In this document: one piece after another, positions 1 through 64,000 of the stretch
Position numbering within the stretch: the stretch's first letter is position 1
How the letters are laid out: each line of letters starts with the position of its first letter
NCBI GenBank assembly: GCA_016195565.1
Contig: JACPZK010000006.1
Coordinates: 30,900-94,899, forward strand
Reading direction: 5' to 3'
From: Nitrospirota bacterium
GTDB taxonomy: Bacteria > Nitrospirota > Thermodesulfovibrionia > Thermodesulfovibrionales > UBA1546
Length of the DNA stretch: 64,000 bases
The notes under the pieces: generated by a model
Told to the model about the DNA's origin: nothing
Database searches by the model: none
Seen by the model: the letters and a program-made list of their open reading frames with translations, nothing else
Program-made: the position numbers and the translations under genes

Positions 1-1199
1 GTATCGTACAGCTTGAATATTTCATCTCCCGGAACTGACTTCAAGCCTGCTTTCTTTGCCGCTGCAATTACTTCATCTATTATCTTCATGCCCTGCTCAA
101 GCGTCTTTGAAAAACGTTCCTCTTCAAATTTGAGAACCTTTGCCGCCCTCTCCTTTTCATCAATAAGTTCAGGATACGTATCACCCATGAAATCAGCCAC
201 GGGCTCGACAAGCCTATAAAGCACGGGTTCGCTGACACCAAGAAGTTTTGCGTGCCTTGACGCCCTTCTTATAATCCTTCTGAGGACATAACCCCTTCCC
301 TCATTTGACGGCATAAGTCCCTCGGAAAGCAGAAATGAAATCGCCCTGATATGGTCGGCAATAACCCTTATGGATATATCGCTCTCGGCGCTCTTTCCGT
401 AATCAACAATACCGTTTGCAGTCGCCGTTATTGCTGATATAAGAGGCATAAACAGATCAGTATCAAAATTATTAAGCTTCCCCTGCAAAACAGCGGAAAT
501 CCTTTCAAGTCCCATTCCCGTATCTATGCTTGGTTTTGGAAGAGGTGTAAGATTTCCTGATTCATCCCTGCTGTACTGCATAAAAACAAGATTCCACAGT
601 TCAAGAAATCTGTCGCAGTCGCATCCCGCCCTGCACTCAGAAGTACCGCATCCGACATGCTCTCCCCGGTCAATTATTATCTCAGAGCACGGGCCGCAGG
701 GTCCGGTATCTCCCATCTGCCAGAAGTTGTCTTTTGCGCCAAGGCGCACAATCCTGTCAGAAGAAATGCCGGTTAAATCTTTCCATAGTTTTTCAGCCTC
801 GTCATCCTTTTCATAAACAGAGACCCAGAGCTTGTCTTTAGGAAGCTTAAAGATATCCGTAAGAAGTTCCCATCCGAAGAGTATCGCATCTTTTTTAAAG
901 TAATCTCCAAACGAAAAATTCCCGAGCATTTCAAAAAACGTGTGATGCCTGGATGTGTGTCCTACATTTTCAAGGTCGCTGTGTTTGCCGCCTGCCCTGA
1001 GACATTTCTGGCATGAGACTGCCCTGGTGTATGGCTTTTTCTCTTCTCCCAGGAAAACAGATTTGAACTGCACCATGCCTGCATTTGTAAAAAGCAGCGT
1101 AGGGTCATTCTTGGGAATAAGGGACGAACTCCTTACTGCCTCGTGCCCTCTGGAGGAAAAATAATCCAGAAATGCCTTTCTTATATCTTTACTTTTCAT
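1..1199 (-). CDS. alaS: alanine--tRNA ligase, N-terminal ~400 codons (3' part of gene runs off the window start)
   Basis: Absent from the ORF track because it is open at the window edge. My minus-strand translation from ATG at 1199-1197 reads [46 protein letters not shown]...[14 protein letters not shown]...GPCGPCSEI, which are AlaRS catalytic-core motifs. Confidence 0.95.
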
Positions 1200-1264
1200 C
1201 TACTCTTGAATCCTGTTTTTCCTTGTCTGCAAATTGAGACTGCTAAAAAACCCCATATTTTAAT

Positions 1265-1390
1265 GTCATTGCGAGGAGCCCCGAATGCTTTCGGGGCGAC
1301 GTGGCAATCTCAAATATATTGATTTACATAAAAGCAAGATTGCTTCGCCTTCAGCTCGCAATGACAAGCGAGGGACCTGCTCGCAATGAC
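1265..1390. repeat. miniature palindromic repeat, family A (termini GTCATTGCGAG / CTCGCAATGAC), with an extra duplicated right terminus
   Basis: GTCATTGCGAGGAGC at 1265. The inverted terminus CTCGCAATGAC occurs at 1355-1365 and again at 1380-1390. Termini and internal GCAATCTC / AAGATTGC motifs match the copy at 60362-60433. Confidence 0.8.
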
Positions 1391-1426
1391 ACTTTTTCAG
1401 GGGTCTCAAATTCCTTTTCAATATCG

Positions 1427-1777
1427 TTAATTTTTAATTACTCCGGGTTCGCTGCTGATGATGTGCATAAGCTTCCCGTCAACGAATATTAGCTGCGTCT
1501 TTAAAAGACCCATCTTTGTATATATCCATTCTTCCCTGTATTTACCGTCCTCTGACGGCTTCAGCACGTTAACTTCTGCCGGTGAACCCCACGCATATCT
1601 GACCTGCTGCTGTGTCATGCCTGGAGCAATCTCGCTGCGTTTGATATTTTCCTGTATTGCCGCAGGAAATCCTTTTATTTCATCAGGCGAATACCTAACC
1701 GCATCAATACATCCCAAAACTGAAAAACAGAGAGCTGAAGCCATAATACATAAAGCTGACATGCTTTTCCTCATCAA
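1427..1777 (-). CDS. BamE (SmpA/OmlA)-like outer-membrane lipoprotein
   Basis: Signal peptide with lipobox FSVLGC. GMTQQQVRYAWGSP resembles the BamE core motif. Confidence 0.6.
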   Translation of the reverse strand: MMRKSMSALCIMASALCFSVLGCIDAVRYSPDEIKGFPAAIQENIKRSEIAPGMTQQQVRYAWGSPAEVNVLKPSEDGKYREEWIYTKMGLLKTQLIFVDGKLMHIISSEPGVIKN

Positions 1778-1778
1778 T

Positions 1779-2255
1779 TTACTCCTCCTTTATCTCGAAT
1801 TGTCTAAGTATCTTATTGATTGTATCAAAAGAATACCCTTTCCTGACAAGAAATCTCCACATTTTTTTCTTAATTTCCTCAGCGGAATAATTTTCAATGC
1901 TTTTTACTTTTTTGCTTACAACCTTCTTTGCCCTGATTATCTCATCAGAGTCATCATCAGTAAAAACATCTCTTATTAACTCATCGGGTATTCCCCTGCG
2001 CTGAAGAAAAATTCTGACTCCGCGAGCGCCGAGCAGTTTTGCATCTTCAGCAATTCTTCTGAGAGATAAAGCAAGCGCTGTATCATTTATAAATCCTTTT
2101 TCACTTAAATGGTTAAGGGCCTGCTGTATAAGCTCCTCTGAAAAACCTTTCCACTTGAGCTTATCAGTAAGTTCTTTTTCACTCCTGTCCCTATAACTCA
2201 GCAGTCTGTAAGCATACCGAATCGCATCTGTTTTGTTCGAATTAGAAAAACTCAT
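1779..2255 (-). CDS. recX: recombination regulator RecX
   Basis: 158 aa; YAYRLLSYRDRSEKELTDKLKWKGF and repeated helical RecX-type units; sits in a recA neighbourhood. Confidence 0.85.
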   Translation of the reverse strand: MSFSNSNKTDAIRYAYRLLSYRDRSEKELTDKLKWKGFSEELIQQALNHLSEKGFINDTALALSLRRIAEDAKLLGARGVRIFLQRRGIPDELIRDVFTDDDSDEIIRAKKVVSKKVKSIENYSAEEIKKKMWRFLVRKGYSFDTINKILRQFEIKEE

Positions 2256-2290
2256 TTTTATAGGGCATGCTCGTCCGCCTAAGGCGGCAA

Positions 2291-3436
2291 TTACTTGCTG
2301 AATCTCTCAATCTTCATCTGGTCTTTCTGGGGCTGAGATGGCGGCTCAAATGTAAGGTCGCTTGTAGATTGAATGCCTTTCACCTTTAGCGCAAAATCAT
2401 CAGCGTTAGTCGCTCCCCTAAGAGCCTCCTCATATGTAATAAGCCCGGATTTATAAAGCTTGAAGAGAGACTGGTCAAATGTCTGCATATTATAATGAAC
2501 CGAACCCTGAGCAATAACATCCGTGAGCAGCTTTGTTTTGTCAGCATCAAGTATGCAATCCTTAACTGTCATAGTAGCGACAAGCACTTCAACCGCCGGG
2601 ACCCTGCCTCTGCCGTCGGCCCTCGGCATAAGCCTCATTGAGATTATGCCTTTAATGACAGATGCAAGCTGCATCCTGACCTGCTTATGCTGATAAGGGG
2701 GGAAAACAGATATTATTCTGTTTATTGTCTCCATTGCATCAATCGTATGAAGGGTGCTGAGCACAAGATGTCCTGTCTCTGCGGCTGTAAGAGATATCTG
2801 AATTGTCTCAAAGTCACGCATTTCGCCCACGAGAATTACATCAGGGTCCTGCCTGAGCGCTGCCCGCAAGGCCTTGCTGAAAGACTCTGTATCATTGCCG
2901 ACCTCTCTCTGATTTATGATGCTGCTTTTATCTCTGTGCAGATATTCGATAGGGTCTTCTATCGTTACAATGTTGTTTGTGCGATTCGTATTGATATAAT
3001 CAATCATCGCGGCAAGCGTCGTTGACTTGCCACTGCCTGTTGTGCCTGTGACAAGTATAAGCCCGCGAGATTCAAGAGCTATCTTTTTTAAAACATCAGG
3101 CAGCTGAAGTTCTTCTATGGTTGGAATCCTCATAGGTATCACCCTGAATACAATGCCGACTGCGCCTCGCTGGACAAACACATTGCACCTGAATCTGCCG
3201 AGTCCGGGTATGCTGTATGCAAGGTCCAGATCGTTTTTCTTTTTAAAAATCTCTCTCTGCCCCGGGCTCATCACGGAGTATGCAATCTTTAGCGCATCTT
3301 CCTGAGAAACCTTATTTACCAATGCCACCGGCGCCAGTTCTCCGTTAACTCTCATTATGGGCGGAGAGCCGACTTTTATATGAAGGTCGGATGCATTCTG
3401 CGCCATAGCAGTTTTAAGGAGCTCATTTACTTCCAT
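2291..3436 (-). CDS. pilT: type IV pilus retraction ATPase, PilT family
   Basis: ASDLHIKVGSPPIMRVNG N-terminus, Walker A GTTGSGKSTT, DPDVILVGEMRD, LSTLHT. Start moved to ATG 3436 (GGAGGA Shine-Dalgarno 7 nt upstream) instead of the track's TTG at 3451. Confidence 0.8.
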   Translation of the reverse strand: MEVNELLKTAMAQNASDLHIKVGSPPIMRVNGELAPVALVNKVSQEDALKIAYSVMSPGQREIFKKKNDLDLAYSIPGLGRFRCNVFVQRGAVGIVFRVIPMRIPTIEELQLPDVLKKIALESRGLILVTGTTGSGKSTTLAAMIDYINTNRTNNIVTIEDPIEYLHRDKSSIINQREVGNDTESFSKALRAALRQDPDVILVGEMRDFETIQISLTAAETGHLVLSTLHTIDAMETINRIISVFPPYQHKQVRMQLASVIKGIISMRLMPRADGRGRVPAVEVLVATMTVKDCILDADKTKLLTDVIAQGSVHYNMQTFDQSLFKLYKSGLITYEEALRGATNADDFALKVKGIQSTSDLTFEPPSQPQKDQMKIERFSK

Positions 3437-3450
3437 TGTATCTTCCTCCA

Positions 3451-3478
3451 AAAAGTTAAAAGTTGAAAGTTAAAAGTT
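3451..3478. repeat. four tandem heptamers (AAAAGTT AAAAGTT GAAAGTT AAAAGTT) just upstream of pilT
   Basis: Read directly in the recA-pilT spacer. Confidence 0.6.
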
Positions 3479-3523
3479 TTAAAACTCTTAACTCTTGCTC
3501 CGAACTTAAGCTGACACTCATGC

Positions 3524-4549
3524 TTACTTCCTCGCATTAATGGCATCCATGATTTTAGTCTCTATCTCTTTTGCAGCGTCAGGATTATTTTTCAGAAATT
3601 CCTTGACGTTCTCCCTTCCCTGCCCGATCCTGTTACCGCTGTAACTGTACCATGCGCCTGATTTTTCGACGATTCCCTTTTCAACTCCGATATCCACAAG
3701 TTCTCCTGCCCTTGATATTCCCTCGTTGAAGTATATATCAAATTCTGCCTGTTTGAATGGCGGCGCAACCTTGTTCTTCACAACCTTGACCCTCACCCTT
3801 CCGCCTATGGCTTCCTGATTCTCCTTTATGCTGTCTATTTTTCTTATATCAAGCCTCATGGATGAATAAAACTTCAATGCATTCCCGCCTGTGGTTGTCT
3901 CAGGATTTCCGAACATTACCCCTATTTTCATTCGTAGCTGGTTTATAAATATAACTGTAGTCAGAGACTTTGAGATTGCCGCTGTAAGCTTTCTTAATGC
4001 CTGGCTCATGAGCCTTGCCTGCAGTCCCATCTGTGCATCGCCCATATCACCTTCTATCTCTGCCTTTGGCACAAGGGCCGCTACAGAATCTATGACAACA
4101 ATATCAACTGCTCCGCTCCTTACCAGCGCCTCGGTAACCTCAAGCGCCTGCTCGCCTGTATCAGGCTGAGATATAAGGAGGTCTTCAATCTTTACGCCGA
4201 GTTTTTTTGCATAATTTGTATCCAGCGCATGTTCAGCATCAATAAAAGCAGCAGTGCCGCCGGCCTGCTGGGTCTGTGCAATTGCATTAAGGGCAAGTGT
4301 TGTTTTGCCGGACGACTCCGGTCCATATATCTCTACAACCCTTCCTCTCGGGTATCCTCCTACGCCGGTTGCTATATCAAGCGCAATTGAGCCTGTAGGT
4401 ATAACCTGAATTCCTTCCGCGACCTCTCCTGCGCCAAGCCTCATTATCGCGCCCTTGCCAAAATTCTTTTCTATCTGAGAAATCGCCATCTCAAGTGCCT
4501 TAATCTTATCCTTACTCGTAACGTCCTTACTCACTTCCTTGCTCATCAT
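3524..4549 (-). CDS. recA: recombinase RecA
   Basis: [19 protein letters not shown] Walker [47 protein letters not shown]. Confidence 0.98.
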
Positions 4550-5135
4550 GCCTCCTTTTGAAATCTATCTTTACCTTTCCGATAGAAATCTCGCTCAGTT
4601 TAAAATGCTCTGCTCCGCCCGGCTTAAGTTCGCTCTTCATCAGTGTTATATTGATAACCTCTATCTTACCAAAATCCACTTCCTTTAGTGTAGCAAGTTC
4701 TTTTATCAGCAGACCCATGTTTTTTAAAGATTTCATCCTTCCAACAGTAAGATGCGGCGTGAACTGCTTGTCATCTTTTTCGAAGCCAAGTCCTGCCATT
4801 GATGCATCTACGTCATGCTGTAGTTTTATTATTTCTTCTGTATCATGCACGCCAAGCCATATAACCCTTGGATATTTTACATTCGGGAATGCGCCCGCGC
4901 CCGATATCTGAAGAGAAAATCTATCATGTGATTTAGACAGAGAAAGCAGTCTTTCATTTATACTTTTCAGTAGTTCTTCAGTCGTATCTCCTAAAAATTT
5001 CAGGGTCAGGTGGAGGTTCTCAGGCGGAATCCACTTTACATCCGCCCCCGCTGCCTTCAGTTTTTCTATGCAACTATAAATGTTTTTCTTAAGTTCCTCC
5101 GGCAATTCCAGTGATATAAAACACCTTAACCCCAT
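4527..5135 (-). CDS. thpR: RNA 2',3'-cyclic phosphodiesterase (2'-5' RNA ligase family)
   Basis: Two H-x-T/S-x motifs (HLTLKFLG and HLTVGR) typical of the 2H phosphoesterase family. Confidence 0.8.
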
Positions 5136-5614
5136 ACAGATACAACTCCATAAAGGAACTCTAATGCGGCAGCAGAAGCAGACAGTTTTATTTCATCTCT
5201 TGAGCCTTCAAAGATCATCCCTTTCGATTCAATCCCGCCTGCAAAAGATACGGCAATAAAAACCAATCCTGTCTTTTTATCCTCTATGGGTTCTGGGCCG
5301 AGGTTGCCTGTAATTGAGAGCGCAAAATCAGTTTTTGCCTTAAGCCTCACACTTTCTGCCATCGCCTTAGCTGTCTGCTCACTGACAGCTCCGTATCTTT
5401 TTAAAATTGATTTTTTGACGCCTAAAAGTTTTTCTTTTGATATCGGCGAGTAACATACAACTGCTGAATCAAAAAAATCTGATGCGCCTGGCAGATGAGC
5501 AATCAGAGAGCTTATAAAACCGGCAGTGCAGGATTCAGCAAGAGAAAGCGTGAGTTTCTTTGACTTAAAAATCCCGTGTAATTTTCTGATTAATTCTAAT
5601 TCAGGAGTTTCCAT
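5126..5614 (-). CDS. pncC: CinA C-terminal domain protein / nicotinamide-nucleotide amidohydrolase
   Basis: 162 aa; LSLAESCTAGFISSLI and ALSITGNLGP motifs of the CinA/PncC domain; upstream of recA as in many genomes. Confidence 0.8.
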   Translation of the reverse strand: METPELELIRKLHGIFKSKKLTLSLAESCTAGFISSLIAHLPGASDFFDSAVVCYSPISKEKLLGVKKSILKRYGAVSEQTAKAMAESVRLKAKTDFALSITGNLGPEPIEDKKTGLVFIAVSFAGGIESKGMIFEGSRDEIKLSASAAALEFLYGVVSVWG

Positions 5615-6039
5615 AACTGTAACACCAGATTCGTATACACCGCAGCGCCTATGTCATCTGCCATTATCCCAAGACCGCCTTTGAAAACATATTCAAGCCT
5701 TCTCAGCGGAGGCGGTTTGAGTATATCAAAGAATCTGAATAAAACAAACGCAGCTATTACATAGCCCCAGCTAAGAGGCAAAAATAACAGGGATGCCATA
5801 TAGCCTGCAAATTCATCAATCACTATATGGCGCGAATCTTTCTGTCTGAAAAGTTCTTCTGCCCTGCCTGACGACACAATGCCTGCGATTATAAAAAAAA
5901 CAGTCAGTCCTATGTGCAGAGGCAGAGACGGCTTAAGGATAACCATAAATACAAGCGCTGCCAGAGTTCCGAACGTACCCGGAGCAAAAGGCAGATAGCC
6001 GATAAAACCAAGGGTAGCTATGTACTTTAAAAAAGTCAT
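5596..6039 (-). CDS. pgpA: phosphatidylglycerophosphatase A
   Basis: 147 aa membrane protein; GFIGYLPFAPGTFGTL and FRFFDILKPPP motifs of PgpA. Confidence 0.85.
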   Translation of the reverse strand: MTFLKYIATLGFIGYLPFAPGTFGTLAALVFMVILKPSLPLHIGLTVFFIIAGIVSSGRAEELFRQKDSRHIVIDEFAGYMASLLFLPLSWGYVIAAFVLFRFFDILKPPPLRRLEYVFKGGLGIMADDIGAAVYTNLVLQLWKLLN

Positions 6040-6263
6040 TTAATAGGTAAGTTGACCTGTTGCTGAATGCTTTGAGCGGCATCAGAGAATTTTTGGTAAT
6101 AAATCTCGGCGAAGTGGAAGATAAGCAATTTCAACTGTTTGAGCCTGTCAGACTCGTCTGATTCGTTGAGGCGAAAAGGCGAGTTTTGAAATTGCCTGTA
6201 ACGAGCCATAGATTTGTCAAAAATTCTCTGCAGAAAGCGAAAAGTGTTCAGCAACTGCATCAA
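6036..6263 (-). CDS. hypothetical small protein
   Basis: 75-aa ORF whose stop overlaps the pgpA start by 4 nt (coupling suggests it is real); no recognisable motif. Confidence 0.4.
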   Translation of the reverse strand: MMQLLNTFRFLQRIFDKSMARYRQFQNSPFRLNESDESDRLKQLKLLIFHFAEIYYQKFSDAAQSIQQQVNLPIK

Positions 6264-6276
6264 CTGACTCCTTTTT

Positions 6277-6696
6277 TTACTCTTCTATTATTTTATAGCT
6301 CCATGTTACTTTTGCAGAGCCTTCAAGCGTCGCTTTAACAGAACAGTATTTTTCCATCGAAAGCTCAACAGCCCTTTTTACTGCACCCTCAGAGACATTT
6401 CTGCCTCTCACTATAAACTCCATATCTATGTCAGTGAACTTCTTCGGATAGTTTTCAGCCTTTTCTCCTTTAACCTTAATCTCAACCCCGTTTATTTCCT
6501 GTTTCTTCTTTTTAAGTATAGAGACAATATCCATCCCTGAACATCCGCCAAGCCCTATCAGAAGCAGTTCCATCGGTCTGGCGCCGGTATTTCTTCCTCC
6601 GACCTCCTTATCACCATCCATAACTATTGTATGTCCTGATGCCGCCTCGCCGACAAATTGGAGACCATCTACATAAGTTACCTTTGCTTCAAGCAT
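6277..6696 (-). CDS. OsmC/Ohr family peroxiredoxin-like protein
   Basis: 139 aa; GARPMELLLIGLGGCSGMDIVSIL and EKYCSV, the two-Cys OsmC pattern. Confidence 0.8.
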   Translation of the reverse strand: MLEAKVTYVDGLQFVGEAASGHTIVMDGDKEVGGRNTGARPMELLLIGLGGCSGMDIVSILKKKKQEINGVEIKVKGEKAENYPKKFTDIDMEFIVRGRNVSEGAVKRAVELSMEKYCSVKATLEGSAKVTWSYKIIEE

Positions 6697-6884
6697 CGTT
6701 TCCTCCAGAGAAAATTGATTAGATAAATCATTAAATCAGAGGCATGAAGGTTTGTCAAGCGAGTTGTCTTTGATGAGGCATATTTTTCAGCTCATAGACA
6801 GAGAGGCTGTCTATTACACCCGCATATTTGACAATAAATGTATCCATAAGTTACGATATATCCACTTGCCTTTCACATCTAAAT

Positions 6885-6964
<80 letters not shown>

Positions 6965-7489
6965 ATAAATCCATAGCCTTCAAAAATAGAACTAAGACCA
7001 TAATTCGCTTCGAAACAACAAACGTCGTGATTATCAAAGAGGCTATGGCGAAACCAACGAGGAAATGATAATAGTATTTGAGAAGTTCGCCCGAGTCTGC
7101 CCTGACTAAGAAAAAGGACCATCATCGTGAAGTTGTAGACGGCATGCAGCAACTTGAGATATGCGATTATCTGCCCGCTCACCATTTTTCAGACTGGACC
7201 TCTTCCCGACTATACACTTTGACTGGTTCACACCGGTAGGCTATCAATATGGCAACGGCTTGTCAATATGGCAAGAACGCACGTTACTCATTATGAGACA
7301 AAAAGAATAATTCCTGATATTGGAAATTCCTCTTCAGGATTGGGAATATTTTTCAGCGTTAAGCTATAATCTATTATCTCAAAAACAGCAGTTGATCACG
7401 CCAACAGTTTCCTATGCGTTCTCGCTTAGAAGCGCTTACTTTTGGCTGTGAACTCTGTGGTTAAATGTTTTTTCAGGATTATCAAAACC

Positions 7490-8122
7490 ATGGAGAAAAC
7501 GAATACAATGCGATTTTCGAAAAAAACGAACCTTAAAGGATTTTTCTTTGCAGCCTTCGCTCTACTGCTTTTCCTTGTTACTTCACCGGCCTTCGCAGGA
7601 GAACAGGAGCTTGGAGTAGACAAAGCAAAGGGGCACTGGACTGTTTCAACCGGTTATGGAGTCACTCACCCGGGACTCGGCGCCACGGAAACGAAGGTAG
7701 AAACAGCGGAGCTCATATTGAGCTACGGGCACTTTTTATCTGAAGAAGTCGGTAAATCATGGTATCGCGGAAGGCATGAGATAATCGTTGAACTGCCCCT
7801 GCATTATGTTGTCAGCCCTGAAACAACGCCGATGGTCGGCATCACTTTTCTTGCATGCTGGACCTTTACGGCCTCGAAAACGCTTACCCCTTACATCTTT
7901 GGGGGAGGCGGGTTAGTATACACAGACCTCAACGTGCCTGAACTCGGAAGAAAGCTCAACGGCACCCATCAGGTCGGAACGGGGTTCCATTATTTTTTCA
8001 GGAAGAATACCAGTCTGGATTTCAGCTACCGGTTTCATCATATCTCTAACGCCGGAACCGCAACGCCCAACGGACCTCTGAATTCGAGCAAAATACTTTT
8101 CGGCATCTCTTTCTTCCGCTAA
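7490..8122 (+). CDS. PagL-like lipid A 3-O-deacylase / acyloxyacyl hydrolase family outer-membrane protein
   Basis: Signal peptide (FFFAAFALLLFLVTSPAFA), beta-barrel-like alternating sequence, and FSYRFHHISNAG near the C-terminus (PagL His/Ser catalytic region). Start placed at ATG 7490 rather than the track's TTG 7442. Confidence 0.65.
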   Translation: MEKTNTMRFSKKTNLKGFFFAAFALLLFLVTSPAFAGEQELGVDKAKGHWTVSTGYGVTHPGLGATETKVETAELILSYGHFLSEEVGKSWYRGRHEIIVELPLHYVVSPETTPMVGITFLACWTFTASKTLTPYIFGGGGLVYTDLNVPELGRKLNGTHQVGTGFHYFFRKNTSLDFSYRFHHISNAGTATPNGPLNSSKILFGISFFR

Positions 8123-8161
8123 TGCACTCCCCTTTTTAATCTAATTTCTCGAAGGCTGTAT

Positions 8162-8929
8162 TCACATACATCTTTCCGCAGCTTTTCCGTCTTTCCGGCA
8201 GACGAGCAGTACCTCACTCACCAACTCGGTGTCGATCATCCGGGGGAAGAGTGCAAGCTTCTTCTGAAAGCGCAATCCCAGCGACATAAATACATGGCTA
8301 TACCACCACATCGCCTTCTTGCGCCGATGTGTGAGGAACCACATCCCGATATCGAGCAGGCGCGACGATTTCGGCTTCATCCCATAAATAGCGCTCTGCT
8401 CCACAGTGTAGCCGTGCTCCTTGAGCTTGGCGAGCAGGCGCTCTGGTTCGTAACGGCGCCGGTGCCCTACGAAGTCATCGAATGCCGTCCACTGCGATGT
8501 GTGAAGCGGTACTGAGAGGAGAAATGCTGCGCCGGGAGCAGCCACACGTGACAACTCGGATAACGCACCATCATCATCGTCAACATGCTCTACAATGTCG
8601 AGGGCGCAGACGAGATCAAACATGCCATCAGAAAACGGAAGCGAGGACACGAGGCCAGAAACTGCGTTTGCTCCACGTGCGCGCAGTTTGGCAATTGCCG
8701 GCTCGCTGCTATCCACGAAGTATGTATCTTTGAGAGGGAGCCTGGGCCTCAGGCCGGGTGCTACTTCAAGCTGCTTATCCGACGGAGAGACAAGTGAGCA
8801 TACGAGCGGCCAGGTGTTGAAGCGCTCGGGTTCGATCAAATGCGCGTCTGTCCACAGCGGATCGTAAAACCGGCGGTTTGCTTCGAGAAGCTCAGGGTCA
8901 GTACGATTGTGCAAATGGGCTGGATCCAT
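8162..8929 (-). CDS. class I SAM-dependent methyltransferase (compositionally atypical, G+C-rich)
   Basis: LEVAPGLRP (motif I-like) and FDLVCALDIVEHVDDDDGALSEL...GAAFLLSVP (Methyltransf_11/23-like). Last gene of the minus-strand run. Confidence 0.75.
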   Translation of the reverse strand: MDPAHLHNRTDPELLEANRRFYDPLWTDAHLIEPERFNTWPLVCSLVSPSDKQLEVAPGLRPRLPLKDTYFVDSSEPAIAKLRARGANAVSGLVSSLPFSDGMFDLVCALDIVEHVDDDDGALSELSRVAAPGAAFLLSVPLHTSQWTAFDDFVGHRRRYEPERLLAKLKEHGYTVEQSAIYGMKPKSSRLLDIGMWFLTHRRKKAMWWYSHVFMSLGLRFQKKLALFPRMIDTELVSEVLLVCRKDGKAAERCM

Positions 8930-8973
8930 CTATCCCTCCTTTTTTAGTTTCTGTTTAAGTTTCATTTCAGCTC

Positions 8974-10389
8974 TTATTCGAACTGGTTTCTTATCCTCAA
9001 AAACGTTGGAAGGTTCTTTATAATCCTGAATGTGCTGTCTGGACATTTAAACATCAAAGGCCAGAATTTCTTCATCCAGTTCTTTCCTGTGTAAAATCTC
9101 TTAATGGCCTGCCTGTGAAGTTTCTCCATTTTCTCTTTGGATTCTATTCCCTTAGGAATAAAGACAAAATTCATACAGTTCATTAATTCCCATTTCTCAT
9201 CGAAAGTCCCCTCTTCATGGATCGTCTTATAGGCAGGAGAGCCGGGAAAGGGCGTGAACTTGGTAATGTTCATATCATCAAGCCTGAGTTCTTCGATAAA
9301 ATCAGTTGTTCTTTTTATGGTCTGCTCGGTCTCGCCCGGAAGCCCCATCATAAAGAGACCCTTGGCCCTCATGCCGTTTTTCTTTATCCGCCTGACCGTG
9401 TCCCTGATCTCATTCAGTGTCACCTTTGCTTTATGCCTTTCAAGCAATCCATGGTCTCCGGATTCCATCCCTATACTCACCATCCATCCGCCGGCGGCCT
9501 TAAGCGTCTGAAGGAGTGCGTCGTCTGCATGCCCTACCCTTACCGCACAATTGAATGTCATGTGCAAAGGCTTTTTTCGGAGCAGCCCGCAAAACTCCTC
9601 CACCCTTTTCCGGTTAAAGGTAAAGAGATCGTCATAGAAGAAAATGTGTCTTACCTTGAAGTCCTTCTTGAGAAGGGCCATGTGCTCATAGAGATATTCA
9701 GCAGAATTAAACCTGAAACTCCTGCGAAAGACAGACCGGTCGCAGTAGGAACACTGATAAAGACAGCCTCTACTGGAGATCATTGAGGCGCTTGGGGACC
9801 TGGGATAATTGAAAAGAGGAGGTTCAAAATATTTCGGAAACCCTTCAAGTTTGCTGTATGTTGGAAATGGAAGGTCATCAAGTTCACAAAGTTCAGTCCT
9901 GAACCCGCAGGATTGGATGCCCTGAGCACCGCGTGAGATCATACCCTGTATTGCAGCTGGATCTTTTCCATCCGCCAGTTCAGTCATGGCGAGCTCTCCT
10001 TCGCCTGTCACAAGAAAATCGATTAGAGGAAAACTTTCAAGTATCTTCTCTCTTAATGCTGAAACATGGACTCCGCCGAAAACGATCTTCACATCCGAAA
10101 GGACCTTCTTGATCTCTTTTACCAATTGGTATGCGCCCGGGAAGCTTGATGTTGTGGATGTAAAGCCGATAATATCGGGCTTCAGGGAAATGACTTTGTT
10201 TATAAGATCAGCAGTCCCCTTGTCAGCCCTTCCGCGGCAGTTGTAAATATCAGCATCAAATCCTTTTTTTATAAGATAGGATGCCACAAAGAGTATGCCC
10301 ATCGGAGCGAGACGCACAGCGGTTTCAGTGTCATCCCTGCGGCCTTCTACCCAGTTAGAACCGAAAGGATTAATGAGAAGTATTTTCAC
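8974..10389 (-). CDS. B12-binding domain radical SAM enzyme (class B)
   Basis: N-terminal MKILLINPF...PDIIGFTSTT B12-binding-type fold, then radical SAM cluster motif CLYQCSYC. Confidence 0.85.
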   Translation of the reverse strand: MKILLINPFGSNWVEGRRDDTETAVRLAPMGILFVASYLIKKGFDADIYNCRGRADKGTADLINKVISLKPDIIGFTSTTSSFPGAYQLVKEIKKVLSDVKIVFGGVHVSALREKILESFPLIDFLVTGEGELAMTELADGKDPAAIQGMISRGAQGIQSCGFRTELCELDDLPFPTYSKLEGFPKYFEPPLFNYPRSPSASMISSRGCLYQCSYCDRSVFRRSFRFNSAEYLYEHMALLKKDFKVRHIFFYDDLFTFNRKRVEEFCGLLRKKPLHMTFNCAVRVGHADDALLQTLKAAGGWMVSIGMESGDHGLLERHKAKVTLNEIRDTVRRIKKNGMRAKGLFMMGLPGETEQTIKRTTDFIEELRLDDMNITKFTPFPGSPAYKTIHEEGTFDEKWELMNCMNFVFIPKGIESKEKMEKLHRQAIKRFYTGKNWMKKFWPLMFKCPDSTFRIIKNLPTFLRIRNQFE

Positions 10390-11812
10390 GCTTTACCTTT
10401 CCGCTTGCTGTTTTTGGCAATGCATCCACAATTTGAAAATCCTTGGGCACTTTATATTGAGACATTCTATGATAGCAGAACCTGCGCAAAGCATTCAGGT
10501 CAATGCTGCTGCGACTATTCTTCAAAACAAGCTTCGCTACAGGCAGTTGTCCGTACTGTGGGTGGGATACACCGTAAACCATTGACTCTTTTATGAGCGG
10601 GTATTCGTTAAGTACGGATTCCACCTCAAATGCAAAGACCTTCATGCCAGCGAAATTAATGACATCCTTTTCCCTCCCGACAATGGTCAGATTGCCATTA
10701 TCATCAATCCTGCCGAGGTCTCCTGTTTTAAACCAGCCTTCTTTCAAGATACTCTTCCCGTTCTTCCATGGTGAAAAATAGGCATTAAGCATTCCCTTTC
10801 CTTTTATGTATATTTCACCAACTCCGTCAGAGCCCTTTTTAAATATCTTTATCTCATAATCTGGAAGCGGCCTGCCTACAGACCCCCTGTTTTTTTTGTC
10901 TGCATTAAGATTCATGAACGGCAATCCCACCTCAATGATGCCGTATGCCTCACTCAGTTCAAACCCGAATTTTTCAGAAAACTGCTCTGCTATTGCGTCA
11001 GGGAGTTTCATGGCAGTCGAAACTGCCAGACGTACATTACTGAGCGACTCAGTGGAAAGGAGGTCAGAACGTGCCAGGAGATTATAGTGAAAAGGCGAGG
11101 CGTAGATAAATGTACCTTTATGTTCTGTGATGCCTTCTATCAATGCCTCAGGAAAACGCTGACTGCATAATACAATAGTTGCGCCTCTTCGCAGAAAAAG
11201 GAGTATTGTCACCACAAAATGGAAACTCATCGAAAGCACCCAAAGCACTGTATCTCCAGAAGTTATTTTAAGCCCCTTATCTGCAGCGTCTGTCCTTTCG
11301 ATTATCGCCTCATGCGAAAGCACCACTCCTTTGCTTGCACCTGTAGTGCCGGAGCTGAAACGGATGAATGCGGGATTTAATTTATAATATTCGCTGTTGT
11401 CCAGTTCAGGGATGTCTCTCTTAATTATCTTCAATTCTTTTTTTAGCAGTCCCCCTGACAAAAGATTCTCCGAACCTTCCTCCTCAAACGTCCCCTTTTC
11501 GAATATCAGATAATCAAGAGCGATCCTGTCAATGATATCTCTTATCTCATTATCAGACTGTTCAGGAGATATGGGGACGATCACCGCGGACAAAGAGAGG
11601 ACTGCCATGCTCGTTGTCAGATAGTCAATTGAGTCGCCGCACAAGAGACCCACCCGGTGGAATTGGCCCACACCTTTTTCCCTGAGAGAAGACGCTGTGA
11701 TATCAGCGCAGGAGAAAAGCTTCGAATATGAAATCACCTGATTGTCTTCAATCACCGCTGTTTTATCGGCAAAGTCCCGGGTCTCCTTTCTAATTGTATC
11801 GAAGATGTTCAT
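10370..11812 (-). CDS. acyl-AMP/acyl-CoA ligase (ANL adenylating superfamily)
   Basis: SSGTTGASKGV, GWFKTGDLG, VGREKD, PKTASGKVKR. Start placed at ATG 11812 (AAGGTGA Shine-Dalgarno), directly after the upstream stop. Confidence 0.85.
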   Translation of the reverse strand: MNIFDTIRKETRDFADKTAVIEDNQVISYSKLFSCADITASSLREKGVGQFHRVGLLCGDSIDYLTTSMAVLSLSAVIVPISPEQSDNEIRDIIDRIALDYLIFEKGTFEEEGSENLLSGGLLKKELKIIKRDIPELDNSEYYKLNPAFIRFSSGTTGASKGVVLSHEAIIERTDAADKGLKITSGDTVLWVLSMSFHFVVTILLFLRRGATIVLCSQRFPEALIEGITEHKGTFIYASPFHYNLLARSDLLSTESLSNVRLAVSTAMKLPDAIAEQFSEKFGFELSEAYGIIEVGLPFMNLNADKKNRGSVGRPLPDYEIKIFKKGSDGVGEIYIKGKGMLNAYFSPWKNGKSILKEGWFKTGDLGRIDDNGNLTIVGREKDVINFAGMKVFAFEVESVLNEYPLIKESMVYGVSHPQYGQLPVAKLVLKNSRSSIDLNALRRFCYHRMSQYKVPKDFQIVDALPKTASGKVKRENTSH

Positions 11813-11813
11813 A

Positions 11814-13313
11814 TCACCTTTTATCGTAGTAATCCCTGTGAATTGCACGAAGGGCAAAGATATATTTTGTGCCGTTTACTATCGCCCTTATCACTTCATG
11901 AAAAGGCGTCTTCACCTTATTCACTCTCAGAGGATTTGTGGACCATGCAAGCCTGTAGAGACGGGCAAAATGCGCGTAGAACCTCCTGATATCAAGTTTC
12001 GTAGGCAGCAGTGTATGCATGCAGTCATAGAAGAGATAAGGGTCGCAGATAAATTCCTCTTTATGCTTATGCCACAGCTCAGTACCGGGTGATGGCGAGA
12101 AAACAGTAAAAGATACCTCAGCAGGCCCGATGTCCATTATCGTTTTTTCCACGCTCCTGAAATCCTCTACAGAAAATGAAGGGTCTACCATAAGACTGGC
12201 ATGAAGTGTTAGCCCTATCTCCTGAAGCGTTGATACCGCTTTTTTGTTGGTTTCAACAGAGGTGAGTTTCTTGTAATTTTTCAGGCGGGTTTCATCCATA
12301 GCCTCGAGCCCGACATAGACCATTTCAAGTCCTGCCTTTTTCCAGAGCCTGAACATATCAGGATGCCTTACTATCGTGTCAGCCCTTGCCCAGCTCACAA
12401 ACTTCTTTTTAATCCCTCTCTCTATAAGCAGCTGTGCGACCTTTGTCATCCTCTTTTCATTCAGAAACGTCTCGTCATCAACAAAATATATATGCTCTTC
12501 CTGAATATTTGCTATCTCGTTCACAACATCTTCAGGATTTCTCTCAAGATACTTCCGCCCCATTATGTGATGTACCACGCAGAAGGCACAATTAAATTTA
12601 CAGCCGTACGAAGTCCTGACAGATGCCATACGCGGGAATATGGTATCCAGCTTTCCATCAGGCGCTGAAGTCCAGACAGCAAAATATCTCGACCGCTCTA
12701 CAAGATCCCTACGGGGAAGAGGAATCTCCTCAACCTGCGGATAAGTCGGCGGTTTGGCAGCTGCTTTTTCCTGAAAATCCTTATCCAGCCTTGAGAGCGA
12801 AACGTATCCAAAATAAGGTGTTTCACCGGCTTTTAATCTTCTAATAATCTCCCTGAAGGTTGTGCCTCCTTCACCCCTGACTATAATATCTATATCATCC
12901 ACTGCATAATCAGCAGGAGCTATTATTGCATGAATTCCACCTACAACAACTATTGTAGAAGGGTATTTCTTCTTCACAAGTTGTGCCAGTTCCTTCACCC
13001 TTGCAGACTGATTGCTGTATCCGGTAAAGCCTACGATATCCGGCTTGATCTCATCCAGTCTTTTGTGGAAAACTTCCATCGGCTTTTTTCCCAATGTCAT
13101 GTCATATATCGAAACAGAGTCTTCTGCCGGTATACCGCCTGCAACGATCTCAAGTTCAAGAGGCTCAAGGTGGAGAAATTCGTTCAGCCTTTTGGCAACA
13201 GTAAGATACGGATGAGGCTTCACAAGAAGAATGCGAAGAGGCCCCTTTGTCTTCAATCGTGGTATGTTCTTTTCATCTGACTGCTTCTGCTTCATATCCG
13301 GCAAAGCCTCCAT
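11814..13313 (-). CDS. B12-binding domain radical SAM enzyme (class B)
   Basis: LRILLVKPHP...PDIVGFTGYS B12-binding-type N-terminus; CKFNCAFC cluster motif. Confidence 0.85.
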   Translation of the reverse strand: MEALPDMKQKQSDEKNIPRLKTKGPLRILLVKPHPYLTVAKRLNEFLHLEPLELEIVAGGIPAEDSVSIYDMTLGKKPMEVFHKRLDEIKPDIVGFTGYSNQSARVKELAQLVKKKYPSTIVVVGGIHAIIAPADYAVDDIDIIVRGEGGTTFREIIRRLKAGETPYFGYVSLSRLDKDFQEKAAAKPPTYPQVEEIPLPRRDLVERSRYFAVWTSAPDGKLDTIFPRMASVRTSYGCKFNCAFCVVHHIMGRKYLERNPEDVVNEIANIQEEHIYFVDDETFLNEKRMTKVAQLLIERGIKKKFVSWARADTIVRHPDMFRLWKKAGLEMVYVGLEAMDETRLKNYKKLTSVETNKKAVSTLQEIGLTLHASLMVDPSFSVEDFRSVEKTIMDIGPAEVSFTVFSPSPGTELWHKHKEEFICDPYLFYDCMHTLLPTKLDIRRFYAHFARLYRLAWSTNPLRVNKVKTPFHEVIRAIVNGTKYIFALRAIHRDYYDKR

Positions 13314-13325
13314 TTATAGATGTAT

Positions 13326-14537
13326 TTATATTTTATTCTCTGATAAAAGGTAATTTCCATGCTTGATCTTATTGGCTGCTGCCATACCCGCCTGCTCTCC
13401 GAGAGATATACATGTGCCCATCACCCTTGTGGACCCGAGCGCCTCGCGAGAAACTGATATGCACCGGCCTGCGCATAACAGGTTTTTAAAACCCTTCACC
13501 TTCAAACAACCAATGGGTATTTCATAGTAATCGTCTTTTGGAACATATTTGTAGATCGTCCCTTTATTTCTGTCCCATATCTCAATAGGCCATGAGTTTT
13601 TCACAATGCCATCAGAGAATTTCCTCGCACTAAGGATGTCGTCTTCCGTGAGTGTATATTCACCCCTTATCCTCCTGCCTTCCCTCTGCATTACTGCCTG
13701 AGAGGTCCCGGCAATATAAGAGTCTTTAAACTGTTCAAGTCTGTCCGCCAGATATCTGTGCACGGACAATGCATCCGTTATTGCTCTTTGCCTGCCTTCA
13801 GGACCATCAGCAACAACCACGCTTATTTTCAGATATCCTTCATCCGGAGCATCTCCGGGAGAGAGAGTTGAAAATCTCAGATAAAAAGAAAGCACTTTTT
13901 TTTCAGATGCTTCAGCCAGATAAAAAGGCACCTTTATCTGCAGGGTTTCATCGTAGTCCTTGATTCCCTTAATGCGCAGCACATATCCTGCAAGCTGAAG
14001 TTCTTCAGGCAATGATATATCGAAGTCTGCTCCAGCCAGCGTAGAGACCTCTCCGTTGCCTGTGCAATCTATGACCACACCGGGAACAATGTCATATTTG
14101 CCTTCGGAATTTTCAACTGTGATGCCCGTTATTTCTTCATCTGTTATTTTTACTAATACAACAGTTGTATTTGAAAGGACCTGCAGTTTAGATTCTGCAT
14201 TTAACAGTGAATCAAAAACAGACCTGAGGTCTTCCCTTGAGTAAGGCAGGACATAGACCCTCCCTATTTTCTTCACTTTATTATCTGGATAGAGTTTATT
14301 CAATAAAGAGACTACCTCCTCTGCTATTCCTTTATTAATCGTTTCAACAGGCATAGTGTCTCCATTGAGATAAAGGCCGCAGATATGCCTAAGCAATCCA
14401 GAATAGCCGATACCCCCCAAAAAACCTGCTCCCTCGACAAGACATGTACGCGCTCCCTGCCGCGCAGCTGCCACAGCTGCAGCCACACCGGAAACTCCGC
14501 CGCCTGCAACAAGGACATCAGCATGTGTCTTGATCAA
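13326..14537 (-). CDS. FAD-dependent oxidoreductase
   Basis: N-terminal dinucleotide-binding fold DVLVAGGGVSGVAAAVAAARQG...LVE; start overlaps the upstream stop by 4 nt. Confidence 0.7.
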   Translation of the reverse strand: MIKTHADVLVAGGGVSGVAAAVAAARQGARTCLVEGAGFLGGIGYSGLLRHICGLYLNGDTMPVETINKGIAEEVVSLLNKLYPDNKVKKIGRVYVLPYSREDLRSVFDSLLNAESKLQVLSNTTVVLVKITDEEITGITVENSEGKYDIVPGVVIDCTGNGEVSTLAGADFDISLPEELQLAGYVLRIKGIKDYDETLQIKVPFYLAEASEKKVLSFYLRFSTLSPGDAPDEGYLKISVVVADGPEGRQRAITDALSVHRYLADRLEQFKDSYIAGTSQAVMQREGRRIRGEYTLTEDDILSARKFSDGIVKNSWPIEIWDRNKGTIYKYVPKDDYYEIPIGCLKVKGFKNLLCAGRCISVSREALGSTRVMGTCISLGEQAGMAAANKIKHGNYLLSENKI

Positions 14538-15871
14538 ACAGAGGCCTCCAGTTTCTCCTTTACAGTTGTTGTAAGCATAAGGAGCTCCTCATCCGACAAC
14601 AGCCCGTCGAGATAAGAGATAACAAAGTTCAGCCTGCCATTAAAATAATTGAAAAAGAAACCGAGCCCTGGCGGGACAGGGACACGCGGTGTATGGAAAA
14701 GGTTTTTTATTCTCCTTCCCATGAATTCAGATATCTCATTCGGCCTCTTGCCAAGATATGAAAAAAGGAAAGATGCGGCTTTTCCCCTGAAATGCAGATA
14801 AAGCACTTTCCCCAAAAAAGAAAGGGACGCTATGCGAAGCAATGCGCTCGCATCAGCAAGGTCTTTAGGCAGTTTGGCCTTCACCTGTTCAAACATCTGG
14901 AGCTTCACAGATTTCATTATATTTTTAAGTTCACCTGCATCTTCCGCCGGGACTTTAAAAAAAAGATATGAAACATGGTTCAGAAGCAATTCCTCCCTTA
15001 TATCATCGCTCGTCCTCATATCTATCGTTACAGGTGCCATGTAATTGTCAGCATCTATACCCCTCTCTTTGAAAAGCTCATGCACTGCCTGCATGACAAC
15101 AGAAAGCAGGTATGGCATCTCCATTAAATATCCTGCCTCGCTGTACGCCTTATCATAGATATTTTTTGTATCATTAATGTTAAATGAGACAAGGTTAAAT
15201 TTAAACCCTCTTTCGTTTCCCTGTGGGAGAGGTAATGTGTCAAAGAGGGGCATGGATAAAGAAAGCATCTTGCGGTTAACGTTTCTGCCTGCATAGAATT
15301 TATTCATCCAGTCAGAAAGGTCTGCGGGAGTTGTCAGGCGGATACCTTTCAAAATATCGGCAATCTCTTTCCCTGATGAATACTCTAAAAAAAGTTCGAG
15401 AAATGCCTCTGCTCCGCGCGCATCGAACAAGCGGTGATCAAAAGTCATTGCAAAGAGGCTCTCTTTTTTCCCGTTCTGAATTAGATGGAATGCAAGATGT
15501 TCATTCTCTTTTTTAAAAGGCCGGTTTGCAGCCTTTCCGAGCAAAGAGAGGATATCATTACCTGATGCATCTTCTTTCAGAGTATAAACACTAAGATCCA
15601 GATCAGCAGCGATCTTTTCCGGAATTCGCCAGTATGGGGTAAGATTGAAATCACGCTTTACACTTCCATGAAGCGCGGGGAACTCTCTCACAAAAACACC
15701 AAGCCGCTGCCGTAAGAGTCTTTCGTCAAGCATGGAATCCAGCACAAGAACTATCTGGGACATGTTGCCTGCACAGGTAATGGATTTCATCATATGGTCA
15801 ATAGTGTTTATCACCCAGTCCTGGCCGGAAAGATACATTCTGTTTTTAGATGAAGGAATCACAAAACCCAT
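14534..15871 (-). CDS. condensation-domain-like (HxxxD) acyltransferase
   Basis: 445 aa with FDHRLFDARG at residues ~144-153, where C-domain/WS-DGAT/PapA5-type enzymes carry HHxxxDG. Sits directly downstream of an ACP gene. Confidence 0.5.
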   Translation of the reverse strand: MGFVIPSSKNRMYLSGQDWVINTIDHMMKSITCAGNMSQIVLVLDSMLDERLLRQRLGVFVREFPALHGSVKRDFNLTPYWRIPEKIAADLDLSVYTLKEDASGNDILSLLGKAANRPFKKENEHLAFHLIQNGKKESLFAMTFDHRLFDARGAEAFLELFLEYSSGKEIADILKGIRLTTPADLSDWMNKFYAGRNVNRKMLSLSMPLFDTLPLPQGNERGFKFNLVSFNINDTKNIYDKAYSEAGYLMEMPYLLSVVMQAVHELFKERGIDADNYMAPVTIDMRTSDDIREELLLNHVSYLFFKVPAEDAGELKNIMKSVKLQMFEQVKAKLPKDLADASALLRIASLSFLGKVLYLHFRGKAASFLFSYLGKRPNEISEFMGRRIKNLFHTPRVPVPPGLGFFFNYFNGRLNFVISYLDGLLSDEELLMLTTTVKEKLEASV

Positions 15872-15873
15872 GA

Positions 15874-16116
15874 TTAAAGCTTTTTGCTGATAAAGGTTGC
15901 CAGCGAATTTATTGTCTCAAAATCCTTTTTCGTTAAATCCAGCTCAACAAGATTAAGTTTAAATGTCTTCTCTATGAACACAAGCACTTCAACAAACCCC
16001 AGCGAATCAAGCCCCAGTTCTTTAAAGGGTATGTCAGGAGCCATGGAAGACCTGTCAATGGACATTATTGCAGAGATACCCTCTATTAATTTTTCCTCTA
16101 CATCATTTTTCGTCAT
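15874..16116 (-). CDS. acyl carrier protein (ACP-1)
   Basis: 80 aa with LGLDSLGFVE phosphopantetheine-attachment Ser motif. Confidence 0.85.
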   Translation of the reverse strand: MTKNDVEEKLIEGISAIMSIDRSSMAPDIPFKELGLDSLGFVEVLVFIEKTFKLNLVELDLTKKDFETINSLATFISKKL

Positions 16117-16165
16117 ATGATTGCTCTCTTTTCCGATTTAACGTCTATCCATAAACAAAGATTTT

Positions 16166-16237
16166 GTCATTCCCCGGCTTGACCGGGGAATCCAGAACAT
16201 GTTGAAAATCATGGATTCCCGCCTTCGCGGGAATGAC
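16166..16237. repeat. miniature palindromic repeat, family B (termini GTCATTCC / GGAATGAC), 72 bp, two hairpins
   Basis: GTCATTCCCCGGCTTGACCGGGGAATCC...GGATTCCCGCCTTCGCGGGAATGAC. A related copy lies at 46236-46313. It fills the ACP-1 / KS-like spacer. Confidence 0.8.
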
Positions 16238-16255
16238 GAATTTTATACTGTCTTT

Positions 16256-17323
16256 TTATGTACTTCTAAGTAGATGAACAATGACATTTTCAGCAAGGCA
16301 ATTATATCCGATAGAACGTATTAAATCAATTTTGGCAGGCCTGCTGACATCAGCCAGATTCAAGCCTTCAGAGTTATCAATTACAGGGGTTGCATACTGC
16401 ATCTGCTTTTTTATCATCAGCGCTCCTGCTGCGCAGTTAAAGGCACTGCCTGTCATCGTGCTTCCGAACAAAGGTGAATAAGCAGCAGCAGGTACTTTTA
16501 AAGAAAGAGCTTTCAAATATGCTTTTCCATCAACCATTCCGTCTGCATCTATAATGTCAATGTCAGGTAATTCCCAGCTCTCAGGATTGCGGTTGAAATC
16601 TATATCAGCAATCCGGCAGTATGCATTTTCTGCGGATCTGCCTGAGACCAGGAAAAAAACACTCCCTTCGCCAGGGACAGGATTAGAAGGAGCGGAAAAA
16701 TTAAAAGGTCTTATCTTTCCGTCTGCGGAGCTGCCGGATTTTTTATCAAAAACATATCTCATCACTTCGCCGCAGACATCAACTGCCCCTACAAGAACAT
16801 GGTCACAGCAATTATCATTTATCCAGGTCTGCGCAAGCTGAAGCGCACTCTGAAAAGAGAAGAAAAACCGGGTGACTGTTAGTGTCGGTCCTGTTATATC
16901 AAGCGCACAAGCAATATATGATGCAGCAGCGTTATGGACTGAATTTGAAAATGTTATCGGTGATACCCCGACTTCACCGTAATCAATGATATCATCAAGA
17001 AAATCAAATGAGGTCTGGTGAGCGCCAAATGCAGTTGAAAGGATTACGCCTATCCTGTTTTTCTCAATATCAAGGCCGCTGTCTTTGATTGCATCGGATG
17101 CTGCTATAACAGCCATCTTGCTGAACTTGTCAGCCCTGCGCATCTTTTTTAGCAGGACCTTGTCCTCTATATACTCAGGCTTTACTATATAAGCCAGCGT
17201 TTTTTTATTTATGTGTGGGATATCATACTCGGCAGGCCTTTGCCATCCATCTTTCAACACATTCTCAAAAGACAAAATGCCCCTGCCTCCGCTGAATAAT
17301 ATACCTATGCCATGAACATTCAT
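16256..17323 (-). CDS. ketosynthase-like protein lacking the active-site Cys (chain-length-factor-like)
   Basis: KS fold motifs are present, but the segment after GPTLTV reads TRFFFSFQSAL instead of T-A-C-S-S. Coupled to the upstream KS (3-nt gap). Confidence 0.7.
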   Translation of the reverse strand: MNVHGIGILFSGGRGILSFENVLKDGWQRPAEYDIPHINKKTLAYIVKPEYIEDKVLLKKMRRADKFSKMAVIAASDAIKDSGLDIEKNRIGVILSTAFGAHQTSFDFLDDIIDYGEVGVSPITFSNSVHNAAASYIACALDITGPTLTVTRFFFSFQSALQLAQTWINDNCCDHVLVGAVDVCGEVMRYVFDKKSGSSADGKIRPFNFSAPSNPVPGEGSVFFLVSGRSAENAYCRIADIDFNRNPESWELPDIDIIDADGMVDGKAYLKALSLKVPAAAYSPLFGSTMTGSAFNCAAGALMIKKQMQYATPVIDNSEGLNLADVSRPAKIDLIRSIGYNCLAENVIVHLLRST

Positions 17324-17326
17324 TTA

Positions 17327-18496
17327 TTACAATCTCCCCAATAAAAGCGCTGCGTTATTTCCTCCAAAGGCAAGGGATGTTGACAGTGCGAACCTTCCAT
17401 TAATCTTTGTCTCTTTCATCACAGGCATAACAGGGATTGAATCGTCCTTATTCTTAAAACCAATGCTCGCAGGTATCCAGCCCTCGCGCAGGCCGGCGGC
17501 TGTAAAAGCCGACTCAAGCCCTCCTGCTGCTCCAAGAGTATGTCCTGTAAAACCCTTTGTCGATAACATTTTAATATCATTTCCGAATATCCGTCCAAGC
17601 ACTTTGCCCTCAACCAGATCATTATCTGTCGTTCCCGTGCCATGTGCATTAACAAAACTTATTTCAGAGGGTTTTATTCCAGCCTCTGACAGCGCTTTAA
17701 TAATAGAAGCCTCAAGCCCTGCGCCATCAGGCTTTGGAGCAGTAAGATGATAAGCATCAGCTGATGCTCCATAACCCATAACACAGATATCTGAATATAT
17801 ATTTCTGGACTTTGCAGAATCTGCTCTTTCCAATATCAGGACACCTGCTCCTTCTCCTAAATTCAGTCCCTTTCGGTCACGATCAAATGGCGCGCACAAA
17901 CCCTGATTGACAATACCAAGGGAACTGAAACCGCAAAGAGGGACCAGATTTAATTCATCTGCTCCGCCTGCTATGGCAATATCGCAAAGACCGTTCTTAA
18001 GCCATGAGAAGGCCGCGCCAATAGCGTCAGTGCCTGAGGAACAGGCGTTAACCACGGTCAGTGCAGGCCCACGAGCCTTGGTCTTGCGTGCGATGAATTC
18101 AGCGACATTGCTCTTAAGGTATCTGTCCGCCACTTCCATCGGAGCATCGCCGGTATCACGATAAGATTTGTAGAATTCAAGATCATTAAGCTGGCTTGCG
18201 ACTGTTGTGCCTATACAAACACCAACGCGAAGTTTGGTTAAATCTCCGAGAGCTGCATCTTTAAGCGCTGCATCAACTGCGCATAAGGCCAGACTCAGCG
18301 TCCTGTTTTTCCCGATGATAAATTCATCAGGAATTTGTTTGACTTCAAAGACCGGGCATGTCAGAGAGGTATTAAAGATCGAGACAGGCCCGGCATTTCT
18401 TTGTCTTTGCCTGAATGAATCAAGTGTCGCTGAAATACCTGTTCCGGCTGCGGATATAACTCCGAGCCCGGTAATCAGGACGCCGGTATTTTTCAT
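17327..18496 (-). CDS. beta-ketoacyl-ACP synthase (FabF/FabB-like)
   Basis: VVNACSSGTDAIG (active Cys), NAHGTGT, FTGHTLGAAG (two His). Confidence 0.9.
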   Translation of the reverse strand: MKNTGVLITGLGVISAAGTGISATLDSFRQRQRNAGPVSIFNTSLTCPVFEVKQIPDEFIIGKNRTLSLALCAVDAALKDAALGDLTKLRVGVCIGTTVASQLNDLEFYKSYRDTGDAPMEVADRYLKSNVAEFIARKTKARGPALTVVNACSSGTDAIGAAFSWLKNGLCDIAIAGGADELNLVPLCGFSSLGIVNQGLCAPFDRDRKGLNLGEGAGVLILERADSAKSRNIYSDICVMGYGASADAYHLTAPKPDGAGLEASIIKALSEAGIKPSEISFVNAHGTGTTDNDLVEGKVLGRIFGNDIKMLSTKGFTGHTLGAAGGLESAFTAAGLREGWIPASIGFKNKDDSIPVMPVMKETKINGRFALSTSLAFGGNNAALLLGRL

Positions 18497-18512
18497 TTAA
18501 ACTCGCCTTCGT

Positions 18513-19436
18513 TCATTTTATATTATATATGTCCAGCCCTTGGTCTATTGTTACAATCTTCATATCTGGATAGCTGGAGTGCGCATAGTCGATGAGTTCT
18601 CCAAGCTCTTCAATTTCATTGTATAGTATTTCAATTAGATAAGAGGTCGCCCCGCTGGCTTGACCAGCGATGGTGTCTCCTGTATGAGGTGTTCCTGATA
18701 CAGGGACATAATACAGCCATGAAAAAAGCTCTTTGCTGTATCTGCCTCTCGCACCTGAAGGGCTGAATAGGAGTTCTTCTCCGGGCAGGAAAGAGCCGCT
18801 GTTGCCGGGAGAAACTCTGACTTTGATATCGATATTATGATGGTAGATGATAAGCCATTTCCTCTCAATAAACGCTATGTCGATAAGCGCCTTCATCTTT
18901 TTTGTATTGTGGCTGAAGGAGTAGGATTTAAGTTCATATCTGTCCAATTCTGCAGGGTTCAGCATACTCCGTCCTCCCCTTGCAGACCTGTAATATTTGC
19001 TCACAATATCTTTAACATGACTGTTATTCTTATTATAAGGGTAGACTATGTTTTTAACTTTGATACCCAAGCCTTCAAGAGCTGCCTTCGATGCAGATAA
19101 TTCGGATTCGATCTGCTTATCATCAAGGCTTTTAAGGTCAGGATGCGACACAGTATGGCTCATTATCTCGAAACCATCATTCTGAAGTTCCTGTAGCTGG
19201 GAAATGCTCAGATGATTTTTCGTGTTTAACCAGCCTGTAGTAATTGCAAAACCTGCTGTTGCATTATGTTGTTTAAATACCTCTTTTGCAATAGAATAAT
19301 CCGTATCGTTCCCGTCGTCAAAAATAAAGGTGAGCAAAGGGACAAACCCCTTTTCCTGAGAGGAATCTTTTCTGCCAAGGCTGCTGCAAGAAGATATCAG
19401 CAAGACAGCTATGACAAAGGTTATAAATTTCTTCAT
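18513..19436 (-). CDS. polysaccharide deacetylase (NodB homology) lipoprotein
   Basis: Signal peptide with lipobox LLISSC; TFIFDDGNDTDY and MSHTVSHPDL NodB-type motifs. Confidence 0.75.
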   Translation of the reverse strand: MKKFITFVIAVLLISSCSSLGRKDSSQEKGFVPLLTFIFDDGNDTDYSIAKEVFKQHNATAGFAITTGWLNTKNHLSISQLQELQNDGFEIMSHTVSHPDLKSLDDKQIESELSASKAALEGLGIKVKNIVYPYNKNNSHVKDIVSKYYRSARGGRSMLNPAELDRYELKSYSFSHNTKKMKALIDIAFIERKWLIIYHHNIDIKVRVSPGNSGSFLPGEELLFSPSGARGRYSKELFSWLYYVPVSGTPHTGDTIAGQASGATSYLIEILYNEIEELGELIDYAHSSYPDMKIVTIDQGLDIYNIK

Positions 19437-19642
19437 TTTATTCTTTCAAATACACATGGCAATTTTAAAATAAATTTCCACTAAATTGTAACCGCATCCT
19501 GTCAGTAATACTTCTTAATAAACTTGTCTTAGCGTATAAGAATACTGAAATTCAGGAGCAGCTGTGATAGAAAAACAATATACATTCGTTTATTATGTGT
19601 TTTAAGTCCGGTCCTTTGACGGTGTTGAAATGATTTTTCAAG

Positions 19643-21028
19643 TCAACATAGCCTTGAAGATGTCCCCCCTTCTGAATGAGGAGTTCTTGCCAGAGATTTT
19701 GATTCTTCTTTTAATACTGCATCAATAATATAATCACAAACATCCTCAACGAAATAAGCGCCATATTTCGTCAAGTTTATGGCCCCGCCCTCCTGCTTAA
19801 GACACCCATATTCGCTAAGCCTTGAAAACAGCGAAGAAAAAACATCAAGGGGGTCCGCAGTAAATCTGTCCTGGAACTGCTTTATATCGAGGCCTCTTTT
19901 CACTTGAATGTTGAGCAAAAGCGACCGGTACATTTGCTCTCTTGGCGTAAGAGAAATATACCTGCCGATAGGCAGCCCCTCCTTTCTGATAATATTTGAA
20001 TACACAGAAAGCTCTTCATGCTTGTCGTAGCAAATCGTCTTGGTATACGATCGCGCCCGTGAACCGAGCGCTATGATAGGCATTTCCTTTAACCAATGAT
20101 ATCTGTATCCCCATTGTTTATCATCAGTGAATCGTCCATTTTGCTCATATCCATTTGCGCTCATCCATTCTTGTGTTATACACACCATTTGAAAAAGCGT
20201 GTCATTGTCAACAACAAGGCCGGGATTGTCCTTATACAGCTTGACAACAAGAGGGTTTACTATTTCATGCCTGATATATTCGACTGAATCCGGACGTATC
20301 CCTCCTAATATCTCAAGATCTTTTTTTACACCTTCGATAGTCTGCCCGGGAAGTCCTGTCATCATATCAATGTTTATTGACATACCAGCGTCCTGAACAT
20401 CTTTAACAATCCTTTCAATCTGGCCCTCGGTATTTTTCCTGTTACACAGTAGAAGCACCTTTTGGTCAAAGGTCTGACAACCGATACTTAATCTGGTTAT
20501 GCCGATATCACCTAATTCCCTTATTCTTTGTTTGTCAGACAAAGTGGATGGATGCGCTTCAGAAGTAACACTACAGTTTTCAGATAAATCTATACATGAT
20601 GAGAGCTTATTCAATATAAGCTTAATATCATAGTTAGAAAATGATGTAGGGGTCCCGCCGCCAAGATATATGCCTTTTGCCTTCTTGCCCTTAAAAAGTC
20701 CATACTTCGATAAAAGTTCAATCTCTTTCAGTAAATTAATTAAATAATCCTCTTGAGCTTTCTTATCTGTCTTGTGAGGGAAAGAATTACAGAACAAACA
20801 TTCAGAAAAGCAGAAAGGGAGGTGGACATACAACAATATTTCTTCTTCTATCAAACTCTCTTTTACTTTTTCAAGAAAGCTGTCTACCTGTGATGGTGCA
20901 AGTATTTTAAACCTGTGAGGAATAAACAGGTCCGGCTGGCTCTTTGTGTAATCTGCAGAACCATAAAAGAGTTCATTTCTTATGACGTTTAGCACTTCAT
21001 TTTCTTCCATACGATCAAACTCACCCAT
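19643..21028 (-). CDS. HemN-like (class C) radical SAM enzyme
   Basis: LYVHLPFCFSECLFC cluster motif and YLGGGTPTSF, both typical of the HemN/coproporphyrinogen-oxidase-like family. Confidence 0.85.
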   Translation of the reverse strand: MGEFDRMEENEVLNVIRNELFYGSADYTKSQPDLFIPHRFKILAPSQVDSFLEKVKESLIEEEILLYVHLPFCFSECLFCNSFPHKTDKKAQEDYLINLLKEIELLSKYGLFKGKKAKGIYLGGGTPTSFSNYDIKLILNKLSSCIDLSENCSVTSEAHPSTLSDKQRIRELGDIGITRLSIGCQTFDQKVLLLCNRKNTEGQIERIVKDVQDAGMSINIDMMTGLPGQTIEGVKKDLEILGGIRPDSVEYIRHEIVNPLVVKLYKDNPGLVVDNDTLFQMVCITQEWMSANGYEQNGRFTDDKQWGYRYHWLKEMPIIALGSRARSYTKTICYDKHEELSVYSNIIRKEGLPIGRYISLTPREQMYRSLLLNIQVKRGLDIKQFQDRFTADPLDVFSSLFSRLSEYGCLKQEGGAINLTKYGAYFVEDVCDYIIDAVLKEESKSLARTPHSEGGTSSRLC

Positions 21029-21059
21029 GTCTGAACCTTAGGTCTTGAATGTTAATGTT

Positions 21060-21353
21060 TTAAGTCCGGCCTTTTGTATTCTCATAAACATGGTTCGCAA
21101 GGGTATCTATGGAATAAAATATTTCCTTTCCCTTATTCATGTCCTTCACCTCAATGCCAAAATTACGCTGGAGAAGCACGACTATCTCAACAGCGTCAAG
21201 GGAATCGAGACCAAGACCTTCGCCGAATAAAATTTCATCATCTTTGATGTCTTCAGGGTTAATATCTTCGAGTGACAGGTCGTTCACAAGCATCTCCTTT
21301 AAATCCTTCCTCAATTTTGCCAATCCTGCTGATTTGTTTTCTTCCATCGCCAC
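21060..21353 (-). CDS. acyl carrier protein (ACP-2)
   Basis: 97 aa with GLGLDSLDAVE motif. Confidence 0.85.
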   Translation of the reverse strand: MAMEENKSAGLAKLRKDLKEMLVNDLSLEDINPEDIKDDEILFGEGLGLDSLDAVEIVVLLQRNFGIEVKDMNKGKEIFYSIDTLANHVYENTKGRT

Positions 21354-21385
21354 ACCCCTTACATTTGATATTTAAATTTATTGTA

Positions 21386-22291
21386 TTAACTCTTCCCTTC
21401 CCATATATCGCCGAACACAAACCACTGGAACGGATACAGCGCAGCATAATTATCAAGCACACCCGCAAACTCCTGAACGCAGTTCCTGACCTTTTCATTT
21501 TTTTCAGTCTTTGTGCCTTGAACAGGCCCGATAATATGAGATACGTCTACGATATATTTTTTCGCGGAAAGTCTGGCAGACCAGAGAACAACTACCGGAC
21601 ACTCAGCAGCTGCCGCTATGCTGAAGGCCCCGTGAGGCAGTTTCACCCTGTCTCCCATAAGAACTGCTTCCGTGAAATTCTGGCCATAGCTGCGGTCTCC
21701 CATGATGGATACCAGGCATCCTTGATCAATCACACTCATGATCTCAACAACTCCTCCAAGAAAATTCTCCGAGGAAATAATCCTGATGCTTCCCTGTTCA
21801 CTGTCGATATTGAGGGCATCCTTAACTGCGGCGTTCTCTTCAGGCCTCATCACTAAATAAACCGTCCTGCCCAGTTTTTCGAGCGCTGTCATAGCCACCT
21901 GCCAGTTACCGACATGAGCGGTAAGCAGTATGATCCCCTTGCGGCTCTCCCCTAAAAGGGAGTTTAGTTTATCATATCCGTTGAGTTCGATGTCAAACCC
22001 GCCCAGGCCTGAGATAAGGTAGTGCCGATCTATGAGATTCTTACCCTGGTTGATAAATATCAGGTACACTCCCAGTATCCGGCGCAAAAAACCGTATCCC
22101 CTGAAACGTCTTCTGATATAGGCCATACTCGAGGCCACAGCAGAACGGTCAAACGCCAAATAATAGAGGCCGACAAAATACAGCAGGCCGTATGCTCCAG
22201 ACAGGCCGAACAACCTGAGGGCAGCCCTGAAGATCGCCATCCCCAGCCTGTTCCCCCTCTTTTTTATTTCCTCTGTTTTACCCGGGTTCAT
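21386..22291 (-). CDS. lysophospholipid/lipid A-type acyltransferase (HtrB/LpxL-like LPLAT)
   Basis: N-terminal TM segment, LTAHVGNWQVA (HxxNW motif region). Start placed at ATG 22291 (MNPGKTEE); the track's 22360 start would overlap the GT2 gene by 83 nt. Confidence 0.7.
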   Translation of the reverse strand: MNPGKTEEIKKRGNRLGMAIFRAALRLFGLSGAYGLLYFVGLYYLAFDRSAVASSMAYIRRRFRGYGFLRRILGVYLIFINQGKNLIDRHYLISGLGGFDIELNGYDKLNSLLGESRKGIILLTAHVGNWQVAMTALEKLGRTVYLVMRPEENAAVKDALNIDSEQGSIRIISSENFLGGVVEIMSVIDQGCLVSIMGDRSYGQNFTEAVLMGDRVKLPHGAFSIAAAAECPVVVLWSARLSAKKYIVDVSHIIGPVQGTKTEKNEKVRNCVQEFAGVLDNYAALYPFQWFVFGDIWEGKS

Positions 22292-23462
22292 TGAGACCCC
22301 TTCGCCTTCTGAAGGCAGAGGCCACAAAATACACAACGCTGCCCGTAAGAAGCGCGGCAAGCGGCGCTACAATAAGAGACCCCAGAAACCATTCTATCAG
22401 TCTGTCAGAGAATTGCTTAAACACTGTCGCAAAAGATATATCCGAAAGCCAATGGCCCCAGCGGAGGAAATAACCGACCTCGATGCAAAGCGCGGGGACA
22501 AAGGGGGGCATGCAGATATGCTGGGCATTGACCGCAACAACTTTATTCAGTTTAAGCTGGGTGGCTACATACAAAATTACGATCGTATGAAAAAAGAAGA
22601 TAGGCAGCACACCGAAGAAAATACCCACAGCCGCCGCAGAGGCCAGCCCGCCAGGCGTTACGTTTTCCCTTAATGACATTTTGATGAACTTTCCGGGGTG
22701 ACGCAGCAGCGATAGTTCAGTGCCTTTTTTAACAACAAGTCTTTTATGAGGGAAAGGGAGGAGGCGTCTTCCTACAAGCATTGCATGTGTATGCGAGATG
22801 CGAAGATTATCCAGAAAAGGCCTGAAACTCGATACCCTTTCCTCTGGTTTGGGATAGTAAACACTAATCGGTACTGTTCTCAGACAGAGCCCTGCCCAGA
22901 CCGCCCTTGCCAATACCTCTGCCTCAAAATCATAATGCGAGCCCCTGAACTTCATCTGCCTGAGATGCTTTATTGGATAGGCACGGAACCCGCTCTGACA
23001 ATCATCGGTATATACACCTGTTTCAATGCGCAACCAGAAGTTTGCGAATTTTCTTCCGAACCGGCTTTTTTCCGGAACGTTTTCAGTGTTGAAATCCCTG
23101 CTGCCGATAATAACAGAGGCATCATCTTCATTGATGAGGGGAAGGAATTTCCTGATATCTTCAGGCTTGTGCTGCCCGTCTCCGTCAATAGTTATCATGT
23201 ACTTTCCGCCGCGCGAGTCTATATATTCCGCCGCAGTCAATATGGCGCGACCCTTGCCCATATTTTTATCGTGTTTCAACAGAACAACATCAAGACCGGA
23301 CAATAGTTTTGAAATATCTGCATCATTACTGCCGTCGTCAACTACCAGCACATTCTTCAGGATTGAACGGCAGCCTGAAGCAATGTCCCTGACTGTAGCG
23401 CCATTGTTATAAACAGGCACAACACACCAGATATGGTCCGTAAAGTTATTGGCCTGCAGCAT
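22278..23462 (-). CDS. family 2 glycosyltransferase with C-terminal membrane (DUF2062-like) domain
   Basis: VVPVYNNG, VVDDGSND, ITIDGDGQH; the C-terminal ~130 aa are hydrophobic helices. Confidence 0.8.
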   Translation of the reverse strand: MLQANNFTDHIWCVVPVYNNGATVRDIASGCRSILKNVLVVDDGSNDADISKLLSGLDVVLLKHDKNMGKGRAILTAAEYIDSRGGKYMITIDGDGQHKPEDIRKFLPLINEDDASVIIGSRDFNTENVPEKSRFGRKFANFWLRIETGVYTDDCQSGFRAYPIKHLRQMKFRGSHYDFEAEVLARAVWAGLCLRTVPISVYYPKPEERVSSFRPFLDNLRISHTHAMLVGRRLLPFPHKRLVVKKGTELSLLRHPGKFIKMSLRENVTPGGLASAAAVGIFFGVLPIFFFHTIVILYVATQLKLNKVVAVNAQHICMPPFVPALCIEVGYFLRWGHWLSDISFATVFKQFSDRLIEWFLGSLIVAPLAALLTGSVVYFVASAFRRRRGLNEPG

Positions 23463-24819
23463 GCCGCTCCCTTTTTTTAGCCTTTGCCCCGGGAATCAGC
23501 ATGTCCCACATTGTTCCGGAATAGCCCAGTTTATGAAGCATCCTGAGACTGCTGTCCACAGCATCAGGAGGAAAAATACAATGCCTGATCTTTGAGAAGG
23601 CCTCAGTCAGAGTATCTTCCAGCCATTTTCTGTCAACCAGTGGAGAGATATAGTAAACCGGTTTCAGCATACCGTTGTCAGGAGAGAGCAGCTTTTCTCT
23701 TAATGCTATCTGCGCCAGTAAGGTATTGGGCAGAATTCTTATTCCCATGAATATGAATGATACAGATTTTTCGAGTCCCTTAACATTCTCTATACCTTCA
23801 TAGACAGTCTCTTTTGTCTCACCGGGGCCGCCGAACATAAAATAATGTGATGTTGCTATTTCGTATCTGGCGAACAGATCATTGCATTCTACAATGTCCT
23901 GAAAAGAGAATTTCTTGCCGAGTTTGCGCAAGGTAATATCACACGCAGCATCAGAACCTATTTCAACAGCAATAAGGCCGGTCGCTTTCATCAGCCCTAC
24001 GATTTCATCGTTCAAGCCCTCTGGTTTAAAAAATCCTGTCCAGGGAAGATTGATGTTTCGCTTTCTCATCTCCTCTATCACATCCAGATACGCCCCTTCA
24101 GAGTCATTGAATACAGAGTCAATAAAGAAAATATATTTTGCCTTGTGCTTGTCCCTGAGCAATTCGATATCATCGACAACCAGACGCGGTTCTCTTTTGC
24201 GGATGCTGTCTCCCTCCAGAACAGGATAGGAACAGTAAATACATTTTTGCGTACATCCGCGTTTTGTCTGTATCGAGGCTATATTTCCGCTATGAAGATA
24301 ATACTTCATCAACTCGTCGTCATACCTGGCTGAAACAATCTCTGCCCCCGTAAGCCTTATCTCCGGGCCTATCAGTCTTTCCTCAGGATATATCCCCGCA
24401 GCAGCATTATCCGCAAAATTTATTGCCAGCCTTTCACCTTCTCCTACGATACCGTAGTCCGCGCCTGTTTCTTTTAATATTAATTCCGGAACAAGTGAAA
24501 AGCCTGCACCACCGAGTATAACCTTTACCTCAGAGACTTCTTTTGCCTTCTTCACAATTTCCTTCACGATATCTATGTAGTACTGCTCATTCATGAAATT
24601 GACGTTATCGATGTTCCGGACCGAAATACCTATCAGCCCGGGACCGAATGCCCCAATCTCCTGCGCGAGTGCATCGAGGGAATTATTCTGCTGAAGGAAA
24701 TCAAACTGGCGCACCTCATGGCCTGCCCCTGCCAAGGCAGAGGCTATCATACTCAGGCCGAGCGGATATATAGGGTATGGAGACATGGTTATATTAGATG
24801 ATATCAGGAGTATCTTCAT
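23446..24819 (-). CDS. B12-binding domain radical SAM enzyme (class B)
   Basis: MKILLISSN...PGLIGISVRN B12-binding-type N-terminus; CTQKCIYC cluster motif. Confidence 0.85.
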   Translation of the reverse strand: MKILLISSNITMSPYPIYPLGLSMIASALAGAGHEVRQFDFLQQNNSLDALAQEIGAFGPGLIGISVRNIDNVNFMNEQYYIDIVKEIVKKAKEVSEVKVILGGAGFSLVPELILKETGADYGIVGEGERLAINFADNAAAGIYPEERLIGPEIRLTGAEIVSARYDDELMKYYLHSGNIASIQTKRGCTQKCIYCSYPVLEGDSIRKREPRLVVDDIELLRDKHKAKYIFFIDSVFNDSEGAYLDVIEEMRKRNINLPWTGFFKPEGLNDEIVGLMKATGLIAVEIGSDAACDITLRKLGKKFSFQDIVECNDLFARYEIATSHYFMFGGPGETKETVYEGIENVKGLEKSVSFIFMGIRILPNTLLAQIALREKLLSPDNGMLKPVYYISPLVDRKWLEDTLTEAFSKIRHCIFPPDAVDSSLRMLHKLGYSGTMWDMLIPGAKAKKRERHAAGQ

Positions 24820-26096
24820 TCGGATCTCTCTCCTTTTTTATTCCCCTTCCAGCCATCGCCCCTGAGTCTCGTCCGCTTATATGTGCCTTCTGCCTTTTCC
24901 TTTTCGAGCACCTTTAAAAAAAGCTGTGCCATCCTTACTTCCTGACTGCAGTCTTTGTAAAAGGTATTCCATGCATAATAATACATCTCCTGCAGTTTAT
25001 CTACGCTCATCAGTGCCGGCTTAAAGACCACCTCTCCGCCTGTGTAATGTACCCAGTCATTGTGAAGCAACCTTCCTTCGTCTTCCAGTGTCTTCCTTAT
25101 GGGAGTGTGCGGGAAAGGAGTCAGAATGGTAAACTCGGCAAGGTCAAGATTTATCTCAAGGAGGAAATCCACAAGCCTTTTAATATAATCCTCATCGTGA
25201 TTATCCATACCGAGGATTATCGTGCCCTCAACCCCTATGCCGCGCTCCTGAAGCCGCTTCACACGATTTCTTATATGGTCAGAGGTGTCAAATATCGCCT
25301 GATATACATACCAGCAGCCGGCCTTCACAGCCAGATCCAGTATCTCATCATCATCCTTTATTGGATGAGATATCCATTTTTTCTTAAGCGGTATAAGGGC
25401 ACGGAACAATTCCTTCTCCCAGTTGTCATCCTGCGCCATAGAATTATCCACAAAAAATAAGCGGTTATTATTTATTCCTTCAAGTTCTTTTATAACTGAA
25501 TTTATGTCCCTTGGCCTGAACTTCCTGCCTCCAAGAAAAGGAGTGCAGCAGGGAAAGCAATTGAACCTGCACCCTCTGGAAGCGTGGATAAGGTCGACCA
25601 TCTGCACCCCGCGGTAGTTATATAACTCCCGGTCCAGAATACTTCTTCTGGCCGGACCTATCAGCTTTGTATCAGGGAAATCCATCAGGTAGTTGTAGAC
25701 CTTCTTTAATTTCTTGTTCTGCAGATCTGATATAACCTCTCCAAAACGGCCCTCTGCTTCACCGAGGAAAACAGAGTCAGCGTGCTTCATGGTTTCTTCA
25801 TGATGAAGCATTGTCCCAATGCCGCCGAAGATGACAGGTATACCCTCTGCCCTGTACCTGTCAGCAATCTCCCAGCCTCTCGGTATCTGGCAGGTGAGCA
25901 TAGCGGATATGGCAACAAGATCGGCCTTTTCTTTAAAGTCCGGTTCCTGCACATTCTCATCACAAAAAGATAGCTCTATGTTGTCCGGAACAGCAGCCGC
26001 AAAACAGACCGGGCCATGCGGAGGGAGATGAAACTCAGTCTGCCTGCTCAACTTAGGCCATTTTGGATAAATAAGTTTTATTTTCACTTTTAACAC
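24816..26096 (-). CDS. B12-binding domain radical SAM enzyme (class B)
   Basis: ADLVAISAMLT...VIFGG N-terminal domain; ASRGCRFNCFPC cluster motif; GTG start. Confidence 0.8.
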   Translation of the reverse strand: MLKVKIKLIYPKWPKLSRQTEFHLPPHGPVCFAAAVPDNIELSFCDENVQEPDFKEKADLVAISAMLTCQIPRGWEIADRYRAEGIPVIFGGIGTMLHHEETMKHADSVFLGEAEGRFGEVISDLQNKKLKKVYNYLMDFPDTKLIGPARRSILDRELYNYRGVQMVDLIHASRGCRFNCFPCCTPFLGGRKFRPRDINSVIKELEGINNNRLFFVDNSMAQDDNWEKELFRALIPLKKKWISHPIKDDDEILDLAVKAGCWYVYQAIFDTSDHIRNRVKRLQERGIGVEGTIILGMDNHDEDYIKRLVDFLLEINLDLAEFTILTPFPHTPIRKTLEDEGRLLHNDWVHYTGGEVVFKPALMSVDKLQEMYYYAWNTFYKDCSQEVRMAQLFLKVLEKEKAEGTYKRTRLRGDGWKGNKKGERSE

Positions 26097-26761
26097 TTCC
26101 CTTTCTGCATCATTAAAAACTCTTCTGCCATCTCAAGCAGGCTAATTTCTTTTTCTATTACAGACATTGCTTTCGAAATGTCACATAAGACCGGGCTCTC
26201 AGGTATAGGATTTTTTTTGAAAACAAAATACATTGCCTCATCTTTGTTGTTTATGCCGGCCACAACCGACTGACTCTCTTTAAGCAGCAGCATATCTTCA
26301 GCAGTCCTAATCACGAGCGGCAAAGTCTCGTGACCTGAAGTCATATAGAACAAAGGCCCCTGAAGGCCGAAATGTATAGCAGCCTCAGCAAGAGGACTGG
26401 TTGGAAGCGTGTAAATAAAGAGATTGCCGCGCGACAATTTTCTGCCGCTGACCAGATAGTCCTTAAAATAATCAATGTCTGATTCAAGAGAACCGTCAGT
26501 ATTCGTGCCTATAATTCCCATATCCTTTTTATTGTCAGATGAATATGAATCACCTGCATCCTTCAGCGCAAGTGCAGCAGCATAACAGACCATCTTCGAA
26601 ACATTATCCAGCCGCCCGAAATTCTTGAAAGGATACGAGAATATCCCATTCCTCGACAGCCCGTCGAAAGAAGTTGTATCACTATAACGAATACGCATGT
26701 CTTGCATTACACACATATACTCCTCTTTATCTATCCATCCTATTCCGCAAAGCGCAATCAT
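26090..26761 (-). CDS. short KS N-terminal-like protein without catalytic Cys (CLF-like partner)
   Basis: 223 aa; AALALKDAG...GIIGTNTDGS...FGLQGPLFYMTSGHET (no Cys at the KS active-site position); ATGA overlap with the upstream KS gene. Confidence 0.55.
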   Translation of the reverse strand: MIALCGIGWIDKEEYMCVMQDMRIRYSDTTSFDGLSRNGIFSYPFKNFGRLDNVSKMVCYAAALALKDAGDSYSSDNKKDMGIIGTNTDGSLESDIDYFKDYLVSGRKLSRGNLFIYTLPTSPLAEAAIHFGLQGPLFYMTSGHETLPLVIRTAEDMLLLKESQSVVAGINNKDEAMYFVFKKNPIPESPVLCDISKAMSVIEKEISLLEMAEEFLMMQKGKC

Positions 26762-27906
26762 CCTAACACCAAAGCAGCATTTATTCCGCCAAAACCAGCA
26801 TTAGTCATAACACCGATTGAATTATCAGGTATCAAACGCTCACTGGTTGAAACCCATCCTTCAGCATCCATGTCAGCTTCTTTTAAATTCACAGTAGGAG
26901 GTACTTTTCCATCTCTCAGCGCCCGCATCGCAATTATCATCTCAACAAGACCGGAAGCAGCCATAGTATGGCCTATTCCTCCTTTAATAGAATATACCGG
27001 CTTTTTATCTGTGAATACAGCCTTAAAGGCCCTCATCTCCATCGAGTCATTATAAACCGTGCCTGTCCCATGGGCAGAGATGAAACCAATATCTTTATCA
27101 TCAGCGCCGGCAGACAACAGAGTTTTTTTTAAAGCTAATATCAATCCCTCGCTGCCGCGTGCAGGCCCGGTCATATGGTTGGCATCATCGCTCAATCCCC
27201 ATCCGAGCACCTCACCTGTTATCTCTCTGTTTTCCTTGCGGGCCCTCGCTTCGCTCATAAGCAGCACAAAAGCAGCAGCCTCTCCAACGCTCAATCCGTT
27301 TCTGTTTTTATCAAAAGGCATAGCTGAAAACTTATCAAGCGCCATGAGTGAAGAAAAACCTGAAAAGACAAATTCAGTCACACTGTCACATGCAATAACA
27401 AGCACGCATTCCGTTCTTCCGCATTTTATCATTGCACAAGCCCCGGCAACTGCTGCTGCTGCAGAGGAGCAGGCAGCTGAAATAATCATCCCTTTATCCT
27501 TTGTGCCTGCAATTGAAGAGACCTTTTCGAGAAAAACGGACTGGCTGTTTCCCTGAATATTGTTTTGGCCTTTCAGTATCTTCTTTTCCAAAAGGTCTAT
27601 CTCACCTTTTGTTGAAGCAACTATAAGACTGGCGTCATCAGGGATTGCTTCCTTATACTTCTCGAATAAAGAAACGAGCATCTGCTCAACCAATGAGTTT
27701 TTTCCAAGATACTCAAGCCCTTCTATAGTCGCCGCATATTCTGATTGAAATGCACTCGCATCAAATCTTCTTAATTTTGAGATAGCTGTCCGGCCTGCAA
27801 GGATATTTTCCCAGCAGGCATCTGTACCATTGCCATATGGTGTGATCATGTCACTGGCAACAGCAACAACCTTTATTATGTTTTCTGGAATTCGCCTGCT
27901 CTCCAC
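26758..27906 (-). CDS. beta-ketoacyl-ACP synthase
   Basis: ISAACSSAAAAV (Cys), SAHGTGT, IGHTMAASG; apparent GTG start. Confidence 0.85.
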   Translation of the reverse strand: MESRRIPENIIKVVAVASDMITPYGNGTDACWENILAGRTAISKLRRFDASAFQSEYAATIEGLEYLGKNSLVEQMLVSLFEKYKEAIPDDASLIVASTKGEIDLLEKKILKGQNNIQGNSQSVFLEKVSSIAGTKDKGMIISAACSSAAAAVAGACAMIKCGRTECVLVIACDSVTEFVFSGFSSLMALDKFSAMPFDKNRNGLSVGEAAAFVLLMSEARARKENREITGEVLGWGLSDDANHMTGPARGSEGLILALKKTLLSAGADDKDIGFISAHGTGTVYNDSMEMRAFKAVFTDKKPVYSIKGGIGHTMAASGLVEMIIAMRALRDGKVPPTVNLKEADMDAEGWVSTSERLIPDNSIGVMTNAGFGGINAALVLG

Positions 27907-28358
27907 CTGTTATGGCACCTCTCCAGTAATGCGGGTAAGACTATGCATGCCTCCCCGGTTTTTGCATCGGTCAATAATTGCACAGTATATCCTGACACAG
28001 CAAGGGTCCCGTCCATTTTGTAAAGACCATATTCCGTATTCAGCCTGGCGCCTTCATGCCAGATCAGTGAGGCCCTGGCAATAAACTCCTCGTCAAGAAA
28101 AAGGGACCGGTAGTAATCTATATGTAATTCGACTATCGGGGCGCGCAATCCTGTCTCGTAGAATTCCTTATATGTAAGCCCGCATATCCTACCCAACAGC
28201 TCAGCAGCTTCTTCAAAGTATAAAGGGTACCTTCCGTACCAGACAATGCCCATAGGATCAGCTTCGCTGAAATGAACGCGCCTCAGGCGCTCAGCAACAA
28301 TAGGGGCAGGTGCGTCATCGCCTGTTTCAAAATAAGACTTTCTCTTTCTCGGTCTCAT
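27876..28358 (-). CDS. 4HBT/YbgC-type hotdog thioesterase
   Basis: VHFSEADPMGIVWYGRYPLYFEEA matches the 4HBT catalytic-Asp region. Start placed at ATG 28358, after the upstream stop. Confidence 0.7.
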   Translation of the reverse strand: MRPRKRKSYFETGDDAPAPIVAERLRRVHFSEADPMGIVWYGRYPLYFEEAAELLGRICGLTYKEFYETGLRAPIVELHIDYYRSLFLDEEFIARASLIWHEGARLNTEYGLYKMDGTLAVSGYTVQLLTDAKTGEACIVLPALLERCHNRWRAGEFQKT

Positions 28359-28362
28359 CGTT

Positions 28363-28746
28363 TTATTCTTTCCCCTGATCAAAACTGCCTTTTAATTTCA
28401 TCTCAGCCACGGCCTTGCCATTCCTGCTGACAGACGCCTTAACCACAAAAGCACTGTTAGCGTCCTTTATCCCGCGGCAGACGCAAATGATTTCTTCAGA
28501 AGGAAAAACAGGAGCAAGGAATTTTACAGATACTATCTCTTTAAGCAATACTGATTTCCCCGTATATTTTTCTATCATCGTGGTGACACACTGTATCTGG
28601 CAGACACCCGGCAATACTTTCTCCTCCGGGAAATGTCCCTGAAAGCCGAGAAAATCTTCAGGGAATATAAAATAGGCAGTCAATACCCCTTCGTCCCCTG
28701 ATCCCAGTCCGGCCATGTATTTTTCTATTTGTTTTTTTATACTCAA
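28363..28746 (-). CDS. FabZ/FabA-like 3-hydroxyacyl-ACP dehydratase (hotdog)
   Basis: FLGFQGHFPEEKVLPGVCQIQ matches the dehydratase His motif (x-G-H-F-P...P-G-V). Confidence 0.75.
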   Translation of the reverse strand: MSIKKQIEKYMAGLGSGDEGVLTAYFIFPEDFLGFQGHFPEEKVLPGVCQIQCVTTMIEKYTGKSVLLKEIVSVKFLAPVFPSEEIICVCRGIKDANSAFVVKASVSRNGKAVAEMKLKGSFDQGKE

Positions 28747-29423
28747 TCCGAGATTTCCTTTAGTCTTACTATCAGTCTGTAGCCGTATTTATAATTCTTT
28801 AAAATAGTCCCGCCAGGATATATCTTGCCGTCCCTGCTTTGATATTCATAAAAAGAAACCCGCCATACAGGGCTCCCGTTCTCATAATATGTTTTTTCCT
28901 TTAAATATTGGTCCTGTCCTGAGAAAACATATTCAGCTGTCCCTTCTCCTTCTTTCTGCCTGAAGACAACAGCGAATTTCTCCTTTGTTGCTTCAGCCCA
29001 GTCTGAGGGAACCAGGTCAAAAGATATACGTTTGATATCTTCACCTACCGCCTTTGTAAAGTTGCCCTTTGAAGTAAATTCCGAAAGGGCAAAGCTGGTA
29101 TTTATACTGTCCTTGTCAATTGATATTTCGAAAAGCTTCATTCCCATCTGGTTTATACAGGCAAGGGTACAGGTCCTTTTCGCGGTATCAACATCTATAA
29201 ATCCTATGCCGGAAAATGTCCTCAAATTATACTCAAAGACAATTGTGTTTAGCAAACGGGAGCGCTCAGGAAGACTGCCTTTAAACCTTTCTCTTACAGC
29301 AGCAGGATCAACGGAGGCATAAGACTGATCAAGCTCTTTCTGAAACGAAATGCTCTCGCACCCGATTATGAGGAACAGAATGCAGAGAATTACAGCTCTC
29401 CCAACTAATGACATTAAGCTCAT
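28743..29423 (-). CDS. lipoprotein of unknown function (same position as the lipoprotein gene next to the exporter in aryl-polyene loci)
   Basis: Start at ATG 29423 gives the signal peptide MSLMSLVGRAVILCILFLIIGC (lipobox) and an ATGA overlap with the MMPL stop. Confidence 0.6.
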   Translation of the reverse strand: MSLMSLVGRAVILCILFLIIGCESISFQKELDQSYASVDPAAVRERFKGSLPERSRLLNTIVFEYNLRTFSGIGFIDVDTAKRTCTLACINQMGMKLFEISIDKDSINTSFALSEFTSKGNFTKAVGEDIKRISFDLVPSDWAEATKEKFAVVFRQKEGEGTAEYVFSGQDQYLKEKTYYENGSPVWRVSFYEYQSRDGKIYPGGTILKNYKYGYRLIVRLKEISD

Positions 29424-31804
29424 GCGCCCTCCTTTTGTTTCCGTGTTGACAGCATAATGCAGAACGCGGGCACAACGAACATAGCAGAAAGGTATCCTGC
29501 TGACATGCATATCACCATCGCCATACCGGTTGAAGAAAAGGCCGGATGTTTGGCAAAAAGCAGGGCGCCTGCACCGATAATGTTTGTAGCAGCAGACATA
29601 GAAACGACAAACGCGGTTCCCATAGTTAAATTATTCCTGTAATCATATGTTCTGCCGATACCGTAGTCCACTATAACACCGCTTGTAATGATCGCTGCAA
29701 CAATGTTCACCACATTGAGAGGAAAACCAAGGAGCGACATAAGACCGGTTAACCATATCATTCCGGTTAAAACAGGGATGAGGGCAATAGCAGTCTCCCT
29801 GATGTTCCTGAAAAATAAATACGTCAGGACAATATTGAATATTACAGCAAGCGGTATAAGGAGCTTAGCTTCCTTTGCTGTGAAACTTGATATTGATTCG
29901 GACATGGCACGGCCTGAGACAATGAACGATCCCGGATAATCCCTGCTCAGGTCTGACATGGTTTTTATAAATTCCTTTTCATCAGGGAAAAATGACAGCA
30001 TCCTGTATCCCTCAGGCCTTTCCTGAACAAACCTCTCTTTTACATTATCTATGAACCCGTTATTAACATTGTTTTTATCCACAGCTTTATAAAGGTTATC
30101 AAAAAAAGGAGAAAAGGCATTTTCTGAAAAATCGTACTTCCCCGACTCACTCTTAATTAGAGCTTTAAGCCTCGCCTCCCTTCCCTGCTTCCAGAAATTA
30201 TTCCAGTCTTCAACATTTTTTCTTCTCGTCTCTTCAGAAGACCAGAACATGGCCAAGCTCGAAAAACGCTCAGTATTCATGGATTCTGCAACCCTTTGGA
30301 ATATTGCGTCATTTGTTTTCATCGCCTCCTCAAAAGTACTGCCAGTAACCACAAAGATCGCCTGTCCACCCTTCCCTCCCCAGACCTCATGAAAGCTTTT
30401 TTCTGCATTTATCACCTCAGGCTCACTTCCGTCGAGCTGTTTGATATCACTTTCTATTCTGGTATTCAGTGACAGTATCGCAGCAGCAACAGTCAGAATA
30501 GCCCACAAGCCTATGCTCACATTTCTCAGCTTCGGGTTTTTTTCGAGCCTGTCCGCTATCCTCGGCTGTTTTATCTCAGGACATTTTTTCCAGGACAAGG
30601 TGAGGGGCAGGATAAAGAGCGCAAATAAGAGGGATATTACAATACACAGTATTGAGAAAAGGGCCAGTTGGTGGTATCCATGGATTTTTGAGAAGTAAAG
30701 GACATAAAATCCGAATGCCGAAGTTATAGCGTCAATGCATAAAAGTTTAGCGAGCTTCAGTGCCCGGGATGAGTCAGCGCCTTTTCTTGCTGAAATATAG
30801 ACCATGAGGCCGTAATCAACAGAGATACCTGCTATCGCAGTCCCGAATCCGATGACCAGATAGGAGAGTTTTCCTGCATAGACACTCGAAATATTGATCG
30901 CTATGGCTACCGCAATAAGCGGAATAACATATACCAGGACAACTCTCATGTCCCTGAAGACAGCAAAAAAAAGCAGGAGAAAAACGATAGAAACCATGAT
31001 CGACAGAAGACTGATATCCCGCTTAATGACCTTCTCGTTGCTGACAGTATGCCGGTGCCCGCTGATTACATCCGCTGAGATATACTTTGGTAACCGCCCG
31101 ATATTTTCTTCAAGTGCAGCCAGAAGCCTTTTGGAGTTAGGCCCGTCCGTTATCTTCACCGGCGTCTGAATGATCAGCATCGCATGACGGCCGTCACTGC
31201 TTATAAAATGGCCGTCTTCAACAGAGACGTCATACCCCATAGAAGCAGGAAGTGCCTTCAGCTTTTCCATGAGAATGAAGTTTATGCCGAGCGGGTCTGC
31301 CCTGTATAATGGCGTCATAAACACGCTCTCCGGCTTCAGAGACTGTATATAGATCCTCTTTAATTTTTCTGATACTGATGCAGCATTTATAAGACTGTCA
31401 ATAGAGGAAAGGTCTTTCTCAGTAAGGATCTGGGGGGCATAATTCAAAAAAAAACCATCCATCATATTCATGACGGAAAACCCTGTGGTCACCTTAGTGA
31501 ATAGAGGGGGAGATAGAGAGGCAGCCAGCTGATCTACTGCATTAAAAAGGTTCTTTTTTCCTGCATCATCAGTTGTGAGTGAAAAAGATACGATGATCTT
31601 GTCGGACAAATTTGAATCCCGCAGGAAATTCATGCTGCGGGTAATCTCTTCATCGGGCGGAAGCATCAGATCGATGTTGCCCTCGTAATGCACAAAGAAA
31701 AGCCCGGCTCCGGCTGTGATGTTAAGGAGGATTATGACAGAGAGAACGAACTTCTTGTTGGCCTTCAGGAAATCAGACAACAAAACAAAATACTTATCAA
31801 ACAC
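29420..31804 (-). CDS. MMPL/RND-superfamily lipid exporter
   Basis: 794 aa with two hydrophobic multi-helix bundles separated by large soluble loops, as in MMPL/RND-type exporters; GTG start overlapping the LolA-like stop. Confidence 0.75.
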   Translation of the reverse strand: MFDKYFVLLSDFLKANKKFVLSVIILLNITAGAGLFFVHYEGNIDLMLPPDEEITRSMNFLRDSNLSDKIIVSFSLTTDDAGKKNLFNAVDQLAASLSPPLFTKVTTGFSVMNMMDGFFLNYAPQILTEKDLSSIDSLINAASVSEKLKRIYIQSLKPESVFMTPLYRADPLGINFILMEKLKALPASMGYDVSVEDGHFISSDGRHAMLIIQTPVKITDGPNSKRLLAALEENIGRLPKYISADVISGHRHTVSNEKVIKRDISLLSIMVSIVFLLLFFAVFRDMRVVLVYVIPLIAVAIAINISSVYAGKLSYLVIGFGTAIAGISVDYGLMVYISARKGADSSRALKLAKLLCIDAITSAFGFYVLYFSKIHGYHQLALFSILCIVISLLFALFILPLTLSWKKCPEIKQPRIADRLEKNPKLRNVSIGLWAILTVAAAILSLNTRIESDIKQLDGSEPEVINAEKSFHEVWGGKGGQAIFVVTGSTFEEAMKTNDAIFQRVAESMNTERFSSLAMFWSSEETRRKNVEDWNNFWKQGREARLKALIKSESGKYDFSENAFSPFFDNLYKAVDKNNVNNGFIDNVKERFVQERPEGYRMLSFFPDEKEFIKTMSDLSRDYPGSFIVSGRAMSESISSFTAKEAKLLIPLAVIFNIVLTYLFFRNIRETAIALIPVLTGMIWLTGLMSLLGFPLNVVNIVAAIITSGVIVDYGIGRTYDYRNNLTMGTAFVVSMSAATNIIGAGALLFAKHPAFSSTGMAMVICMSAGYLSAMFVVPAFCIMLSTRKQKEGA

Positions 31805-32510
31805 GCTTTACCTCAAAAAATCTGCTTTCAACAGGCATGTCCAGCTGAGTATTGGAAAACTCGATAGTGGTCGTATCTCCGCTCATTTCATCAATCATTA
31901 TCTTTCTGAGATATTTTTCATCTTCCCTGAACGTTATCGTGATGCTTTTGATCATCTTCTTTGCGATGTTCTTATCATTTGGGACAAACTCGATGACCAG
32001 AGGATGCTGCTGGAGTATGCTTACGTTATTGTCATCCATAAGAGCCCCGTATTCCCCTGAGAACCATACTGATAATTGGGTTATGACGTTCTTAAATATC
32101 GGGTTCTTCGCAAGAGACAGCTCCTGTACCTTGTTCGTATCTTCATCCCATTGCCGGATATATTTATCTGTGATGACCACTGAATATTTCACGGGCTTGT
32201 CAACATGCCAGGCCAGCATATTAGGCTTCTGCATATAGATGCGTCCGCGCAGGATTATCTTCTTTTTGAACATCGCCAGATTTTTTTCCTGTACAAAATC
32301 CGTCTTGAGGCTCTTGAAGTTAGAGACTTTTTTCCCTATCATGCGAAGCAGTTCTTTAACCTCCGCTGATTTGGCAGAGAGTTCACCTTTGCCGCTGTTT
32401 CCTCCTGCAGTCTCGCAAGCGGCCTGGTCAAAACTGAAAACAGGCAGGAAGAAAGCAAGGGACATTATAAGAAGAAAATTTATTATTATTTTCATTTTTC
32501 TATTTTTCAT
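31797..32510 (-). CDS. LolA-like outer-membrane lipoprotein carrier protein
   Basis: Signal peptide, ~210-aa soluble domain with FVQEKNLAMFKKKIILRGRIYMQKPNMLAW, typical of the LolA/LolB fold family. Start could also be ATG 32495. Confidence 0.6.
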   Translation of the reverse strand: MKNRKMKIIINFLLIMSLAFFLPVFSFDQAACETAGGNSGKGELSAKSAEVKELLRMIGKKVSNFKSLKTDFVQEKNLAMFKKKIILRGRIYMQKPNMLAWHVDKPVKYSVVITDKYIRQWDEDTNKVQELSLAKNPIFKNVITQLSVWFSGEYGALMDDNNVSILQQHPLVIEFVPNDKNIAKKMIKSITITFREDEKYLRKIMIDEMSGDTTTIEFSNTQLDMPVESRFFEVKRV

Positions 32511-33972
32511 CCTGCCAGACCTTTATCTCGCCTCTGGCTATAATGTCCTCTCCCTTGAATATCTCTCCCTTTATTACCCCGAACCCGCCATACTTCGCCA
32601 GCTTACAAACTGATACCCGCAAGGTATCGCCGACGCGTGCGCTCCCGAGGATCTCCAGGTTCTTTACTCCAAGCAGAAAACCTTTTGACCCGCCGTTGCC
32701 ATTCTTTATTTTTCTGAACCCGTCCTGTGCTGCAATCGATTGGGCAATAAGCTCAGGATAGGAGGCTTCGTCAAGCCTGCCGTCTTCAGAGACGAATATA
32801 GTGTCCTTTGAAATCTCGACTTCAGTTATGGATTCACGTTCTTTTATTGCGACCAGTTTTTTAACGATGAGCATCGGAGGTTTGTGAGGGATTAATTCTG
32901 AAGCGTTTACGGGAAGCCTGACAATATCGTCCTGCCTGTCCGCGTTCTTCCAGCATAATGGGTCAGAAGCAAGATAGTCGCCTGTCAGTTGATAAGCTGC
33001 ACCCCTGCAGCCATAACACTTGTTCAGATTAAGGCATTCACTGCACGGCCCCTTGATCGTCTTTTTATAGTTCTTCAGGTCCTGCATTACCTCGCTCTCA
33101 CGGATAATATCAGCCAGTTTCTTCTCCCTGATATTCCCGACAGGTATTGTTACTCCCACGCAGGGCTGTACATATCCGTAAGAATCAATTGCACAGGAGA
33201 ACTGGTGGCGCAGGCATTCTCCTGCAACCAAAGGCGGCTGGGGGTCCCAGTTGTTTCCGTATTTATCGCGGTCTATCTCAGCTATCCTGCAGAAAAACTT
33301 ATGTATGCGTTCAGTGTCAACATCCAGCAGATCGTTTGCTTTGGCATTCCCCTGAGGAGTTATCATTTCAAAAAAGGGTATAATGTTCTGGTCCCTCAGC
33401 CACGTCCACATGCCTTCAAGTTCAGCAATATTCTGCCTGCAGATAATTGTACTTATCCCGAGAGGAGCGCCTGAAGGATAGCCAGTGCCTTTAAGGTTAT
33501 TGAAAGCTTCATATATCTGATTATATGCGCCCTTTCTGCCTGCAAGCATGTCCTGGATCTTCTCATCGGCCGAGTTCATCTTCAGTACCACTGCAACTCC
33601 GAGCTCATATAACATCCGGGCCTTTGAGGCGTCTATGCCTGTGCCGTTTGTAAAAAGTTCCACATACAATCCCTGTGATTTTATGAAACCGAGCATGTCA
33701 AAGATGTGCGGATAGACCATCGGTTCTCCGCCGAGGATTATTATCTTCTTCGCGCCCAGTTCTTTTACCTGAAGGACTAAATCCTTGATTTCCCCTGCAG
33801 TTAATTCTCCCTCAAATCTTGAATCATCCTTTGCATAGCAGTAAACACAGTTAAAATTGCACCTGCGGCTGAATTCTATCTCAGCTGATAAAAGCCTGTT
33901 GTTGCTGACAGCATCTTCTATTTCCTCCGGAGAAAATTCAGCTCCATACATGCTGTTGTTACAACTCTCCAT
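32500..33972 (-). CDS. radical SAM/SPASM enzyme fused to a C-terminal hotdog dehydratase domain
   Basis: CNFNCVYC at residues 38-45. Cys-rich SPASM-type region CLRHQFSC...PCVG...CSECLNLNKCYGCRGAAY...PLC. Residues ~355-490 begin LIPHKPPMLIV and end in a FabZ/ApeI-like hotdog. Confidence 0.75.
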   Translation of the reverse strand: MESCNNSMYGAEFSPEEIEDAVSNNRLLSAEIEFSRRCNFNCVYCYAKDDSRFEGELTAGEIKDLVLQVKELGAKKIIILGGEPMVYPHIFDMLGFIKSQGLYVELFTNGTGIDASKARMLYELGVAVVLKMNSADEKIQDMLAGRKGAYNQIYEAFNNLKGTGYPSGAPLGISTIICRQNIAELEGMWTWLRDQNIIPFFEMITPQGNAKANDLLDVDTERIHKFFCRIAEIDRDKYGNNWDPQPPLVAGECLRHQFSCAIDSYGYVQPCVGVTIPVGNIREKKLADIIRESEVMQDLKNYKKTIKGPCSECLNLNKCYGCRGAAYQLTGDYLASDPLCWKNADRQDDIVRLPVNASELIPHKPPMLIVKKLVAIKERESITEVEISKDTIFVSEDGRLDEASYPELIAQSIAAQDGFRKIKNGNGGSKGFLLGVKNLEILGSARVGDTLRVSVCKLAKYGGFGVIKGEIFKGEDIIARGEIKVWQDEK

Positions 33973-35269
33973 TTGTCTGTCTCCTGTCTATCAATCTTAT
34001 TAATTTCCGTGAATTCCCTGAATAAACCTGCTCCATTACCTGCTCTTCACTCATAATGACCACCTCAGGACTCACCCTCAGACTGGCCTGAAGCTGTGCA
34101 GAAATGCTCTCCGGCGAACATGAACCATTGTTCACTGATACATATATCTTTACGTGATCGGAAAGGTCATAATTGCTTGTGAGCGTGACATAGTATTTGC
34201 TTATGCCAGGTATCCCGTCCAGCACAGAGTATATGGCCTGAGGATAGAGGGTCGTACCCCTGAATTTTATCATCTGTTTTTTTCTTCCGAGTATAGGCCC
34301 GAGACGGGGGGAGAAACGCCCGCAGCCGCACGGCTCGTCTATTATAAAACTTACATCACCAGTCTTGAATCTAAGCAGAGGCATCCCATCTATGGAGAAC
34401 GGCGTTACAACGACCTCTCCTGTTTCCCCTGCCTGTAAAACCCTCCCTTTTTCATCCACAATCTCAACGATGGCGAGATCCGGATGGAGATGTCCTCCTG
34501 CCTGCATCCTACATTCGCAGAAAGTCGTAATGGTTTCAGATGAGGCATATGTCGAAAAAACCTTTGCTCCCCACATCTCCTCAATGTGAGATCCCATTCT
34601 AAGAAGTGACATATCTTTATCCCTTAAGGGTTCACCGATACAGACCAGTCTCTTTACGCCGATATCGCGTGGATCAATATTTTTTGATTCTATATATTTA
34701 CCAAGCTTAAGGATAAAAGAAGGCACACCGACAATGACAGTCGGCCTGGCCCTCTGAATTATCTCAAGGTGGCTTGCAGTAGTGTTCAGCCCATTTCTGA
34801 CAGCAGCAGCGCCGAGGCTTCTTATACCCAGAAAGTAGGCAAGGCCTGCGACAAAACATTTATCAATAGTACAGGTAAGAAGGACAATGTCATCAGCCGT
34901 AATTCCGCATCCGGCAAAAGATATCTCTTCATTGTATGCAAGCCTCTTTAAATCGTTTTCAGTGTACATAATCTGTGAGGGTTTACCGGTAGTTCCTGAA
35001 GAAAAGACTATATCAACTATTTTCGAAAGAGGCGCTGCAAGAAAATCATCGCAGTATTTCCCGAATTCTGATTTGTCGGTATACGGCAGTTCATGCAGAT
35101 TTTTAAGGCTTATATTCTGTATGTCCATCCCTTTCAGCGTCCTGCGGTAATAGGGCGAATTGTTAATCAGATAATCCAGATGCTCCCTGAGAAGTTTCTC
35201 CTGTACTTCACTTATCCTGTCTCTGCCGGAAAATTCAATATTTCTGTATGAAGCAGAAAATTCTTTCAT
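33959..35269 (-). CDS. phenylacetate-CoA ligase (PaaK)/F390 synthetase-like adenylating enzyme
   Basis: FSSGTTGKPSQIMYT, short (~435 aa) ANL architecture typical of PaaK-like enzymes. ATG 35269 forms an ATGA overlap with the upstream stop. Confidence 0.7.
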   Translation of the reverse strand: MKEFSASYRNIEFSGRDRISEVQEKLLREHLDYLINNSPYYRRTLKGMDIQNISLKNLHELPYTDKSEFGKYCDDFLAAPLSKIVDIVFSSGTTGKPSQIMYTENDLKRLAYNEEISFAGCGITADDIVLLTCTIDKCFVAGLAYFLGIRSLGAAAVRNGLNTTASHLEIIQRARPTVIVGVPSFILKLGKYIESKNIDPRDIGVKRLVCIGEPLRDKDMSLLRMGSHIEEMWGAKVFSTYASSETITTFCECRMQAGGHLHPDLAIVEIVDEKGRVLQAGETGEVVVTPFSIDGMPLLRFKTGDVSFIIDEPCGCGRFSPRLGPILGRKKQMIKFRGTTLYPQAIYSVLDGIPGISKYYVTLTSNYDLSDHVKIYVSVNNGSCSPESISAQLQASLRVSPEVVIMSEEQVMEQVYSGNSRKLIRLIDRRQTNGEL

Positions 35270-36015
35270 GCCTTGCACTCCATCAGGGAAAGTTCCTTGT
35301 CTATAGTTTCCCGCACTCTGTTCTTAAGAGAAAAGACGCTAAAATCCTTGTATTCCTCCCAAAGGACCGCAGGCAGTCTGCGCACTCTGATCGTACCGGG
35401 ATGTAAAAACAGAGAACCCCTCGGCGGAATATTTTCACTTCCTGAGATACAAAGAGGGACTATCATGGCCTTTGATCTGAGAGCCAGGCGGAATGCCGCG
35501 CCATGAAAAGGGCCTATCTCCCTGTTTCCAGAACGGGTTCCCTCAGGAAAAAAGATTATTGAAACGCCTTCATCAAGCAAGGCTGCTGCCTTTTCATTAA
35601 AATCTTCAGGCATCATATTCCTAATGTCCAGATATTCCGCCATTCTTGCAAAACGTCCCAGTACAGGAATACGGAACGGCCAGATGTTCACAACCTGCAC
35701 TGCTTCAAGAGGCAGAACGCACATCAGAAAAGCGTCAGTGGCTGCCCTGTGATTGCAGACAAAGATATAAGACCCGTCAGAAACTTCTCCTGAATGGTCC
35801 TCGTAATGAATCCTTATGAACGGAAATGTAACAGATGTCATCACCATGCCATACCAGCTTATGCAGCGCCTGAATCTTTTCATGACAGTCCTTTTTGATA
35901 CGAAAAAAGACAAAAAGAACACAAAGAGCGAGAGTAGCGGAATAACAATCGCAGAAGCAATTAAAAACATCACATAAAAATAAATGTTCATCAGAATGAG
36001 TAATATCCTACCCAT
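35266..36015 (-). CDS. PlsC-type 1-acylglycerol-3-phosphate O-acyltransferase family protein
   Basis: N-terminal TM helices, NHRAATD (HX4D) and FFPEGTRS motifs. Confidence 0.8.
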   Translation of the reverse strand: MGRILLILMNIYFYVMFLIASAIVIPLLSLFVFFLSFFVSKRTVMKRFRRCISWYGMVMTSVTFPFIRIHYEDHSGEVSDGSYIFVCNHRAATDAFLMCVLPLEAVQVVNIWPFRIPVLGRFARMAEYLDIRNMMPEDFNEKAAALLDEGVSIIFFPEGTRSGNREIGPFHGAAFRLALRSKAMIVPLCISGSENIPPRGSLFLHPGTIRVRRLPAVLWEEYKDFSVFSLKNRVRETIDKELSLMECKA

Positions 36016-36018
36016 TCT

Positions 36019-36285
36019 TCAGGAATCCTTCCTTCCTTCAGCATTTTTTATTGACAAAATAAACTGATACACGTCCTGCAGGGTGCGTATGTTTCTTATC
36101 TTCTCTTCATTTCTGATATTTATCCCGAAGCTCTTTTGGAGCGCAACAACTAAATCCACTATATCGAGGCTGTCTAACCCGAGGTCGCTGAAGATATGCG
36201 CCTCAGGCTTTAACCTGTCGCTTTCTATCTCGAAAAACTCTTCAAAGACCTTATTGGTCTTCTCGATAATCTCCTCCTCAGTCAT
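36019..36285 (-). CDS. acyl carrier protein (ACP-3)
   Basis: 88 aa with LGLDSLDIVD motif. Confidence 0.85.
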   Translation of the reverse strand: MTEEEIIEKTNKVFEEFFEIESDRLKPEAHIFSDLGLDSLDIVDLVVALQKSFGINIRNEEKIRNIRTLQDVYQFILSIKNAEGRKDS

Positions 36286-36308
36286 TCTTCCACCTCATCA
36301 GTATAATT

Positions 36309-37535
36309 TTACAACTTCCTGCAGACAAGTGCTGCATTAATACCTCCAAATGCAAAACAGTTCTTTAATATCGTATCTATTTTTTTTGTGACAGGGCTTG
36401 TGACATGATTTATTCCCATGCACTCAGGGCTTACATTATCCAGATTAAGAGTCGGATATATAACACCTTTCTGCATCATCTGCAAAGAGGCGATGAGCTC
36501 GATCGCGCCGGAAGCCCCAAGTGTATGGCCTATATATCCCTTGAGGCTGCTTACCGGGACAGAAGAACCAAAGACCTCTTTGATAGCCTCAGCCTCTTCC
36601 TTGTCTCCCTGAATTGTTGCTGTAGCATGGGCATTTATATAATCAATATCATCCTTTGTGATTCCGGCATCGCTCAGCGCCTGCTGCATGCATAGAACCA
36701 TAGAGTCTTTATTGGACTGGCTGACGTGCGAGCCGTTTCCGTTCGTGCTGTAACCGATAATCTCAGCGTATATCTTTGTATTCCTCCAAACCGCGCTGTC
36801 ATAATCTTCGAGGACAAGAACACCGCTTCCTTCACCGCAGACAAGGCCATCCCTGTCCCTGTCAAAAGGCCTCGGTGTCTTTGACGGATTATTGTTAAAA
36901 CCTGCTGAAGTGGCCATGAGAACATCAAAAGACCCTGTGACGGTAGGATGGACCTCTTCAGCCCCGCCGCAGAGCATTATCTCCTGCCTTCCCAATCTCA
37001 CAAGGTCATATCCCACCCCAATTGCATGAAGTGAAGATGCGCAGGCAGCTGAGGTGGCCATTATAAAACCTTCCAGCTCGAGGTACTGGGCAACGTTCGC
37101 AGCCGCGGTATGCGACATGCACTGAAAGAACATCGAAGAGTTAAGCTGACTGATGTCCTTTTCCGGCAGCATTATCTCAAAGGCGTCGTTAATGCTCTTT
37201 GCACTTCCCATAGTTGAGCCGATGACGCACCCGATTTTCAATTGAGGGATATCAGAGAAGCTGAAGCCAGAATCAGCAAGCGCCTGTTCAGCGGCCTGTG
37301 CTGAAAAAATACTCATGCGTCCCATAAAACGCCTCTTGTTCCTTGGTATTTTACGTTCATTCTGTATCTCTGCCGGTGCAGCAACATGGCTCCTGAGGCC
37401 TGTATATTTGTCCCAGCCTTCCATTAAACGCACTGCGCTCCTTCCATGATCGATCCCATCCATCAGCGCTTTCACATCATTGCCAAAGGGAGAAACAGAA
37501 CCCATTCCTGTAATTACGACTCTCTTTAACTGCAT
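36309..37535 (-). CDS. beta-ketoacyl-ACP synthase (FabF/FabB-like)
   Basis: MQLKRVVITGMGSVSPFG, TSAACASSLHAIG (Cys), NAHATAT, IGHTLGASG. Confidence 0.9.
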   Translation of the reverse strand: MQLKRVVITGMGSVSPFGNDVKALMDGIDHGRSAVRLMEGWDKYTGLRSHVAAPAEIQNERKIPRNKRRFMGRMSIFSAQAAEQALADSGFSFSDIPQLKIGCVIGSTMGSAKSINDAFEIMLPEKDISQLNSSMFFQCMSHTAAANVAQYLELEGFIMATSAACASSLHAIGVGYDLVRLGRQEIMLCGGAEEVHPTVTGSFDVLMATSAGFNNNPSKTPRPFDRDRDGLVCGEGSGVLVLEDYDSAVWRNTKIYAEIIGYSTNGNGSHVSQSNKDSMVLCMQQALSDAGITKDDIDYINAHATATIQGDKEEAEAIKEVFGSSVPVSSLKGYIGHTLGASGAIELIASLQMMQKGVIYPTLNLDNVSPECMGINHVTSPVTKKIDTILKNCFAFGGINAALVCRKL

Positions 37536-39028
37536 AAATTCCTGCTCATAAATCTGCTGTATTTTTCATCTTTAATAATTGATTTTCCAACAACAAAGGA
37601 TGACATCATCGCTCCTATTATTCCCGGGAGGAGTGAGCTTTGCCCGGCCGCATACATATTGCGCACAGGCAGTTTCCCTATCAGATTATACTGCCCGGCC
37701 TTCTGTTTGATTCCATATGCAGACCCGTCATGACTGTTCAGATAGTCCCTGAAGGAGAGCACTGATGCCGAATCGATCACTGTTAAGTGTTCTTTATAAT
37801 CAGGATAAACCCTGAAAATTCGTTCTTTGATGCTCTCAACTCTTTCCTGCTTATAATCCTGATATGCCTGCGGCCTCTTTCCTCTTGCCGTGCTCTCCCA
37901 TTGTTTAACATGTTCTATGAAAGAGGTGCCGAGGACGTTCATAATCCTTTGGCTTTTCCCGTTCACTTCTTCTGTGGACCTGATGATCACCAAGGCCTCT
38001 GCGCCTTTGTATTCAGGGTCCAGAAGCCGGTTGATATCTGTGTGAGGGAAAAGAGAGACGATTGAACTGCCGGAATCATGTTCGTTATAGCCTGAGTCCA
38101 GAGCAGCAAATAAGGCAAAAAAACCGGCAGATGCCTCGAAGGAGGAGACACGGCTGATAAATGCTTTACTTAATAATCCATCAGGAATGAGTTTAAGAAT
38201 CTCTTTCGGATGTATTGTAAGGATGCAGTTCTCAGACTCTATCTCCTCGCCGGTGTTCAGAACGAATCTGCCTGCACGCTTGTTGCGTATATCGGTTATC
38301 TCAGTAATATAGCTGCTGCAGGCGACCTCTATATCAAAGTCCTTAAATTTGTTTTTGAAGGCCTCAATTAACGAAGCGCCACCGCCTTTAATGCGTGAAA
38401 CAGATTCATACAGGCCAAAACATATCCTGCTATGGCTGGCAAAAGAGATCTCCCTTGGCCGGACTCCGTAACACATCGCAAAGCCGGATAACAGGGCCTT
38501 CAGCACTGCATTTCCTGTCAGGCTATTTAGTACTTCTTGGAGAGAAACAAAATCCTCATCGAGCCAGCCCTGAGTCATCGTGAGTGTACGAAGGTTCATT
38601 GAAGGCGTGTGAGCGCATACATGCTGGACTTTATCAAAATATTTGTCTACAGCCGCTGCAGCGGACGGAAAATAATTCTTGAATCTGTCCCTCAACTTAC
38701 TAAAGCCGTACGGAACTTCATACGACCTGTTTTCGGATTCAAAATAAAAAGAGTTGGCGTTGTCTTTAGGAAGAAAAACCGGTTGAATCAAATCATAAAG
38801 GCCGAGAACAGACAGCATATCATGCAGCATCCCGCCCTTCTGCAGTCCTCCCGTAAAATGAAAGCCTGTATCAAAAGGTATCCCATTCCTGTAGAAAACA
38901 GAAATGGACCCTCCGATATGCGGGGCCTTTTCCAGAAGCAGCACCTTGCGGCCGTTCATCCCAAGGATAAGGGACATTGTCATACCGCTGATACCGCTGC
39001 CGACAACTATATCGTCATATTTTTTCAT
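37526..39028 (-). CDS. phytoene-desaturase (CrtI)-family NAD(P)/FAD-dependent oxidoreductase
   Basis: DDIVVGSGISGMTMSLILGMNGRKVLLLEK dinucleotide fold; 500 aa; C-terminal AGQSSLLPGIIGAMMSS, typical of the amine-oxidase/CrtI family. Confidence 0.7.
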   Translation of the reverse strand: MKKYDDIVVGSGISGMTMSLILGMNGRKVLLLEKAPHIGGSISVFYRNGIPFDTGFHFTGGLQKGGMLHDMLSVLGLYDLIQPVFLPKDNANSFYFESENRSYEVPYGFSKLRDRFKNYFPSAAAAVDKYFDKVQHVCAHTPSMNLRTLTMTQGWLDEDFVSLQEVLNSLTGNAVLKALLSGFAMCYGVRPREISFASHSRICFGLYESVSRIKGGGASLIEAFKNKFKDFDIEVACSSYITEITDIRNKRAGRFVLNTGEEIESENCILTIHPKEILKLIPDGLLSKAFISRVSSFEASAGFFALFAALDSGYNEHDSGSSIVSLFPHTDINRLLDPEYKGAEALVIIRSTEEVNGKSQRIMNVLGTSFIEHVKQWESTARGKRPQAYQDYKQERVESIKERIFRVYPDYKEHLTVIDSASVLSFRDYLNSHDGSAYGIKQKAGQYNLIGKLPVRNMYAAGQSSLLPGIIGAMMSSFVVGKSIIKDEKYSRFMSRNLCS

Positions 39029-39076
39029 ATAATTTTATATTTGCTCAGTGGAGCTGGAACTTTTAAAGACCAAATT

Positions 39077-39799
39077 CTAAATTGCCAGTCCCCCATTAAT
39101 ACCGATAACCTGTCCATGTATATACATGTCTTCTTCAGTACATAAAAAATTAACAACTGATGCTACATCTTCAGGCCTACCTAACCGGTTAACGGGTATC
39201 AGGTTCAGAACCTGCTCTTTGGGAAGCCCTTCTGTCATATCTGTTTCGATAAACCCGGGAGCAACCACATTTATGAGTATGTTTTTCTTGCCGACTTCAC
39301 GGGCTAAGGCTTTGGCAGCGCCGATCAATCCAGCCTTGGAAGCGGAGTAGTTGACCTGACCTGCCTGCCCTATCTGTCCTGACACAGAGGACACAACAAC
39401 GATGCGCCCTTTTTTGGCCTTTAACATGGAGAATAATATTGTGCGGGTCACATTGAAGAATCCGTCAAGATTTGTAGAAAGTACAGTGTCCCATTCGTTT
39501 TTTGTCATCCACATAAGGAGATTATCTTTGGAAATGCCTGAATTGTAGACCATGACATCGGGGGAAAAATCCTCTACCCTTTTTCCTAATGCAGTTTCTG
39601 TCTCTTCATAGCTGGAAACATCGAAGGGTATTAAATCACAGGCGCTTCCCAGTTTTTCTATTTCTGATTTAACCTTTTGGGCAGCCTCATGATTGCTTTT
39701 GTAAGTCAACCAAATATCAAAGCCGGATTGAGCCAGCCGTAAGGCTATGGCGCGTCCTATTCCACGGCTGCCACCAATTATTAACGCAATTTTTACCAT
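39077..39799 (-). CDS. fabG: 3-oxoacyl-ACP reductase (SDR)
   Basis: MVKIALIIGGSRGIGRA, NYSASKAG (YxxxK). Start placed at ATG 39799; the track's TTG 39838 abuts AAGGAGA with no spacer. Confidence 0.85.
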   Translation of the reverse strand: MVKIALIIGGSRGIGRAIALRLAQSGFDIWLTYKSNHEAAQKVKSEIEKLGSACDLIPFDVSSYEETETALGKRVEDFSPDVMVYNSGISKDNLLMWMTKNEWDTVLSTNLDGFFNVTRTILFSMLKAKKGRIVVVSSVSGQIGQAGQVNYSASKAGLIGAAKALAREVGKKNILINVVAPGFIETDMTEGLPKEQVLNLIPVNRLGRPEDVASVVNFLCTEEDMYIHGQVIGINGGLAI

Positions 39800-39831
39800 A
39801 AGATTAAAATACAGAATGTAATCTTTCTCAT
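39793..39831 (-). promoter_or_regulatory. candidate 12-codon leader ORF (MRKITFCILILW) translationally coupled to fabG
   Basis: AAGGAG lies 8 nt upstream of ATG 39831. Its TGG-TAA end overlaps the fabG ATG (ATGGTAA). fabG itself has no Shine-Dalgarno. Confidence 0.3.
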
Positions 39832-40321
39832 AATACAATCTCCTTTATCATGGCCTTGAGCTCCAATGCTGTCTCTTACCCCTTGGGCATGGTGACCTGA
39901 CCTGTAGAAGTAACCTTTACTGTCAGCATAAATACCTCCAGTAAGGATAAAAATCCTGACTTTTATTGTAAAGGACTTGTCAGTTTCTGTCAACATTTCT
40001 GCAGCTAACGTGTTGTTAACAAATAGAATTGTCAGGTTATAGAGCACATAAACTGATCTTCCCCAGATTTAACAGACACTGAGTTAAGTTAGGCTGCCAT
40101 GAGTGTGCCGCCCTTTTCTAAAGTAATTCCACTCGCTCCGAACGACATGCATCATTAGGCTTGAAAGCATAGGATTTTCTGACAAACCATACAAACTTAA
40201 AATATAAAAAAGTATAAAAATATAGCTCAAAAAAACTTAAAATAAATCATCTATGAATATAAAGGGTGGCAAATGGTGCTTATGAGAAATAAGTTATTGA
40301 TATTAAAAGAATTTCTCAGAA

Positions 40322-40369
40322 CTCATAACCCGAAGGTCAGAGGTTCAAATCCTCTCCCCGCCACCAACT
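40322..40369 (+). repeat. 48-bp direct repeat copy 2 (attR-like), orphan 3' part of tRNA-fMet
   Basis: Identical to 6917-6964. The sequence 5' of it (AAAGAATTTCTCAGAA) has no similarity to the tRNA 5' half. Confidence 0.9.
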
Positions 40370-40463
40370 CAAGAGGCTAAATTGCCGGTTAATTTTTAAG
40401 TCTTTCATCCTGTTACAATAACCTCATCTTGTAGTATCCATCACATTTAAGGTATATTTTTCT

Positions 40464-41633
40464 ATGGTTTTAACAGGACTTGACAGATTGGAAAAGGCAT
40501 GGCCGGGGGAATTAAAAGGCTTGCGCGTGGGGCTCCTCGCGCATCCTGCTTCTGTGAACAGAAAACTTGAACATGCAGTAAATGTATTCTTCAAATCCAA
40601 AAAATTCAGACTCAAAGCGCTCTTTGGCCCTCAACACGGAATAAGAGGAGAGACGCAGGACAATATGGTTGAATGGAAGGGATTCCGTGACCCGCAGACA
40701 GGACTTCCTGTTTACAGTCTCTACGGACATACCAGAAAACCAGAACCTGAAATGCTTAGGGATATAGATGTCCTTGCTATAGACCTTCAGGACATCGGCT
40801 CAAGATACTATACATTCATCTGGACCATGGAACTCTGCATGCAGGCATGTCTTGAAAATAGAAAATCAGTTGTTGTCCTTGACAGACCAAACCCATTGGG
40901 AGGTTTAGCGATAGAAGGCGCTGTGCTTGATATGTCATATGCGTCATTTGTCGGACAGCGTCCTTTGCCGATAAGGCACGGGATGACTGTTGGAGAGATA
41001 GCAAATTATCTCAAGAACAAATTTTATCCGTCTCTAAATTTACACATAATCAAAATGCATGGCTGGAAGAGGAATATGTTCTTTGACCGGACAAAACTTC
41101 CATGGGTCATGCCCTCCCCTAATATGCCAACACTTGATACCGCAATTGCCTATCCGGGAATGTGTCTTCTTGAAGGGACAAACCTGAGCGAAGGAAGAGG
41201 AACGACAAGGCCGTTTGAGATATTTGGCGCTCCATTCATAGAGCCTGACGCACTCATAAAAAGGCTCAAAGAATTTAAAATTTCAGGTGTTATTTTCAGG
41301 CCAATATTTTTCCAGCCCACATTCCAAAAACATGCAGGAAGCCTGTGCGGCGGCAGCCAGATTCATGTTATTGACAGGAATAAATTCAGGCCTTTCAAGG
41401 CAGGCGTTGCAATCCTAAAGGCAGTCCGCGATCTTTATCCTGAACATTTCAGGTGGAAACAACCGCCATATGAATACGAAACACAGAAGATGCCGATTGA
41501 CATACTCGCAGGAACAGACAGGCTGAGAATAGAGATAGAGAAAGGCGAATCCATCAAAAACATGGAAGAGTGGTGGACAAAAGAATTAAAGGCATTTCAA
41601 AAAATCAGGAAAAAATACTTAATGTATTCGTAA
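40464..41633 (+). CDS. DUF1343 family protein, NamZ-like exo-beta-N-acetylmuramidase
   Basis: VLTGLDRL...LKGLRVGLLAHPASV...ALFGPQHGIRGE is the signature N-terminus of the DUF1343/YbbC/NamZ family. Confidence 0.75.
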   Translation: MVLTGLDRLEKAWPGELKGLRVGLLAHPASVNRKLEHAVNVFFKSKKFRLKALFGPQHGIRGETQDNMVEWKGFRDPQTGLPVYSLYGHTRKPEPEMLRDIDVLAIDLQDIGSRYYTFIWTMELCMQACLENRKSVVVLDRPNPLGGLAIEGAVLDMSYASFVGQRPLPIRHGMTVGEIANYLKNKFYPSLNLHIIKMHGWKRNMFFDRTKLPWVMPSPNMPTLDTAIAYPGMCLLEGTNLSEGRGTTRPFEIFGAPFIEPDALIKRLKEFKISGVIFRPIFFQPTFQKHAGSLCGGSQIHVIDRNKFRPFKAGVAILKAVRDLYPEHFRWKQPPYEYETQKMPIDILAGTDRLRIEIEKGESIKNMEEWWTKELKAFQKIRKKYLMYS

Positions 41634-41648
41634 TTGCTGCTGACTTTT

Positions 41649-43538
41649 ATGCCAAAATTTTCTATAAAAATATTCCTCCCTGCTGCTGGTCTTGGTGAAA
41701 GGCTGAGGCCGATTACATATCACATCCCAAAACCATTGCTGCCGGTTTTAGGGAAGCCTTTGCTTGAAATCATTTTAGATAAATTAGAAATATCTTCAGG
41801 CAGGATCGGAATCAATCTTCATTACAAGCCTGAATTAATGCGCCAATGGATTAAGCAGTCCGCATTTGCAAACCGCATGGAATTATTTCCTGAAGACTCT
41901 ATTCTCGGCACCGGCGGAGCATTGAAAAATGCAGAAGCATTTCTTTCAGATAATCATTTTCTTGTGCACAATGCGGACATCCTGTCTGATATTGATTTCA
42001 CATTCCTTATCGAAACTCATCTTTCCTCTGGAAATATTGCAACACTGGCAACACACAACTATCCAAAATATAACAATGTGGTTGTGGATGAGAACGGTTA
42101 TGTAATTGACGTTGAAAATCCCGGCACATCAATCCCGAATCCGGACACAATAGCCAAAAAAATTGCGTATACAGGCATTGCCGTATATTCTCCTGAAATA
42201 TTAAAATTCCTGCCATCCGGCGTTTCACATACAACAATAGCTTGGATTGCCGCGGCCAAAGCCGGACATAAGATTCGAGCTCTTGATTTTACTGGATGCT
42301 ACTGGAGTGACATCGGAACACCTGCTACCTATGCCTCTGCAATTATTGATGCGTTAAGGAAGGATGGAGAGACGGTTTATATTCATCCCTCTGTAAAAGA
42401 CTGTAATGATATTGATGTGGATGGATATATCGCCATTGAAAGAGAAGCTATATTAACTGAAGGTTCTTCGCTCAGGAATTGTATAATGCTTCCTGGCAGC
42501 AAAACGGAAAGCAGGAAACATTACGAAAATTGCATTCTTGGCGCTGCTTTCAGAATAGACCTTAAAGAATCAGAAGTAATAAGCGCATCAACGGATGAAA
42601 GTAAAATTCTCATAAGCACAGGAGGCTCTGACAGAAAATATTACAGGATTGAAAAAGACGGGAAAACAGCAGTACTCATGGAATGCAGAAAAAACGATCC
42701 TGATTTTGAGAGGCATATTGAATACACAAAATTCCTGTCAAGATACTCCATCCCCGTACCTGACCTTCTTGAGGCAAAAACAGAAAAGATGCAGGCAGTA
42801 TTTGAAGACCTCGGAGACATCTCGCTCTATAGCCGGCTCAAATGCAGGCGCGAACCTGAACAGCTTGAGGCAATGTACAGAAAGGTTTTGGATATAGCAG
42901 TCAGTATCCACACAAAGGCGACTGCGAATGTTTCAGAATGTCCAATGCTTCAAAGCAGGGTTTTTGATTACGAACATTTCAGATTGGAGACGAGTTATTT
43001 CATGGAAAGATTTGTGGAAGGCATTAGAGGAATAAAGATTAAAAACATAGCAGCCTTAGATGATGAATTCCATGGGCTCGCGCAAAAGGCTGATTCATTT
43101 CCGAAAACCATAATCCACAGGGATTTCCAGTCACAGAATATCATGATACATAAAGGTATTCCCCGCCTTATAGATTATCAGGGAGCAAGAATGGGACCTT
43201 CTGCATACGATGTTGCATCAATCCTATGGGATCCATATTACAGGCTTGAGGATAATATGAGAGAGAGGCTGTTGGAATATTATTTTGATAAGATGAAAGC
43301 TGCCGATTTACTCTCCTCGGCGAGTCGCCTGTGGCAACCCATTCACCCGGAGACTTTAATAATCTGCCGCCTCCAGCGACACATGCAGGCGCTCGGAGCT
43401 TACGGATTCCTCTCTGCTGTAAAAGGGAAAAGATATTTTCTGAAACATATCCATGAAGGATTAAGGCTTTTAAAAGAAGATGTCGCTCTTGTGAAGAATG
43501 ATTATCCTGTATTGTATGGGCTGGTTATGGAGTTGTAG
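41649..43538 (+). CDS. fused MurNAc-alpha-1-P uridylyltransferase (MurU-like) / anomeric sugar kinase (AmgK-like)
   Basis: N-terminal nucleotidyltransferase LPAAGLGERLRPIT..PKPLLPV. C-terminal phosphotransferase-fold kinase IIHRDFQSQNIMI...LIDYQGARMGPSAYDVASIL. Confidence 0.7.
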   Translation: MPKFSIKIFLPAAGLGERLRPITYHIPKPLLPVLGKPLLEIILDKLEISSGRIGINLHYKPELMRQWIKQSAFANRMELFPEDSILGTGGALKNAEAFLSDNHFLVHNADILSDIDFTFLIETHLSSGNIATLATHNYPKYNNVVVDENGYVIDVENPGTSIPNPDTIAKKIAYTGIAVYSPEILKFLPSGVSHTTIAWIAAAKAGHKIRALDFTGCYWSDIGTPATYASAIIDALRKDGETVYIHPSVKDCNDIDVDGYIAIEREAILTEGSSLRNCIMLPGSKTESRKHYENCILGAAFRIDLKESEVISASTDESKILISTGGSDRKYYRIEKDGKTAVLMECRKNDPDFERHIEYTKFLSRYSIPVPDLLEAKTEKMQAVFEDLGDISLYSRLKCRREPEQLEAMYRKVLDIAVSIHTKATANVSECPMLQSRVFDYEHFRLETSYFMERFVEGIRGIKIKNIAALDDEFHGLAQKADSFPKTIIHRDFQSQNIMIHKGIPRLIDYQGARMGPSAYDVASILWDPYYRLEDNMRERLLEYYFDKMKAADLLSSASRLWQPIHPETLIICRLQRHMQALGAYGFLSAVKGKRYFLKHIHEGLRLLKEDVALVKNDYPVLYGLVMEL

Positions 43539-43546
43539 AAAAAATC

Positions 43547-43924
43547 TCATTCCTCATTTTGCAATTTTATCATATTAAACTCCTTAAGATTCTCCATCAG
43601 TTGCTCTTCTGAAATAACTCCAAGTTGCACTAAAGCCTCACCGAAAAATATATAGGTGTCTTGCTGTTCCTTTAAAAGTTCTTTTAACTGTTCCTCTGAA
43701 AGATATTTTCCCCTTACTGCAATCTCTCCGAACTTCTCCTGCATATCTTCCTGAATTATGAGTATCTTGTTTACATCATCCTCTGTAAGCCAGCCTTTGT
43801 TCCTGGCAAGCTCTCCAATCATCAGATTGTTCTTCTTCTGTATGAAGCGAGCCCTTAGAATATCCAGTTCATCAATAATCTTTTTTTCAAGAAGATACTG
43901 TCCGAATTTCAGAAATTTTCTCAT
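43547..43924 (-). CDS. hypothetical protein with repeated helical modules (possibly T2SSE_N/MshEN-like)
   Basis: 125 aa with three repeats of a pattern G-x-h-L-h-x(4)-h-I/L-x-E-x-x-L/V; no catalytic motif. Confidence 0.4.
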   Translation of the reverse strand: MRKFLKFGQYLLEKKIIDELDILRARFIQKKNNLMIGELARNKGWLTEDDVNKILIIQEDMQEKFGEIAVRGKYLSEEQLKELLKEQQDTYIFFGEALVQLGVISEEQLMENLKEFNMIKLQNEE

Positions 43925-44036
43925 TCATTAACTCCTATCCTTGCCTTATACTAACTCACTATAGCAAAAGTATTCGTGCATATCAAGTCTAAAACTATTG
44001 ACATCTTCGCTTGCTAATCCTTAGAGTTAAATACAA

Positions 44037-45419
44037 ATGGATTTGCTTGGACAGGTAAATACAGCGATAAAAAAACATTCAATGCTCTTTGAAAAAGACA
44101 GGGTTTTAACCGGTCTTTCAGGAGGCCCTGACTCTGTATGCCTTCTTCATGCGCTGAATAATTTAAAGGATGAATACAAGATGGAGCTTCATGCTATATA
44201 CATCGACCACGGCTTAAGGCCTGACGAAATTCCTGTTGAAATAGAATTCTGCAAAACCCTCTGCGAAAATCTCGGGGTGCCGTTTATCACTAAATCTGTT
44301 GCTGTAAAGTCTTATGCCAAAGAGTATGGGTTGAACAAGCAAGAAGCGGCAAGGGAACTGAGATATAAAATGTTTGAAGATGTTGCTCTTGAAATAGGCT
44401 CAAACAGGATTGCGCTTGCGCACAATGCAGATGATCAGGCAGAGACATTCTTCATGAGAATTCTAAGAGGCGCAGGACAGAAAGGTCTTACAGGCATCCC
44501 GCCTGTAAGAGGGAAAATCATAAGGCCGCTTATTGAGATTGAAAGAAAAGATATAGAAGAATTTCTTGATAGCATATCGCAGTCTTTTATTGTTGACTCA
44601 TCGAATCTCAAAAAGGATTATTTCAGGAATTGGCTGAGGCTTGCTGTCATGCCGGAGTTCAAAAAGCAGAACCCCGCTCTGGTCAATACCATAAGCAGGG
44701 TCTGCGAGATTATCAGAGAGGAAGATAACTATCTTGAGCTTATCGTCACAAAGACATTGATGAAGCTCATTCCTAAAAAAACAGATAGGACAATTGAACT
44801 TTTTCTCGTACCGCTTGAAAATATGAATAAGGTCATCCTGCGAAGAGTCTTAAGAAGGGCAATTGATGCGGTAAAAGGTTTAAGGGGAATCGGCTTTGTT
44901 AACATTGAGGACATTATAGAGCTTGTGAAAAAAGGCGATTCCGGCGACAGGATTTATCTTCCGAAAGGCGTCAGGGTCATTAAAGGTTATGCAACATTAA
45001 TCCTCACTTCAGAGCAGCCTTCGCAGCTTCGTACATACAGCCTTAACGTACCTGAAGAGCTTGCATTGAAAGAGTCCGGTATTCTGATAAAGTCTTCATC
45101 TGCTGACAGTGCGGAGATTTCCTGCGATGGAAAATCAAAAGTCATGATTGACGCTGAGAGGATAAAGCTGCCCTTGGTTGTGCGGGCAAGAAAGGCAGGG
45201 GATTTCTTTTACCCTGCCGGTTTCGGCAAAAAGAAAAAGCTTCAGGATTATTTTGTGGATGAGAAGATACCAAGAGATGAGAGGGATTCAGTACCAATAG
45301 TTCTTTCGGGAGAGGATGTTGTCTGGATTGCAGGATACAGGGCAGATGAGAGGTTTAAGGTGACGAATGATACAAAAAAGATTTTGATGCTTGAGATAAA
45401 GCCATTGGCGGGGAAATGA
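44037..45419 (+). CDS. tilS: tRNA(Ile)-lysidine synthetase
   Basis: VLTGLSGGPDSVCLL PP-loop, HNADDQAETFFMRILRG, and a C-terminal TilS substrate-binding domain. Confidence 0.9.
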   Translation: MDLLGQVNTAIKKHSMLFEKDRVLTGLSGGPDSVCLLHALNNLKDEYKMELHAIYIDHGLRPDEIPVEIEFCKTLCENLGVPFITKSVAVKSYAKEYGLNKQEAARELRYKMFEDVALEIGSNRIALAHNADDQAETFFMRILRGAGQKGLTGIPPVRGKIIRPLIEIERKDIEEFLDSISQSFIVDSSNLKKDYFRNWLRLAVMPEFKKQNPALVNTISRVCEIIREEDNYLELIVTKTLMKLIPKKTDRTIELFLVPLENMNKVILRRVLRRAIDAVKGLRGIGFVNIEDIIELVKKGDSGDRIYLPKGVRVIKGYATLILTSEQPSQLRTYSLNVPEELALKESGILIKSSSADSAEISCDGKSKVMIDAERIKLPLVVRARKAGDFFYPAGFGKKKKLQDYFVDEKIPRDERDSVPIVLSGEDVVWIAGYRADERFKVTNDTKKILMLEIKPLAGK

Positions 45420-45594
45420 AGGGGATTTTTCTTTATACGAATCTTAAATTGTGCTATATACGGCAAGTAAAATGAAAAACAAAATGCGGCCTAATTGCAT
45501 TATCTCCCTTAGCTCATTTACAAAAGAAATTAGTTTTGTTATAAAATAAAGCAAGTTAATGCGGTAAATGAAAACAACGGAAGGAGGGCATATT

Positions 45595-45822
45595 ATGTAT
45601 GGAATGAAAGAAATAATACAGGAAGCTGAATCCCTTCCTGTTGAGGAAAGGGCAATAGTTGTAGACTCTTTACTGCAATCTCTTAATCCTCCAGCCGCTG
45701 AAATTGATATGGAATGGTTAAAGGTTGCAAAACGAAGACTTGCGGAGTTACGCTCTGGCAGCGTGAAGCCAATCCCGGGAAATGAAGTGTTTGCTAAAAT
45801 TCGTGAGCGCTTTGAGAAATGA
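45595..45822 (+). CDS. addiction-module antitoxin (putative addiction module component family)
   Basis: SLPVEERAIVVDSLLQSL...EWLKVAKRRLAELRSG pattern; GGAGGG Shine-Dalgarno before ATG 45595; stop overlaps the toxin start. Confidence 0.7.
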   Translation: MYGMKEIIQEAESLPVEERAIVVDSLLQSLNPPAAEIDMEWLKVAKRRLAELRSGSVKPIPGNEVFAKIRERFEK

Positions 45823-46115
45823 CCTTTTCATTTCATTCCGAGGCAGAATCAGAGTTCTATGAGGCTATTGATTATTATGAAAATTCCGCACTCGGCCTCG
45901 GTTATGATTTTTCACTTGAGGTGCTTGCCGCTATTCAGAATGTTGTCAGTTACCCGACAGTATGGCCAATCATAGAAGAAGACATCCGGCGCTGCCTTGT
46001 AAACCGTTTCCCCTACGGTGTTGTCTATAGTATTGAGCAGAGCGAGATTTTCATTCTTGCAGTAATGCATCTGCGCCGACATCCTGATTATTGGAAAAAC
46101 AGGGTAAGGAAGTAA
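45819..46115 (+). CDS. parE: ParE/RelE-family toxin
   Basis: 98 aa; AESEFYEAIDYYE...RRCLVNRFPYGVVYSIEQSEIFILAVMHLRRHPDYW is typical of ParE-type plasmid-stabilisation toxins. Confidence 0.75.
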   Translation: MTFSFHSEAESEFYEAIDYYENSALGLGYDFSLEVLAAIQNVVSYPTVWPIIEEDIRRCLVNRFPYGVVYSIEQSEIFILAVMHLRRHPDYWKNRVRK

Positions 46116-46235
46116 CCAAAATCTCCCCTTACCCCTCTTTGAAAAAGAGGGGAATTAAGAATGTGCACGATTCTTTTAAATCTGTTATATTCTATATCCA
46201 GATAATGATTTGGGACATTTTAAATTCAAATGTCT

Positions 46236-46313
46236 GTCATTCCTGCGTAAGCAGGAATCCAGCACTCAGCATAGACCATGCATTTCTGGATTCCGCATCA
46301 AGTGCGGAATGAC
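46236..46313. repeat. miniature palindromic repeat, family B, 78 bp
   Basis: GTCATTCCTGCGTAAGCAGGAATCC...GGATTCCGCATCAAGTGCGGAATGAC; preceded at 46132-46152 by a separate 9-bp-stem hairpin CCCCTCTTT-GAA-AAAGAGGGG. Confidence 0.8.
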
Positions 46314-46342
46314 AAAATAGAACAGGAGGTTTTGGAGAGAAA

Positions 46343-47743
46343 ATGGTACGGGTTCGTTTTGCGCCGAGTCCTACAGGGCATCTGCATATTGGAGGAGCGA
46401 GGACTGCTCTTTTTAACTACCTTTTTGCAAGACACAATAACGGCAAATTCATACTGAGAATTGAAGACACTGACAGGACACGCTCCACAGAAGAATACAT
46501 AGAGGCAATCATCGAAGGAATGCAATGGCTTAAACTCGAATGGGATGAAGGCCCATTCAGGCAGACAGACAGGTTTGATGTATATAGAAGTTATGTTGAT
46601 AAACTTCTGAAAGAAGGCAAGGCATATTACTGCTACTGCTCGCCCGAAGAGCTTGAGCAGAGAAGAAAAGAGGCTCTGGCTCAGGGAAAATCTCCAAAAT
46701 ACGACGGAAGATGCAGGGATAATAAATGCCCTAAAGGAGCTGTCAGGTTTAAGATGCCGCAGGAAGGCCAGACAGTTGTTGATGACTTAATAAAGGGCAA
46801 GGTTGTATTTGAAAATGATCAGCTTGATGACCTCATTATAATGCGCTCTGACGGAACGCCAACATATAACTTTACAGTTGTTGTTGATGACGTTGATATG
46901 AAGATAACGCACGTTATAAGAGGTGACGACCATCTGAATAATACGCCAAAGCAGATACATATATATAAAGCACTCGGGCATGAGATTCCATTGTTTGCGC
47001 ATCTTCCGATGATTCTCGGCTCTGACAAGACACGACTCTCAAAAAGGCATGGAGCAACGTCTGTGATGGCTTATAAGGAGATGGGTTATCTTCCTGATGC
47101 TTTGATAAATTATCTTGTGCGTCTCGGATGGTCCTGCGGAGATCAGGAGGTGTTCACAAGGGAGGAGTTAATAAAATATTTCTCTTTTGAGAATGTCGGT
47201 AAATCATCTGCTGTATTTAATCCTGAAAAACTTCTGTGGCTCAACAGCCAGTATATCATCAAATCAAATCCTGAAGAACTTGGAGAGCTTGTGATTCCCT
47301 TTCTTGAAAATGCAGGCGTAATCCAAAAGGGACAGCAAATAGACAGGCAGTGGCTTTCAAGGGCAATCAAAACACTTCAGGAGCGGGCAAAGACATTGGT
47401 TGAGCTTGCAAATTCCCTCAGATATTACATAGCAGAAGATGTTCAATATGACGAGAAGGCAAAGCCAAAATTCCTGAATGAAAAGAGTATGCCGTATCTT
47501 AAAGAACTGAAAGAGGGCATCGAATCAATCTCTGATTTTTCAGCTCATGAACTTGAAAAGGTCTTTAAATCTATTGTAGAAAAGCATGGAATAAAGCTTG
47601 GCGCCCTCGCCCAGCCCGTGCGCGTTGCCATGACCGGCGGCACCGAAAGCCCCGGCATATTCAAGTTGCTTGAGGTTCTTGGGAAAGAAAAGACGATTAA
47701 GAGACTTGAGAGAGCGATTAAGACAATAGAAAGCGGAAATTGA
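46343..47743 (+). CDS. gltX: glutamate--tRNA ligase
   Basis: [22 protein letters not shown] (HIGH), RIEDTD, KLSKRHG (KMSKS). Confidence 0.95.
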
Positions 47744-47744
47744 T

Positions 47745-49427
47745 ATGAATACCGACAAACCTACTGATTTTATAAGAGAGATAATCAGGGAAGACCTGAA
47801 GGCAGGGAAATACGACAGCCGTGTTCACACTCGCTTCCCTCCTGAGCCAAACGGCTACCTTCACATCGGCCATGCAAAATCAATCTGCCTCAATTTCGGA
47901 ATCGCAAATGAATTCAACGGTCTTTGCAACCTGCGCTTTGACGACACAAATCCGACAAAAGAAGAAGTTGAATACGTTGAGTCAATAAAAGAAGATGTCA
48001 AATGGCTGGGATTTGACTGGGACAAGAGAGAGTATTATGCATCTGATTATTTCCAGAGACTTTATGATTACGCTGTTGAGCTTATCAAAAAAAGCAAGGC
48101 ATATGTATGTGACTTAAGCGCTGATGAGATTAGGGAATACCGCGGAACACTCACAGAACCCGGCAAAGAAAGCCCATATCGCAACCGCTCTGTCGAAGAA
48201 AATCTTGAACTCTTTGAGAAGATGCGTAAAGGCGAATTTCCTGACGGCTCTCGCACCTTGCGGGCAAAGATTGACATGAAATCAGGGAATATAAATATGC
48301 GCGACCCTGTTATCTACAGGATAATGCATGCAGAACACCACAGGACAGGCAATAAATGGTGCATCTATCCCATGTATGATTTTGCTCATTGTTTTTCCGA
48401 TTCAATAGAAGGAATAACGCATTCCATCTGCACCCTTGAATTTGAAGACCACAGGCCCTTGTATGACTGGTTTCTTGATGAACTTGGAGTATATCATCCA
48501 CGGCAGATTGAGTTTGCGAGGCTTAACCTCAGTTACACAGTCTTAAGCAAGAGAAGACTCATCCGGCTTGTTCAGGAAGGGCATGTCAATGGATGGGATG
48601 ATCCGAGAATGCCGACAATATCAGGATTAAGAAGGCGCGGTTATACTCCGGAATCAATCAGGAATTTCTGCGAGCGCATTGGCATTGCCAAAAGAGACAG
48701 CCTTGTTGACATGGCTCTGCTTGAATACTGCATCCGCGAAGACCTGAACAAAAGCGCTCAGCGGGTTATGGCGGTTCTCAAGCCGCTGAAGGTAGTGATA
48801 ACAAATTACCCTGAAAATCAGACCGAAGAACTTGAGGCGATAAATAATCCCGAGGATGAGAGCATGGGCAAAAGAAAGGTTCCTTTCTCGCGTATTCTTT
48901 ATATTGAGAGAGATGATTTCAGGGAAAATCCTCCCAAAGAGTTTTTCCGCCTGGCGCCACGTAGTGAAGTGAGATTGAGATATGCGTATTACATCACTTG
49001 CGTTGACGTTATTAAGGACAAGACTACCGGAGAAGTTACAGAGCTTCACTGCACCTATGACCCTGCAACCCGCGGAGGAGATTCTCCTGATAAAAGAAAA
49101 GTGAAGGCAACATTACACTGGGTCTCCGCTTCTCATGCAATTGAGGCAGAGGTGCGGCTCTACGACCATCTCTTCACAAAACCGAGCCCCGGCGAAGAAA
49201 ACGATGATTTTAAGACAGACATCAATCCGAAATCACTTGAACTGCTGAAGTCATGCTTTGTTGAACCAAGCCTTGCCGATGCGAAAACCGGTGACAGATT
49301 TCAGTTTGAGAGAATGGGTTATTTCTGCGTTGACCGTGATTCAACAAAAGAGAAACCCGTATTCAACAGGACAGTCACCCTGCGCGACACTTGGGCAAAA
49401 ATAGAAAAAGCTCAGAAAAAGGGATAA
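47745..49427 (+). CDS. glnS: glutamine--tRNA ligase
   Basis: [31 protein letters not shown], and a C-terminal anticodon-binding beta-barrel region ([10 protein letters not shown]). Confidence 0.9.
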
Positions 49428-49479
49428 TGCTCAAAGTTAGCAGCGGCTATCCGCATCCTCAGGAGTGACCAGTTAAACA

Positions 49480-49833
49480 TCATTTCTGCAAATCCCTGTC
49501 ATCAATATGAAACTTATGAAGCATCCTGTGCACAATTGGCGAGAAAATGATTCCCATTATTGCAATAAATAGAAGTCCGCTAAAAAGCGCATATCCTGAC
49601 GCAAAAACTTTTGCGCCTGTACCGGCAAGAGGATTTACCGGGCCCATACCGCCCAAGATCATAGACGCATTGAGAAGGGCATCAACCCAGTCAAGACCGG
49701 CAATCCAGTGATATCCGGCAACTCCGGCGAACAGGGCCGCTAAAATCAATAAAATGGAGATTCCGATAGCGCCTGCCAATCTTCTCATGAAGACTGCAAC
49801 CGGAGCTATTTTTTCGTGTTTGCGTTCAAACAT
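49480..49833 (-). CDS. small integral membrane protein, unknown function
   Basis: 117 aa with hydrophobic helices (GISILLILAALFAGVAGY, GLLFIAIMGIIFSPIV). Confidence 0.5.
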   Translation of the reverse strand: MFERKHEKIAPVAVFMRRLAGAIGISILLILAALFAGVAGYHWIAGLDWVDALLNASMILGGMGPVNPLAGTGAKVFASGYALFSGLLFIAIMGIIFSPIVHRMLHKFHIDDRDLQK

Positions 49834-49897
49834 GTCTTAAGCCTCACTTTCTGCATAAGAATCAAACACATATTCGGCAATAATCACGACTGCGTTT

Positions 49898-51133
49898 TTA
49901 ACTTTCCGGAAGTTTAATTCTGAATATAGTTCCTTTATCAGCTCTTTCTACAGATACAGCCCCCCCGTGCGAGACGATTATCTTATGCACTATCGCCAGC
50001 CCAAGCCCTGTGCCCTTCTCCTTCGTTGTATAGAACGGCAGAAAAATCTTGTCTTTAATCCCCTCAGATATTCCATGCCCTGTATCAGATACGGTAATCT
50101 CTGCATAGCTACGAGTCTTTGCATACCCGAAACTAAGCTTCCCTCCGCCCTTCATCGCATCAGCGGCATTCTGAATCAGGTTTGTGAATGCCTGCCTTAG
50201 AAGTATCTCATCGCCCGATATGAAAACAGACTTGTCAATATCCAGAAGAACTTCAACACTGCCGCTAACACCTGCGATGCTTGACACACAACTGTTTATG
50301 ACTTCATTGAGATTGATTTTTGAGAGAATTAATTCAACAGGCCTTGCAAATGACAAAAAATCAGAGATAATCCTATCCATAACCTCAATCTCCTTTGAGA
50401 TTGCCTCAACTGTCGGTATCAGCGCAGCGTCAGCCTTTCTGGAAAGCAGTTTTGTATATCCTGCAATCACTCCAAGAGGATTCCTGAGCTCGTGTGCAAT
50501 ACCCGCAGACATCTCTCCGAGGCTTGACAGCCTTTTCCTTAGTTCCGCCTGAGACTCCAGCGCCTTAAGCTCTGTAAGGTCGGTAAAGACAAGTATGTTG
50601 CCTATCTCTTTACCCTCATTGTCACGCAAAGGTGAAAAGGTAAGCCCGAGCCACAGCTCCCTGCCGTCAGGCAACTTATACTGAACCTCTCCTCTTTCAA
50701 TGGGCTTTCCTTCTTTAAGGAGTTTTGCTATCGGGTTTTTAAAAAGTTCCTCGCAGTTCCTTCCAATTGCATCTTCTGCCTTTATGCCAAGAATCTTTTC
50801 CGCTGATGAGTTCATGGTCTTGATTCTTAAATCCCTGTCAAAACTTATTACACCGCTCGGTACGCTCTGAAGGATATTCCTGTTGTAGCTTTCAACATCC
50901 CCTGCCCTCTGCTCGGCGAGCTTCTTTAACACCTCAAGCTCTTTCTCCTTTTCTTTCAGCTTGGAGACAAGCTCATGAAATGTATCAACGACAAATCCTA
51001 CATGCGAAGTATCCTTCTGTTCTTTTTTTTTCTTTTCCTTGTTGAATTTCAGGAATGCCCTGAATAAATAGAAGAAGACAAGTGTTACAATCAGGAATAT
51101 AAAAAGAGGCAAGTATGCTGCTTCGGCGCTCAT
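49898..51133 (-). CDS. PAS-domain sensor histidine kinase
   Basis: N-terminal TM, PAS-like region, H-box GIAHELRNPL, N/G boxes QNAADAM, DTGHGI, GTGLGLAI. Confidence 0.85.
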   Translation of the reverse strand: MSAEAAYLPLFIFLIVTLVFFYLFRAFLKFNKEKKKKEQKDTSHVGFVVDTFHELVSKLKEKEKELEVLKKLAEQRAGDVESYNRNILQSVPSGVISFDRDLRIKTMNSSAEKILGIKAEDAIGRNCEELFKNPIAKLLKEGKPIERGEVQYKLPDGRELWLGLTFSPLRDNEGKEIGNILVFTDLTELKALESQAELRKRLSSLGEMSAGIAHELRNPLGVIAGYTKLLSRKADAALIPTVEAISKEIEVMDRIISDFLSFARPVELILSKINLNEVINSCVSSIAGVSGSVEVLLDIDKSVFISGDEILLRQAFTNLIQNAADAMKGGGKLSFGYAKTRSYAEITVSDTGHGISEGIKDKIFLPFYTTKEKGTGLGLAIVHKIIVSHGGAVSVERADKGTIFRIKLPES

Positions 51134-51909
51134 CTAATTCCTATATACCAGAAAAAAATCTCCTGCCCTGCAAAGAGTGTTATAATTGCGCCTGCCGCAA
51201 GGAACGGGCCGAATGGTATCTTGCTCTTTCTTCCGCTGCCCTTAAATACCATCAGGAATATGCCCCATACAGAACCAAAGAGACTTCCGAGAAAGGTCGT
51301 CAGCAGGACAGATTTCCATCCCATCAAAGCTCCAACCATTGCCATCATCTTTATGTCGCCTCCGCCCATTCCTCCACGGCTGAGAACGGCAATCAAATAG
51401 AAAAGGCCAAACCCTGTGACAGCGCCGATAATTGAAGTCTTAAATCCCATTAAGCTCCATCTCAAAAAAGGGTCATAAAGCAAAAATGAGCCTGCGATCA
51501 ATCCTATCAGGGCACCGGGAATCGTTATGCTGTCGGGTATTATCTGGAAATCAACATCAATGAATGTTATCACTATCAATGAAGAAACAAACGCAAAATA
51601 AAATAATGTGTGCCATCCCATTCCGAATCTCCATAAAACAGCGGTATAGAAAAAGGCATTCACAGCCTCAACCACCGGATACCTGAGAGATATATTTCCC
51701 TTGCATGCCCTGCATCTTCCGGCAAGCATTATATAGCTGATAATCGGTATGTTATCCCATATCTTTATGGGTGTGTTGCATGACGGGCAGTATGAAGAAG
51801 GCAGGATTATTGATTTCCCTCTCGGGATTCTGTATATGCAGACATTCAGGAAAGAACCGACGATGGAGCCGAAGATAAAAACCATGAGGTAAATAATCAG
51901 GCTGTGCAT
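51130..51909 (-). CDS. pilD: prepilin peptidase / N-methyltransferase (A24 family)
   Basis: CPSCNTP...GRCRAC Cys pairs, GGMGGGDIKMMAMVG and FGPFLAAGA Asp-protease motifs. Confidence 0.9.
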   Translation of the reverse strand: MHSLIIYLMVFIFGSIVGSFLNVCIYRIPRGKSIILPSSYCPSCNTPIKIWDNIPIISYIMLAGRCRACKGNISLRYPVVEAVNAFFYTAVLWRFGMGWHTLFYFAFVSSLIVITFIDVDFQIIPDSITIPGALIGLIAGSFLLYDPFLRWSLMGFKTSIIGAVTGFGLFYLIAVLSRGGMGGGDIKMMAMVGALMGWKSVLLTTFLGSLFGSVWGIFLMVFKGSGRKSKIPFGPFLAAGAIITLFAGQEIFFWYIGIR

Positions 51910-51911
51910 AT

Positions 51912-52223
51912 TTATTCCACCTTGCTTATCTCGGATACCTTCTTATTTATATCTTCAATCTCGGAATTAAGCTTCTCTATCTCGCTTATAGAGTCTGCTA
52001 TAATCTTGTCTTTCAGCACGTTCTTTTCATGTTGTTCCTTCAGCTCAAACACACGCTCGCCGATAAGCCTCAGCTTTTCAGCCCTTTCTTTTTCCTTCTT
52101 ATCCCTATCGCTTACAAGCTTGATAACAGAAAATTCAATCTTCATCCGTTCGGATAAAATGGAAGAAAACCATTTTATCCTCTCTATGCCGGAATCAAAA
52201 TTATTCTTAATCCTCTTCCACAT
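51912..52223 (-). CDS. coiled-coil hypothetical protein
   Basis: 103 aa, Lys/Glu-rich heptad-like sequence, 2-nt gap to pilD. Confidence 0.45.
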   Translation of the reverse strand: MWKRIKNNFDSGIERIKWFSSILSERMKIEFSVIKLVSDRDKKEKERAEKLRLIGERVFELKEQHEKNVLKDKIIADSISEIEKLNSEIEDINKKVSEISKVE

Positions 52224-52438
52224 AAAACCTCCTTGCCTTTAATGCTAATTCATTCAAAAATCAGGAGTCAATTCAGCTTTAAGCAATGTCTCATAATAAC
52301 ATAACAGCCGTTTATGAAAACACCTTTCCCAATTTGAAAAATCCTCCGGATATGCTATAGTTTAGACAAATTTATAAAAATACGGCAGTCTGTATAGTAG
52401 ATATTGGCAAACTACTTCAAAAAAGGGGGCAATAAACT

Positions 52439-52714
52439 ATGCTGAAGGGATACGGTGGACTATTTGGATATTTGACGGGAGATTTCGGCACAAAGCATGT
52501 CAACGATATACTACATGAAGTTCGTGCGGCTGAACGAAGTAACGTAAACGATTATGACGAGAAACTTGTGAACCAGTCAATTGTGCATACTAGGGAAGAT
52601 CTGGCAGGCGTGTTTTTACATGTCAGTAGCCTTAATCAACAGGTATGGATAATTAGGCGATCGCTTCTCATTGCAAACATTTTGCTTGCTCTCCTTTTAA
52701 TTCGACTATGGTGA
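52439..52714 (+). CDS. hypothetical tail-anchored small protein
   Basis: 91 aa; single C-terminal TM (LLIANILLALLLIRLW); AGGGGG upstream of the ATG. Confidence 0.35.
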   Translation: MLKGYGGLFGYLTGDFGTKHVNDILHEVRAAERSNVNDYDEKLVNQSIVHTREDLAGVFLHVSSLNQQVWIIRRSLLIANILLALLLIRLW

Positions 52715-52793
52715 AACTGAGTCGCTTTACTGCAACGAGGCACGGGATGCGTAAATGGGGAAGAACGGAAAAGGGGATGGTTGTTCTAATTAA

Positions 52794-53564
52794 ATGAAAA
52801 AAGTCTTTATCTCATATGTTAGAAGCAATTCCGAGGCAGTCGACCGGATATGCGACGAATTGAGAAAAAATGCTATTGAATATTGGATTGATCGCGAACA
52901 AATAAAGCCCGGGACATTATGGAAAACGGCGATAAAAGAAGCCATAAATGATGGAGCGTATTTCCTCGCATGCTTTTCTCGTGAATATGAAGAAAGGACT
53001 GAAACCCACATGAATGAAGAGATAATATTGGCGGTCGAGATTTTGAGAAAAAAGCATTTTAATAGCGGTTGGTTTATTCCAGTTAAACTAAGTGATTGTA
53101 ATATTCCATCTTATAACATTGGCGCTGGAAGCACTTTACAAGACATACATTATTTAGAGTTTCATAAGGACTGGGAAAGAGGAATAAATAGATTGATAGA
53201 CATGATTAAACGAGACGAAAATTTAAAGCAGGATGATATTTATGAAAAGTTCTTCGAAAAGCAATATATCTATCAAGGATTAAAAAGTTTGATTGAAAAA
53301 GGGGATGGTATCGGATTTCATAATGCTGATCAAGGGCATCCCGTATATCAATCGGGCGCTAAAGGCAGGTTAGATGAAATGTGGGAGTATGCTGACTCAT
53401 CAGATAAAAATCTATTATTCCAAATGCTATCCAAGCTAACTAAAGAACTCAAAGAGTTAGAAATAGAAAATTATAGATTTATTTGGTGGTATGATTTCAG
53501 CGAGTGGAAAGATTTCTGCAAATTTGCAGTTGACGTTTACAATAAGAAACGCGGCTATACATAA
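52794..53564 (+). CDS. TIR-domain protein with uncharacterised C-terminal domain
   Basis: KVFISYVRSNSEAVDRICDELRKNAIEYWIDREQIKPGTLW...AYFLACFSREYEE is a typical bacterial TIR_2 N-terminus. The ~120-aa C-terminal part is unrecognised. Confidence 0.75.
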   Translation: MKKVFISYVRSNSEAVDRICDELRKNAIEYWIDREQIKPGTLWKTAIKEAINDGAYFLACFSREYEERTETHMNEEIILAVEILRKKHFNSGWFIPVKLSDCNIPSYNIGAGSTLQDIHYLEFHKDWERGINRLIDMIKRDENLKQDDIYEKFFEKQYIYQGLKSLIEKGDGIGFHNADQGHPVYQSGAKGRLDEMWEYADSSDKNLLFQMLSKLTKELKELEIENYRFIWWYDFSEWKDFCKFAVDVYNKKRGYT

Positions 53565-53738
53565 ATGTATAAATGGGGACGATTCTAATTAAATGAAAAA
53601 GATGCAAACAAGAAAATGGGAATAATAAATACACCCGTTCTCTTTAAGCGGCTTAAGGGATCGCGAGAAACTGCACCCCTCCCTGCGAGCGTGGCCGTTG
53701 TGCTAAAATATTAACAAAATATAGTAGGAGGTACTGAT

Positions 53739-53924
53739 ATGGCTGCTGTGAAGGAGGCAATGACAAAAATTATTAGAGAACAGCCCGAAGATGCCTCGTA
53801 TGAGGAAATAATGCGAGAGCTGGCATTTGAGCGAATGATTGAGCGGGGATTAGAAGATTCACGAAATGGCAGGATGTGCAGTGATGCAGAAATGGGGCAA
53901 CGCATTCGTTCATGGCAAAAATAA
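53739..53924 (+). CDS. small antitoxin-like protein (partner type of ParE/RelE toxins)
   Basis: 61 aa, ...SYEEIMRELAFERMIERGLEDSRNGRM.S..E...RI..W pattern; overlaps a ParE-like start by 13 nt. Confidence 0.55.
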   Translation: MAAVKEAMTKIIREQPEDASYEEIMRELAFERMIERGLEDSRNGRMCSDAEMGQRIRSWQK

Positions 53925-54001
53925 GGTGGACGTCAGAGGCGGAAAAGTGGCTTAGAGAGATTCATGAATATATTGCCCAAGAAGAACGAAAATGGAAATA
54001 A
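53912..54001 (+). pseudogene. truncated ParE/RelE-type toxin remnant (29 codons)
   Basis: MAKIRWTSEAEKWLREIHEYIAQ is a canonical ParE/RelE N-terminus. The frame then ends (EERKWK-stop) at a sequence repeated elsewhere in the islet. Confidence 0.6.
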
Positions 54002-54030
54002 TAAATATAACCGTCCCCATTAAGAACCAC

Positions 54031-54411
54031 ATGAAAAACATATTATTGTCAGCGTTAATTCTTGTCGGTCTGGGCGGCTGTGTTCCGGTAGACAAAGTGC
54101 CCGGATCCGGAGGTGAGCTTATCCAAATAAAACAGGGAAATGTCGGCACTTTCCATGAACTCAGGGTAGGTGTCACAAATATAATCAAAACTGATTATGT
54201 TGATGAGGCTGGCGTAAAAAAGCAGCGTTTAATAGCTGTATTGGCATTATTTATCGACGGGAATCCCCCGCAGGAAAAGGATTTCCAAGTTCATGCGGGG
54301 CAGAAGATAATAATGGATAAATACTCAGTGTATGTGGAAGAAATACGAGGAACTGATAAAGGTCTGGTAACATTGCGGATAGAAGAGATCTCTAAATCTC
54401 CAACCCGGTAA
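54031..54411 (+). CDS. hypothetical lipoprotein
   Basis: MKNILLSALILVGLGGC signal/lipobox; start moved to ATG 54031. Confidence 0.55.
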   Translation: MKNILLSALILVGLGGCVPVDKVPGSGGELIQIKQGNVGTFHELRVGVTNIIKTDYVDEAGVKKQRLIAVLALFIDGNPPQEKDFQVHAGQKIIMDKYSVYVEEIRGTDKGLVTLRIEEISKSPTR

Positions 54412-54499
54412 AAAGTGAGAACGCAGAGGGACACTTTCCGGATTTATCTACTATCTTTTCCATAACCCACAGCCCAAAACTATCTTGAAATATAACTTT

Positions 54500-54895
54500 T
54501 TAATTTTTCCAGTTTTCTACCTTTAATCCTTCTACTCGCTCAAAATACTGCGTGTTATCAGTAACCATTACGAGATTATTTGACTTGGCAATGCCGGCAA
54601 TGAGAATATCTATATCATCAATCAAATTGCCTGATTTTTTGAGGGATGAATATATCTTACAGGAAGATAAAATACTTACCTTATCAAGATTGATAATATC
54701 TATAAGCTCACAGAACTTATCAAATTCATCAATTCTTTTGACTGCATTTATGCTCTGCAGCCCGCTGACGATTTCATAGCAGGAAATTATAGATATAGCA
54801 ATTGATCCGATATTATTTAAGACTTTTTCTTTTGGACTCAGGTCACCCCTAAGATAAAAAGATATGATGTTTGTATCTAAGAGATACCTTATCAC
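54500..54895 (-). CDS. vapC: PIN-domain toxin VapC
   Basis: MIRYLLDTNIIS..., conserved acidic residues (D5, E, D near LVMVTDN); 4-nt overlap with the upstream antitoxin. Confidence 0.8.
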   Translation of the reverse strand: MIRYLLDTNIISFYLRGDLSPKEKVLNNIGSIAISIISCYEIVSGLQSINAVKRIDEFDKFCELIDIINLDKVSILSSCKIYSSLKKSGNLIDDIDILIAGIAKSNNLVMVTDNTQYFERVEGLKVENWKN

Positions 54896-55140
54896 AGGAT
54901 TCTTTCTCTGAATGTGCGTTGACGCCGTGAGTGGATTTCATCAAGCACAGCGCTTTCCCTGCTTGACATGTTTTTCCAAATGCCAAACAATTTTAAGGCT
55001 TCCTGACGTTTGTCTTTAACAGCTTTTTTCTGACTTTCAATGCCGATTCTGAAAAGATGGATGAAATCATAAACCTCCGCTATCTTGTCTTCGGGCAGTT
55101 TCTCCACTTCTTTTATTATTCTTTCCTTTATGCCAGCCAT
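54892..55140 (-). CDS. antitoxin of the VapBC pair (DUF2281-like)
   Basis: 82 aa, EVEKLPEDKIAEVYDFIHLF pattern; genetic coupling to vapC. Confidence 0.6.
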   Translation of the reverse strand: MAGIKERIIKEVEKLPEDKIAEVYDFIHLFRIGIESQKKAVKDKRQEALKLFGIWKNMSSRESAVLDEIHSRRQRTFRERIL

Positions 55141-55177
55141 ACTTTCACCCCCTTGCTTACGGCTATTTTATCATAAA

Positions 55178-57280
55178 TCAGCTTGTCTTAAACAATTCAA
55201 TCTTCCCCTTCCAGAACATTTCAAGCCCCTTCTTCAATTCAGGGAATGTATTTAGCTCAGCATCCTTATCAATCAATGCAAATGCTTCTTTCCTCGCAGT
55301 TTCAAGAAGTCTTGCATCTCTTATAATATTTGCAAGCTTTAGGTCAGGCATCCCTGCCTGTCTCGTGCCGAAAAATTCTCCCGGCCCTCTTATGTCAAGG
55401 TCTTCCTCCGCAATCCTGAATCCGTCATTAGTTTTTATCATTATATCAAGCCTTCTCCGCGCATCTTCGCTCACAGGCTCATACATTAAAAGAAAACAAT
55501 ACGACTGGCTGCCTCCCCTTCCCACTCTCCCTCTTAACTGGTGAAGCTGGGAAAGCCCGAACCTCTCTGCATGGACTATAAGCATCATCGCGGCGTTAGG
55601 CACATCCACCCCGACCTCTATAACCGTAGTGCTTACAAGGACATCAATCCCGCCCTTCTTGAACGACGCCATTATATTTTCCCTCTCCTGCGGTTTCAGC
55701 CTGCCGTGAATAAGCTCAACCTTCAGGCTCGGGAATATTTTCTCAAGCGCCTCTTTGCCAATTATCGCTGATTTGAGATTCGTTTTCTCTGTCTCATCAA
55801 TAACAGGATATACGACATATACCTGCCTGCCTTTTTTTGTTTCTTCTGCAATTGCCCTGTAAATGTATTCTTTCTGTCCTGCATTAAACAAGCGCGTTAC
55901 AACAGGGCTTCTGCCCGGAGGAAGTTCATCTATAACAGAATAATCCAGGTCTCCGTAGAGCGTCATTGACAGGGTTCTTGGAATAGGCGTAGCTGTCATG
56001 ACAAGGACATCGGGATTCACGGCTTTCTTCCTGAGAAGCTGCCTCTGCATAACGCCGAATCTGTGCTGTTCATCTATTATCGCAAGCCCGAGGTTTTTAA
56101 ATTCCACGCCTTCCTGTATAAGCGCATGTGTTCCTATGATTATATTAATTTCTCCTGATGCAATATCGCAGCGCAGCGCCTCTCTCTCTTTTTTCTTGCT
56201 TCCGGTCATAAGGCATACCTTCAGCCCCATATCCTCTATCATCTTGTGTATGTTTATGTAATGCTGTCCTGCAAGTATCTCGGTAGGAGCCATTAAAGCT
56301 GACTGATAACCGCACTCGGCAGCAGTGAGCATTGCCATAACCGCAATAACAGTCTTGCCGCAGCCTACATCTCCCTGAAGAAGCCTGTTCATCGGGTGTG
56401 GCCTTCTCATGTCATAAAGTATTTCTTCAAATACCCTCTGCTGCGCCGAAGTGAGTTTGAATTTAAGCGCACCGAGAAATTTTCTGACAAGGACGCCGTC
56501 TGAACTAAACGCTATCCCATTCTCAACCTCTTTGCCCTTTTTAATTATTGAAAGTCCGAGTTCAAACTTAAAGAGCTCCTCAAAATAAAGCCTTTTCTGA
56601 TAGATGCTTGAACAGCTGTTAAGGCTGTCTATATCTATACCGCTTTCAGGGAAGTGAGAATTCAATATGCTCTCAGTGAGCCCCTGAAAATTATTTCTAA
56701 TGAGTATTTCCTCCGGCATATTGTCAGAGACCTCTTTGATGCAGGTATTGATAAGATTGAACATTATAGCCCTTAACTGTCTTACGCTCAGGCCTGCGGT
56801 CGTCCTGTAAACCGGGACAATCCTTGCAGTATGTATAAAGGCATCAGCGTCATCGGTGACAAACTCATATTCGGGATTATCAAATTCAAAGCCGATTCCC
56901 CGGTAGGGATTTCTCTTAACAATGCCGCTCAGGATTACTTCCTGCCCCTCTTCAAAGTTCTTTTTCAGGAAAGGCTGGTTAAACCACTTGCCTTTGACAA
57001 GGCCACTTCCGTCAGATACCGTTAACTCAAACAGCTTCATATTACGCCTTGGAAGCTTTATGACCTCGGCAGCGACAACCTTGCCGATAACAGTCTCAAG
57101 CCGGCCATATCCGAGAGCGCTTATCTTTTTGATATTCTTTCTGTCTTCGTATCTGTATGGAAGGTAGTAAAGGGCTTCTTCTGCTGTCTTGATTCCAAGG
57201 GTGTTAAGGAGCTTTGCGCGCCGTGGGCCGACGCCTTTGATATATTGTACAGGAAATTCTGAAAGGTTCTTACCCATCAA
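55178..57280 (-). CDS. recG: ATP-dependent DNA helicase RecG
   Basis: 700 aa; wedge domain, LLQGDVGCGKT, IIDEQHRFG, MTATPIPRT, QLHQLRGRVGRG. Confidence 0.95.
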   Translation of the reverse strand: MMGKNLSEFPVQYIKGVGPRRAKLLNTLGIKTAEEALYYLPYRYEDRKNIKKISALGYGRLETVIGKVVAAEVIKLPRRNMKLFELTVSDGSGLVKGKWFNQPFLKKNFEEGQEVILSGIVKRNPYRGIGFEFDNPEYEFVTDDADAFIHTARIVPVYRTTAGLSVRQLRAIMFNLINTCIKEVSDNMPEEILIRNNFQGLTESILNSHFPESGIDIDSLNSCSSIYQKRLYFEELFKFELGLSIIKKGKEVENGIAFSSDGVLVRKFLGALKFKLTSAQQRVFEEILYDMRRPHPMNRLLQGDVGCGKTVIAVMAMLTAAECGYQSALMAPTEILAGQHYINIHKMIEDMGLKVCLMTGSKKKEREALRCDIASGEINIIIGTHALIQEGVEFKNLGLAIIDEQHRFGVMQRQLLRKKAVNPDVLVMTATPIPRTLSMTLYGDLDYSVIDELPPGRSPVVTRLFNAGQKEYIYRAIAEETKKGRQVYVVYPVIDETEKTNLKSAIIGKEALEKIFPSLKVELIHGRLKPQERENIMASFKKGGIDVLVSTTVIEVGVDVPNAAMMLIVHAERFGLSQLHQLRGRVGRGGSQSYCFLLMYEPVSEDARRRLDIMIKTNDGFRIAEEDLDIRGPGEFFGTRQAGMPDLKLANIIRDARLLETARKEAFALIDKDAELNTFPELKKGLEMFWKGKIELFKTS

Positions 57281-58391
57281 CAGATGGTTTGTTTTTCTTC
57301 AGCGCTTCTTTGTCTATTGCCTCTTCTAATACTTTGTCTGCTTCTTCCATCTTAATCTTGGAGTACTCTGTGTCGCTCATTATGTCTATGTCCCATCCTG
57401 TAAGCTTCATGGCAAGCCTTACATTCTGCCCTTTCTTGCCTATTGCAAGCGAAAGCTGCTGGTCATTGACAACCACCATTGCAGTCTTGCTTTCTTCATT
57501 TATGCCAATCCTTTCAACGCTTGCGGGGCTCAGCGCACGGGCAATAAGCATCCTCGGGTCATCAGTCCATGGGACTATATCTATCCTCTCCCCTCTAAGC
57601 TCCCTCACGATAGACTGAACCCTTGTTCCTTTCATCCCAACACATGCGCCGACCGGATCTATGGACGCATTTGTAGAATAAACAGCAATCTTGGTCCTGT
57701 CACCCGGCTCACGCACTATATCCTTTATCACCACAAGCCCCTCGCTTATTTCAGGAACTTCCATCTTGAACAATGCCCCAACAAAACGCGGGTTCGTTCT
57801 TGAAACAAGTACAACAGGTTCCTTTGTGCTTATCTTCACTTCTTCTATCTGCGCCCTGACAGTATCTCCTCTCCTCAGATTTTCCCCGGGCAGCGCTTCG
57901 CTTTGAGGAAGAATAGCTTCAGTTTTGCCGATATTAATATAGTAATTATTTTTTTCCTTCCTCATTACAGACCCGCTTACAACCTGCCCGACCTTATCTT
58001 TGAACTCGGCATAAATGACATCACGCTCAGCCTCGCGGACTTTCTGAAAGATAACCTGCTTCGCTGTCTGGACAGCTATCCTGCCGAAATCGTGAACATC
58101 AAGCGGCAGGTCCACGCTCTCCGCCCCGGCTTTGTCAGAAAAAAGTTTTTTCACGTCAGACTTGGAAATCTCCATGTCTTTATCGGAAACCTTGTCCACA
58201 ATAATCTTTGTCTCATAAGCCGTGATATTGCAGGTTTTAGGGTCTATCGTAAGATGGACATTCGTTCTTCCGCCATACCGCTTTCTTGCAGCAGAAAGCA
58301 GCGCAGCTTCAAGCGCAGCAAGAAGAATTCCCTTCTCTATGCCTTTTTCCCTGCTCATCTGGTCTATTCCCTGACAGAGTTCTTTTGTCAT
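57270..58391 (-). CDS. nusA: transcription termination/antitermination factor NusA (short form, no AR domains)
   Basis: S1 and tandem KH regions (RIAVQTAKQVIFQKVREAER, DPVGACVGMKGTRVQSIVREL, AIGKKGQNVRLA). Confidence 0.95.
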   Translation of the reverse strand: MTKELCQGIDQMSREKGIEKGILLAALEAALLSAARKRYGGRTNVHLTIDPKTCNITAYETKIIVDKVSDKDMEISKSDVKKLFSDKAGAESVDLPLDVHDFGRIAVQTAKQVIFQKVREAERDVIYAEFKDKVGQVVSGSVMRKEKNNYYINIGKTEAILPQSEALPGENLRRGDTVRAQIEEVKISTKEPVVLVSRTNPRFVGALFKMEVPEISEGLVVIKDIVREPGDRTKIAVYSTNASIDPVGACVGMKGTRVQSIVRELRGERIDIVPWTDDPRMLIARALSPASVERIGINEESKTAMVVVNDQQLSLAIGKKGQNVRLAMKLTGWDIDIMSDTEYSKIKMEEADKVLEEAIDKEALKKNKPSVDG

Positions 58392-58858
58392 TTTATCTCT
58401 ATCTCCAGTCTGGCCCTTGATATGTTATCAAAAGGGATATTACGCTCTTCCCCGTTTATATCTAATTGTATAAGGTCCGCAGTTATACCGGTTATCCTGC
58501 CGAGAAAAAAATTCTGGTTATCTATCTTGTCTTTAGTAATTATCCTCACAAGTTTCCCCTTACTCCTTTCAAAATCCTTCAACGCAGTTAACGGCCTGTC
58601 AAGCCCCGGCGATGAAACCTCAAGATTGTAAGGTCCCTGCAGAGAGTCTTCCGCTTCAAGCAGTAAACCAAGTCTTCTGCTGAATCTCTCACAGTCGTCA
58701 AGAGTCACCCCGCCGCTTCTGTCTATCGTAACTCTCATCAATGTCCCCTTCCCTCTGCCTGATAACCTTACTTCAAGCACCTCAACGCTCTGGTCTTCGG
58801 CAATCTGCCTTGCCAGCTTCAGTACTTCATCAGCAACAATTGACTGTTTTGTATCCAT
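58388..58858 (-). CDS. rimP: ribosome maturation factor RimP
   Basis: LRVTIDRSGGVTLDDCERFSR...YNLEVSSPGLDRPL. Start placed at ATG 58858, because the track's GTG extension runs through a hairpin. Confidence 0.85.
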   Translation of the reverse strand: MDTKQSIVADEVLKLARQIAEDQSVEVLEVRLSGRGKGTLMRVTIDRSGGVTLDDCERFSRRLGLLLEAEDSLQGPYNLEVSSPGLDRPLTALKDFERSKGKLVRIITKDKIDNQNFFLGRITGITADLIQLDINGEERNIPFDNISRARLEIEIK

Positions 58859-58868
58859 ATACCTATAA

Positions 58869-58900
58869 AACAAAAGAGTGGGAAAACCCACTCTTTTGTT
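58869..58900 (-). promoter_or_regulatory. terminator-like hairpin 10 nt upstream of the rimP start (candidate attenuator)
   Basis: 14-bp perfect stem AACAAAAGAGTGGG / CCCACTCTTTTGTT with a 4-nt loop; on the minus strand it is followed by TTTTATAGG. Confidence 0.45.
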
Positions 58901-58974
58901 AAAATAATGCTAAAGCTGTTTAAAATATATAATAATACTGTTTTAAGTTACCACTTTATCACCAAAAAAGCAAT

Positions 58975-59010
58975 CATTTTCAGGGGTGGTTTTTTCCACC
59001 CCTGAAAATG
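58975..59010 (-). terminator. rho-independent terminator of the small lipoprotein gene
   Basis: 15-bp perfect stem CATTTTCAGGGGTGG / CCACCCCTGAAAATG with a 6-nt loop, starting 9 nt after the stop; followed on the minus strand by ATTGCTTTTTTGG. Confidence 0.7.
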
Positions 59011-59018
59011 ATAAAAAC

Positions 59019-59204
59019 TTATTTGCCCGCCGGTGCTGCCGGAGCTGCTGGCGCTGCCGGTGCTGCCGGAGCTGCTGCAGGAGCCTCTGCCGGTTTCGGA
59101 GCCTCAGCTGGTTTTGGAGCCTCTGCCTTCTTGCAGCCTACTGCTGTAAGAGCAAAAGCTACAATCAGCAATAATGAAAGGATTAAAGCTATTACTTTCT
59201 TCAC
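59019..59204 (-). CDS. 61-aa probable lipoprotein with Ala/Pro-rich tandem-repeat tail
   Basis: GTG 59204 is preceded by AAGGAGGAGGTGA. VKKVIALILSLLLIVAFALTAVGC, then KKAEAPKPAEAPKPAEAPAAAPAAPAAPAAPAAPAGK. Confidence 0.6.
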   Translation of the reverse strand: MKKVIALILSLLLIVAFALTAVGCKKAEAPKPAEAPKPAEAPAAAPAAPAAPAAPAAPAGK

Positions 59205-59318
59205 TTGGGTCACCTCCTCCTTAATATAATGTAAAACAGACCTTAATTTGATAACATATATAATAAATATTGTCAAGATTTTTAAAAAAATGATACTAAA
59301 CGAATCAGGGGGGTTTTT

Positions 59319-59993
59319 ATGGCAAATTTTAACAATCCGGCACTTATCATCTTCGACCTTGACGGCACACTTGTTGACTCGGGCAAAGACATAACTAATG
59401 CATTAAATTATGCTATAGCGCCATACGGCTTTAAGCCTCTTACTGTGGAGGACACCATTAAGATGGTCGGAGAAGGACTGACAAGGCTTATAGAAAAAAT
59501 TCTTGAAGACAATAATGTTTACATAAAAGATGCTGTGCTCGACAGGTTTATCAAATACTATTCGGAACACCTCACTGATTTTACAAGGCCTTATCCGGGA
59601 GTAATAAAAACCCTTGAAATTCTCGGGAGGTATAAAAAGGCAGTGATATCCAACAAGAGGGAATCTCTGTCAAAAAAACTCCTTGAACAACTCGGACTCA
59701 TGAAATTTTTTGATGTCGTGCTCGGAAGCGACAGCGCTGCTGAAAAAAAACCGTCACCGGAGCCTGTTAAAAAAGTTCTTAAAATTCTCGGCATAGAGCC
59801 TCAAAGAGCTATTATCGTGGGCGATAGTGCCTTTGACATACAGGCAGGTAAAGGCGCAGGGCTAATCACAGTGGCGGTAACTTACGGATTCAGGGATAGA
59901 GAATCACTCGCCAGCGCAGATTTTTTAATTGACAACATGGCCCAGCTTCTGACATTGATAGAAAAAAATAACGCGCAGGATATTCTTACTTAA
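59319..59993 (+). CDS. HAD-superfamily phosphatase (phosphoglycolate phosphatase-like)
   Basis: IIFDLDGTLVDS (motif I), ISNK (motif II), KKPSPEP, VGDSAFDIQAG (motif IV). Confidence 0.75.
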   Translation: MANFNNPALIIFDLDGTLVDSGKDITNALNYAIAPYGFKPLTVEDTIKMVGEGLTRLIEKILEDNNVYIKDAVLDRFIKYYSEHLTDFTRPYPGVIKTLEILGRYKKAVISNKRESLSKKLLEQLGLMKFFDVVLGSDSAAEKKPSPEPVKKVLKILGIEPQRAIIVGDSAFDIQAGKGAGLITVAVTYGFRDRESLASADFLIDNMAQLLTLIEKNNAQDILT

Positions 59994-60877
59994 TGAACCT
60001 AACGTTAGACACCATACGCTATATAAAACTTTACCAGAATAAGAAAGGTTACAGGTTTTCTGTAGATGCACTGCTTCTCTATTCATTTGTAAACATACAC
60101 AGAGCATACAGGATTGCCGATCTGGGAGCAGGCTCCGGGATTGTAGGAATCCTGCTGGCGAAAAAATATCATGATTCAGAGGTGGCCCTTATCGAAATTC
60201 AGAACAGCCTCGCCGGACTTGCAGAAAAGAACATCGTCCTTAACAAGGTTGAAAAGCGAGTAAGGGTAATCAGGACAGACATAAAGAAATTCAAACCCAG
60301 CAATCCAGAACTTGAAAATGAAACAATCATGTCTCAAAGAGACACAAAGAGCAATGAAAATGTCATTGCGAGGAGCGGTAGCGACGAAGCAATCTCAAAA
60401 GACAAGATTGCCACGCCTTCGGCTCGCAATGACAGGTTAGAGGTATTTTCAGGTGAAAATACTCTCAACTCACCGCTCCTAACTCCCAACTCTTTTGATC
60501 TCGTTGTATCAAACCCTCCGTTCAGATGCCAGAAGACAGGAATTATAAGCCCTTCAGATGAAAAGGCTATTGCAAGACATGAAATAGAGCTAAAACTTGC
60601 AGATTTAATACAGGCCTCGTGCTCGCTTCTGAGGTCCAAAGGCAGATTCTGCATGATTTATCATCCGTCAAGGCTTGTGGAACTCATTGACGCCTTGAGG
60701 GAGAAACATCTGGAGCCGAAAAGATTAAGGTTTGTTCATTCCAATCACATGACAGAGGCAAAGATGGCGCTCGTAGAGGCGATAAAGGACGGAAGGACAG
60801 AGATGAAAATTGAGAATCCCTTGTACATATATAAAGAAGACGGGACATACACGGATGAGATGAAAGCCCTCTATTAA
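59993..60877 (+). CDS. TrmN6/YfiC-like N6-adenine methyltransferase carrying an in-frame repeat insertion
   Basis: GYRFSVDALLLYSF, DLGAGSGIVGILLA (SAM motif I), VVSNPPF (motif IV); ~50 extra residues between them include the 24 codons of repeat 60362-60433. Confidence 0.7.
   Translation: MNLTLDTIRYIKLYQNKKGYRFSVDALLLYSFVNIHRAYRIADLGAGSGIVGILLAKKYHDSEVALIEIQNSLAGLAEKNIVLNKVEKRVRVIRTDIKKFKPSNPELENETIMSQRDTKSNENVIARSGSDEAISKDKIATPSARNDRLEVFSGENTLNSPLLTPNSFDLVVSNPPFRCQKTGIISPSDEKAIARHEIELKLADLIQASCSLLRSKGRFCMIYHPSRLVELIDALREKHLEPKRLRFVHSNHMTEAKMALVEAIKDGRTEMKIENPLYIYKEDGTYTDEMKALY
60362..60433. repeat. miniature palindromic repeat, family A, 72 bp, inside a CDS and in frame
   Basis: GTCATTGCGAGGAGCGGTAGCGACGAAGCAATCTC...AAGATTGCCACGCCTTCGGCTCGCAATGAC. 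It starts exactly on a codon boundary (369 nt from the ATG) and translates as VIARSGSDEAISKDKIATPSARND. Confidence 0.85.
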
Positions 60878-60896
60878 ATAGGGCCATTTTTACTCT

Positions 60897-61568
60897 CTAT
60901 CTTTTTTTTGCCCTCCCTGCTTTCCTTCTTGAGGTAACATGCCATATTCTGAAAAGCCTTTCAAGTTTGTCTTTATATGCCATTGATAAAAAAACAGCAA
61001 CAACAGCAGCGCCCAGAAGAATAAAAAAACTGTAATACTGCTGGTTGTGAATATAACTTCCTCCAAGCGTCAGCAGGACAGTGCCGGCAAATCTGCCCAC
61101 TGTACTGATGATGAGGAATTCCTTTGTTGTCAGGTGCCCCAGCCCGAGGATATAACACAGAGAATCTTTTGGAAAGCCCGGTATAAGAAATAACAGAAAG
61201 ACAAGGAAGGCGCCCTTATGATGAAGAAGATAATCATATCTCTCTATCGTTTTCTTTTTAAGGAATTTTTCAACAAAAGGCCTTCCGAGAAATCTTGAAA
61301 GAGTAAAAGCCACCCATGAGCCGATGGTTAACCCTATTGTAGATAACAGTATACCAAGGGATATGCCATACAGGTAACCACCGATGAAGCCTGTAACCTC
61401 TCCGGGAATAGGAGCGGCAATAACCTGAACTGCCTGAAGGACTATGAACCCTATAAAAGAGAGAGGGCCTAACGAATTGAGAAAATCGGCCACCCTCTCT
61501 TTATTCAGAAAAAAAGAAACAAGCCCTGTCTGATAGAGGATTATCGTTGACCCTGCAATAACTACCAC
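60897..61568 (-). CDS. TVP38/TMEM64 (DedA-related) family membrane protein
   Basis: 223 aa multi-TM; QAVQVIAAPIPGEVTGFIGGYLYG motif of the SNARE-associated/TVP38 family. Confidence 0.7.
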   Translation of the reverse strand: MVVIAGSTIILYQTGLVSFFLNKERVADFLNSLGPLSFIGFIVLQAVQVIAAPIPGEVTGFIGGYLYGISLGILLSTIGLTIGSWVAFTLSRFLGRPFVEKFLKKKTIERYDYLLHHKGAFLVFLLFLIPGFPKDSLCYILGLGHLTTKEFLIISTVGRFAGTVLLTLGGSYIHNQQYYSFFILLGAAVVAVFLSMAYKDKLERLFRIWHVTSRRKAGRAKKR

Positions 61569-61643
61569 CAGAATTAGCAGCTTGAGCCATATCCTGTTTT
61601 TAATTTTTACTATTACGCATCTCCTTTAAGGTTATAAGCTTTC

Positions 61644-62411
61644 TTATTTCCCCATTTTATCAATAAATGGTTTTATCAAGTCTATAGGCACCGGGAATAT
61701 TATTGTTGAGTTCTTCTCAGTTGCAATCTCTGTAAGGGTCTGTAAAAATCTGAGCTGAAGCGCTCCGCTTTCTGTTGCTATAATCTTTGCCGCATCAGCA
61801 AGTTTCTGTGATGCCTGGAACTCTCCCTCTGCATGGATTATTTTGGCCCTTCTTTCACGCTCGGCCTCCGCCTGTTTTGCTATGGCCCTTTGCATCTCTG
61901 CAGGGAGGTCCACATTCTTCACTTCTACTGTAGTAACCTTTATCCCCCACGGCTCTGTCTGCTGGTCTATCACCTTCTGAAGTTCTGCATTTATATCCTC
62001 TCTTTTTGCCAAGAGGTCATCAAGCTGGCTCTGGCCGAGAATGCTCCTCAGAGTCGTCTGGGATATCTGTGAGGTTGCGTAATAAAAGTCCTCCACAGCT
62101 GTTATCGCCTTTATAGGATCCATAACCCTGAAGTAGACAACAGCATTCACCTTGACCGAGATATTATCCCTTGTGATGACATCCTGCGGCGGGACATCAA
62201 AGGTAACCGTCCTGAGACTCACCCTGACAAGCTTGTCAATCACAGGTATTATGATTACAAGCCCCGGGCCTTTTACAGGAATCACCCTTCCAAGCCTGAA
62301 GACAACACCTCTTTCATATTCCCTCAATATCTTAATTGCGCTTGAGAAGAAATAGATTACTAAAAACATTACAATCAAAAATCCCATAAACTGTGGCGGT
62401 ATCCCTGTCAT
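61644..62411 (-). CDS. SPFH/band-7 (stomatin-like) protein
   Basis: N-terminal TM, then [14 protein letters not shown]...[12 protein letters not shown]...LRSILG; C-terminal [11 protein letters not shown] coiled coil. Confidence 0.9.
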
Positions 62412-62466
62412 TTTGTCCTCCTTTTTTTAGTGTCAGCTCCAGTTTTCAGTGTCAGCCTGTCACTAT

Positions 62467-63756
62467 TCACTTTTGTTTTCTAATTTTTACCTTCAACCCT
62501 GATACTGATTCAACAACTATTTTCTCGCTCTTTGATATCGTCTCATCAGAATATGCAGACCATCTTTCTCCGTGCAATAAAACCACGCCGCTGTCCCTCG
62601 TTATCTCTGTATTTGCAATTCCCTCCATCCCGACAAGCCCCTCAGAACCTGTCACAGGTTTCCTTTTGTAGGCCTTGTATGCAAGGCCGACAACTACAGT
62701 AAAAAACAGAGCCGTTACAATTACTGCAGGAAGAATCAGAAACAGCGACAGCTTCATAAACGGCCCCGGCGATTCAAACAACATTAACGAGCCGAGCAGC
62801 ATTGCAATGACGCCGCCAATGGTTAAGACGCCATGCGAAATTATCTTTATCTCAAGTATAAAAAGTATTATTGCGAGAATAATCAGGAGAAGGCCGGCAT
62901 AGTTCACAGGCAACGTCTGGAATGCATAGAATGCAAGTATAAGGCATATCCCTCCCATTACGCCGGGGAAGATAGCGCCGGGATTTGTCAGCTCAAAGAA
63001 CAATCCGTAAAATCCGAGAAGCATAAGCATATAGGCGACATTCGGGTCTGTAATAACATTGAGAATCTTATGCCTCAGGTTCATTTCTTCTCTTACAATA
63101 TTTGCGTTTGCGGTCTTTAAAATCTTCTCTCCCATAACAGTTTTCACCTTTCTTCCGTCTATAGCTGAGAGAAGTGTAATAAGGTCTTTGCTCACAATAT
63201 CTATAATTTTTTCCTTTAATGCCTCTGCTTCCGTAGCAGACACGCTTTTCCTCACGGCATCCTCAGCCCACTTTGAGTTTCTGCCTGTTCTTTCTGCGAG
63301 TGATTTTATATAAGCGGCAGCGTCGTTTGTAACTTTTTCTGACATTACCTTATCCATTTTTTCCCCTACTCCGACAGGATGCGCAGAACCAATGTTTGTG
63401 CCCGGAGACATGGCTGCAACATGGGCTGCAAGGGTTATAAAAACACCTGCTGACGCTGCCCTTGCCCCGCTCGGCGAGACATAGACAATCACAGGGACTT
63501 CACTTCCGATTATATTCTTGACTATATCCCGCATTGATGTGTCAAGGCCGCCCGGCGTATCAAGCTCTATTACAACAGCCTCGCGTTTCTGCTCATTAGC
63601 CCTTTTAATGCTCTTGCCTATATATTCAGCGGATGCAGGATTTATAACGCCGTTGACTGTAAGGACCAGCACATCCTTTTTTTGCTCCTGAGAAAAAAGC
63701 GGCACTGAGAGGGAAAGAGACAGTAAAGTTAAAAGGGCAAGTGTTCTCTTTAACAT
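62467..63756 (-). CDS. NfeD-family membrane-bound serine protease
   Basis: Signal peptide from ATG 63756 (MLKRTLALLTLLSL), ClpP-like domain (ELDTPGGLDTSMRDI, SAGVFI), central TM block, C-terminal NfeD OB domain (LLHGERWSAYSDE). Confidence 0.85.
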   Translation of the reverse strand: MLKRTLALLTLLSLSLSVPLFSQEQKKDVLVLTVNGVINPASAEYIGKSIKRANEQKREAVVIELDTPGGLDTSMRDIVKNIIGSEVPVIVYVSPSGARAASAGVFITLAAHVAAMSPGTNIGSAHPVGVGEKMDKVMSEKVTNDAAAYIKSLAERTGRNSKWAEDAVRKSVSATEAEALKEKIIDIVSKDLITLLSAIDGRKVKTVMGEKILKTANANIVREEMNLRHKILNVITDPNVAYMLMLLGFYGLFFELTNPGAIFPGVMGGICLILAFYAFQTLPVNYAGLLLIILAIILFILEIKIISHGVLTIGGVIAMLLGSLMLFESPGPFMKLSLFLILPAVIVTALFFTVVVGLAYKAYKRKPVTGSEGLVGMEGIANTEITRDSGVVLLHGERWSAYSDETISKSEKIVVESVSGLKVKIRKQK

Positions 63757-63801
63757 GTTAGAATTATACCATAAAGTAATTATGCACTGTATAATATAGC
63801 C

Positions 63802-64000
63802 ATGAAATTCATAACAGAACATAAAATAAACGGCAAAAAACTGAGTCTTGTGCAGGGCGATATAACTGGAAGGGATGTGGATGCCATAGTTAATGCAGCG
63901 AACTCCCACCTCCGGCATGGAGGCGGTGTTGCCGGCGCGATTGTCAGAAAAGGCGGGCAGATTATTCAGGATGAAAGTGACAGCATTGGTTTTACGCCTG
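63802..64000 (+). CDS. macro-domain protein (O-acetyl-ADP-ribose deacetylase-like), N-terminal part, continues past the window end
   Basis: My translation from ATG 63802: [52 protein letters not shown], the macro-domain signature. Confidence 0.8.

Follow-up and report, generated by a model that had tools for sequence, protein, structure and literature searches.

A predicted ladderane-type gene cluster in a Nitrospirota genome combines six radical SAM enzymes with lipid assembly and export of the aryl-polyene type

We analysed a 64-kb stretch of a Nitrospirota genome (the window) and found 30 open reading frames at 8162-39838, all on the minus strand and operon-like, as the preliminary description had held. 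The block is a real cluster that joins aryl-polyene (APE)-type lipid assembly and export to six radical SAM enzymes. We consider it likely that the block is a ladderane-type (TIGR04072) biosynthesis-and-export cluster of APEL architecture, with two chain modules and a radical-tailored envelope lipid. The predicted product is most likely an outer-membrane-targeted glyco- or phospholipid whose polyketide-like chains have been modified by radical SAM enzymes of the cobalamin type, and probably not a ladderane.

Most junctions within the block are overlaps or at most 50 nt wide. Four-base overlaps occur at 14534, 24816, 26758 and 28743, overlaps at 29420 and 35266 are seen with the starts as called on identical public contigs, and two gaps exceed 100 nt, one of 139 nt at 16117-16255 and one of 206 nt at 19437-19642. 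The junction check thus agrees with the earlier account, and the palindromic repeat said to fill the first gap is real. Gene 30 is the first gene (probable start ATG 39799) and also opens the cluster in three other lineages with differing upstream neighbours.
16163-16240, no strand: REP-like compound palindrome forming a double hairpin between the CLF and ACP3 genes; 2 matches found, 0.08 expected
39965-39993, minus: best sigma-70-like promoter match upstream of fabG, TTGACA-17-TACAAT, 11/12 positions, a consensus match only

With genes numbered from the 3' end, a synteny search found the order 27-26-25-...-12-(11)-(10)-09-...-05-(04)-(03) colinear in 80 genome loci of Nitrospirota, Geobacterales/Desulfuromonadales, Desulfobacterales, Omnitrophota and others. 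The recurring order reads FabG-CrtI-like-KS-ACP-LPLAT-ligase-SPASM/ApeP-LolA-MMPL-DUF3261-DH-TE in its 5' part and continues as KS-KSlike-B12rSAM-B12rSAM-GT-LpxL-ACP-...-KS-CLF-ACP-C domain-FAD. Genes 05-09, 12-18 and 20-24 each occur in at least 90% of the loci spanning them; for the thioesterase gene 19 the count is 53/57, and for the starter ligase gene 25 it is 26/31. Elsewhere the 5' end (FabG-CrtI-KS1-ACP-LPLAT-ligase) is kept beside unrelated upstream neighbours, and in close relatives the 3' end keeps the order 05-04-03-02-01.

It is scarcely credible that chance alone made two or three unrelated operons adjacent and co-directional over these 31.6 kb. Promoter-like matches at both large gaps (19462-19435 and 16329-16301) and the best terminator-like hairpin of the region (16234-16215, within the palindromic filler) would fit such a division, as would 3' genes that differ between lineages and a second putative chain-building set, module B, that is missing from a few loci (L050, L046 and L065). 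However, the order …14-13-12-[10]-09-08-07-06-05… spans the module boundary in at least four phyla and in more than 90% of the long-enough loci, across junctions that are mostly tight. Because the arrangement is conserved across phyla, chance adjacency is largely refuted, and the block stands as the single unit first proposed. The few loci without module B suggest that modules A and B may be separable pathways; among the 30 genes, those for the HemN-like protein, the deacetylase and 3' tailoring are accessory.

Profile-HMM searches (Pfam and NCBIfam), motif checks and one structure prediction reproduced essentially all of the domain calls in the preliminary description. By homology and synteny, the block encodes a type II PKS/FAS set of three ketosynthases (KS), two inactive KS partners, three ACPs and a KR, to which a PaaK/FlxY-type starter ligase, a thioesterase and a pair of hotdog dehydratases are added. 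The genes assigned to chain building, apart from one dehydratase domain fused to a radical SAM protein, are as follows.
39077-39838, minus: gene 30, SDR ketoreductase (FabG/ApeQ/FlxB-like); Pfam adh_short 177.7 bits, NCBIfam FlxB_rubin_SDR
37526-39028, minus: gene 29, CrtI/RetSat-family flavoenzyme; Pfam Amino_oxidase, NAD_binding_8
36309-37535, minus: gene 28, ketosynthase KS1 (Cys-His-His); PRK09116 442 bits (cutoff 470), active-site alignment
36019-36285, minus: gene 27, ACP1 (DSL motif); NF003757 73.2 bits (cutoff 65)
33959-35278, minus: gene 25, PaaK/FlxY-type aryl- or acyl-adenylating ligase; NCBIfam FlxY_rubin
28363-28746, minus: gene 20, FabA/FabZ/ApeI-like dehydratase; Pfam FabA 26, ApeI-like 21.6 bits
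27876-28382, minus: gene 19, 4HBT thioesterase (ApeK-like); Pfam 4HBT_2 54.4 bits
26758-27906, minus: gene 18, ketosynthase KS2 (Cys-His-His); Pfam KS N and C domains, active-site alignment
26090-26761, minus: gene 17, truncated KS-like protein, N-terminal thiolase half without the catalytic Cys; orthologue profile
21060-21353, minus: gene 12, ACP2 (DSL); NF006617 74.3 bits (cutoff 70)
17327-18496, minus: gene 9, ketosynthase KS3 (Cys-His-His); PRK09185 303 bits (cutoff 407), active-site alignment
16256-17323, minus: gene 8, chain-length-factor-like KS homologue; Pfam ketoacyl-synt 68.4 bits, alignment
15874-16116, minus: gene 7, ACP3 (DSL motif); Pfam PP-binding 39.6 bits
14534-15871, minus: gene 6, free-standing condensation-domain-fold acyltransferase; HxxxD (H146/D150), AF2 and Foldseek
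13326-14537, minus: gene 5, FAD_oxidored (PF12831) flavoenzyme; Pfam 270.5 bits
10370-11857, minus: gene 3, FadD-type acyl-AMP/CoA ligase; Pfam AMP-binding 196.3 bits, PRK06187 267 bits

The motif check and the active-site alignment returned the expected three ACPs with DSL, three Cys-His-His ketosynthases and two KS-like proteins without the catalytic Cys. In gene 8 the alignment places a Phe at that position, the same Cys-to-Phe substitution as in G. sulfurreducens NP_951518 and Kuste2805 in Table 2 of Rattray et al. 2009 (PMC2649909). Gene 17 is a truncated KS half that had no match in Pfam or NCBIfam, the AmcG family included; a profile of 14 orthologues matched residues 63-189 of FabF (PDB 1j3n; E 4.5e-5). 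It is present in 65/65 loci and is the probable partner of KS2, whose top NCBIfam match is AmcF (206.6 bits; cutoff 325). Gene 6 (445 aa) had no Pfam match. Its AF2 model (pLDDT 86.2, pTM 0.88) retrieved the SrfA-C condensation domain (E 6e-21), AzeD (TM 0.74) and SgcC5 from the PDB with Foldseek, and its HxxxD is invariant in 42 sequences, in keeping with the condensation fold assigned to it earlier. Pfam reproduced the SDR ketoreductase, both hotdog dehydratases and the 4HBT thioesterase, and Pfam/NCBIfam the two adenylating enzymes (genes 25 and 3) and the two flavoenzymes (genes 29 and 5). Gene 20 orthologues carry precomputed ApeI-like matches, and ACP2 is 74-76% identical across phyla. 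Gene 29, whose homologues are named "phytoene dehydrogenase-like" or "all-trans-retinol 13,14-reductase" in the sources, is predicted to be a polyene desaturase, saturase or isomerase.

On the same basis of homology and synteny, a PlsC-type LPLAT, an LpxL-type acyltransferase and a GT2-DUF2062 protein serve head group and anchor, and a LolA-like/RND/LolB-like-lipoprotein trio serves outer-membrane delivery.
35266-36015, minus: gene 26, PlsC-type lysophospholipid acyltransferase (ApeD-like); Pfam Acyltransferase 65.3 bits
31797-32510, minus: gene 23, LolA-like periplasmic carrier (ApeL-like); Pfam LolA 69.2 bits, LolA2_flexi
29420-31804, minus: gene 22, RND/MMPL-type exporter (ApeM-like; HpnN-like); HpnN 93, HAE3 69.5 bits
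28743-29510, minus: gene 21, DUF3261 lipoprotein (ApeN/LolB-like); Pfam DUF3261 24.7 bits, lipobox LIIGC
22278-23462, minus: gene 14, GT2 glycosyltransferase with DUF2062 membrane domain (ApeJ-like); Pfam Glycos_transf_2 70.1, DUF2062 59.6 bits
21386-22360, minus: gene 13, LpxL/HtrB-type acyltransferase; Pfam Lip_A_acyltrans 28.6 bits
18513-19436, minus: gene 10, NodB-type polysaccharide deacetylase, accessory; Pfam Polysacc_deac_1 60.9 bits
8162-8929, minus: gene 1, class I SAM methyltransferase, last cluster gene; Pfam Methyltransf_11 44.3 bits

Pfam recovered both acyltransferases, the GT2, the deacetylase and the methyltransferase. The trio was confirmed by Pfam/NCBIfam, by a signal peptide on the LolA-like protein and by the lipobox of the lipoprotein (probable start 29423; weak LolB2_flexi match). 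The exporter occurs in 48/48 loci, and the methyltransferase in close relatives only. Matches to FlxY, FlxB, LolA2_flexi, ApeI-like, ApeP-like, DUF3261 and MMPL/HpnN bear out a scaffold of APE/flexirubin type, and gene 25 resembles ApeH-like starter activation by homology. FlxY (470.6; cutoff 520), FlxB (304.5; 340) and LolA2_flexi (112.7; 125) all score below cutoff here, and the ApeI-like and ApeP-like matches lie under the Pfam thresholds. Since several APE-family matches fall just under curated cutoffs, the cluster represents a distinct branch and not a canonical APE or flexirubin cluster.

Three features flank the block.
7442-8122, plus: PagL-like lipid A 3-O-deacylase/OM beta-barrel gene, convergent; Pfam PagL 57.1 bits
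6917-6964, plus: perfect direct repeat of 48 bp, left copy; corresponds to the 3' part of tRNA-Met (6885-6961)
40322-40369, plus: right copy of this perfect repeat, a tRNA-Met 3' fragment

The PagL-like gene and the entire cluster lie between the two repeat copies, whose starts are 33,405 bp apart, and this suggests that the block is an island in this genome; in close relatives the cluster occupies differing chromosomal sites. Relatives, including those without the methyltransferase, keep the PagL-like gene (59-94% identity) beside the 3' end of the cluster, and it is possibly associated with the cluster. Its retention there would also fit an unlikely alternative, in which the cluster alters bulk membrane or lipid A acyl chains rather than making a specialised APE-like pigment lipid. 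The block would then be an anaerobe-specific FAS II variant that supplies lipid A or phospholipids with modified fatty acids, for example methyl-branched ones. An LpxL/HtrB-type acyltransferase in 71/72 loci, the LpxR lipid A deacylase that relative L113 has near its cluster, the NodB deacetylase and the FabG/FabF-like enzymes are compatible with this, as are the two flavoenzymes as possible enoyl or double-bond reductases (gene 5 is weakly similar to geranylgeranyl reductases; "retinol saturase" names occur), broad and vertical conservation in anaerobes, and expression of "ladderane" BGCs by Cariaco MAGs of several phyla (PMC9902471). However, FabI, FabD and FabH are all absent from the block, and the delivery trio, the KS/CLF pairs, the PaaK/FlxY-type ligase and the ApeI/ApeP-type dehydratases typify specialised lipids of APE type, not housekeeping FAS II; the apparent island and its varying site also speak against this alternative.

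Profiles and an intact CxxxCxxC motif in every protein support the earlier assignment of six radical SAM enzymes (four B12-binding, one HemN-like and one SPASM).
32500-33972, minus: gene 24, radical SAM/SPASM fused to ApeP-like hotdog dehydratase; Pfam Radical_SAM 86.5, SPASM 33.9, ApeP-like 23.2 bits; CxxxCxxC at residue 38
24816-26096, minus: gene 16, B12-binding radical SAM protein of an uncurated family; weak profile score, CxxxCxxC
23446-24819, minus: gene 15, TIGR04072 "lipid biosynthesis B12-binding/radical SAM protein"; NCBIfam, above cutoff
19643-21028, minus: gene 11, HemN-like (class C) radical SAM protein; ChuW/HutW 176.5 bits (cutoff 400)
11814-13313, minus: gene 4, HpnR-like B12 radical SAM protein, C-methylase-like; HpnR 239.3 bits (cutoff 650)
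8974-10389, minus: gene 2, HpnJ-like B12 radical SAM protein; HpnJ 181.2 bits (cutoff 577.6)

These genes are unequally conserved. Gene 4 is semi-accessory (19/31 loci), and gene 11 (5/63 loci) is a recent accessory cassette; a 21-nt direct repeat flanks it (19598-19618 and 21056-21076), the second copy being the 3' end of ACP2. Gene 16 is the most conserved cluster protein (74-78% identity across three phyla), with CRFNCFPC invariant in 14 orthologues; this most constrained enzyme resembles no characterised family, and no sequence relative was found in the PDB.

Gene 15 is a trusted-cutoff member of TIGR04072 (rSAM_ladder_B12; 618.9 bits, cutoff 360). Kuenenia kuste3342 also passes that cutoff (401.8 bits) and is 36% identical to gene 15, and Kuenenia's other candidate ladderane radical SAM proteins find their best matches in window genes other than gene 15. 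The proteins kuste3608 and kuste2803 match gene 16 best (29%, E 6e-47, and 28%), kuste3343 is 48% identical to the N-terminal half of gene 24, and kuste3336 and kuste3607 are 24% identical to gene 29. The triad of genes 16-18 (B12 radical SAM, KS and inactive KS) mirrors kuste2803-2805 and kuste3605/3606/3608. Rattray et al. 2009 described a Kuenenia cluster syntenic with Desulfotalea, Geobacter and Pelobacter loci through radical SAM, phytoene-dehydrogenase-like, phenylacetyl-CoA-ligase, glycosyltransferase and membrane-protein genes (PMC2649909). The antiSMASH "ladderane" class, in place since 2015, was founded on that work (PMC4489286), and such clusters are reported to be present and expressed in many non-anammox phyla, where their function is given as unknown (PMC9902471). 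The family, flagged in 2009 as "ladderane-like", occurs in many anaerobic bacteria, and our block appears to be the Nitrospirota equivalent of the 2009 loci and of Kuenenia kuste3335-3352. The predicted anammox "ladderane" clusters are indeed the nearest known relatives, through TIGR04072 and the Kuenenia homologues. The product can still be called chemically undescribed, as first suggested, but the locus type cannot, nor are APE-like loci with this radical SAM set unrecorded (TIGR04072, Rattray 2009, antiSMASH); by homology this is a newly found member of an already recognised, uncharacterised family and not an unrecognised kind.

This kinship raises the question of a true ladderane, or another polycyclic (cyclobutane/cyclopropane) lipid, formed by radical SAM C-C bonding on a polyene, which we regard as very unlikely. 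The block has homologues of all four candidate radical SAM enzymes of Kuenenia and of its phytoene-desaturase-like enzymes, the triad is shared, and the cispentacin ring-forming AmcF is among the strongest NCBIfam matches of KS2 and KS3, although gene 17 has no AmcG match. This lineage also has a HemN-like class C enzyme, but as an accessory cassette, and the radical SAM of the anammox "Cluster I" shares only 28-29% identity with gene 16. Moreover, ladderanes are reported as unique to anammox bacteria, and none were detected in Desulfotalea psychrophila, which has a syntenic locus (PMC2649909).

For the radical-tailored envelope lipid, we propose two chain-building modules in parallel, likened to the Xenorhabdus APELs, in which an aryl polyene and a conjugated C26:5 fatty acyl chain both come from one cluster (structure and gene roles from 10.1101/2020.12.19.423268). 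Module A, invariant, would run from FabG to ACP2 and include KS1, KS2 with its truncated partner, the B12 radical SAM genes 15 and 16, the two best conserved of their kind, and the rSAM/SPASM-ApeP fusion, contents suggesting that radical chemistry acts on intermediates (beta-hydroxy, enoyl or polyenoyl) carried by an ACP. For these radical steps, anaerobic C-methylation of an aryl/polyene or alkyl chain is the most conservative guess, since the curated B12 radical SAM families closest to TIGR04072 are tryptophan 2-C-methyltransferase and BzaD, which we take to be a C-methylase, and since gene 4 has the C-methylase HpnR as its best curated match; this assignment reflects distant family resemblance only. 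C-C ring closure would be a less likely alternative.

The 30-gene block contains no starter gene of the ammonia-lyase type, as had been stated, nor of the chorismate-lyase type. Some variants (locus L087) also lack the starter ligase; with no aryl-starter-forming enzyme encoded, the starter may therefore not be aromatic. Module B would build a second chain with KS3/CLF, ACP3, the condensation-fold protein, the FAD enzyme, the FadD-type ligase, the HpnR- and HpnJ-like B12 radical SAM enzymes and the methyltransferase. The free-standing C-domain enzyme would off-load this chain as an ester or amide, and an amino sugar may serve as acceptor once the accessory NodB deacetylase has unmasked it; the deacetylase gene is absent from all Omnitrophota loci and present in 38/63 loci overall.

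Profile annotation with Pfam and NCBIfam bore out the part list that the preliminary description had drawn up for the block by motif, and its observation as a whole, a 30-gene layout with the corresponding domain content, was confirmed in full. In the window, which has a G+C content of 43-44%, 30 consecutive ORFs lie on the minus strand from 39838 (probable fabG start at 39799) to 8162. When each gene is taken from its longest-ORF start, gaps of more than 100 nt occur at just two places, 16117-16255 (139 nt) and 19437-19642 (206 nt), and the remaining genes mostly overlap or are at most 50 nt apart. The main features are as follows:

8162-39838, minus strand: the block, from gene 30 (FabG, at the 5' end) to gene 1 (methyltransferase, at the 3' end)
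26758-27906, minus strand: gene 18, ketosynthase KS2
24816-26096, minus strand: gene 16, a B12-binding radical SAM protein
17327-18496, minus strand: gene 9, ketosynthase KS3
7442-8122, plus strand: a PagL-like lipid A 3-O-deacylase gene, convergent to the 3' end of the block

The chain-building parts are an SDR ketoreductase, three Cys-His-His ketosynthases (KS), two KS-like proteins without the Cys, and three ACPs with a DSL motif, of which ACP1 and ACP2 score above curated ACP-model cutoffs (NF003757, NF006617). They are accompanied by a CrtI-family and a PF12831 flavoenzyme, PlsC-type and LpxL-type acyltransferases, PaaK/FlxY-type and FadD-type ligases, a FabA/ApeI-like dehydratase, a 4HBT thioesterase, a GT2-DUF2062 protein, a NodB deacetylase, and a class I methyltransferase. 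A LolA-like protein, an RND/MMPL protein, and a DUF3261 protein form the export-type part. The radical SAM set comprises four B12-binding proteins, one HemN-like protein, and one radical SAM/SPASM protein fused to an ApeP-like hotdog domain (gene 24); all six calls proved right, the CxxxCxxC motif being found in 6/6 proteins. Gene 16 matched Pfam Radical_SAM weakly, at 25.7 bits, yet its CRFNCFPC motif is invariant in 14 orthologues.

Two proteins without a Pfam match were assigned by other means. The 445-residue product of gene 6 is a stand-alone protein with the fold of a condensation domain, in which the HxxxD motif is invariant; its AlphaFold2 model (pLDDT 86) matched the SrfA-C condensation domain in Foldseek (E 6e-21), AzeD with a TM score of 0.74, and also SgcC5. 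Gene 17 encodes a truncated N-terminal KS half of 223 residues (profile match to FabF 1j3n, E 4.5e-5). In sequence searches of the PDB, KS2 and KS3 shared the same top-ranking solved structure, heteromeric KS entry 9s5h/9s5i (chain B), with canonical FabFs scoring lower. The same searches returned no relative of gene 16 and, for the gene 1 methyltransferase, generic class I methyltransferases only, none of them an anammox methyltransferase structure.

To place the block among known gene clusters, we compared it with curated families and with proteins of Kuenenia stuttgartiensis (kuste numbers), whose sequences come from Javidpour et al. 2016 (PMC4790861, Table S6). Gene 15, the B12 radical SAM gene adjoining gene 16, is a member of TIGR04072 (rSAM_ladder_B12), scoring 618.9 bits against a cutoff of 360, with residues 2-442 on positions 1-442 of the 443-position profile. 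The first 399 residues of kuste3342 belong to the same family (401.8 bits, above 360) and are 36% identical to gene 15. In addition, kuste3343 shares 48% identity with the radical SAM/SPASM half of gene 24, and both kuste3336 and kuste3607 match the CrtI-like gene 29 at 24%. A search of 1.84 billion representatives for relatives of TIGR04072 gave 26,051 matches at E<=1e-3 and 656 at E<=1e-30.

The published list for kuste3335-3352 comprises GT, PD, two methylases, FabZ, two ACPs, FabG, two radical SAM proteins, PCL, three FabF (one non-canonical), and a deacetylase. Common to that cluster and the window are the TIGR04072 B12 radical SAM protein, radical SAM/SPASM, a CrtI-like flavoenzyme, a PaaK-type ligase, GT2, FabG, several FabF paralogues (one inactive), at least two ACPs, a NodB-type deacetylase, and a SAM methyltransferase. 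As far as the published gene lists show, the gene order differs, and the Kuenenia radical SAM/SPASM protein is not fused to an ApeP dehydratase, whereas that of gene 24 is. The window cluster also has a second KS/CLF/ACP module with the condensation-fold enzyme, two more B12 radical SAM proteins, and the HemN-like cassette.

Rattray et al. 2009 (PMC2649909) described a "striking" synteny between the Kuenenia cluster and Desulfotalea, in which no ladderanes were found despite the syntenic locus, and similar clusters in Geobacter and Pelobacter. The whole content of that synteny group is in the block: radical SAM proteins, phytoene-dehydrogenase-like and phenylacetyl-CoA-ligase-like proteins, a glycosyltransferase, a membrane protein, FabF paralogues including an inactive one, and ACPs. 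We found the same arrangement in Geobacteraceae, Pelobacteraceae, and Desulfobacterales genomes. Gene 8, a CLF-like protein, carries the same Phe-for-Cys substitution at the catalytic position as a G. sulfurreducens FabF paralogue (NP_951518) in Table 2 of that study (PMC2649909). The "ladderane" class of antiSMASH (PMC4489286) derives from Rattray et al. 2009, and "ladderane" clusters are expressed in Desulfobacterota, Omnitrophota, Myxococcota, and other phyla according to Geller-McGrath et al. 2023 (PMC9902471), who left their function open. In the literature searched, no product is assigned to the cluster family, and nothing was found on TIGR04072/"rSAM_ladder_B12" or on the locus tags GSU0456-0462.

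Together, these data identify the window cluster as one more member of the known "ladderane-type" family. The preliminary description had named the anammox "ladderane" clusters as the nearest analogue, in agreement with the TIGR04072 membership common to gene 15 and kuste3342 and with the extensive overlap of the gene lists. The novelty that it suggested was overstated, as the family is curated (TIGR04072), widely distributed, and repeatedly noticed.

We next asked how far the arrangement is kept elsewhere. Homologues of the central B12 radical SAM protein were aligned, one genome per species was scanned, and each ORF in the resulting loci was assigned to its best-matching window protein. A relative was encoded in 135 stretches, and the best 80 loci were kept. 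These come from Nitrospirota (Thermodesulfovibrionia), Geobacterales/Desulfuromonadales/Pelobacteraceae, Desulfobacterales, Omnitrophota, a Deferribacteres MAG, and one Planctomycetales MAG; the related loci fetched are from MAGs, plus Desulfobacterium sp. N47. Among these best 80 of 135 loci, the shared order is 27-26-25-24-...-12-(11)-(10)-09-08-07-06-05-(04)-(03), and genes 05-09, 12-18, and 20-24 are each present in at least 90% of the loci spanning them. The thioesterase gene 19 was found in 53/57 loci and the starter ligase gene 25 in 26/31. The accessory genes are more variable: the HemN-like gene occurs in 5/63 loci, the deacetylase in 38/63 (none in Omnitrophota), and the HpnR-like B12 radical SAM gene in 19/31, while the terminal B12 radical SAM and methyltransferase genes are found mainly in Nitrospirota. 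The second KS/CLF module is absent from a few loci.

Anchoring on the CrtI-like gene recovered the 5' end (FabG-CrtI-KS1-ACP-LPLAT-ligase-SPASM/ApeP-LolA-RND...) in Desulfobacterales, a "Pseudomonadota"-labelled MAG, and two Nitrospirota as well. The upstream neighbourhood differs in each of those genomes, indicating that the cluster begins at FabG. At the other end, anchoring on gene 2 in metagenomes showed that close relatives keep the order 05-04-03-02-01, followed by the convergent PagL-like gene. The conserved order across phyla shows that the block is one unit, as had been proposed, and not a set of operons that merely adjoin here. The cluster is nonetheless modular: module A (FabG to ACP2) is invariant, module B (from KS3 through the FAD enzyme) is there in most cases, and the tailoring genes depend on the lineage. 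The family is an APE-lipid-type assembly/export system of about 24 near-invariant colinear genes in at least four phyla. In one variant, from a "Pseudomonadota"-labelled MAG (L087:13784-14878), the FlxY-like ligase is missing, and all but a weak SPASM remnant of the radical SAM half is gone from the ApeP-like protein; some lineages can therefore do without the radical SAM-dehydratase fusion and the starter ligase.

Conservation is highest for ACP2 and gene 16, the latter with 74-78% identity across three phyla. The most constrained enzyme of the family is an uncurated B12 radical SAM protein, and it is the nearest relative found here of the anammox Cluster I enzyme. [quoted passage not shown] The window follows the same scheme of an active KS with a catalytically dead partner, an ACP of their own, a CrtI-like flavoenzyme, and a B12 radical SAM protein; in the window, the dead partner of KS2 is a half-length protein, unlike in Cluster I. 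The best match in the window for kuste3608 is gene 16 (29%, E 6e-47), which is closer to it than any curated NCBIfam family; gene 16 is also the best match for kuste2803 (28%), both Kuenenia proteins being B12 enzymes of anammox-restricted clusters. Because identity is low in the two pairs compared (29% for kuste3608 against gene 16 and 24% for kuste3607 against gene 29), these are paralogous families rather than orthologues.

A bolder reading is that the invariant core (genes 15 and 16, KS2 with its half-KS, and the radical SAM/SPASM-dehydratase) forms C-C bonds, by ring closure or cross-linking, on an ACP-bound polyene, the anammox machinery (kuste3608/kuste2803 with KS/dead-KS pairs) being a specialized offshoot. 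We regard this as improbable. If it were true, non-anammox anaerobes would make undescribed carbocyclic or cross-linked outer-membrane lipids, and ladderane chemistry could be tested in genetically tractable Geobacter.

The scaffold had been described as aryl-polyene (APE)-type, and this proved right: FlxY, FlxB, LolA2, LolB2, ApeI-like, and ApeP-like families were the best or near-best matches, all under their cutoffs. The flexirubin equivalogs scored 470.6/520 (FlxY, the match of the starter ligase), 304.5/340 (FlxB), 112.7/125 (LolA2), and 23.7/60 bits (LolB2), and the ApeI-like, ApeP-like, and MMPL Pfam scores lay below gathering cutoffs. Both the part list and the local order match the APE lipid (APEL) clusters of Xenorhabdus doucetiae and E. 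coli CFT073 and the flexirubin clusters of Bacteroidota, with ACP-LPLAT-ligase-dehydratase...LolA-like-RND-DUF3261-dehydratase-thioesterase-KS in common, plus GT2 (ApeJ-like), KR, and KS/CLF. No ammonia-lyase or chorismate-lyase (UbiC)-type starter gene and no ApeG (COG4648) was found in the block. To our knowledge, canonical APE clusters carry no radical SAM, CrtI-like, or condensation-fold genes, and published gene lists agree. The hosts of window-type clusters are strict anaerobes, unlike canonical APE/flexirubin hosts. All six gene types of the APE core of Grammbitter et al. (KS apeO/R, ACP apeE/F, CLF apeC, DH apeI/P, KR apeQ, transporter apeM; 10.1101/2020.12.19.423268) are in the block, as three KS, three ACPs, two CLF-like proteins, ApeI-/ApeP-like DH, FabG, and RND/MMPL.

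The Xenorhabdus APEL is a GalNAc-phosphate-glycerol lipid with two cluster-made conjugated chains, an aryl polyene built on ApeE and a C26:5 acyl chain built on ApeF; ApeD (LPLAT) and ApeJ (GT/acyltransferase) assemble it, and ApeM (RND), ApeL (LolA-like), and ApeN (DUF3261) export it to the outer membrane (10.1101/2020.12.19.423268). By analogy, the window cluster may place the products of two parallel chain-building modules on a glyco/phospholipid anchor and deliver the lipid to the outer membrane. The block has a predicted outer-membrane targeting set, namely the LolA-like protein with a signal peptide, the DUF3261 protein with a lipobox, and the RND exporter.

The fusion of radical SAM/SPASM to the ApeP dehydratase, and the tight adjacency of genes 15-16 to KS2 and its dead partner, suggest that the radical steps would act on ACP-bound β-hydroxy, enoyl, or polyenoyl intermediates. 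Among curated families, BzaD and tryptophan 2-C-methyltransferase come closest to TIGR04072. Two tailoring enzymes resemble hopanoid enzymes: gene 4 has as its best curated match HpnR, a C-3 methylase (239 bits, cutoff 650), and gene 2 has HpnJ, annotated just as hopanoid-associated (181 bits, cutoff 577). The hopanoid transporter HpnN is likewise the best curated match of the RND protein, far under its cutoff of 752, and no squalene-hopene cyclase or other hpn genes were found in the block. From the TIGR04072 relatives and the HpnR match of gene 4, cobalamin-dependent C-methylation is the conservative guess for the radical chemistry; ring formation is possible but unsupported.

The cispentacin pathway offers a further comparison. 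AmcF is the best NCBIfam match of KS2 (206.6 bits, cutoff 325) and ranks fifth for KS3 (216.6 bits, same cutoff), where PRK09185 (303.1 bits) and fabF come ahead of it. Like AmcF, which pairs with AmcG, KS2 has a short partner of KS origin; gene 17 was rejected as AmcG-like, having no AmcG match, and the block holds no AmcE-like cyclizing decarboxylase beyond a marginal match of gene 20, the FabA/ApeI-like dehydratase.

For the remaining enzymes, the modelled fold of gene 6 and its position beside ACP3 are best read as those of a chain release or transfer catalyst that would form an ester or amide. The two flavoenzymes may introduce or remove double bonds: homologues are named "retinol saturase" in the sources, and there is weak similarity to geranylgeranyl reductase. 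The Kuenenia CrtI-like homologues are without CrtI activity in E. coli.

The main alternative is that the cluster serves lipid A remodelling. In its favor are the LpxL-type acyltransferase, the convergent PagL-like gene, which relatives keep at 59-94% identity, including those that lack the methyltransferase, and an LpxR lipid A deacylase gene about 6 kb upstream of FabG in one relative (L113:1810-2826). These PagL-like and LpxR neighbours hint at a functional link to lipid A.

Almost nothing is known of ladderane biosynthesis, according to a 2026 review and a 2026 preprint. Similar syntenic loci are carried by cultivable Geobacter, Pelobacter, and Desulfotalea species (PMC2649909). Genetic tools exist for some Geobacter species, whereas we know of none for anammox bacteria. 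Knock-out lipidomics in such carriers could therefore give access to the radical chemistry. Should the product be a simple methylated polyene lipid, this would be a useful annotation fix for a misleading "ladderane" label. The window locus itself belongs to an uncultured MAG and contributes little more than this comparison across genomes.

The analysis further shows that the HemN-like and other tailoring genes are add-ons and that the block behaves like an island in the window genome. The relevant features are:

6917-6964 and 40322-40369: perfect 48-bp direct repeat (48/48), 33,405 bp start to start
39877-39930, minus strand: truncated MazE/AbrB-type antitoxin-like frame in the leader, MLTVKVTSTGQVTMPKG*
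19598-19618 and 21056-21076: 21-nt direct repeat (19/21 identical) flanking the HemN-like gene

The left 48-bp copy corresponds to the 3' part of tRNA-Met, reaching from its anticodon loop to the third base after CCA. Between the two copies lie exactly the PagL-like gene, the 30 genes of the cluster, and its leader. In relatives with 84-92% nucleotide identity, homology runs from the cluster to PagL and ends about 40 bp from the left repeat, with unrelated neighbours beyond. An intact MazE-PIN pair lies at the equivalent place upstream of FabG in relative L113 (L113:6654-7415). No integrase was found among the ORFs between the repeats or in the flank of relative L107. These data fit a tRNA-integrated island whose integrase was lost or which is mobilized in trans, and this may help explain the spread across phyla with conserved gene order.

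In the repeat around the HemN-like gene, the upstream copy consists of the last codons of ACP2 and its stop codon. In relatives that have it, the HemN-like gene keeps 85-92% identity, against 50-70% for the genes beside it; this excess, together with the flanking repeat, suggests a recently spread cassette.

Finally, we inspected regulation and flanks. The best promoter-like match in the region lies just upstream of fabG (39993-39965, 11/12 positions), and an Rfam scan for leader RNAs such as a cobalamin riboswitch returned tRNA-Met only. The gap between the CLF and ACP3 genes is filled by a compound palindrome (16163-16240) with two REP/MITE-like ATTCCC...GGGAAT hairpins; it includes the best terminator-like hairpin, and the same motif occurs in 14/112 related loci searched. 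Both flanks of the cluster consist of housekeeping genes: tRNA-Met, OsmC, PgpA, CinA, LigT, RecA, and RecX on one side, and NamZ, a MurU/AmgK-like kinase-nucleotidyltransferase, TilS, GltX, and GlnS on the other. An anammox genome as the source was rejected, as a 100%-identical NCBI protein assigns the sequence to an uncultured Nitrospirota MAG; identical contigs also occur in the SRR1211341x samples. Within a low-GC patch at 52-54 kb (38% G+C), a TIR-domain protein (52794-53564, plus strand) and a PIN-domain protein (54500-54895, minus strand) may form a small defence or toxin islet unconnected to the cluster.

What the first reader, a model, noticed from the sequence alone, without database searches (positions are those of the whole stretch)
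23446..26096. Tandem, translationally coupled pair of B12-binding radical SAM paralogues between the KS/CLF pair and the GT2/LPLAT genes
SEEN: two adjacent ORFs (457 and 426 aa) each have an N-terminal B12-binding-type domain and a CxxxCxxC motif (CTQKCIYC; CRFNCFPC). They are joined by a 4-nt overlap and are themselves overlapped by the neighbouring CLF-like and GT2 genes. Their sequences are clearly diverged (different N-termini, no long identical runs), so this is not a recent duplication. INFERENCE: they probably perform two distinct, consecutive radical steps on an ACP- or lipid-bound intermediate, for example iterative methylation or C-C coupling.
Basis: partly seen in the sequence, partly recalled or inferred. 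Interest (0 to 1): 0.6.

Follow-up and report, generated by a model that had tools for sequence, protein, structure and literature searches.

The report
Conserved coupled radical-SAM pair in lipid cluster
Two adjacent but only distantly related radical-SAM enzyme genes are a real pair, conserved across several anaerobic bacterial phyla inside a long-known lipid/polyketide gene cluster whose product is still unknown.

Summary
Two minus-strand genes, rS1 (23446-24819, 457 aa) and rS2 (24816-26087, probably 423 aa rather than 426), each have a Rossmann-type B12-like domain and a CxxxCxxC radical-SAM core. They share an ATGA overlap.

They are not duplicates: 27% identity over 148 residues. rS1 belongs to the curated family TIGR04072 and resembles the sp2-carbon methylases BzaD and TsrM. 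rS2 is an orphan lineage, and its cobalamin binding is uncertain.

The host is an uncultured Nitrospirota bacterium. In 66 of 67 testable loci from Nitrospirota, Geobacterales, Desulfobacterales, Omnitrophota and others, rS2 sits directly upstream of rS1. The overlap is preserved in 71 of 78 junctions. With ACP1, rS2 is the most conserved protein of the cluster.

The cluster combines aryl-polyene/flexirubin-type genes (KS/CLF, dehydratases, FlxY-like ligase, LolA/MMPL/DUF3261, GT2, LPLAT) with six radical-SAM enzymes. It is the "ladderane-like" cluster type known since 2009 in bacteria that do not make ladderanes.

The best reading is two distinct tailoring steps on an ACP-bound aryl/polyene intermediate. 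The chemistry is not shown. This is a new member of a known, uncharacterised kind, of moderate interest.

The parts
24816..26087 (-). rS2: orphan class-B-type radical SAM protein (423 aa from GTG 26087; maximal ORF reaches 26096). Rossmann B12-like domain, CRFNCFPC cluster motif, weak DUF4070 C-terminal domain.
   Evidence: no NCBIfam model above cutoff; 100% match to an NCBI protein named 'cobalamin B12-binding domain-containing protein [Nitrospirae bacterium]'; invariant C173/C177/C180, S61, G88-G89, G109-E110-x-E112; AF2 pLDDT 68.7; best PDB match AprD4, TM 0.64; median 75% identity over 70 loci.
23446..24819 (-). rS1: TIGR04072 'lipid biosynthesis B12-binding/radical SAM protein' (457 aa), CTQKCIYC cluster motif.
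   Evidence: 618.9 bits vs cutoff 360; BzaD 201.9 bits; TsrM 122.9 bits; R68 aligns with TsrM Arg69; V236 aligns with TsrM Glu273; AF2 pLDDT 72.6; TsrM TM 0.78-0.80.
24816..24819 (-). ATGA stop/start overlap that couples rS2 to rS1.
   Evidence: The overlap is conserved in 71 of 78 junctions, as the 4-nt form in 64.
26758..27906 (-). KS1: active ketosynthase (Cys-His-His present), AmcF/FabF-like.
   Evidence: Syntenic in 56 loci.
26090..26761 (-). CLF1: truncated KS-like partner (223 aa, N-terminal half only, no active-site Cys).
   Evidence: CLF1 to rS2 overlaps in 42 of 64 loci.
22278..23462 (-). GT2 glycosyltransferase fused to DUF2062 (ApeJ-like). Overlaps the rS1 end by 17 nt.
   Evidence: rS1 to GT2 overlaps in 39 of 41 loci.
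21386..22360 (-). Lipid A-type lysophospholipid acyltransferase (ApeD-like LPLAT).
21060..21353 (-). ACP1 (LGLDSLDAV). With rS2, the most conserved protein of the cluster.
   Evidence: median 75.0% identity.
27876..33972 (-). Aryl-polyene-type accessory block: 4HBT thioesterase, ApeI-like dehydratase, DUF3261, MMPL/HpnN-like exporter, LolA-like protein, and a radical SAM/SPASM domain fused to an ApeP-like dehydratase.
33959..39838 (-). Operon head: FlxY-like aryl/acyl-CoA ligase (470.6 bits, cutoff 520), PlsC acyltransferase, KS0 (FabF/B-like), CrtD-like FAD desaturase, SDR ketoreductase.
8162..21028 (-). Downstream half of the cluster: HemN/ChuW-like radical SAM, polysaccharide deacetylase, KS2/CLF2, ACP2, condensation-like protein, FAD oxidoreductase, rS3 (HpnR-like B12 radical SAM), acyl-CoA ligase, rS4 (HpnJ-like B12 radical SAM), methyltransferase.

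Best explanation
The two genes encode a conserved, co-translated pair of functionally distinct radical-SAM tailoring enzymes. They belong to a type II (KS/CLF plus ACP) polyketide/fatty-acid pathway of the aryl-polyene/flexirubin kind. That pathway builds an acyl or aryl-polyene chain on ACP1, attaches it to a lipid or glycolipid anchor (LPLAT, GT2-DUF2062) and exports it to the outer membrane (LolA-like, MMPL, DUF3261).

Shown:
- The identity and domain make-up of both proteins.
- That they are not duplicates of each other.
- The invariant gene order KS1-CLF1-rS2-rS1-GT2-LPLAT-ACP1 and the conserved stop/start overlap, across Nitrospirota, Geobacterales/Desulfuromonadales, Desulfobacterales, Omnitrophota and others.
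- That rS2 and ACP1 are the most constrained proteins of the cluster.

Inferred:
- rS1 (TIGR04072) is a cobalamin-dependent C-methyltransferase. Its nearest characterised relatives, BzaD and TsrM, methylate aromatic sp2 carbons. It keeps the TsrM lower-face arginine (R68) but not the glutamate that blocks SAM binding in TsrM (V236). It therefore most likely methylates an electron-rich sp2 carbon, on the aryl head group or the polyene, of the ACP- or pantetheine-tethered intermediate.
- rS2 carries out a different radical step, not necessarily a methylation and possibly without cobalamin, on the same carrier-bound intermediate.
- The overlap ensures roughly equimolar synthesis of the two proteins.
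- The product is not a ladderane.
For: - Family assignment: rS1 scores 618.9 bits against TIGR04072 (cutoff 360), BzaD 201.9, TsrM 122.9. rS2 reaches no model cutoff.
- Fold: rS1 matches TsrM with TM 0.78-0.80. rS2 matches AprD4 at 0.64 and TsrM at 0.55.
- Residue mapping: rS1 R68 (invariant) aligns with TsrM Arg69, and V236 with TsrM Glu273. The roles of those TsrM residues are taken from PMC8992657 and PMC13331322. BzaD is predicted to be a Csp2 methylase (PMC12931638).
- Synteny: rS2 is directly upstream of rS1 in 66 of 67 loci. The -4 overlap occurs in 64 of 78 junctions and some overlap in 71 of 78.
- Conservation ranking: rS2 75.3%, ACP1 75.0%, rS1 65.5%, other cluster proteins 44-66%.
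- Aryl-polyene/flexirubin backbone: ApeI-like, ApeP-like, DUF3261, LolA, MMPL, DUF2062-GT2 and LPLAT; FlxY-like ligase at 470.6 bits; KS active and CLF inactive.
- Divergent relatives: a cluster carrying a 52%-identical rS2 homologue next to two ACPs also encodes an aromatic ammonia-lyase. A cluster with a 62%-identical rS2 homologue carries a TIGR04072 member (380 bits) about 3 kb away on the other strand.
- Precedent: class B enzymes acting on pantetheine-tethered substrates (CysS, TokK) appear among the structural matches.
Against: - No product or activity is known for any member of either family. The 2026 reviews still list the 'ladderane' radical-SAM enzymes as uncharacterised.
- rS1's scores to BzaD and TsrM are far below those families' cutoffs, so the sp2-methylation idea rests on nearest-neighbour homology only.
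- The window encodes no source of an aromatic starter (no TAL or UbiC). The FlxY-like ligase is just below its cutoff.
- rS2's B12-domain score is marginal, and its best structural match does not bind cobalamin.
- No cobalamin riboswitch was found in the window.
- The AF2 models have only moderate confidence (pLDDT 69-73).
- rS2 homologues exist without rS1 nearby, so a physical complex is not required.
Confidence: 0.5

Rival explanations
1. Both enzymes are cobalamin-dependent radical methylases. They install successive methyl branches on unactivated sp3 carbons of a saturated ACP- or lipid-bound acyl chain, giving a branched-chain lipid (iterative or sequential methylation).
For: - Most characterised class B enzymes are C-methyltransferases (PMC12931638).
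- Both proteins keep the Rossmann-domain S...GG...GExE motifs and the cluster cysteines.
- The window's other two B12 enzymes resemble the hopanoid lipid enzymes HpnR (a C-3 methylase, 239 bits) and HpnJ (181 bits).
- CysS and TokK give precedent for iterative methylation on pantetheinyl substrates.
Against: - rS1's closest relatives are sp2, not sp3, methylases.
- rS2 matches no methylase family above noise (at most 58 bits), and its best structural match is a non-cobalamin dehydratase.
- The backbone genes (dehydratases without an enoyl reductase, a CrtD-like desaturase, an aryl-type ligase) point to unsaturated or aryl chains rather than saturated ones.
Confidence: 0.2
2. rS2 is not a cobalamin enzyme. 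It is an AprD4-like, B12-independent radical SAM enzyme with a degenerate Rossmann domain. It performs a redox-neutral rearrangement, dehydration or cyclisation of the carrier-bound chain, and only rS1 uses cobalamin.
For: - Best PDB match is AprD4 (E 1.5e-14, TM 0.64).
- AprD4 has a Rossmann-like domain but binds no cobalamin (PMC12931638).
- The Pfam B12-binding score is only 34.5 bits against a cutoff of 32.1.
- rS2 homologues function in clusters that lack rS1.
Against: - The NCBIfam AprD4 model scores only 31.5 bits against a cutoff of 500.
- The sequence E-values to TsrM, MgmA (both cobalamin enzymes) and AprD4 are equal, around 1e-4.
- The canonical S61, G88-G89 and G109-E110-x-E112 positions are conserved across the wider DUF4070-type B12 radical-SAM relatives.
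Confidence: 0.2
3. The pair builds strained carbocycles (cyclobutane/ladderane-type or cyclopropane-derived rings) from a polyunsaturated ACP-bound chain, as proposed for the homologous anammox clusters.
For: - The rS1 family is named rSAM_ladder_B12.
- The cluster type was first described as a candidate ladderane locus, with a phytoene-desaturase-like gene and non-canonical FabF genes (PMC2649909).
- Known non-methylating cobalamin radical-SAM enzymes all make or rearrange rings (PMC13598231).
Against: - The pair occurs in Nitrospirota, Geobacterales, Desulfobacterales and Omnitrophota, none of which are known ladderane producers.
- Desulfotalea psychrophila has a syntenic cluster and contained no ladderanes (PMC2649909).
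- No anammox protein appeared among the 120 listed relatives in any of the three searches.
- Heterologous expression of the anammox genes gave no product (PMC4790861).
Confidence: 0.07
4. The adjacency is incidental. One or both enzymes serve an unrelated (non-lipid) function and merely sit in the operon.
For: No functional data exist. rS1's nearest named relative, BzaD, acts in cobamide lower-ligand synthesis.
Against: - The order KS1-CLF1-rS2-rS1-GT2-LPLAT-ACP1 holds in 66 of 67 loci across phyla, with overlapping reading frames on both sides.
- The BzaD score is under half the family cutoff, and there are no bza genes nearby.
Confidence: 0.02

Closest known systems
TIGR04072 / NCBIfam 'lipid biosynthesis B12-binding/radical SAM protein' (rSAM_ladder_B12), in the 'ladderane-like' FASII clusters of Rattray et al. 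2009 (Kuenenia stuttgartiensis, Desulfotalea psychrophila, Geobacter, Pelobacter)
   Same: rS1 is a full-length member (618.9 bits vs cutoff 360). The window shares the described gene repertoire: several radical-SAM enzymes, a phytoene-desaturase-like FAD enzyme, canonical plus non-canonical FabF genes, a PaaK-type ligase, a glycosyltransferase, a polysaccharide-deacetylase-like gene, a SAM methyltransferase and ACPs.
   Different: - The host is an uncultured Nitrospirota/Thermodesulfovibrionia bacterium.
- Orthology to specific Kuenenia genes (kuste3342/3343, 3608, 2803) could not be tested here.
- I found no paper in the searched library that describes the fixed rS2-rS1 coupling or rS2's extreme conservation. 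This is not a proof of absence.
- The family has no demonstrated function.
Aryl polyene (Ape) and flexirubin (Flx) type II PKS clusters of Gram-negative bacteria
   Same: - KS plus a short CLF-like partner.
- ApeI-like and ApeP-like dehydratases, a 4HBT thioesterase and an SDR ketoreductase.
- An LPLAT and a GT2-DUF2062.
- The LolA-like/MMPL/DUF3261 export trio.
- A FlxY-like ligase.
- A divergent relative cluster also carries an aromatic ammonia-lyase, as the flexirubin cluster does with FlxA.
   Different: - Classical Ape/Flx clusters contain no radical-SAM enzymes. This one has six (four B12-type, one SPASM fused to a dehydratase, one HemN-like), plus a CrtD-like desaturase and a second KS/CLF/ACP set.
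- It occurs in strict anaerobes.
- An aromatic starter is not demonstrated.
TsrM (tryptophan 2-C-methyltransferase) and BzaD (5-methoxybenzimidazole C-methylase), cobalamin-dependent Csp2 methylases
   Same: They are the best characterised sequence relatives of rS1, and TsrM is also its best structural match. rS1 conserves the SVRN(I/T)D loop, with an arginine at the TsrM Arg69 position.
   Different: - Scores are far below both family cutoffs (201.9 vs 450; 122.9 vs 500).
- TsrM's Glu273, which blocks SAM ligation, is Val in rS1, so radical chemistry is not excluded.
- The genomic context is entirely different.
AprD4 (radical SAM 1,2-diol dehydratase) and the HpnJ/BchE-type DUF4070 B12 radical-SAM proteins
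   Same: AprD4 is the best fold match for rS2. There are weak HMM similarities to HpnJ, BchE and TIGR04013, and a weak DUF4070 C-terminal domain hit.
   Different: All scores are 31-58 bits, against cutoffs of 251-578 bits. Beyond two close sequence clusters (62% and 52% identity), the next relatives drop to about 39% identity. rS2 is therefore its own tightly conserved orthogroup with no characterised member.

Membership tests
Class B (cobalamin-dependent) radical SAM enzymes | N-terminal Rossmann-type cobalamin-binding domain (PF02310) | tested here: met
   rS1 scores 69.3 bits. rS2 scores 34.5 bits against a cutoff of 32.1, so it passes only marginally. The S...GG...GExE positions are conserved in both.
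Class B (cobalamin-dependent) radical SAM enzymes | CxxxCxxC [4Fe-4S] motif in a radical SAM barrel | tested here: met
   C189/C193/C196 are invariant in 20 rS1 orthologues and C173/C177/C180 in 28 rS2 orthologues. The Pfam Radical_SAM score is 64.3 bits for rS1 but only 25.7 bits for rS2 (cutoff 29.5). Fold matches to TsrM, MgmA, TokK, CysS and OxsB.
Class B (cobalamin-dependent) radical SAM enzymes | Actual binding and use of cobalamin | not testable with these tools
   This needs purified protein. For rS2 it is in real doubt, because its best structural match, AprD4, binds no cobalamin.
TIGR04072 lipid biosynthesis B12-binding/radical SAM protein | Whole-protein score at or above the curated cutoff of 360 bits | tested here: met
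   rS1 scores 618.9 bits over model positions 1-442 of 443. rS2 scores 49.3 bits, rS3 74.6 and rS4 105.1, so none of those three is a member.
TsrM-type non-radical cobalamin methylase | Arginine under the cobalt (TsrM Arg69) | tested here: met
   rS1 R68, in the ISVRNID loop, aligns with Arg69 and is invariant in the alignment A1. rS2 has Met63 at the aligned position.
TsrM-type non-radical cobalamin methylase | Glutamate ligating the unique iron (Glu273), which prevents SAM cleavage | tested here: not met
   TsrM TDSEFN aligns with rS1 IDSVFN, so Glu273 corresponds to Val236, which is invariant. In addition, the TIGR04428 score of 122.9 bits is below its cutoff of 500.
BzaD (B12 lower-ligand biosynthesis) | Score at or above 450 bits and a bza operon context | tested here: not met
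   The score is 201.9 bits. The neighbouring genes are KS/CLF/GT2/LPLAT/ACP.
Ladderane biosynthesis cluster of anammox bacteria | Occurs in ladderane-producing anammox Planctomycetota, and its genes are orthologous to the Kuenenia loci | tested here: inconclusive
   The host and all 80 related loci are non-anammox: Nitrospirota, Desulfobacterota-type lineages, Omnitrophota and others. One locus labelled Planctomycetales (L085) has Omnitrophota-like relatives. Kuenenia sequences could not be retrieved, so orthology was not tested.
Ladderane biosynthesis cluster of anammox bacteria | The product contains concatenated cyclobutanes | not testable with these tools
   D. psychrophila, which has a syntenic cluster, lacked ladderanes (PMC2649909).
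Aryl polyene / flexirubin-type type II PKS cluster | KS plus CLF-like partner, ACP, ApeI/ApeP-type dehydratases, ketoreductase and thioesterase | tested here: met
   Note that the Pfam ApeI-like (21.6 bits) and ApeP-like (23.2 bits) hits are below their gathering scores in my scan. They are listed without a weak mark for the called genes.
Aryl polyene / flexirubin-type type II PKS cluster | Anchor and export set: LPLAT, GT2-DUF2062, LolA-like, MMPL, DUF3261 | tested here: met
Aryl polyene / flexirubin-type type II PKS cluster | Aromatic acid starter activated by a dedicated ligase | tested here: inconclusive
   The FlxY model scores 470.6 bits against a cutoff of 520. The window has no TAL or chorismate lyase. 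An aromatic ammonia-lyase is present only in the divergent relative cluster L086/L089.
AprD4 family radical SAM diol dehydratase (for rS2) | NF033070 score at or above 500 bits | tested here: not met
   The score is 31.5 bits. The similarity is at fold level only.

The most novel reading that the evidence does not exclude
rS2, the most conserved protein of the cluster, may be a new kind of radical-SAM enzyme that performs a ring-forming or C-C cross-linking reaction on an ACP-bound aryl-polyene. rS1 would then methylate the product. Together they would define an unrecognised class of radical-tailored outer-membrane lipids or pigments that is widespread in anaerobic Nitrospirota, Desulfobacterota-type lineages and Omnitrophota. 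This would also explain what the mis-named 'ladderane' clusters of non-anammox bacteria actually make.
Probability: 0.12. Interest if true: 0.8.

Novelty: new member of a known kind. Interest (0 to 1): 0.4.

Why it matters
Genome-mining tools label clusters of this type as "ladderane" in many anaerobic phyla (PMC9902471). Their product, and the roles of their radical-SAM enzymes, have been open questions since 2009.

This analysis adds three points:
- The seven-gene core KS1-CLF1-rS2-rS1-GT2-LPLAT-ACP1 is invariant.
- The previously unnamed rS2, not the curated TIGR04072 protein, is the most constrained enzyme.
- rS1 looks like an sp2-carbon methylase and sits on an aryl-polyene-type backbone.

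Together these narrow the experiments needed: which two genes to delete or co-express, and which substrate class and isotope label to try. The window itself is just one more example, from an uncultured organism, so it does not make the question easier to test than existing examples in cultured Desulfobacterota.

Tried and rejected
- **Recent tandem duplication.** Rejected: 27% identity over 148 aa, and each protein is as close to the window's other B12 enzymes as to its partner.
- **rS2 orthogroup taxonomically narrow.** I inferred this at first from the 50%-identity representative search. It was wrong. The group is broad but so conserved (72-92% across phyla) that it collapses into a few clusters.
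- **Auxiliary Fe-S cluster in rS2.** The extra invariant cysteines (C28, C66, C181, C258) suggested one. C28, C66 and C181 are not kept in the 62% and 52% homologues or in wider relatives, and C258 is not kept in P0241.
- **Link to anammox genes.** A third homologue search, seeded from the 'Planctomycetales' locus L085, returned Omnitrophota and Desulfobacterales relatives only. No Kuenenia sequence could be obtained.
- **Cobalamin riboswitch as indirect evidence of B12 use.** None was found; only one tRNA was detected.
- **Promoter/terminator scan of 19-28 kb.** Promoter-like sites were at chance level, and the terminator-like hits were short intragenic stems that I did not interpret.
- **Literature searches.** Searches for TIGR04072, for 'lipid biosynthesis B12-binding', and for a link between Desulfotalea hydrocarbons and OleA found nothing. 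My recollection that the Desulfotalea polyunsaturated hydrocarbons come from an Ole/Pfa pathway stays unverified and is not used.
- **CLF-like neighbour in L087.** The 221-aa ORF upstream of the rS2 homologue in L087 has no detectable similarity to CLF1.
- **Model coordinates.** These were not available for measuring distances, so no pocket or cofactor-site geometry was analysed.

Full report
**1. What is in the sequence**

The finding lies inside a roughly 31-kb run of co-directional minus-strand genes (8162-39838). The flanks are housekeeping genes: recA, cinA, gltX, glnS, tilS, recG, nusA and rimP.

The two ORFs are as described.
- **rS1** (23446-24819, 457 aa) has Pfam B12-binding (69.3 bits) and Radical_SAM (64.3 bits) domains and the motif CTQKCIYC.
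- **rS2** has a marginal B12-binding hit (34.5 bits, cutoff 32.1). Its Radical_SAM hit is below threshold (25.7 vs 29.5). It also has a weak DUF4070 hit and the motif CRFNCFPC.

The rS2 stop and rS1 start share ATGA, preceded by a purine-rich Shine-Dalgarno-like run. The GT2 gene starts 17 nt before the rS1 stop.

One correction is needed. Gene callers and essentially all orthologues (about 405-429 aa, mostly 418-423 aa, beginning MKIKLIYPKW) start rS2 at the GTG at 26087. That makes it 423 aa, starting 2 nt after the CLF stop. The 426-aa length and the overlap with CLF are properties of the maximal ORF only.

**2. The two proteins are not duplicates**

- Among the window's four B12-type radical-SAM proteins, all pairs are 22-27% identical. 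rS1/rS2 is the weakest pair (27% over 148 aa).
- Profile-profile alignment shows they share the same two-domain architecture, at 23% identity over 324 columns.
- rS1 is a clear member of the curated family TIGR04072, 'lipid biosynthesis B12-binding/radical SAM protein' (618.9 bits, cutoff 360). Its next-best models are BzaD (201.9 bits) and TsrM (122.9 bits).
- rS2 reaches no family cutoff; its best score is 58 bits.
- AlphaFold models of moderate confidence (pLDDT 72.6 and 68.7) match solved class B enzymes. rS1 matches TsrM best (TM 0.78-0.80). rS2 matches AprD4 best (TM 0.64), then TsrM, MgmA, MiaB and CysS.

**3. Source and distribution**

Proteins identical to rS1 and rS2 are annotated in an NCBI Nitrospirae MAG. 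The same genes occur on contigs assembled from sequencing runs SRR12113410-15.

A scan of one genome per species with an rS1 alignment confirmed 135 loci, of which the best 80 were kept. They come from:
- Nitrospirota/Thermodesulfovibrionia
- Geobacterales, Pelobacteraceae and Desulfuromonadales
- Desulfobacterales, including Desulfobacterium sp. N47
- Omnitrophota
- a Deferribacteres MAG and others

I ran tblastn with all 29 cluster proteins against these loci. Essentially the same gene order appears everywhere:

SPASM/ApeP - LolA - MMPL - DUF3261 - ApeI - TE - KS1 - CLF1 - rS2 - rS1 - GT2 - LPLAT - ACP1 - (HemN) - deacetylase - KS2 - CLF2 - ACP2 - ...

- rS2 lies immediately upstream of rS1 in 66 of the 67 loci with at least 1.3 kb of upstream DNA.
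- The one exception (L070) carries an rS1-like gene in a different context.
- The rS2/rS1 junction overlaps in 71 of 78 cases, as the 4-nt ATGA/GTGA form in 64.
- CLF1 to rS2 overlaps in 42 of 64 cases, and rS1 to GT2 in 39 of 41.
- Ranking proteins by median identity across loci puts rS2 (75.3%) and ACP1 (75.0%) at the top. rS1 follows at 65.5%, and the other cluster proteins lie at 44-66%.

My early reading, that rS2 is a narrow group, was wrong. The group is phylogenetically broad but so conserved that it collapses into a few 50%-identity clusters.

**4. Cluster context**

- KS0, KS1 and KS2 retain the Cys-His-His triad. CLF1 (N-terminal half only) and CLF2 lack it. Both ACPs have the DSL serine.
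- The accessory genes are those of aryl-polyene/flexirubin clusters: ApeI-like and ApeP-like dehydratases, a 4HBT thioesterase, an SDR, an LPLAT, GT2-DUF2062, LolA-like, MMPL and DUF3261. There is also a ligase that scores 470.6 bits on the FlxY model (cutoff 520).
- On top of this backbone sit six radical-SAM enzymes: rS1, rS2, the HpnR-like rS3, the HpnJ-like rS4, a SPASM enzyme fused to the ApeP-like dehydratase, and a HemN/ChuW-like enzyme. There is also a CrtD-like desaturase.
- This repertoire matches the 'ladderane-like' FASII clusters described by Rattray et al. 2009 in Kuenenia, Desulfotalea, Geobacter and Pelobacter (PMC2649909) and listed gene by gene in PMC4790861.
- antiSMASH-labelled 'ladderane' clusters have been reported in the same non-anammox phyla (PMC9902471).

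**5. Divergent relatives**

- A 62%-identical rS2 homologue (P0241) sits behind ApeP-like, SDR and LolA genes. A TIGR04072 member (380 bits; 32% identical to rS1) lies about 3 kb away on the opposite strand, together with ACPs, an ApeI-like dehydratase and two small radical-SAM genes.
- A 52%-identical homologue (P0242) directly precedes two ACPs, a KS-CLF fusion, a CrtD-like enzyme and an aromatic ammonia-lyase. No TIGR04072-type gene lies within 10 kb.

So the association of rS2-type enzymes with ACP-based, aryl-polyene-like pathways extends beyond the core orthogroup. The tight coupling to rS1 is a feature of the main cluster type, not an absolute requirement.

**6. Residue-level clues**

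In the phmmer alignment to TsrM:
- rS1's invariant ISVRNID loop places R68 at TsrM Arg69. In TsrM that residue blocks the lower cobalt face and favours heterolytic methyl transfer (PMC8992657, PMC13331322).
- TsrM's Glu273 ligates the unique iron and prevents SAM cleavage. The aligned residue in rS1 is the invariant Val236.

rS1 thus combines a TsrM-like cobalamin environment with an apparently free SAM-binding iron. BzaD, its closest named relative, is predicted to methylate an aromatic sp2 carbon as TsrM does (PMC12931638).

rS2 has Met63 at the position aligned with R68. It keeps the superfamily-wide S61, G88-G89 and G109-E110-x-E112 positions. Its additional cysteines are not conserved in more distant homologues, which argues against an auxiliary cluster. 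AprD4, its best fold match, does not bind cobalamin, so rS2's cofactor status is open.

**7. Interpretation**

*Shown:*
- A real, conserved, co-translated pair of distinct radical-SAM enzymes.
- It is embedded between the KS1/CLF1 condensing pair and the GT2/LPLAT/ACP1 anchoring genes of an aryl-polyene-type cluster.

*Inferred:*
- Both enzymes act on the ACP1-bound (or pantetheine-bound) chain. The CysS and TokK structures among the fold matches give precedent for class B enzymes acting on tethered substrates.
- rS1 is most likely a cobalamin-dependent C-methylase of an sp2 carbon, on the aryl head or the polyene.
- rS2 performs a separate step that is under very strong constraint.

Ladderane formation is unlikely. 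The pair occurs across non-anammox phyla, and the syntenic Desulfotalea cluster did not yield ladderanes. No member of either family has been characterised. Reviews and papers up to September 2026 still treat these enzymes as speculative.

**8. Verdict**

- The object is a new member, in an uncultured Nitrospirota genome, of a known but functionally unsolved cluster type, and rS1 belongs to an already curated family.
- The added value is threefold: the invariant seven-gene core, the conserved coupling, and the identification of rS2 as the most constrained enzyme.
- Interest is moderate (0.4). It would be high only if the pair proved to catalyse new ring-forming or cross-linking chemistry.

Noticed in passing
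window 32500-33972 (-): A radical SAM/SPASM domain (Radical_SAM 86.5 bits, SPASM 33.9 bits) is fused to a C-terminal ApeP-like hotdog dehydratase domain in a single 490-aa protein. This fusion is conserved in 40 related loci. It is an unusual combination of a radical enzyme with a polyketide dehydratase.
   Followed up: partly
window 19643-21028 (-): A HemN/ChuW-like (class C-type) radical SAM gene sits between ACP1 and the deacetylase gene. It is present in only 5 of the related loci (L007, L009, L010, L016, L030), at 75-92% identity. It therefore looks like an accessory insertion in a Nitrospirota subgroup.
   Followed up: partly
window 8162-19436 (-): The second half of the cluster holds a polysaccharide deacetylase, KS2 with an inactive CLF2, ACP2, a 445-aa protein with only a weak condensation-domain hit, a PF12831 FAD oxidoreductase, rS3 (HpnR-like, 239 bits), an acyl-CoA ligase, rS4 (HpnJ-like, 181 bits) and a class I methyltransferase. 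It is largely syntenic in other phyla.
   Followed up: partly
L070 6286-7638: This is the only locus where a TIGR04072-like gene (62% identical to rS1) is not preceded by rS2/KS1/CLF1. It is followed by the condensation-like gene, the FAD oxidoreductase and the ligase of the second sub-cluster. Upstream are ORFs with no Pfam hit apart from one DUF1232 protein.
   Followed up: partly
L086/L089 (contig SRR22746133_95069) and L087: These are divergent relatives of the cluster. They contain two small (about 330 and 365 aa) radical SAM proteins with no NCBIfam match, a KS-CLF fusion (723 aa), a PS-DH/ACPS fusion and an aromatic ammonia-lyase.
   Followed up: partly
window 52794-53564 (+): A TIR-domain protein (TIR_2, 81.4 bits) lies in the lowest-GC segment of the window (38.4% against about 44%). 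It may be a small defence or mobile insertion between housekeeping genes.
   Followed up: no
window 7442-8122 (+): A PagL-like lipid A 3-O-deacylase / outer-membrane beta-barrel gene is encoded divergently at the downstream end of the cluster, next to a tRNA at 6885-6958.
   Followed up: no
window 36015-36309 and 19436-19643: These are the only sizeable intergenic gaps (about 290 and 200 nt) within the otherwise overlapping or abutting minus-strand gene run. They could mark internal promoters that split the cluster into three transcription units. The simple promoter scan, which covered only the second gap, was at chance level.
   Followed up: no
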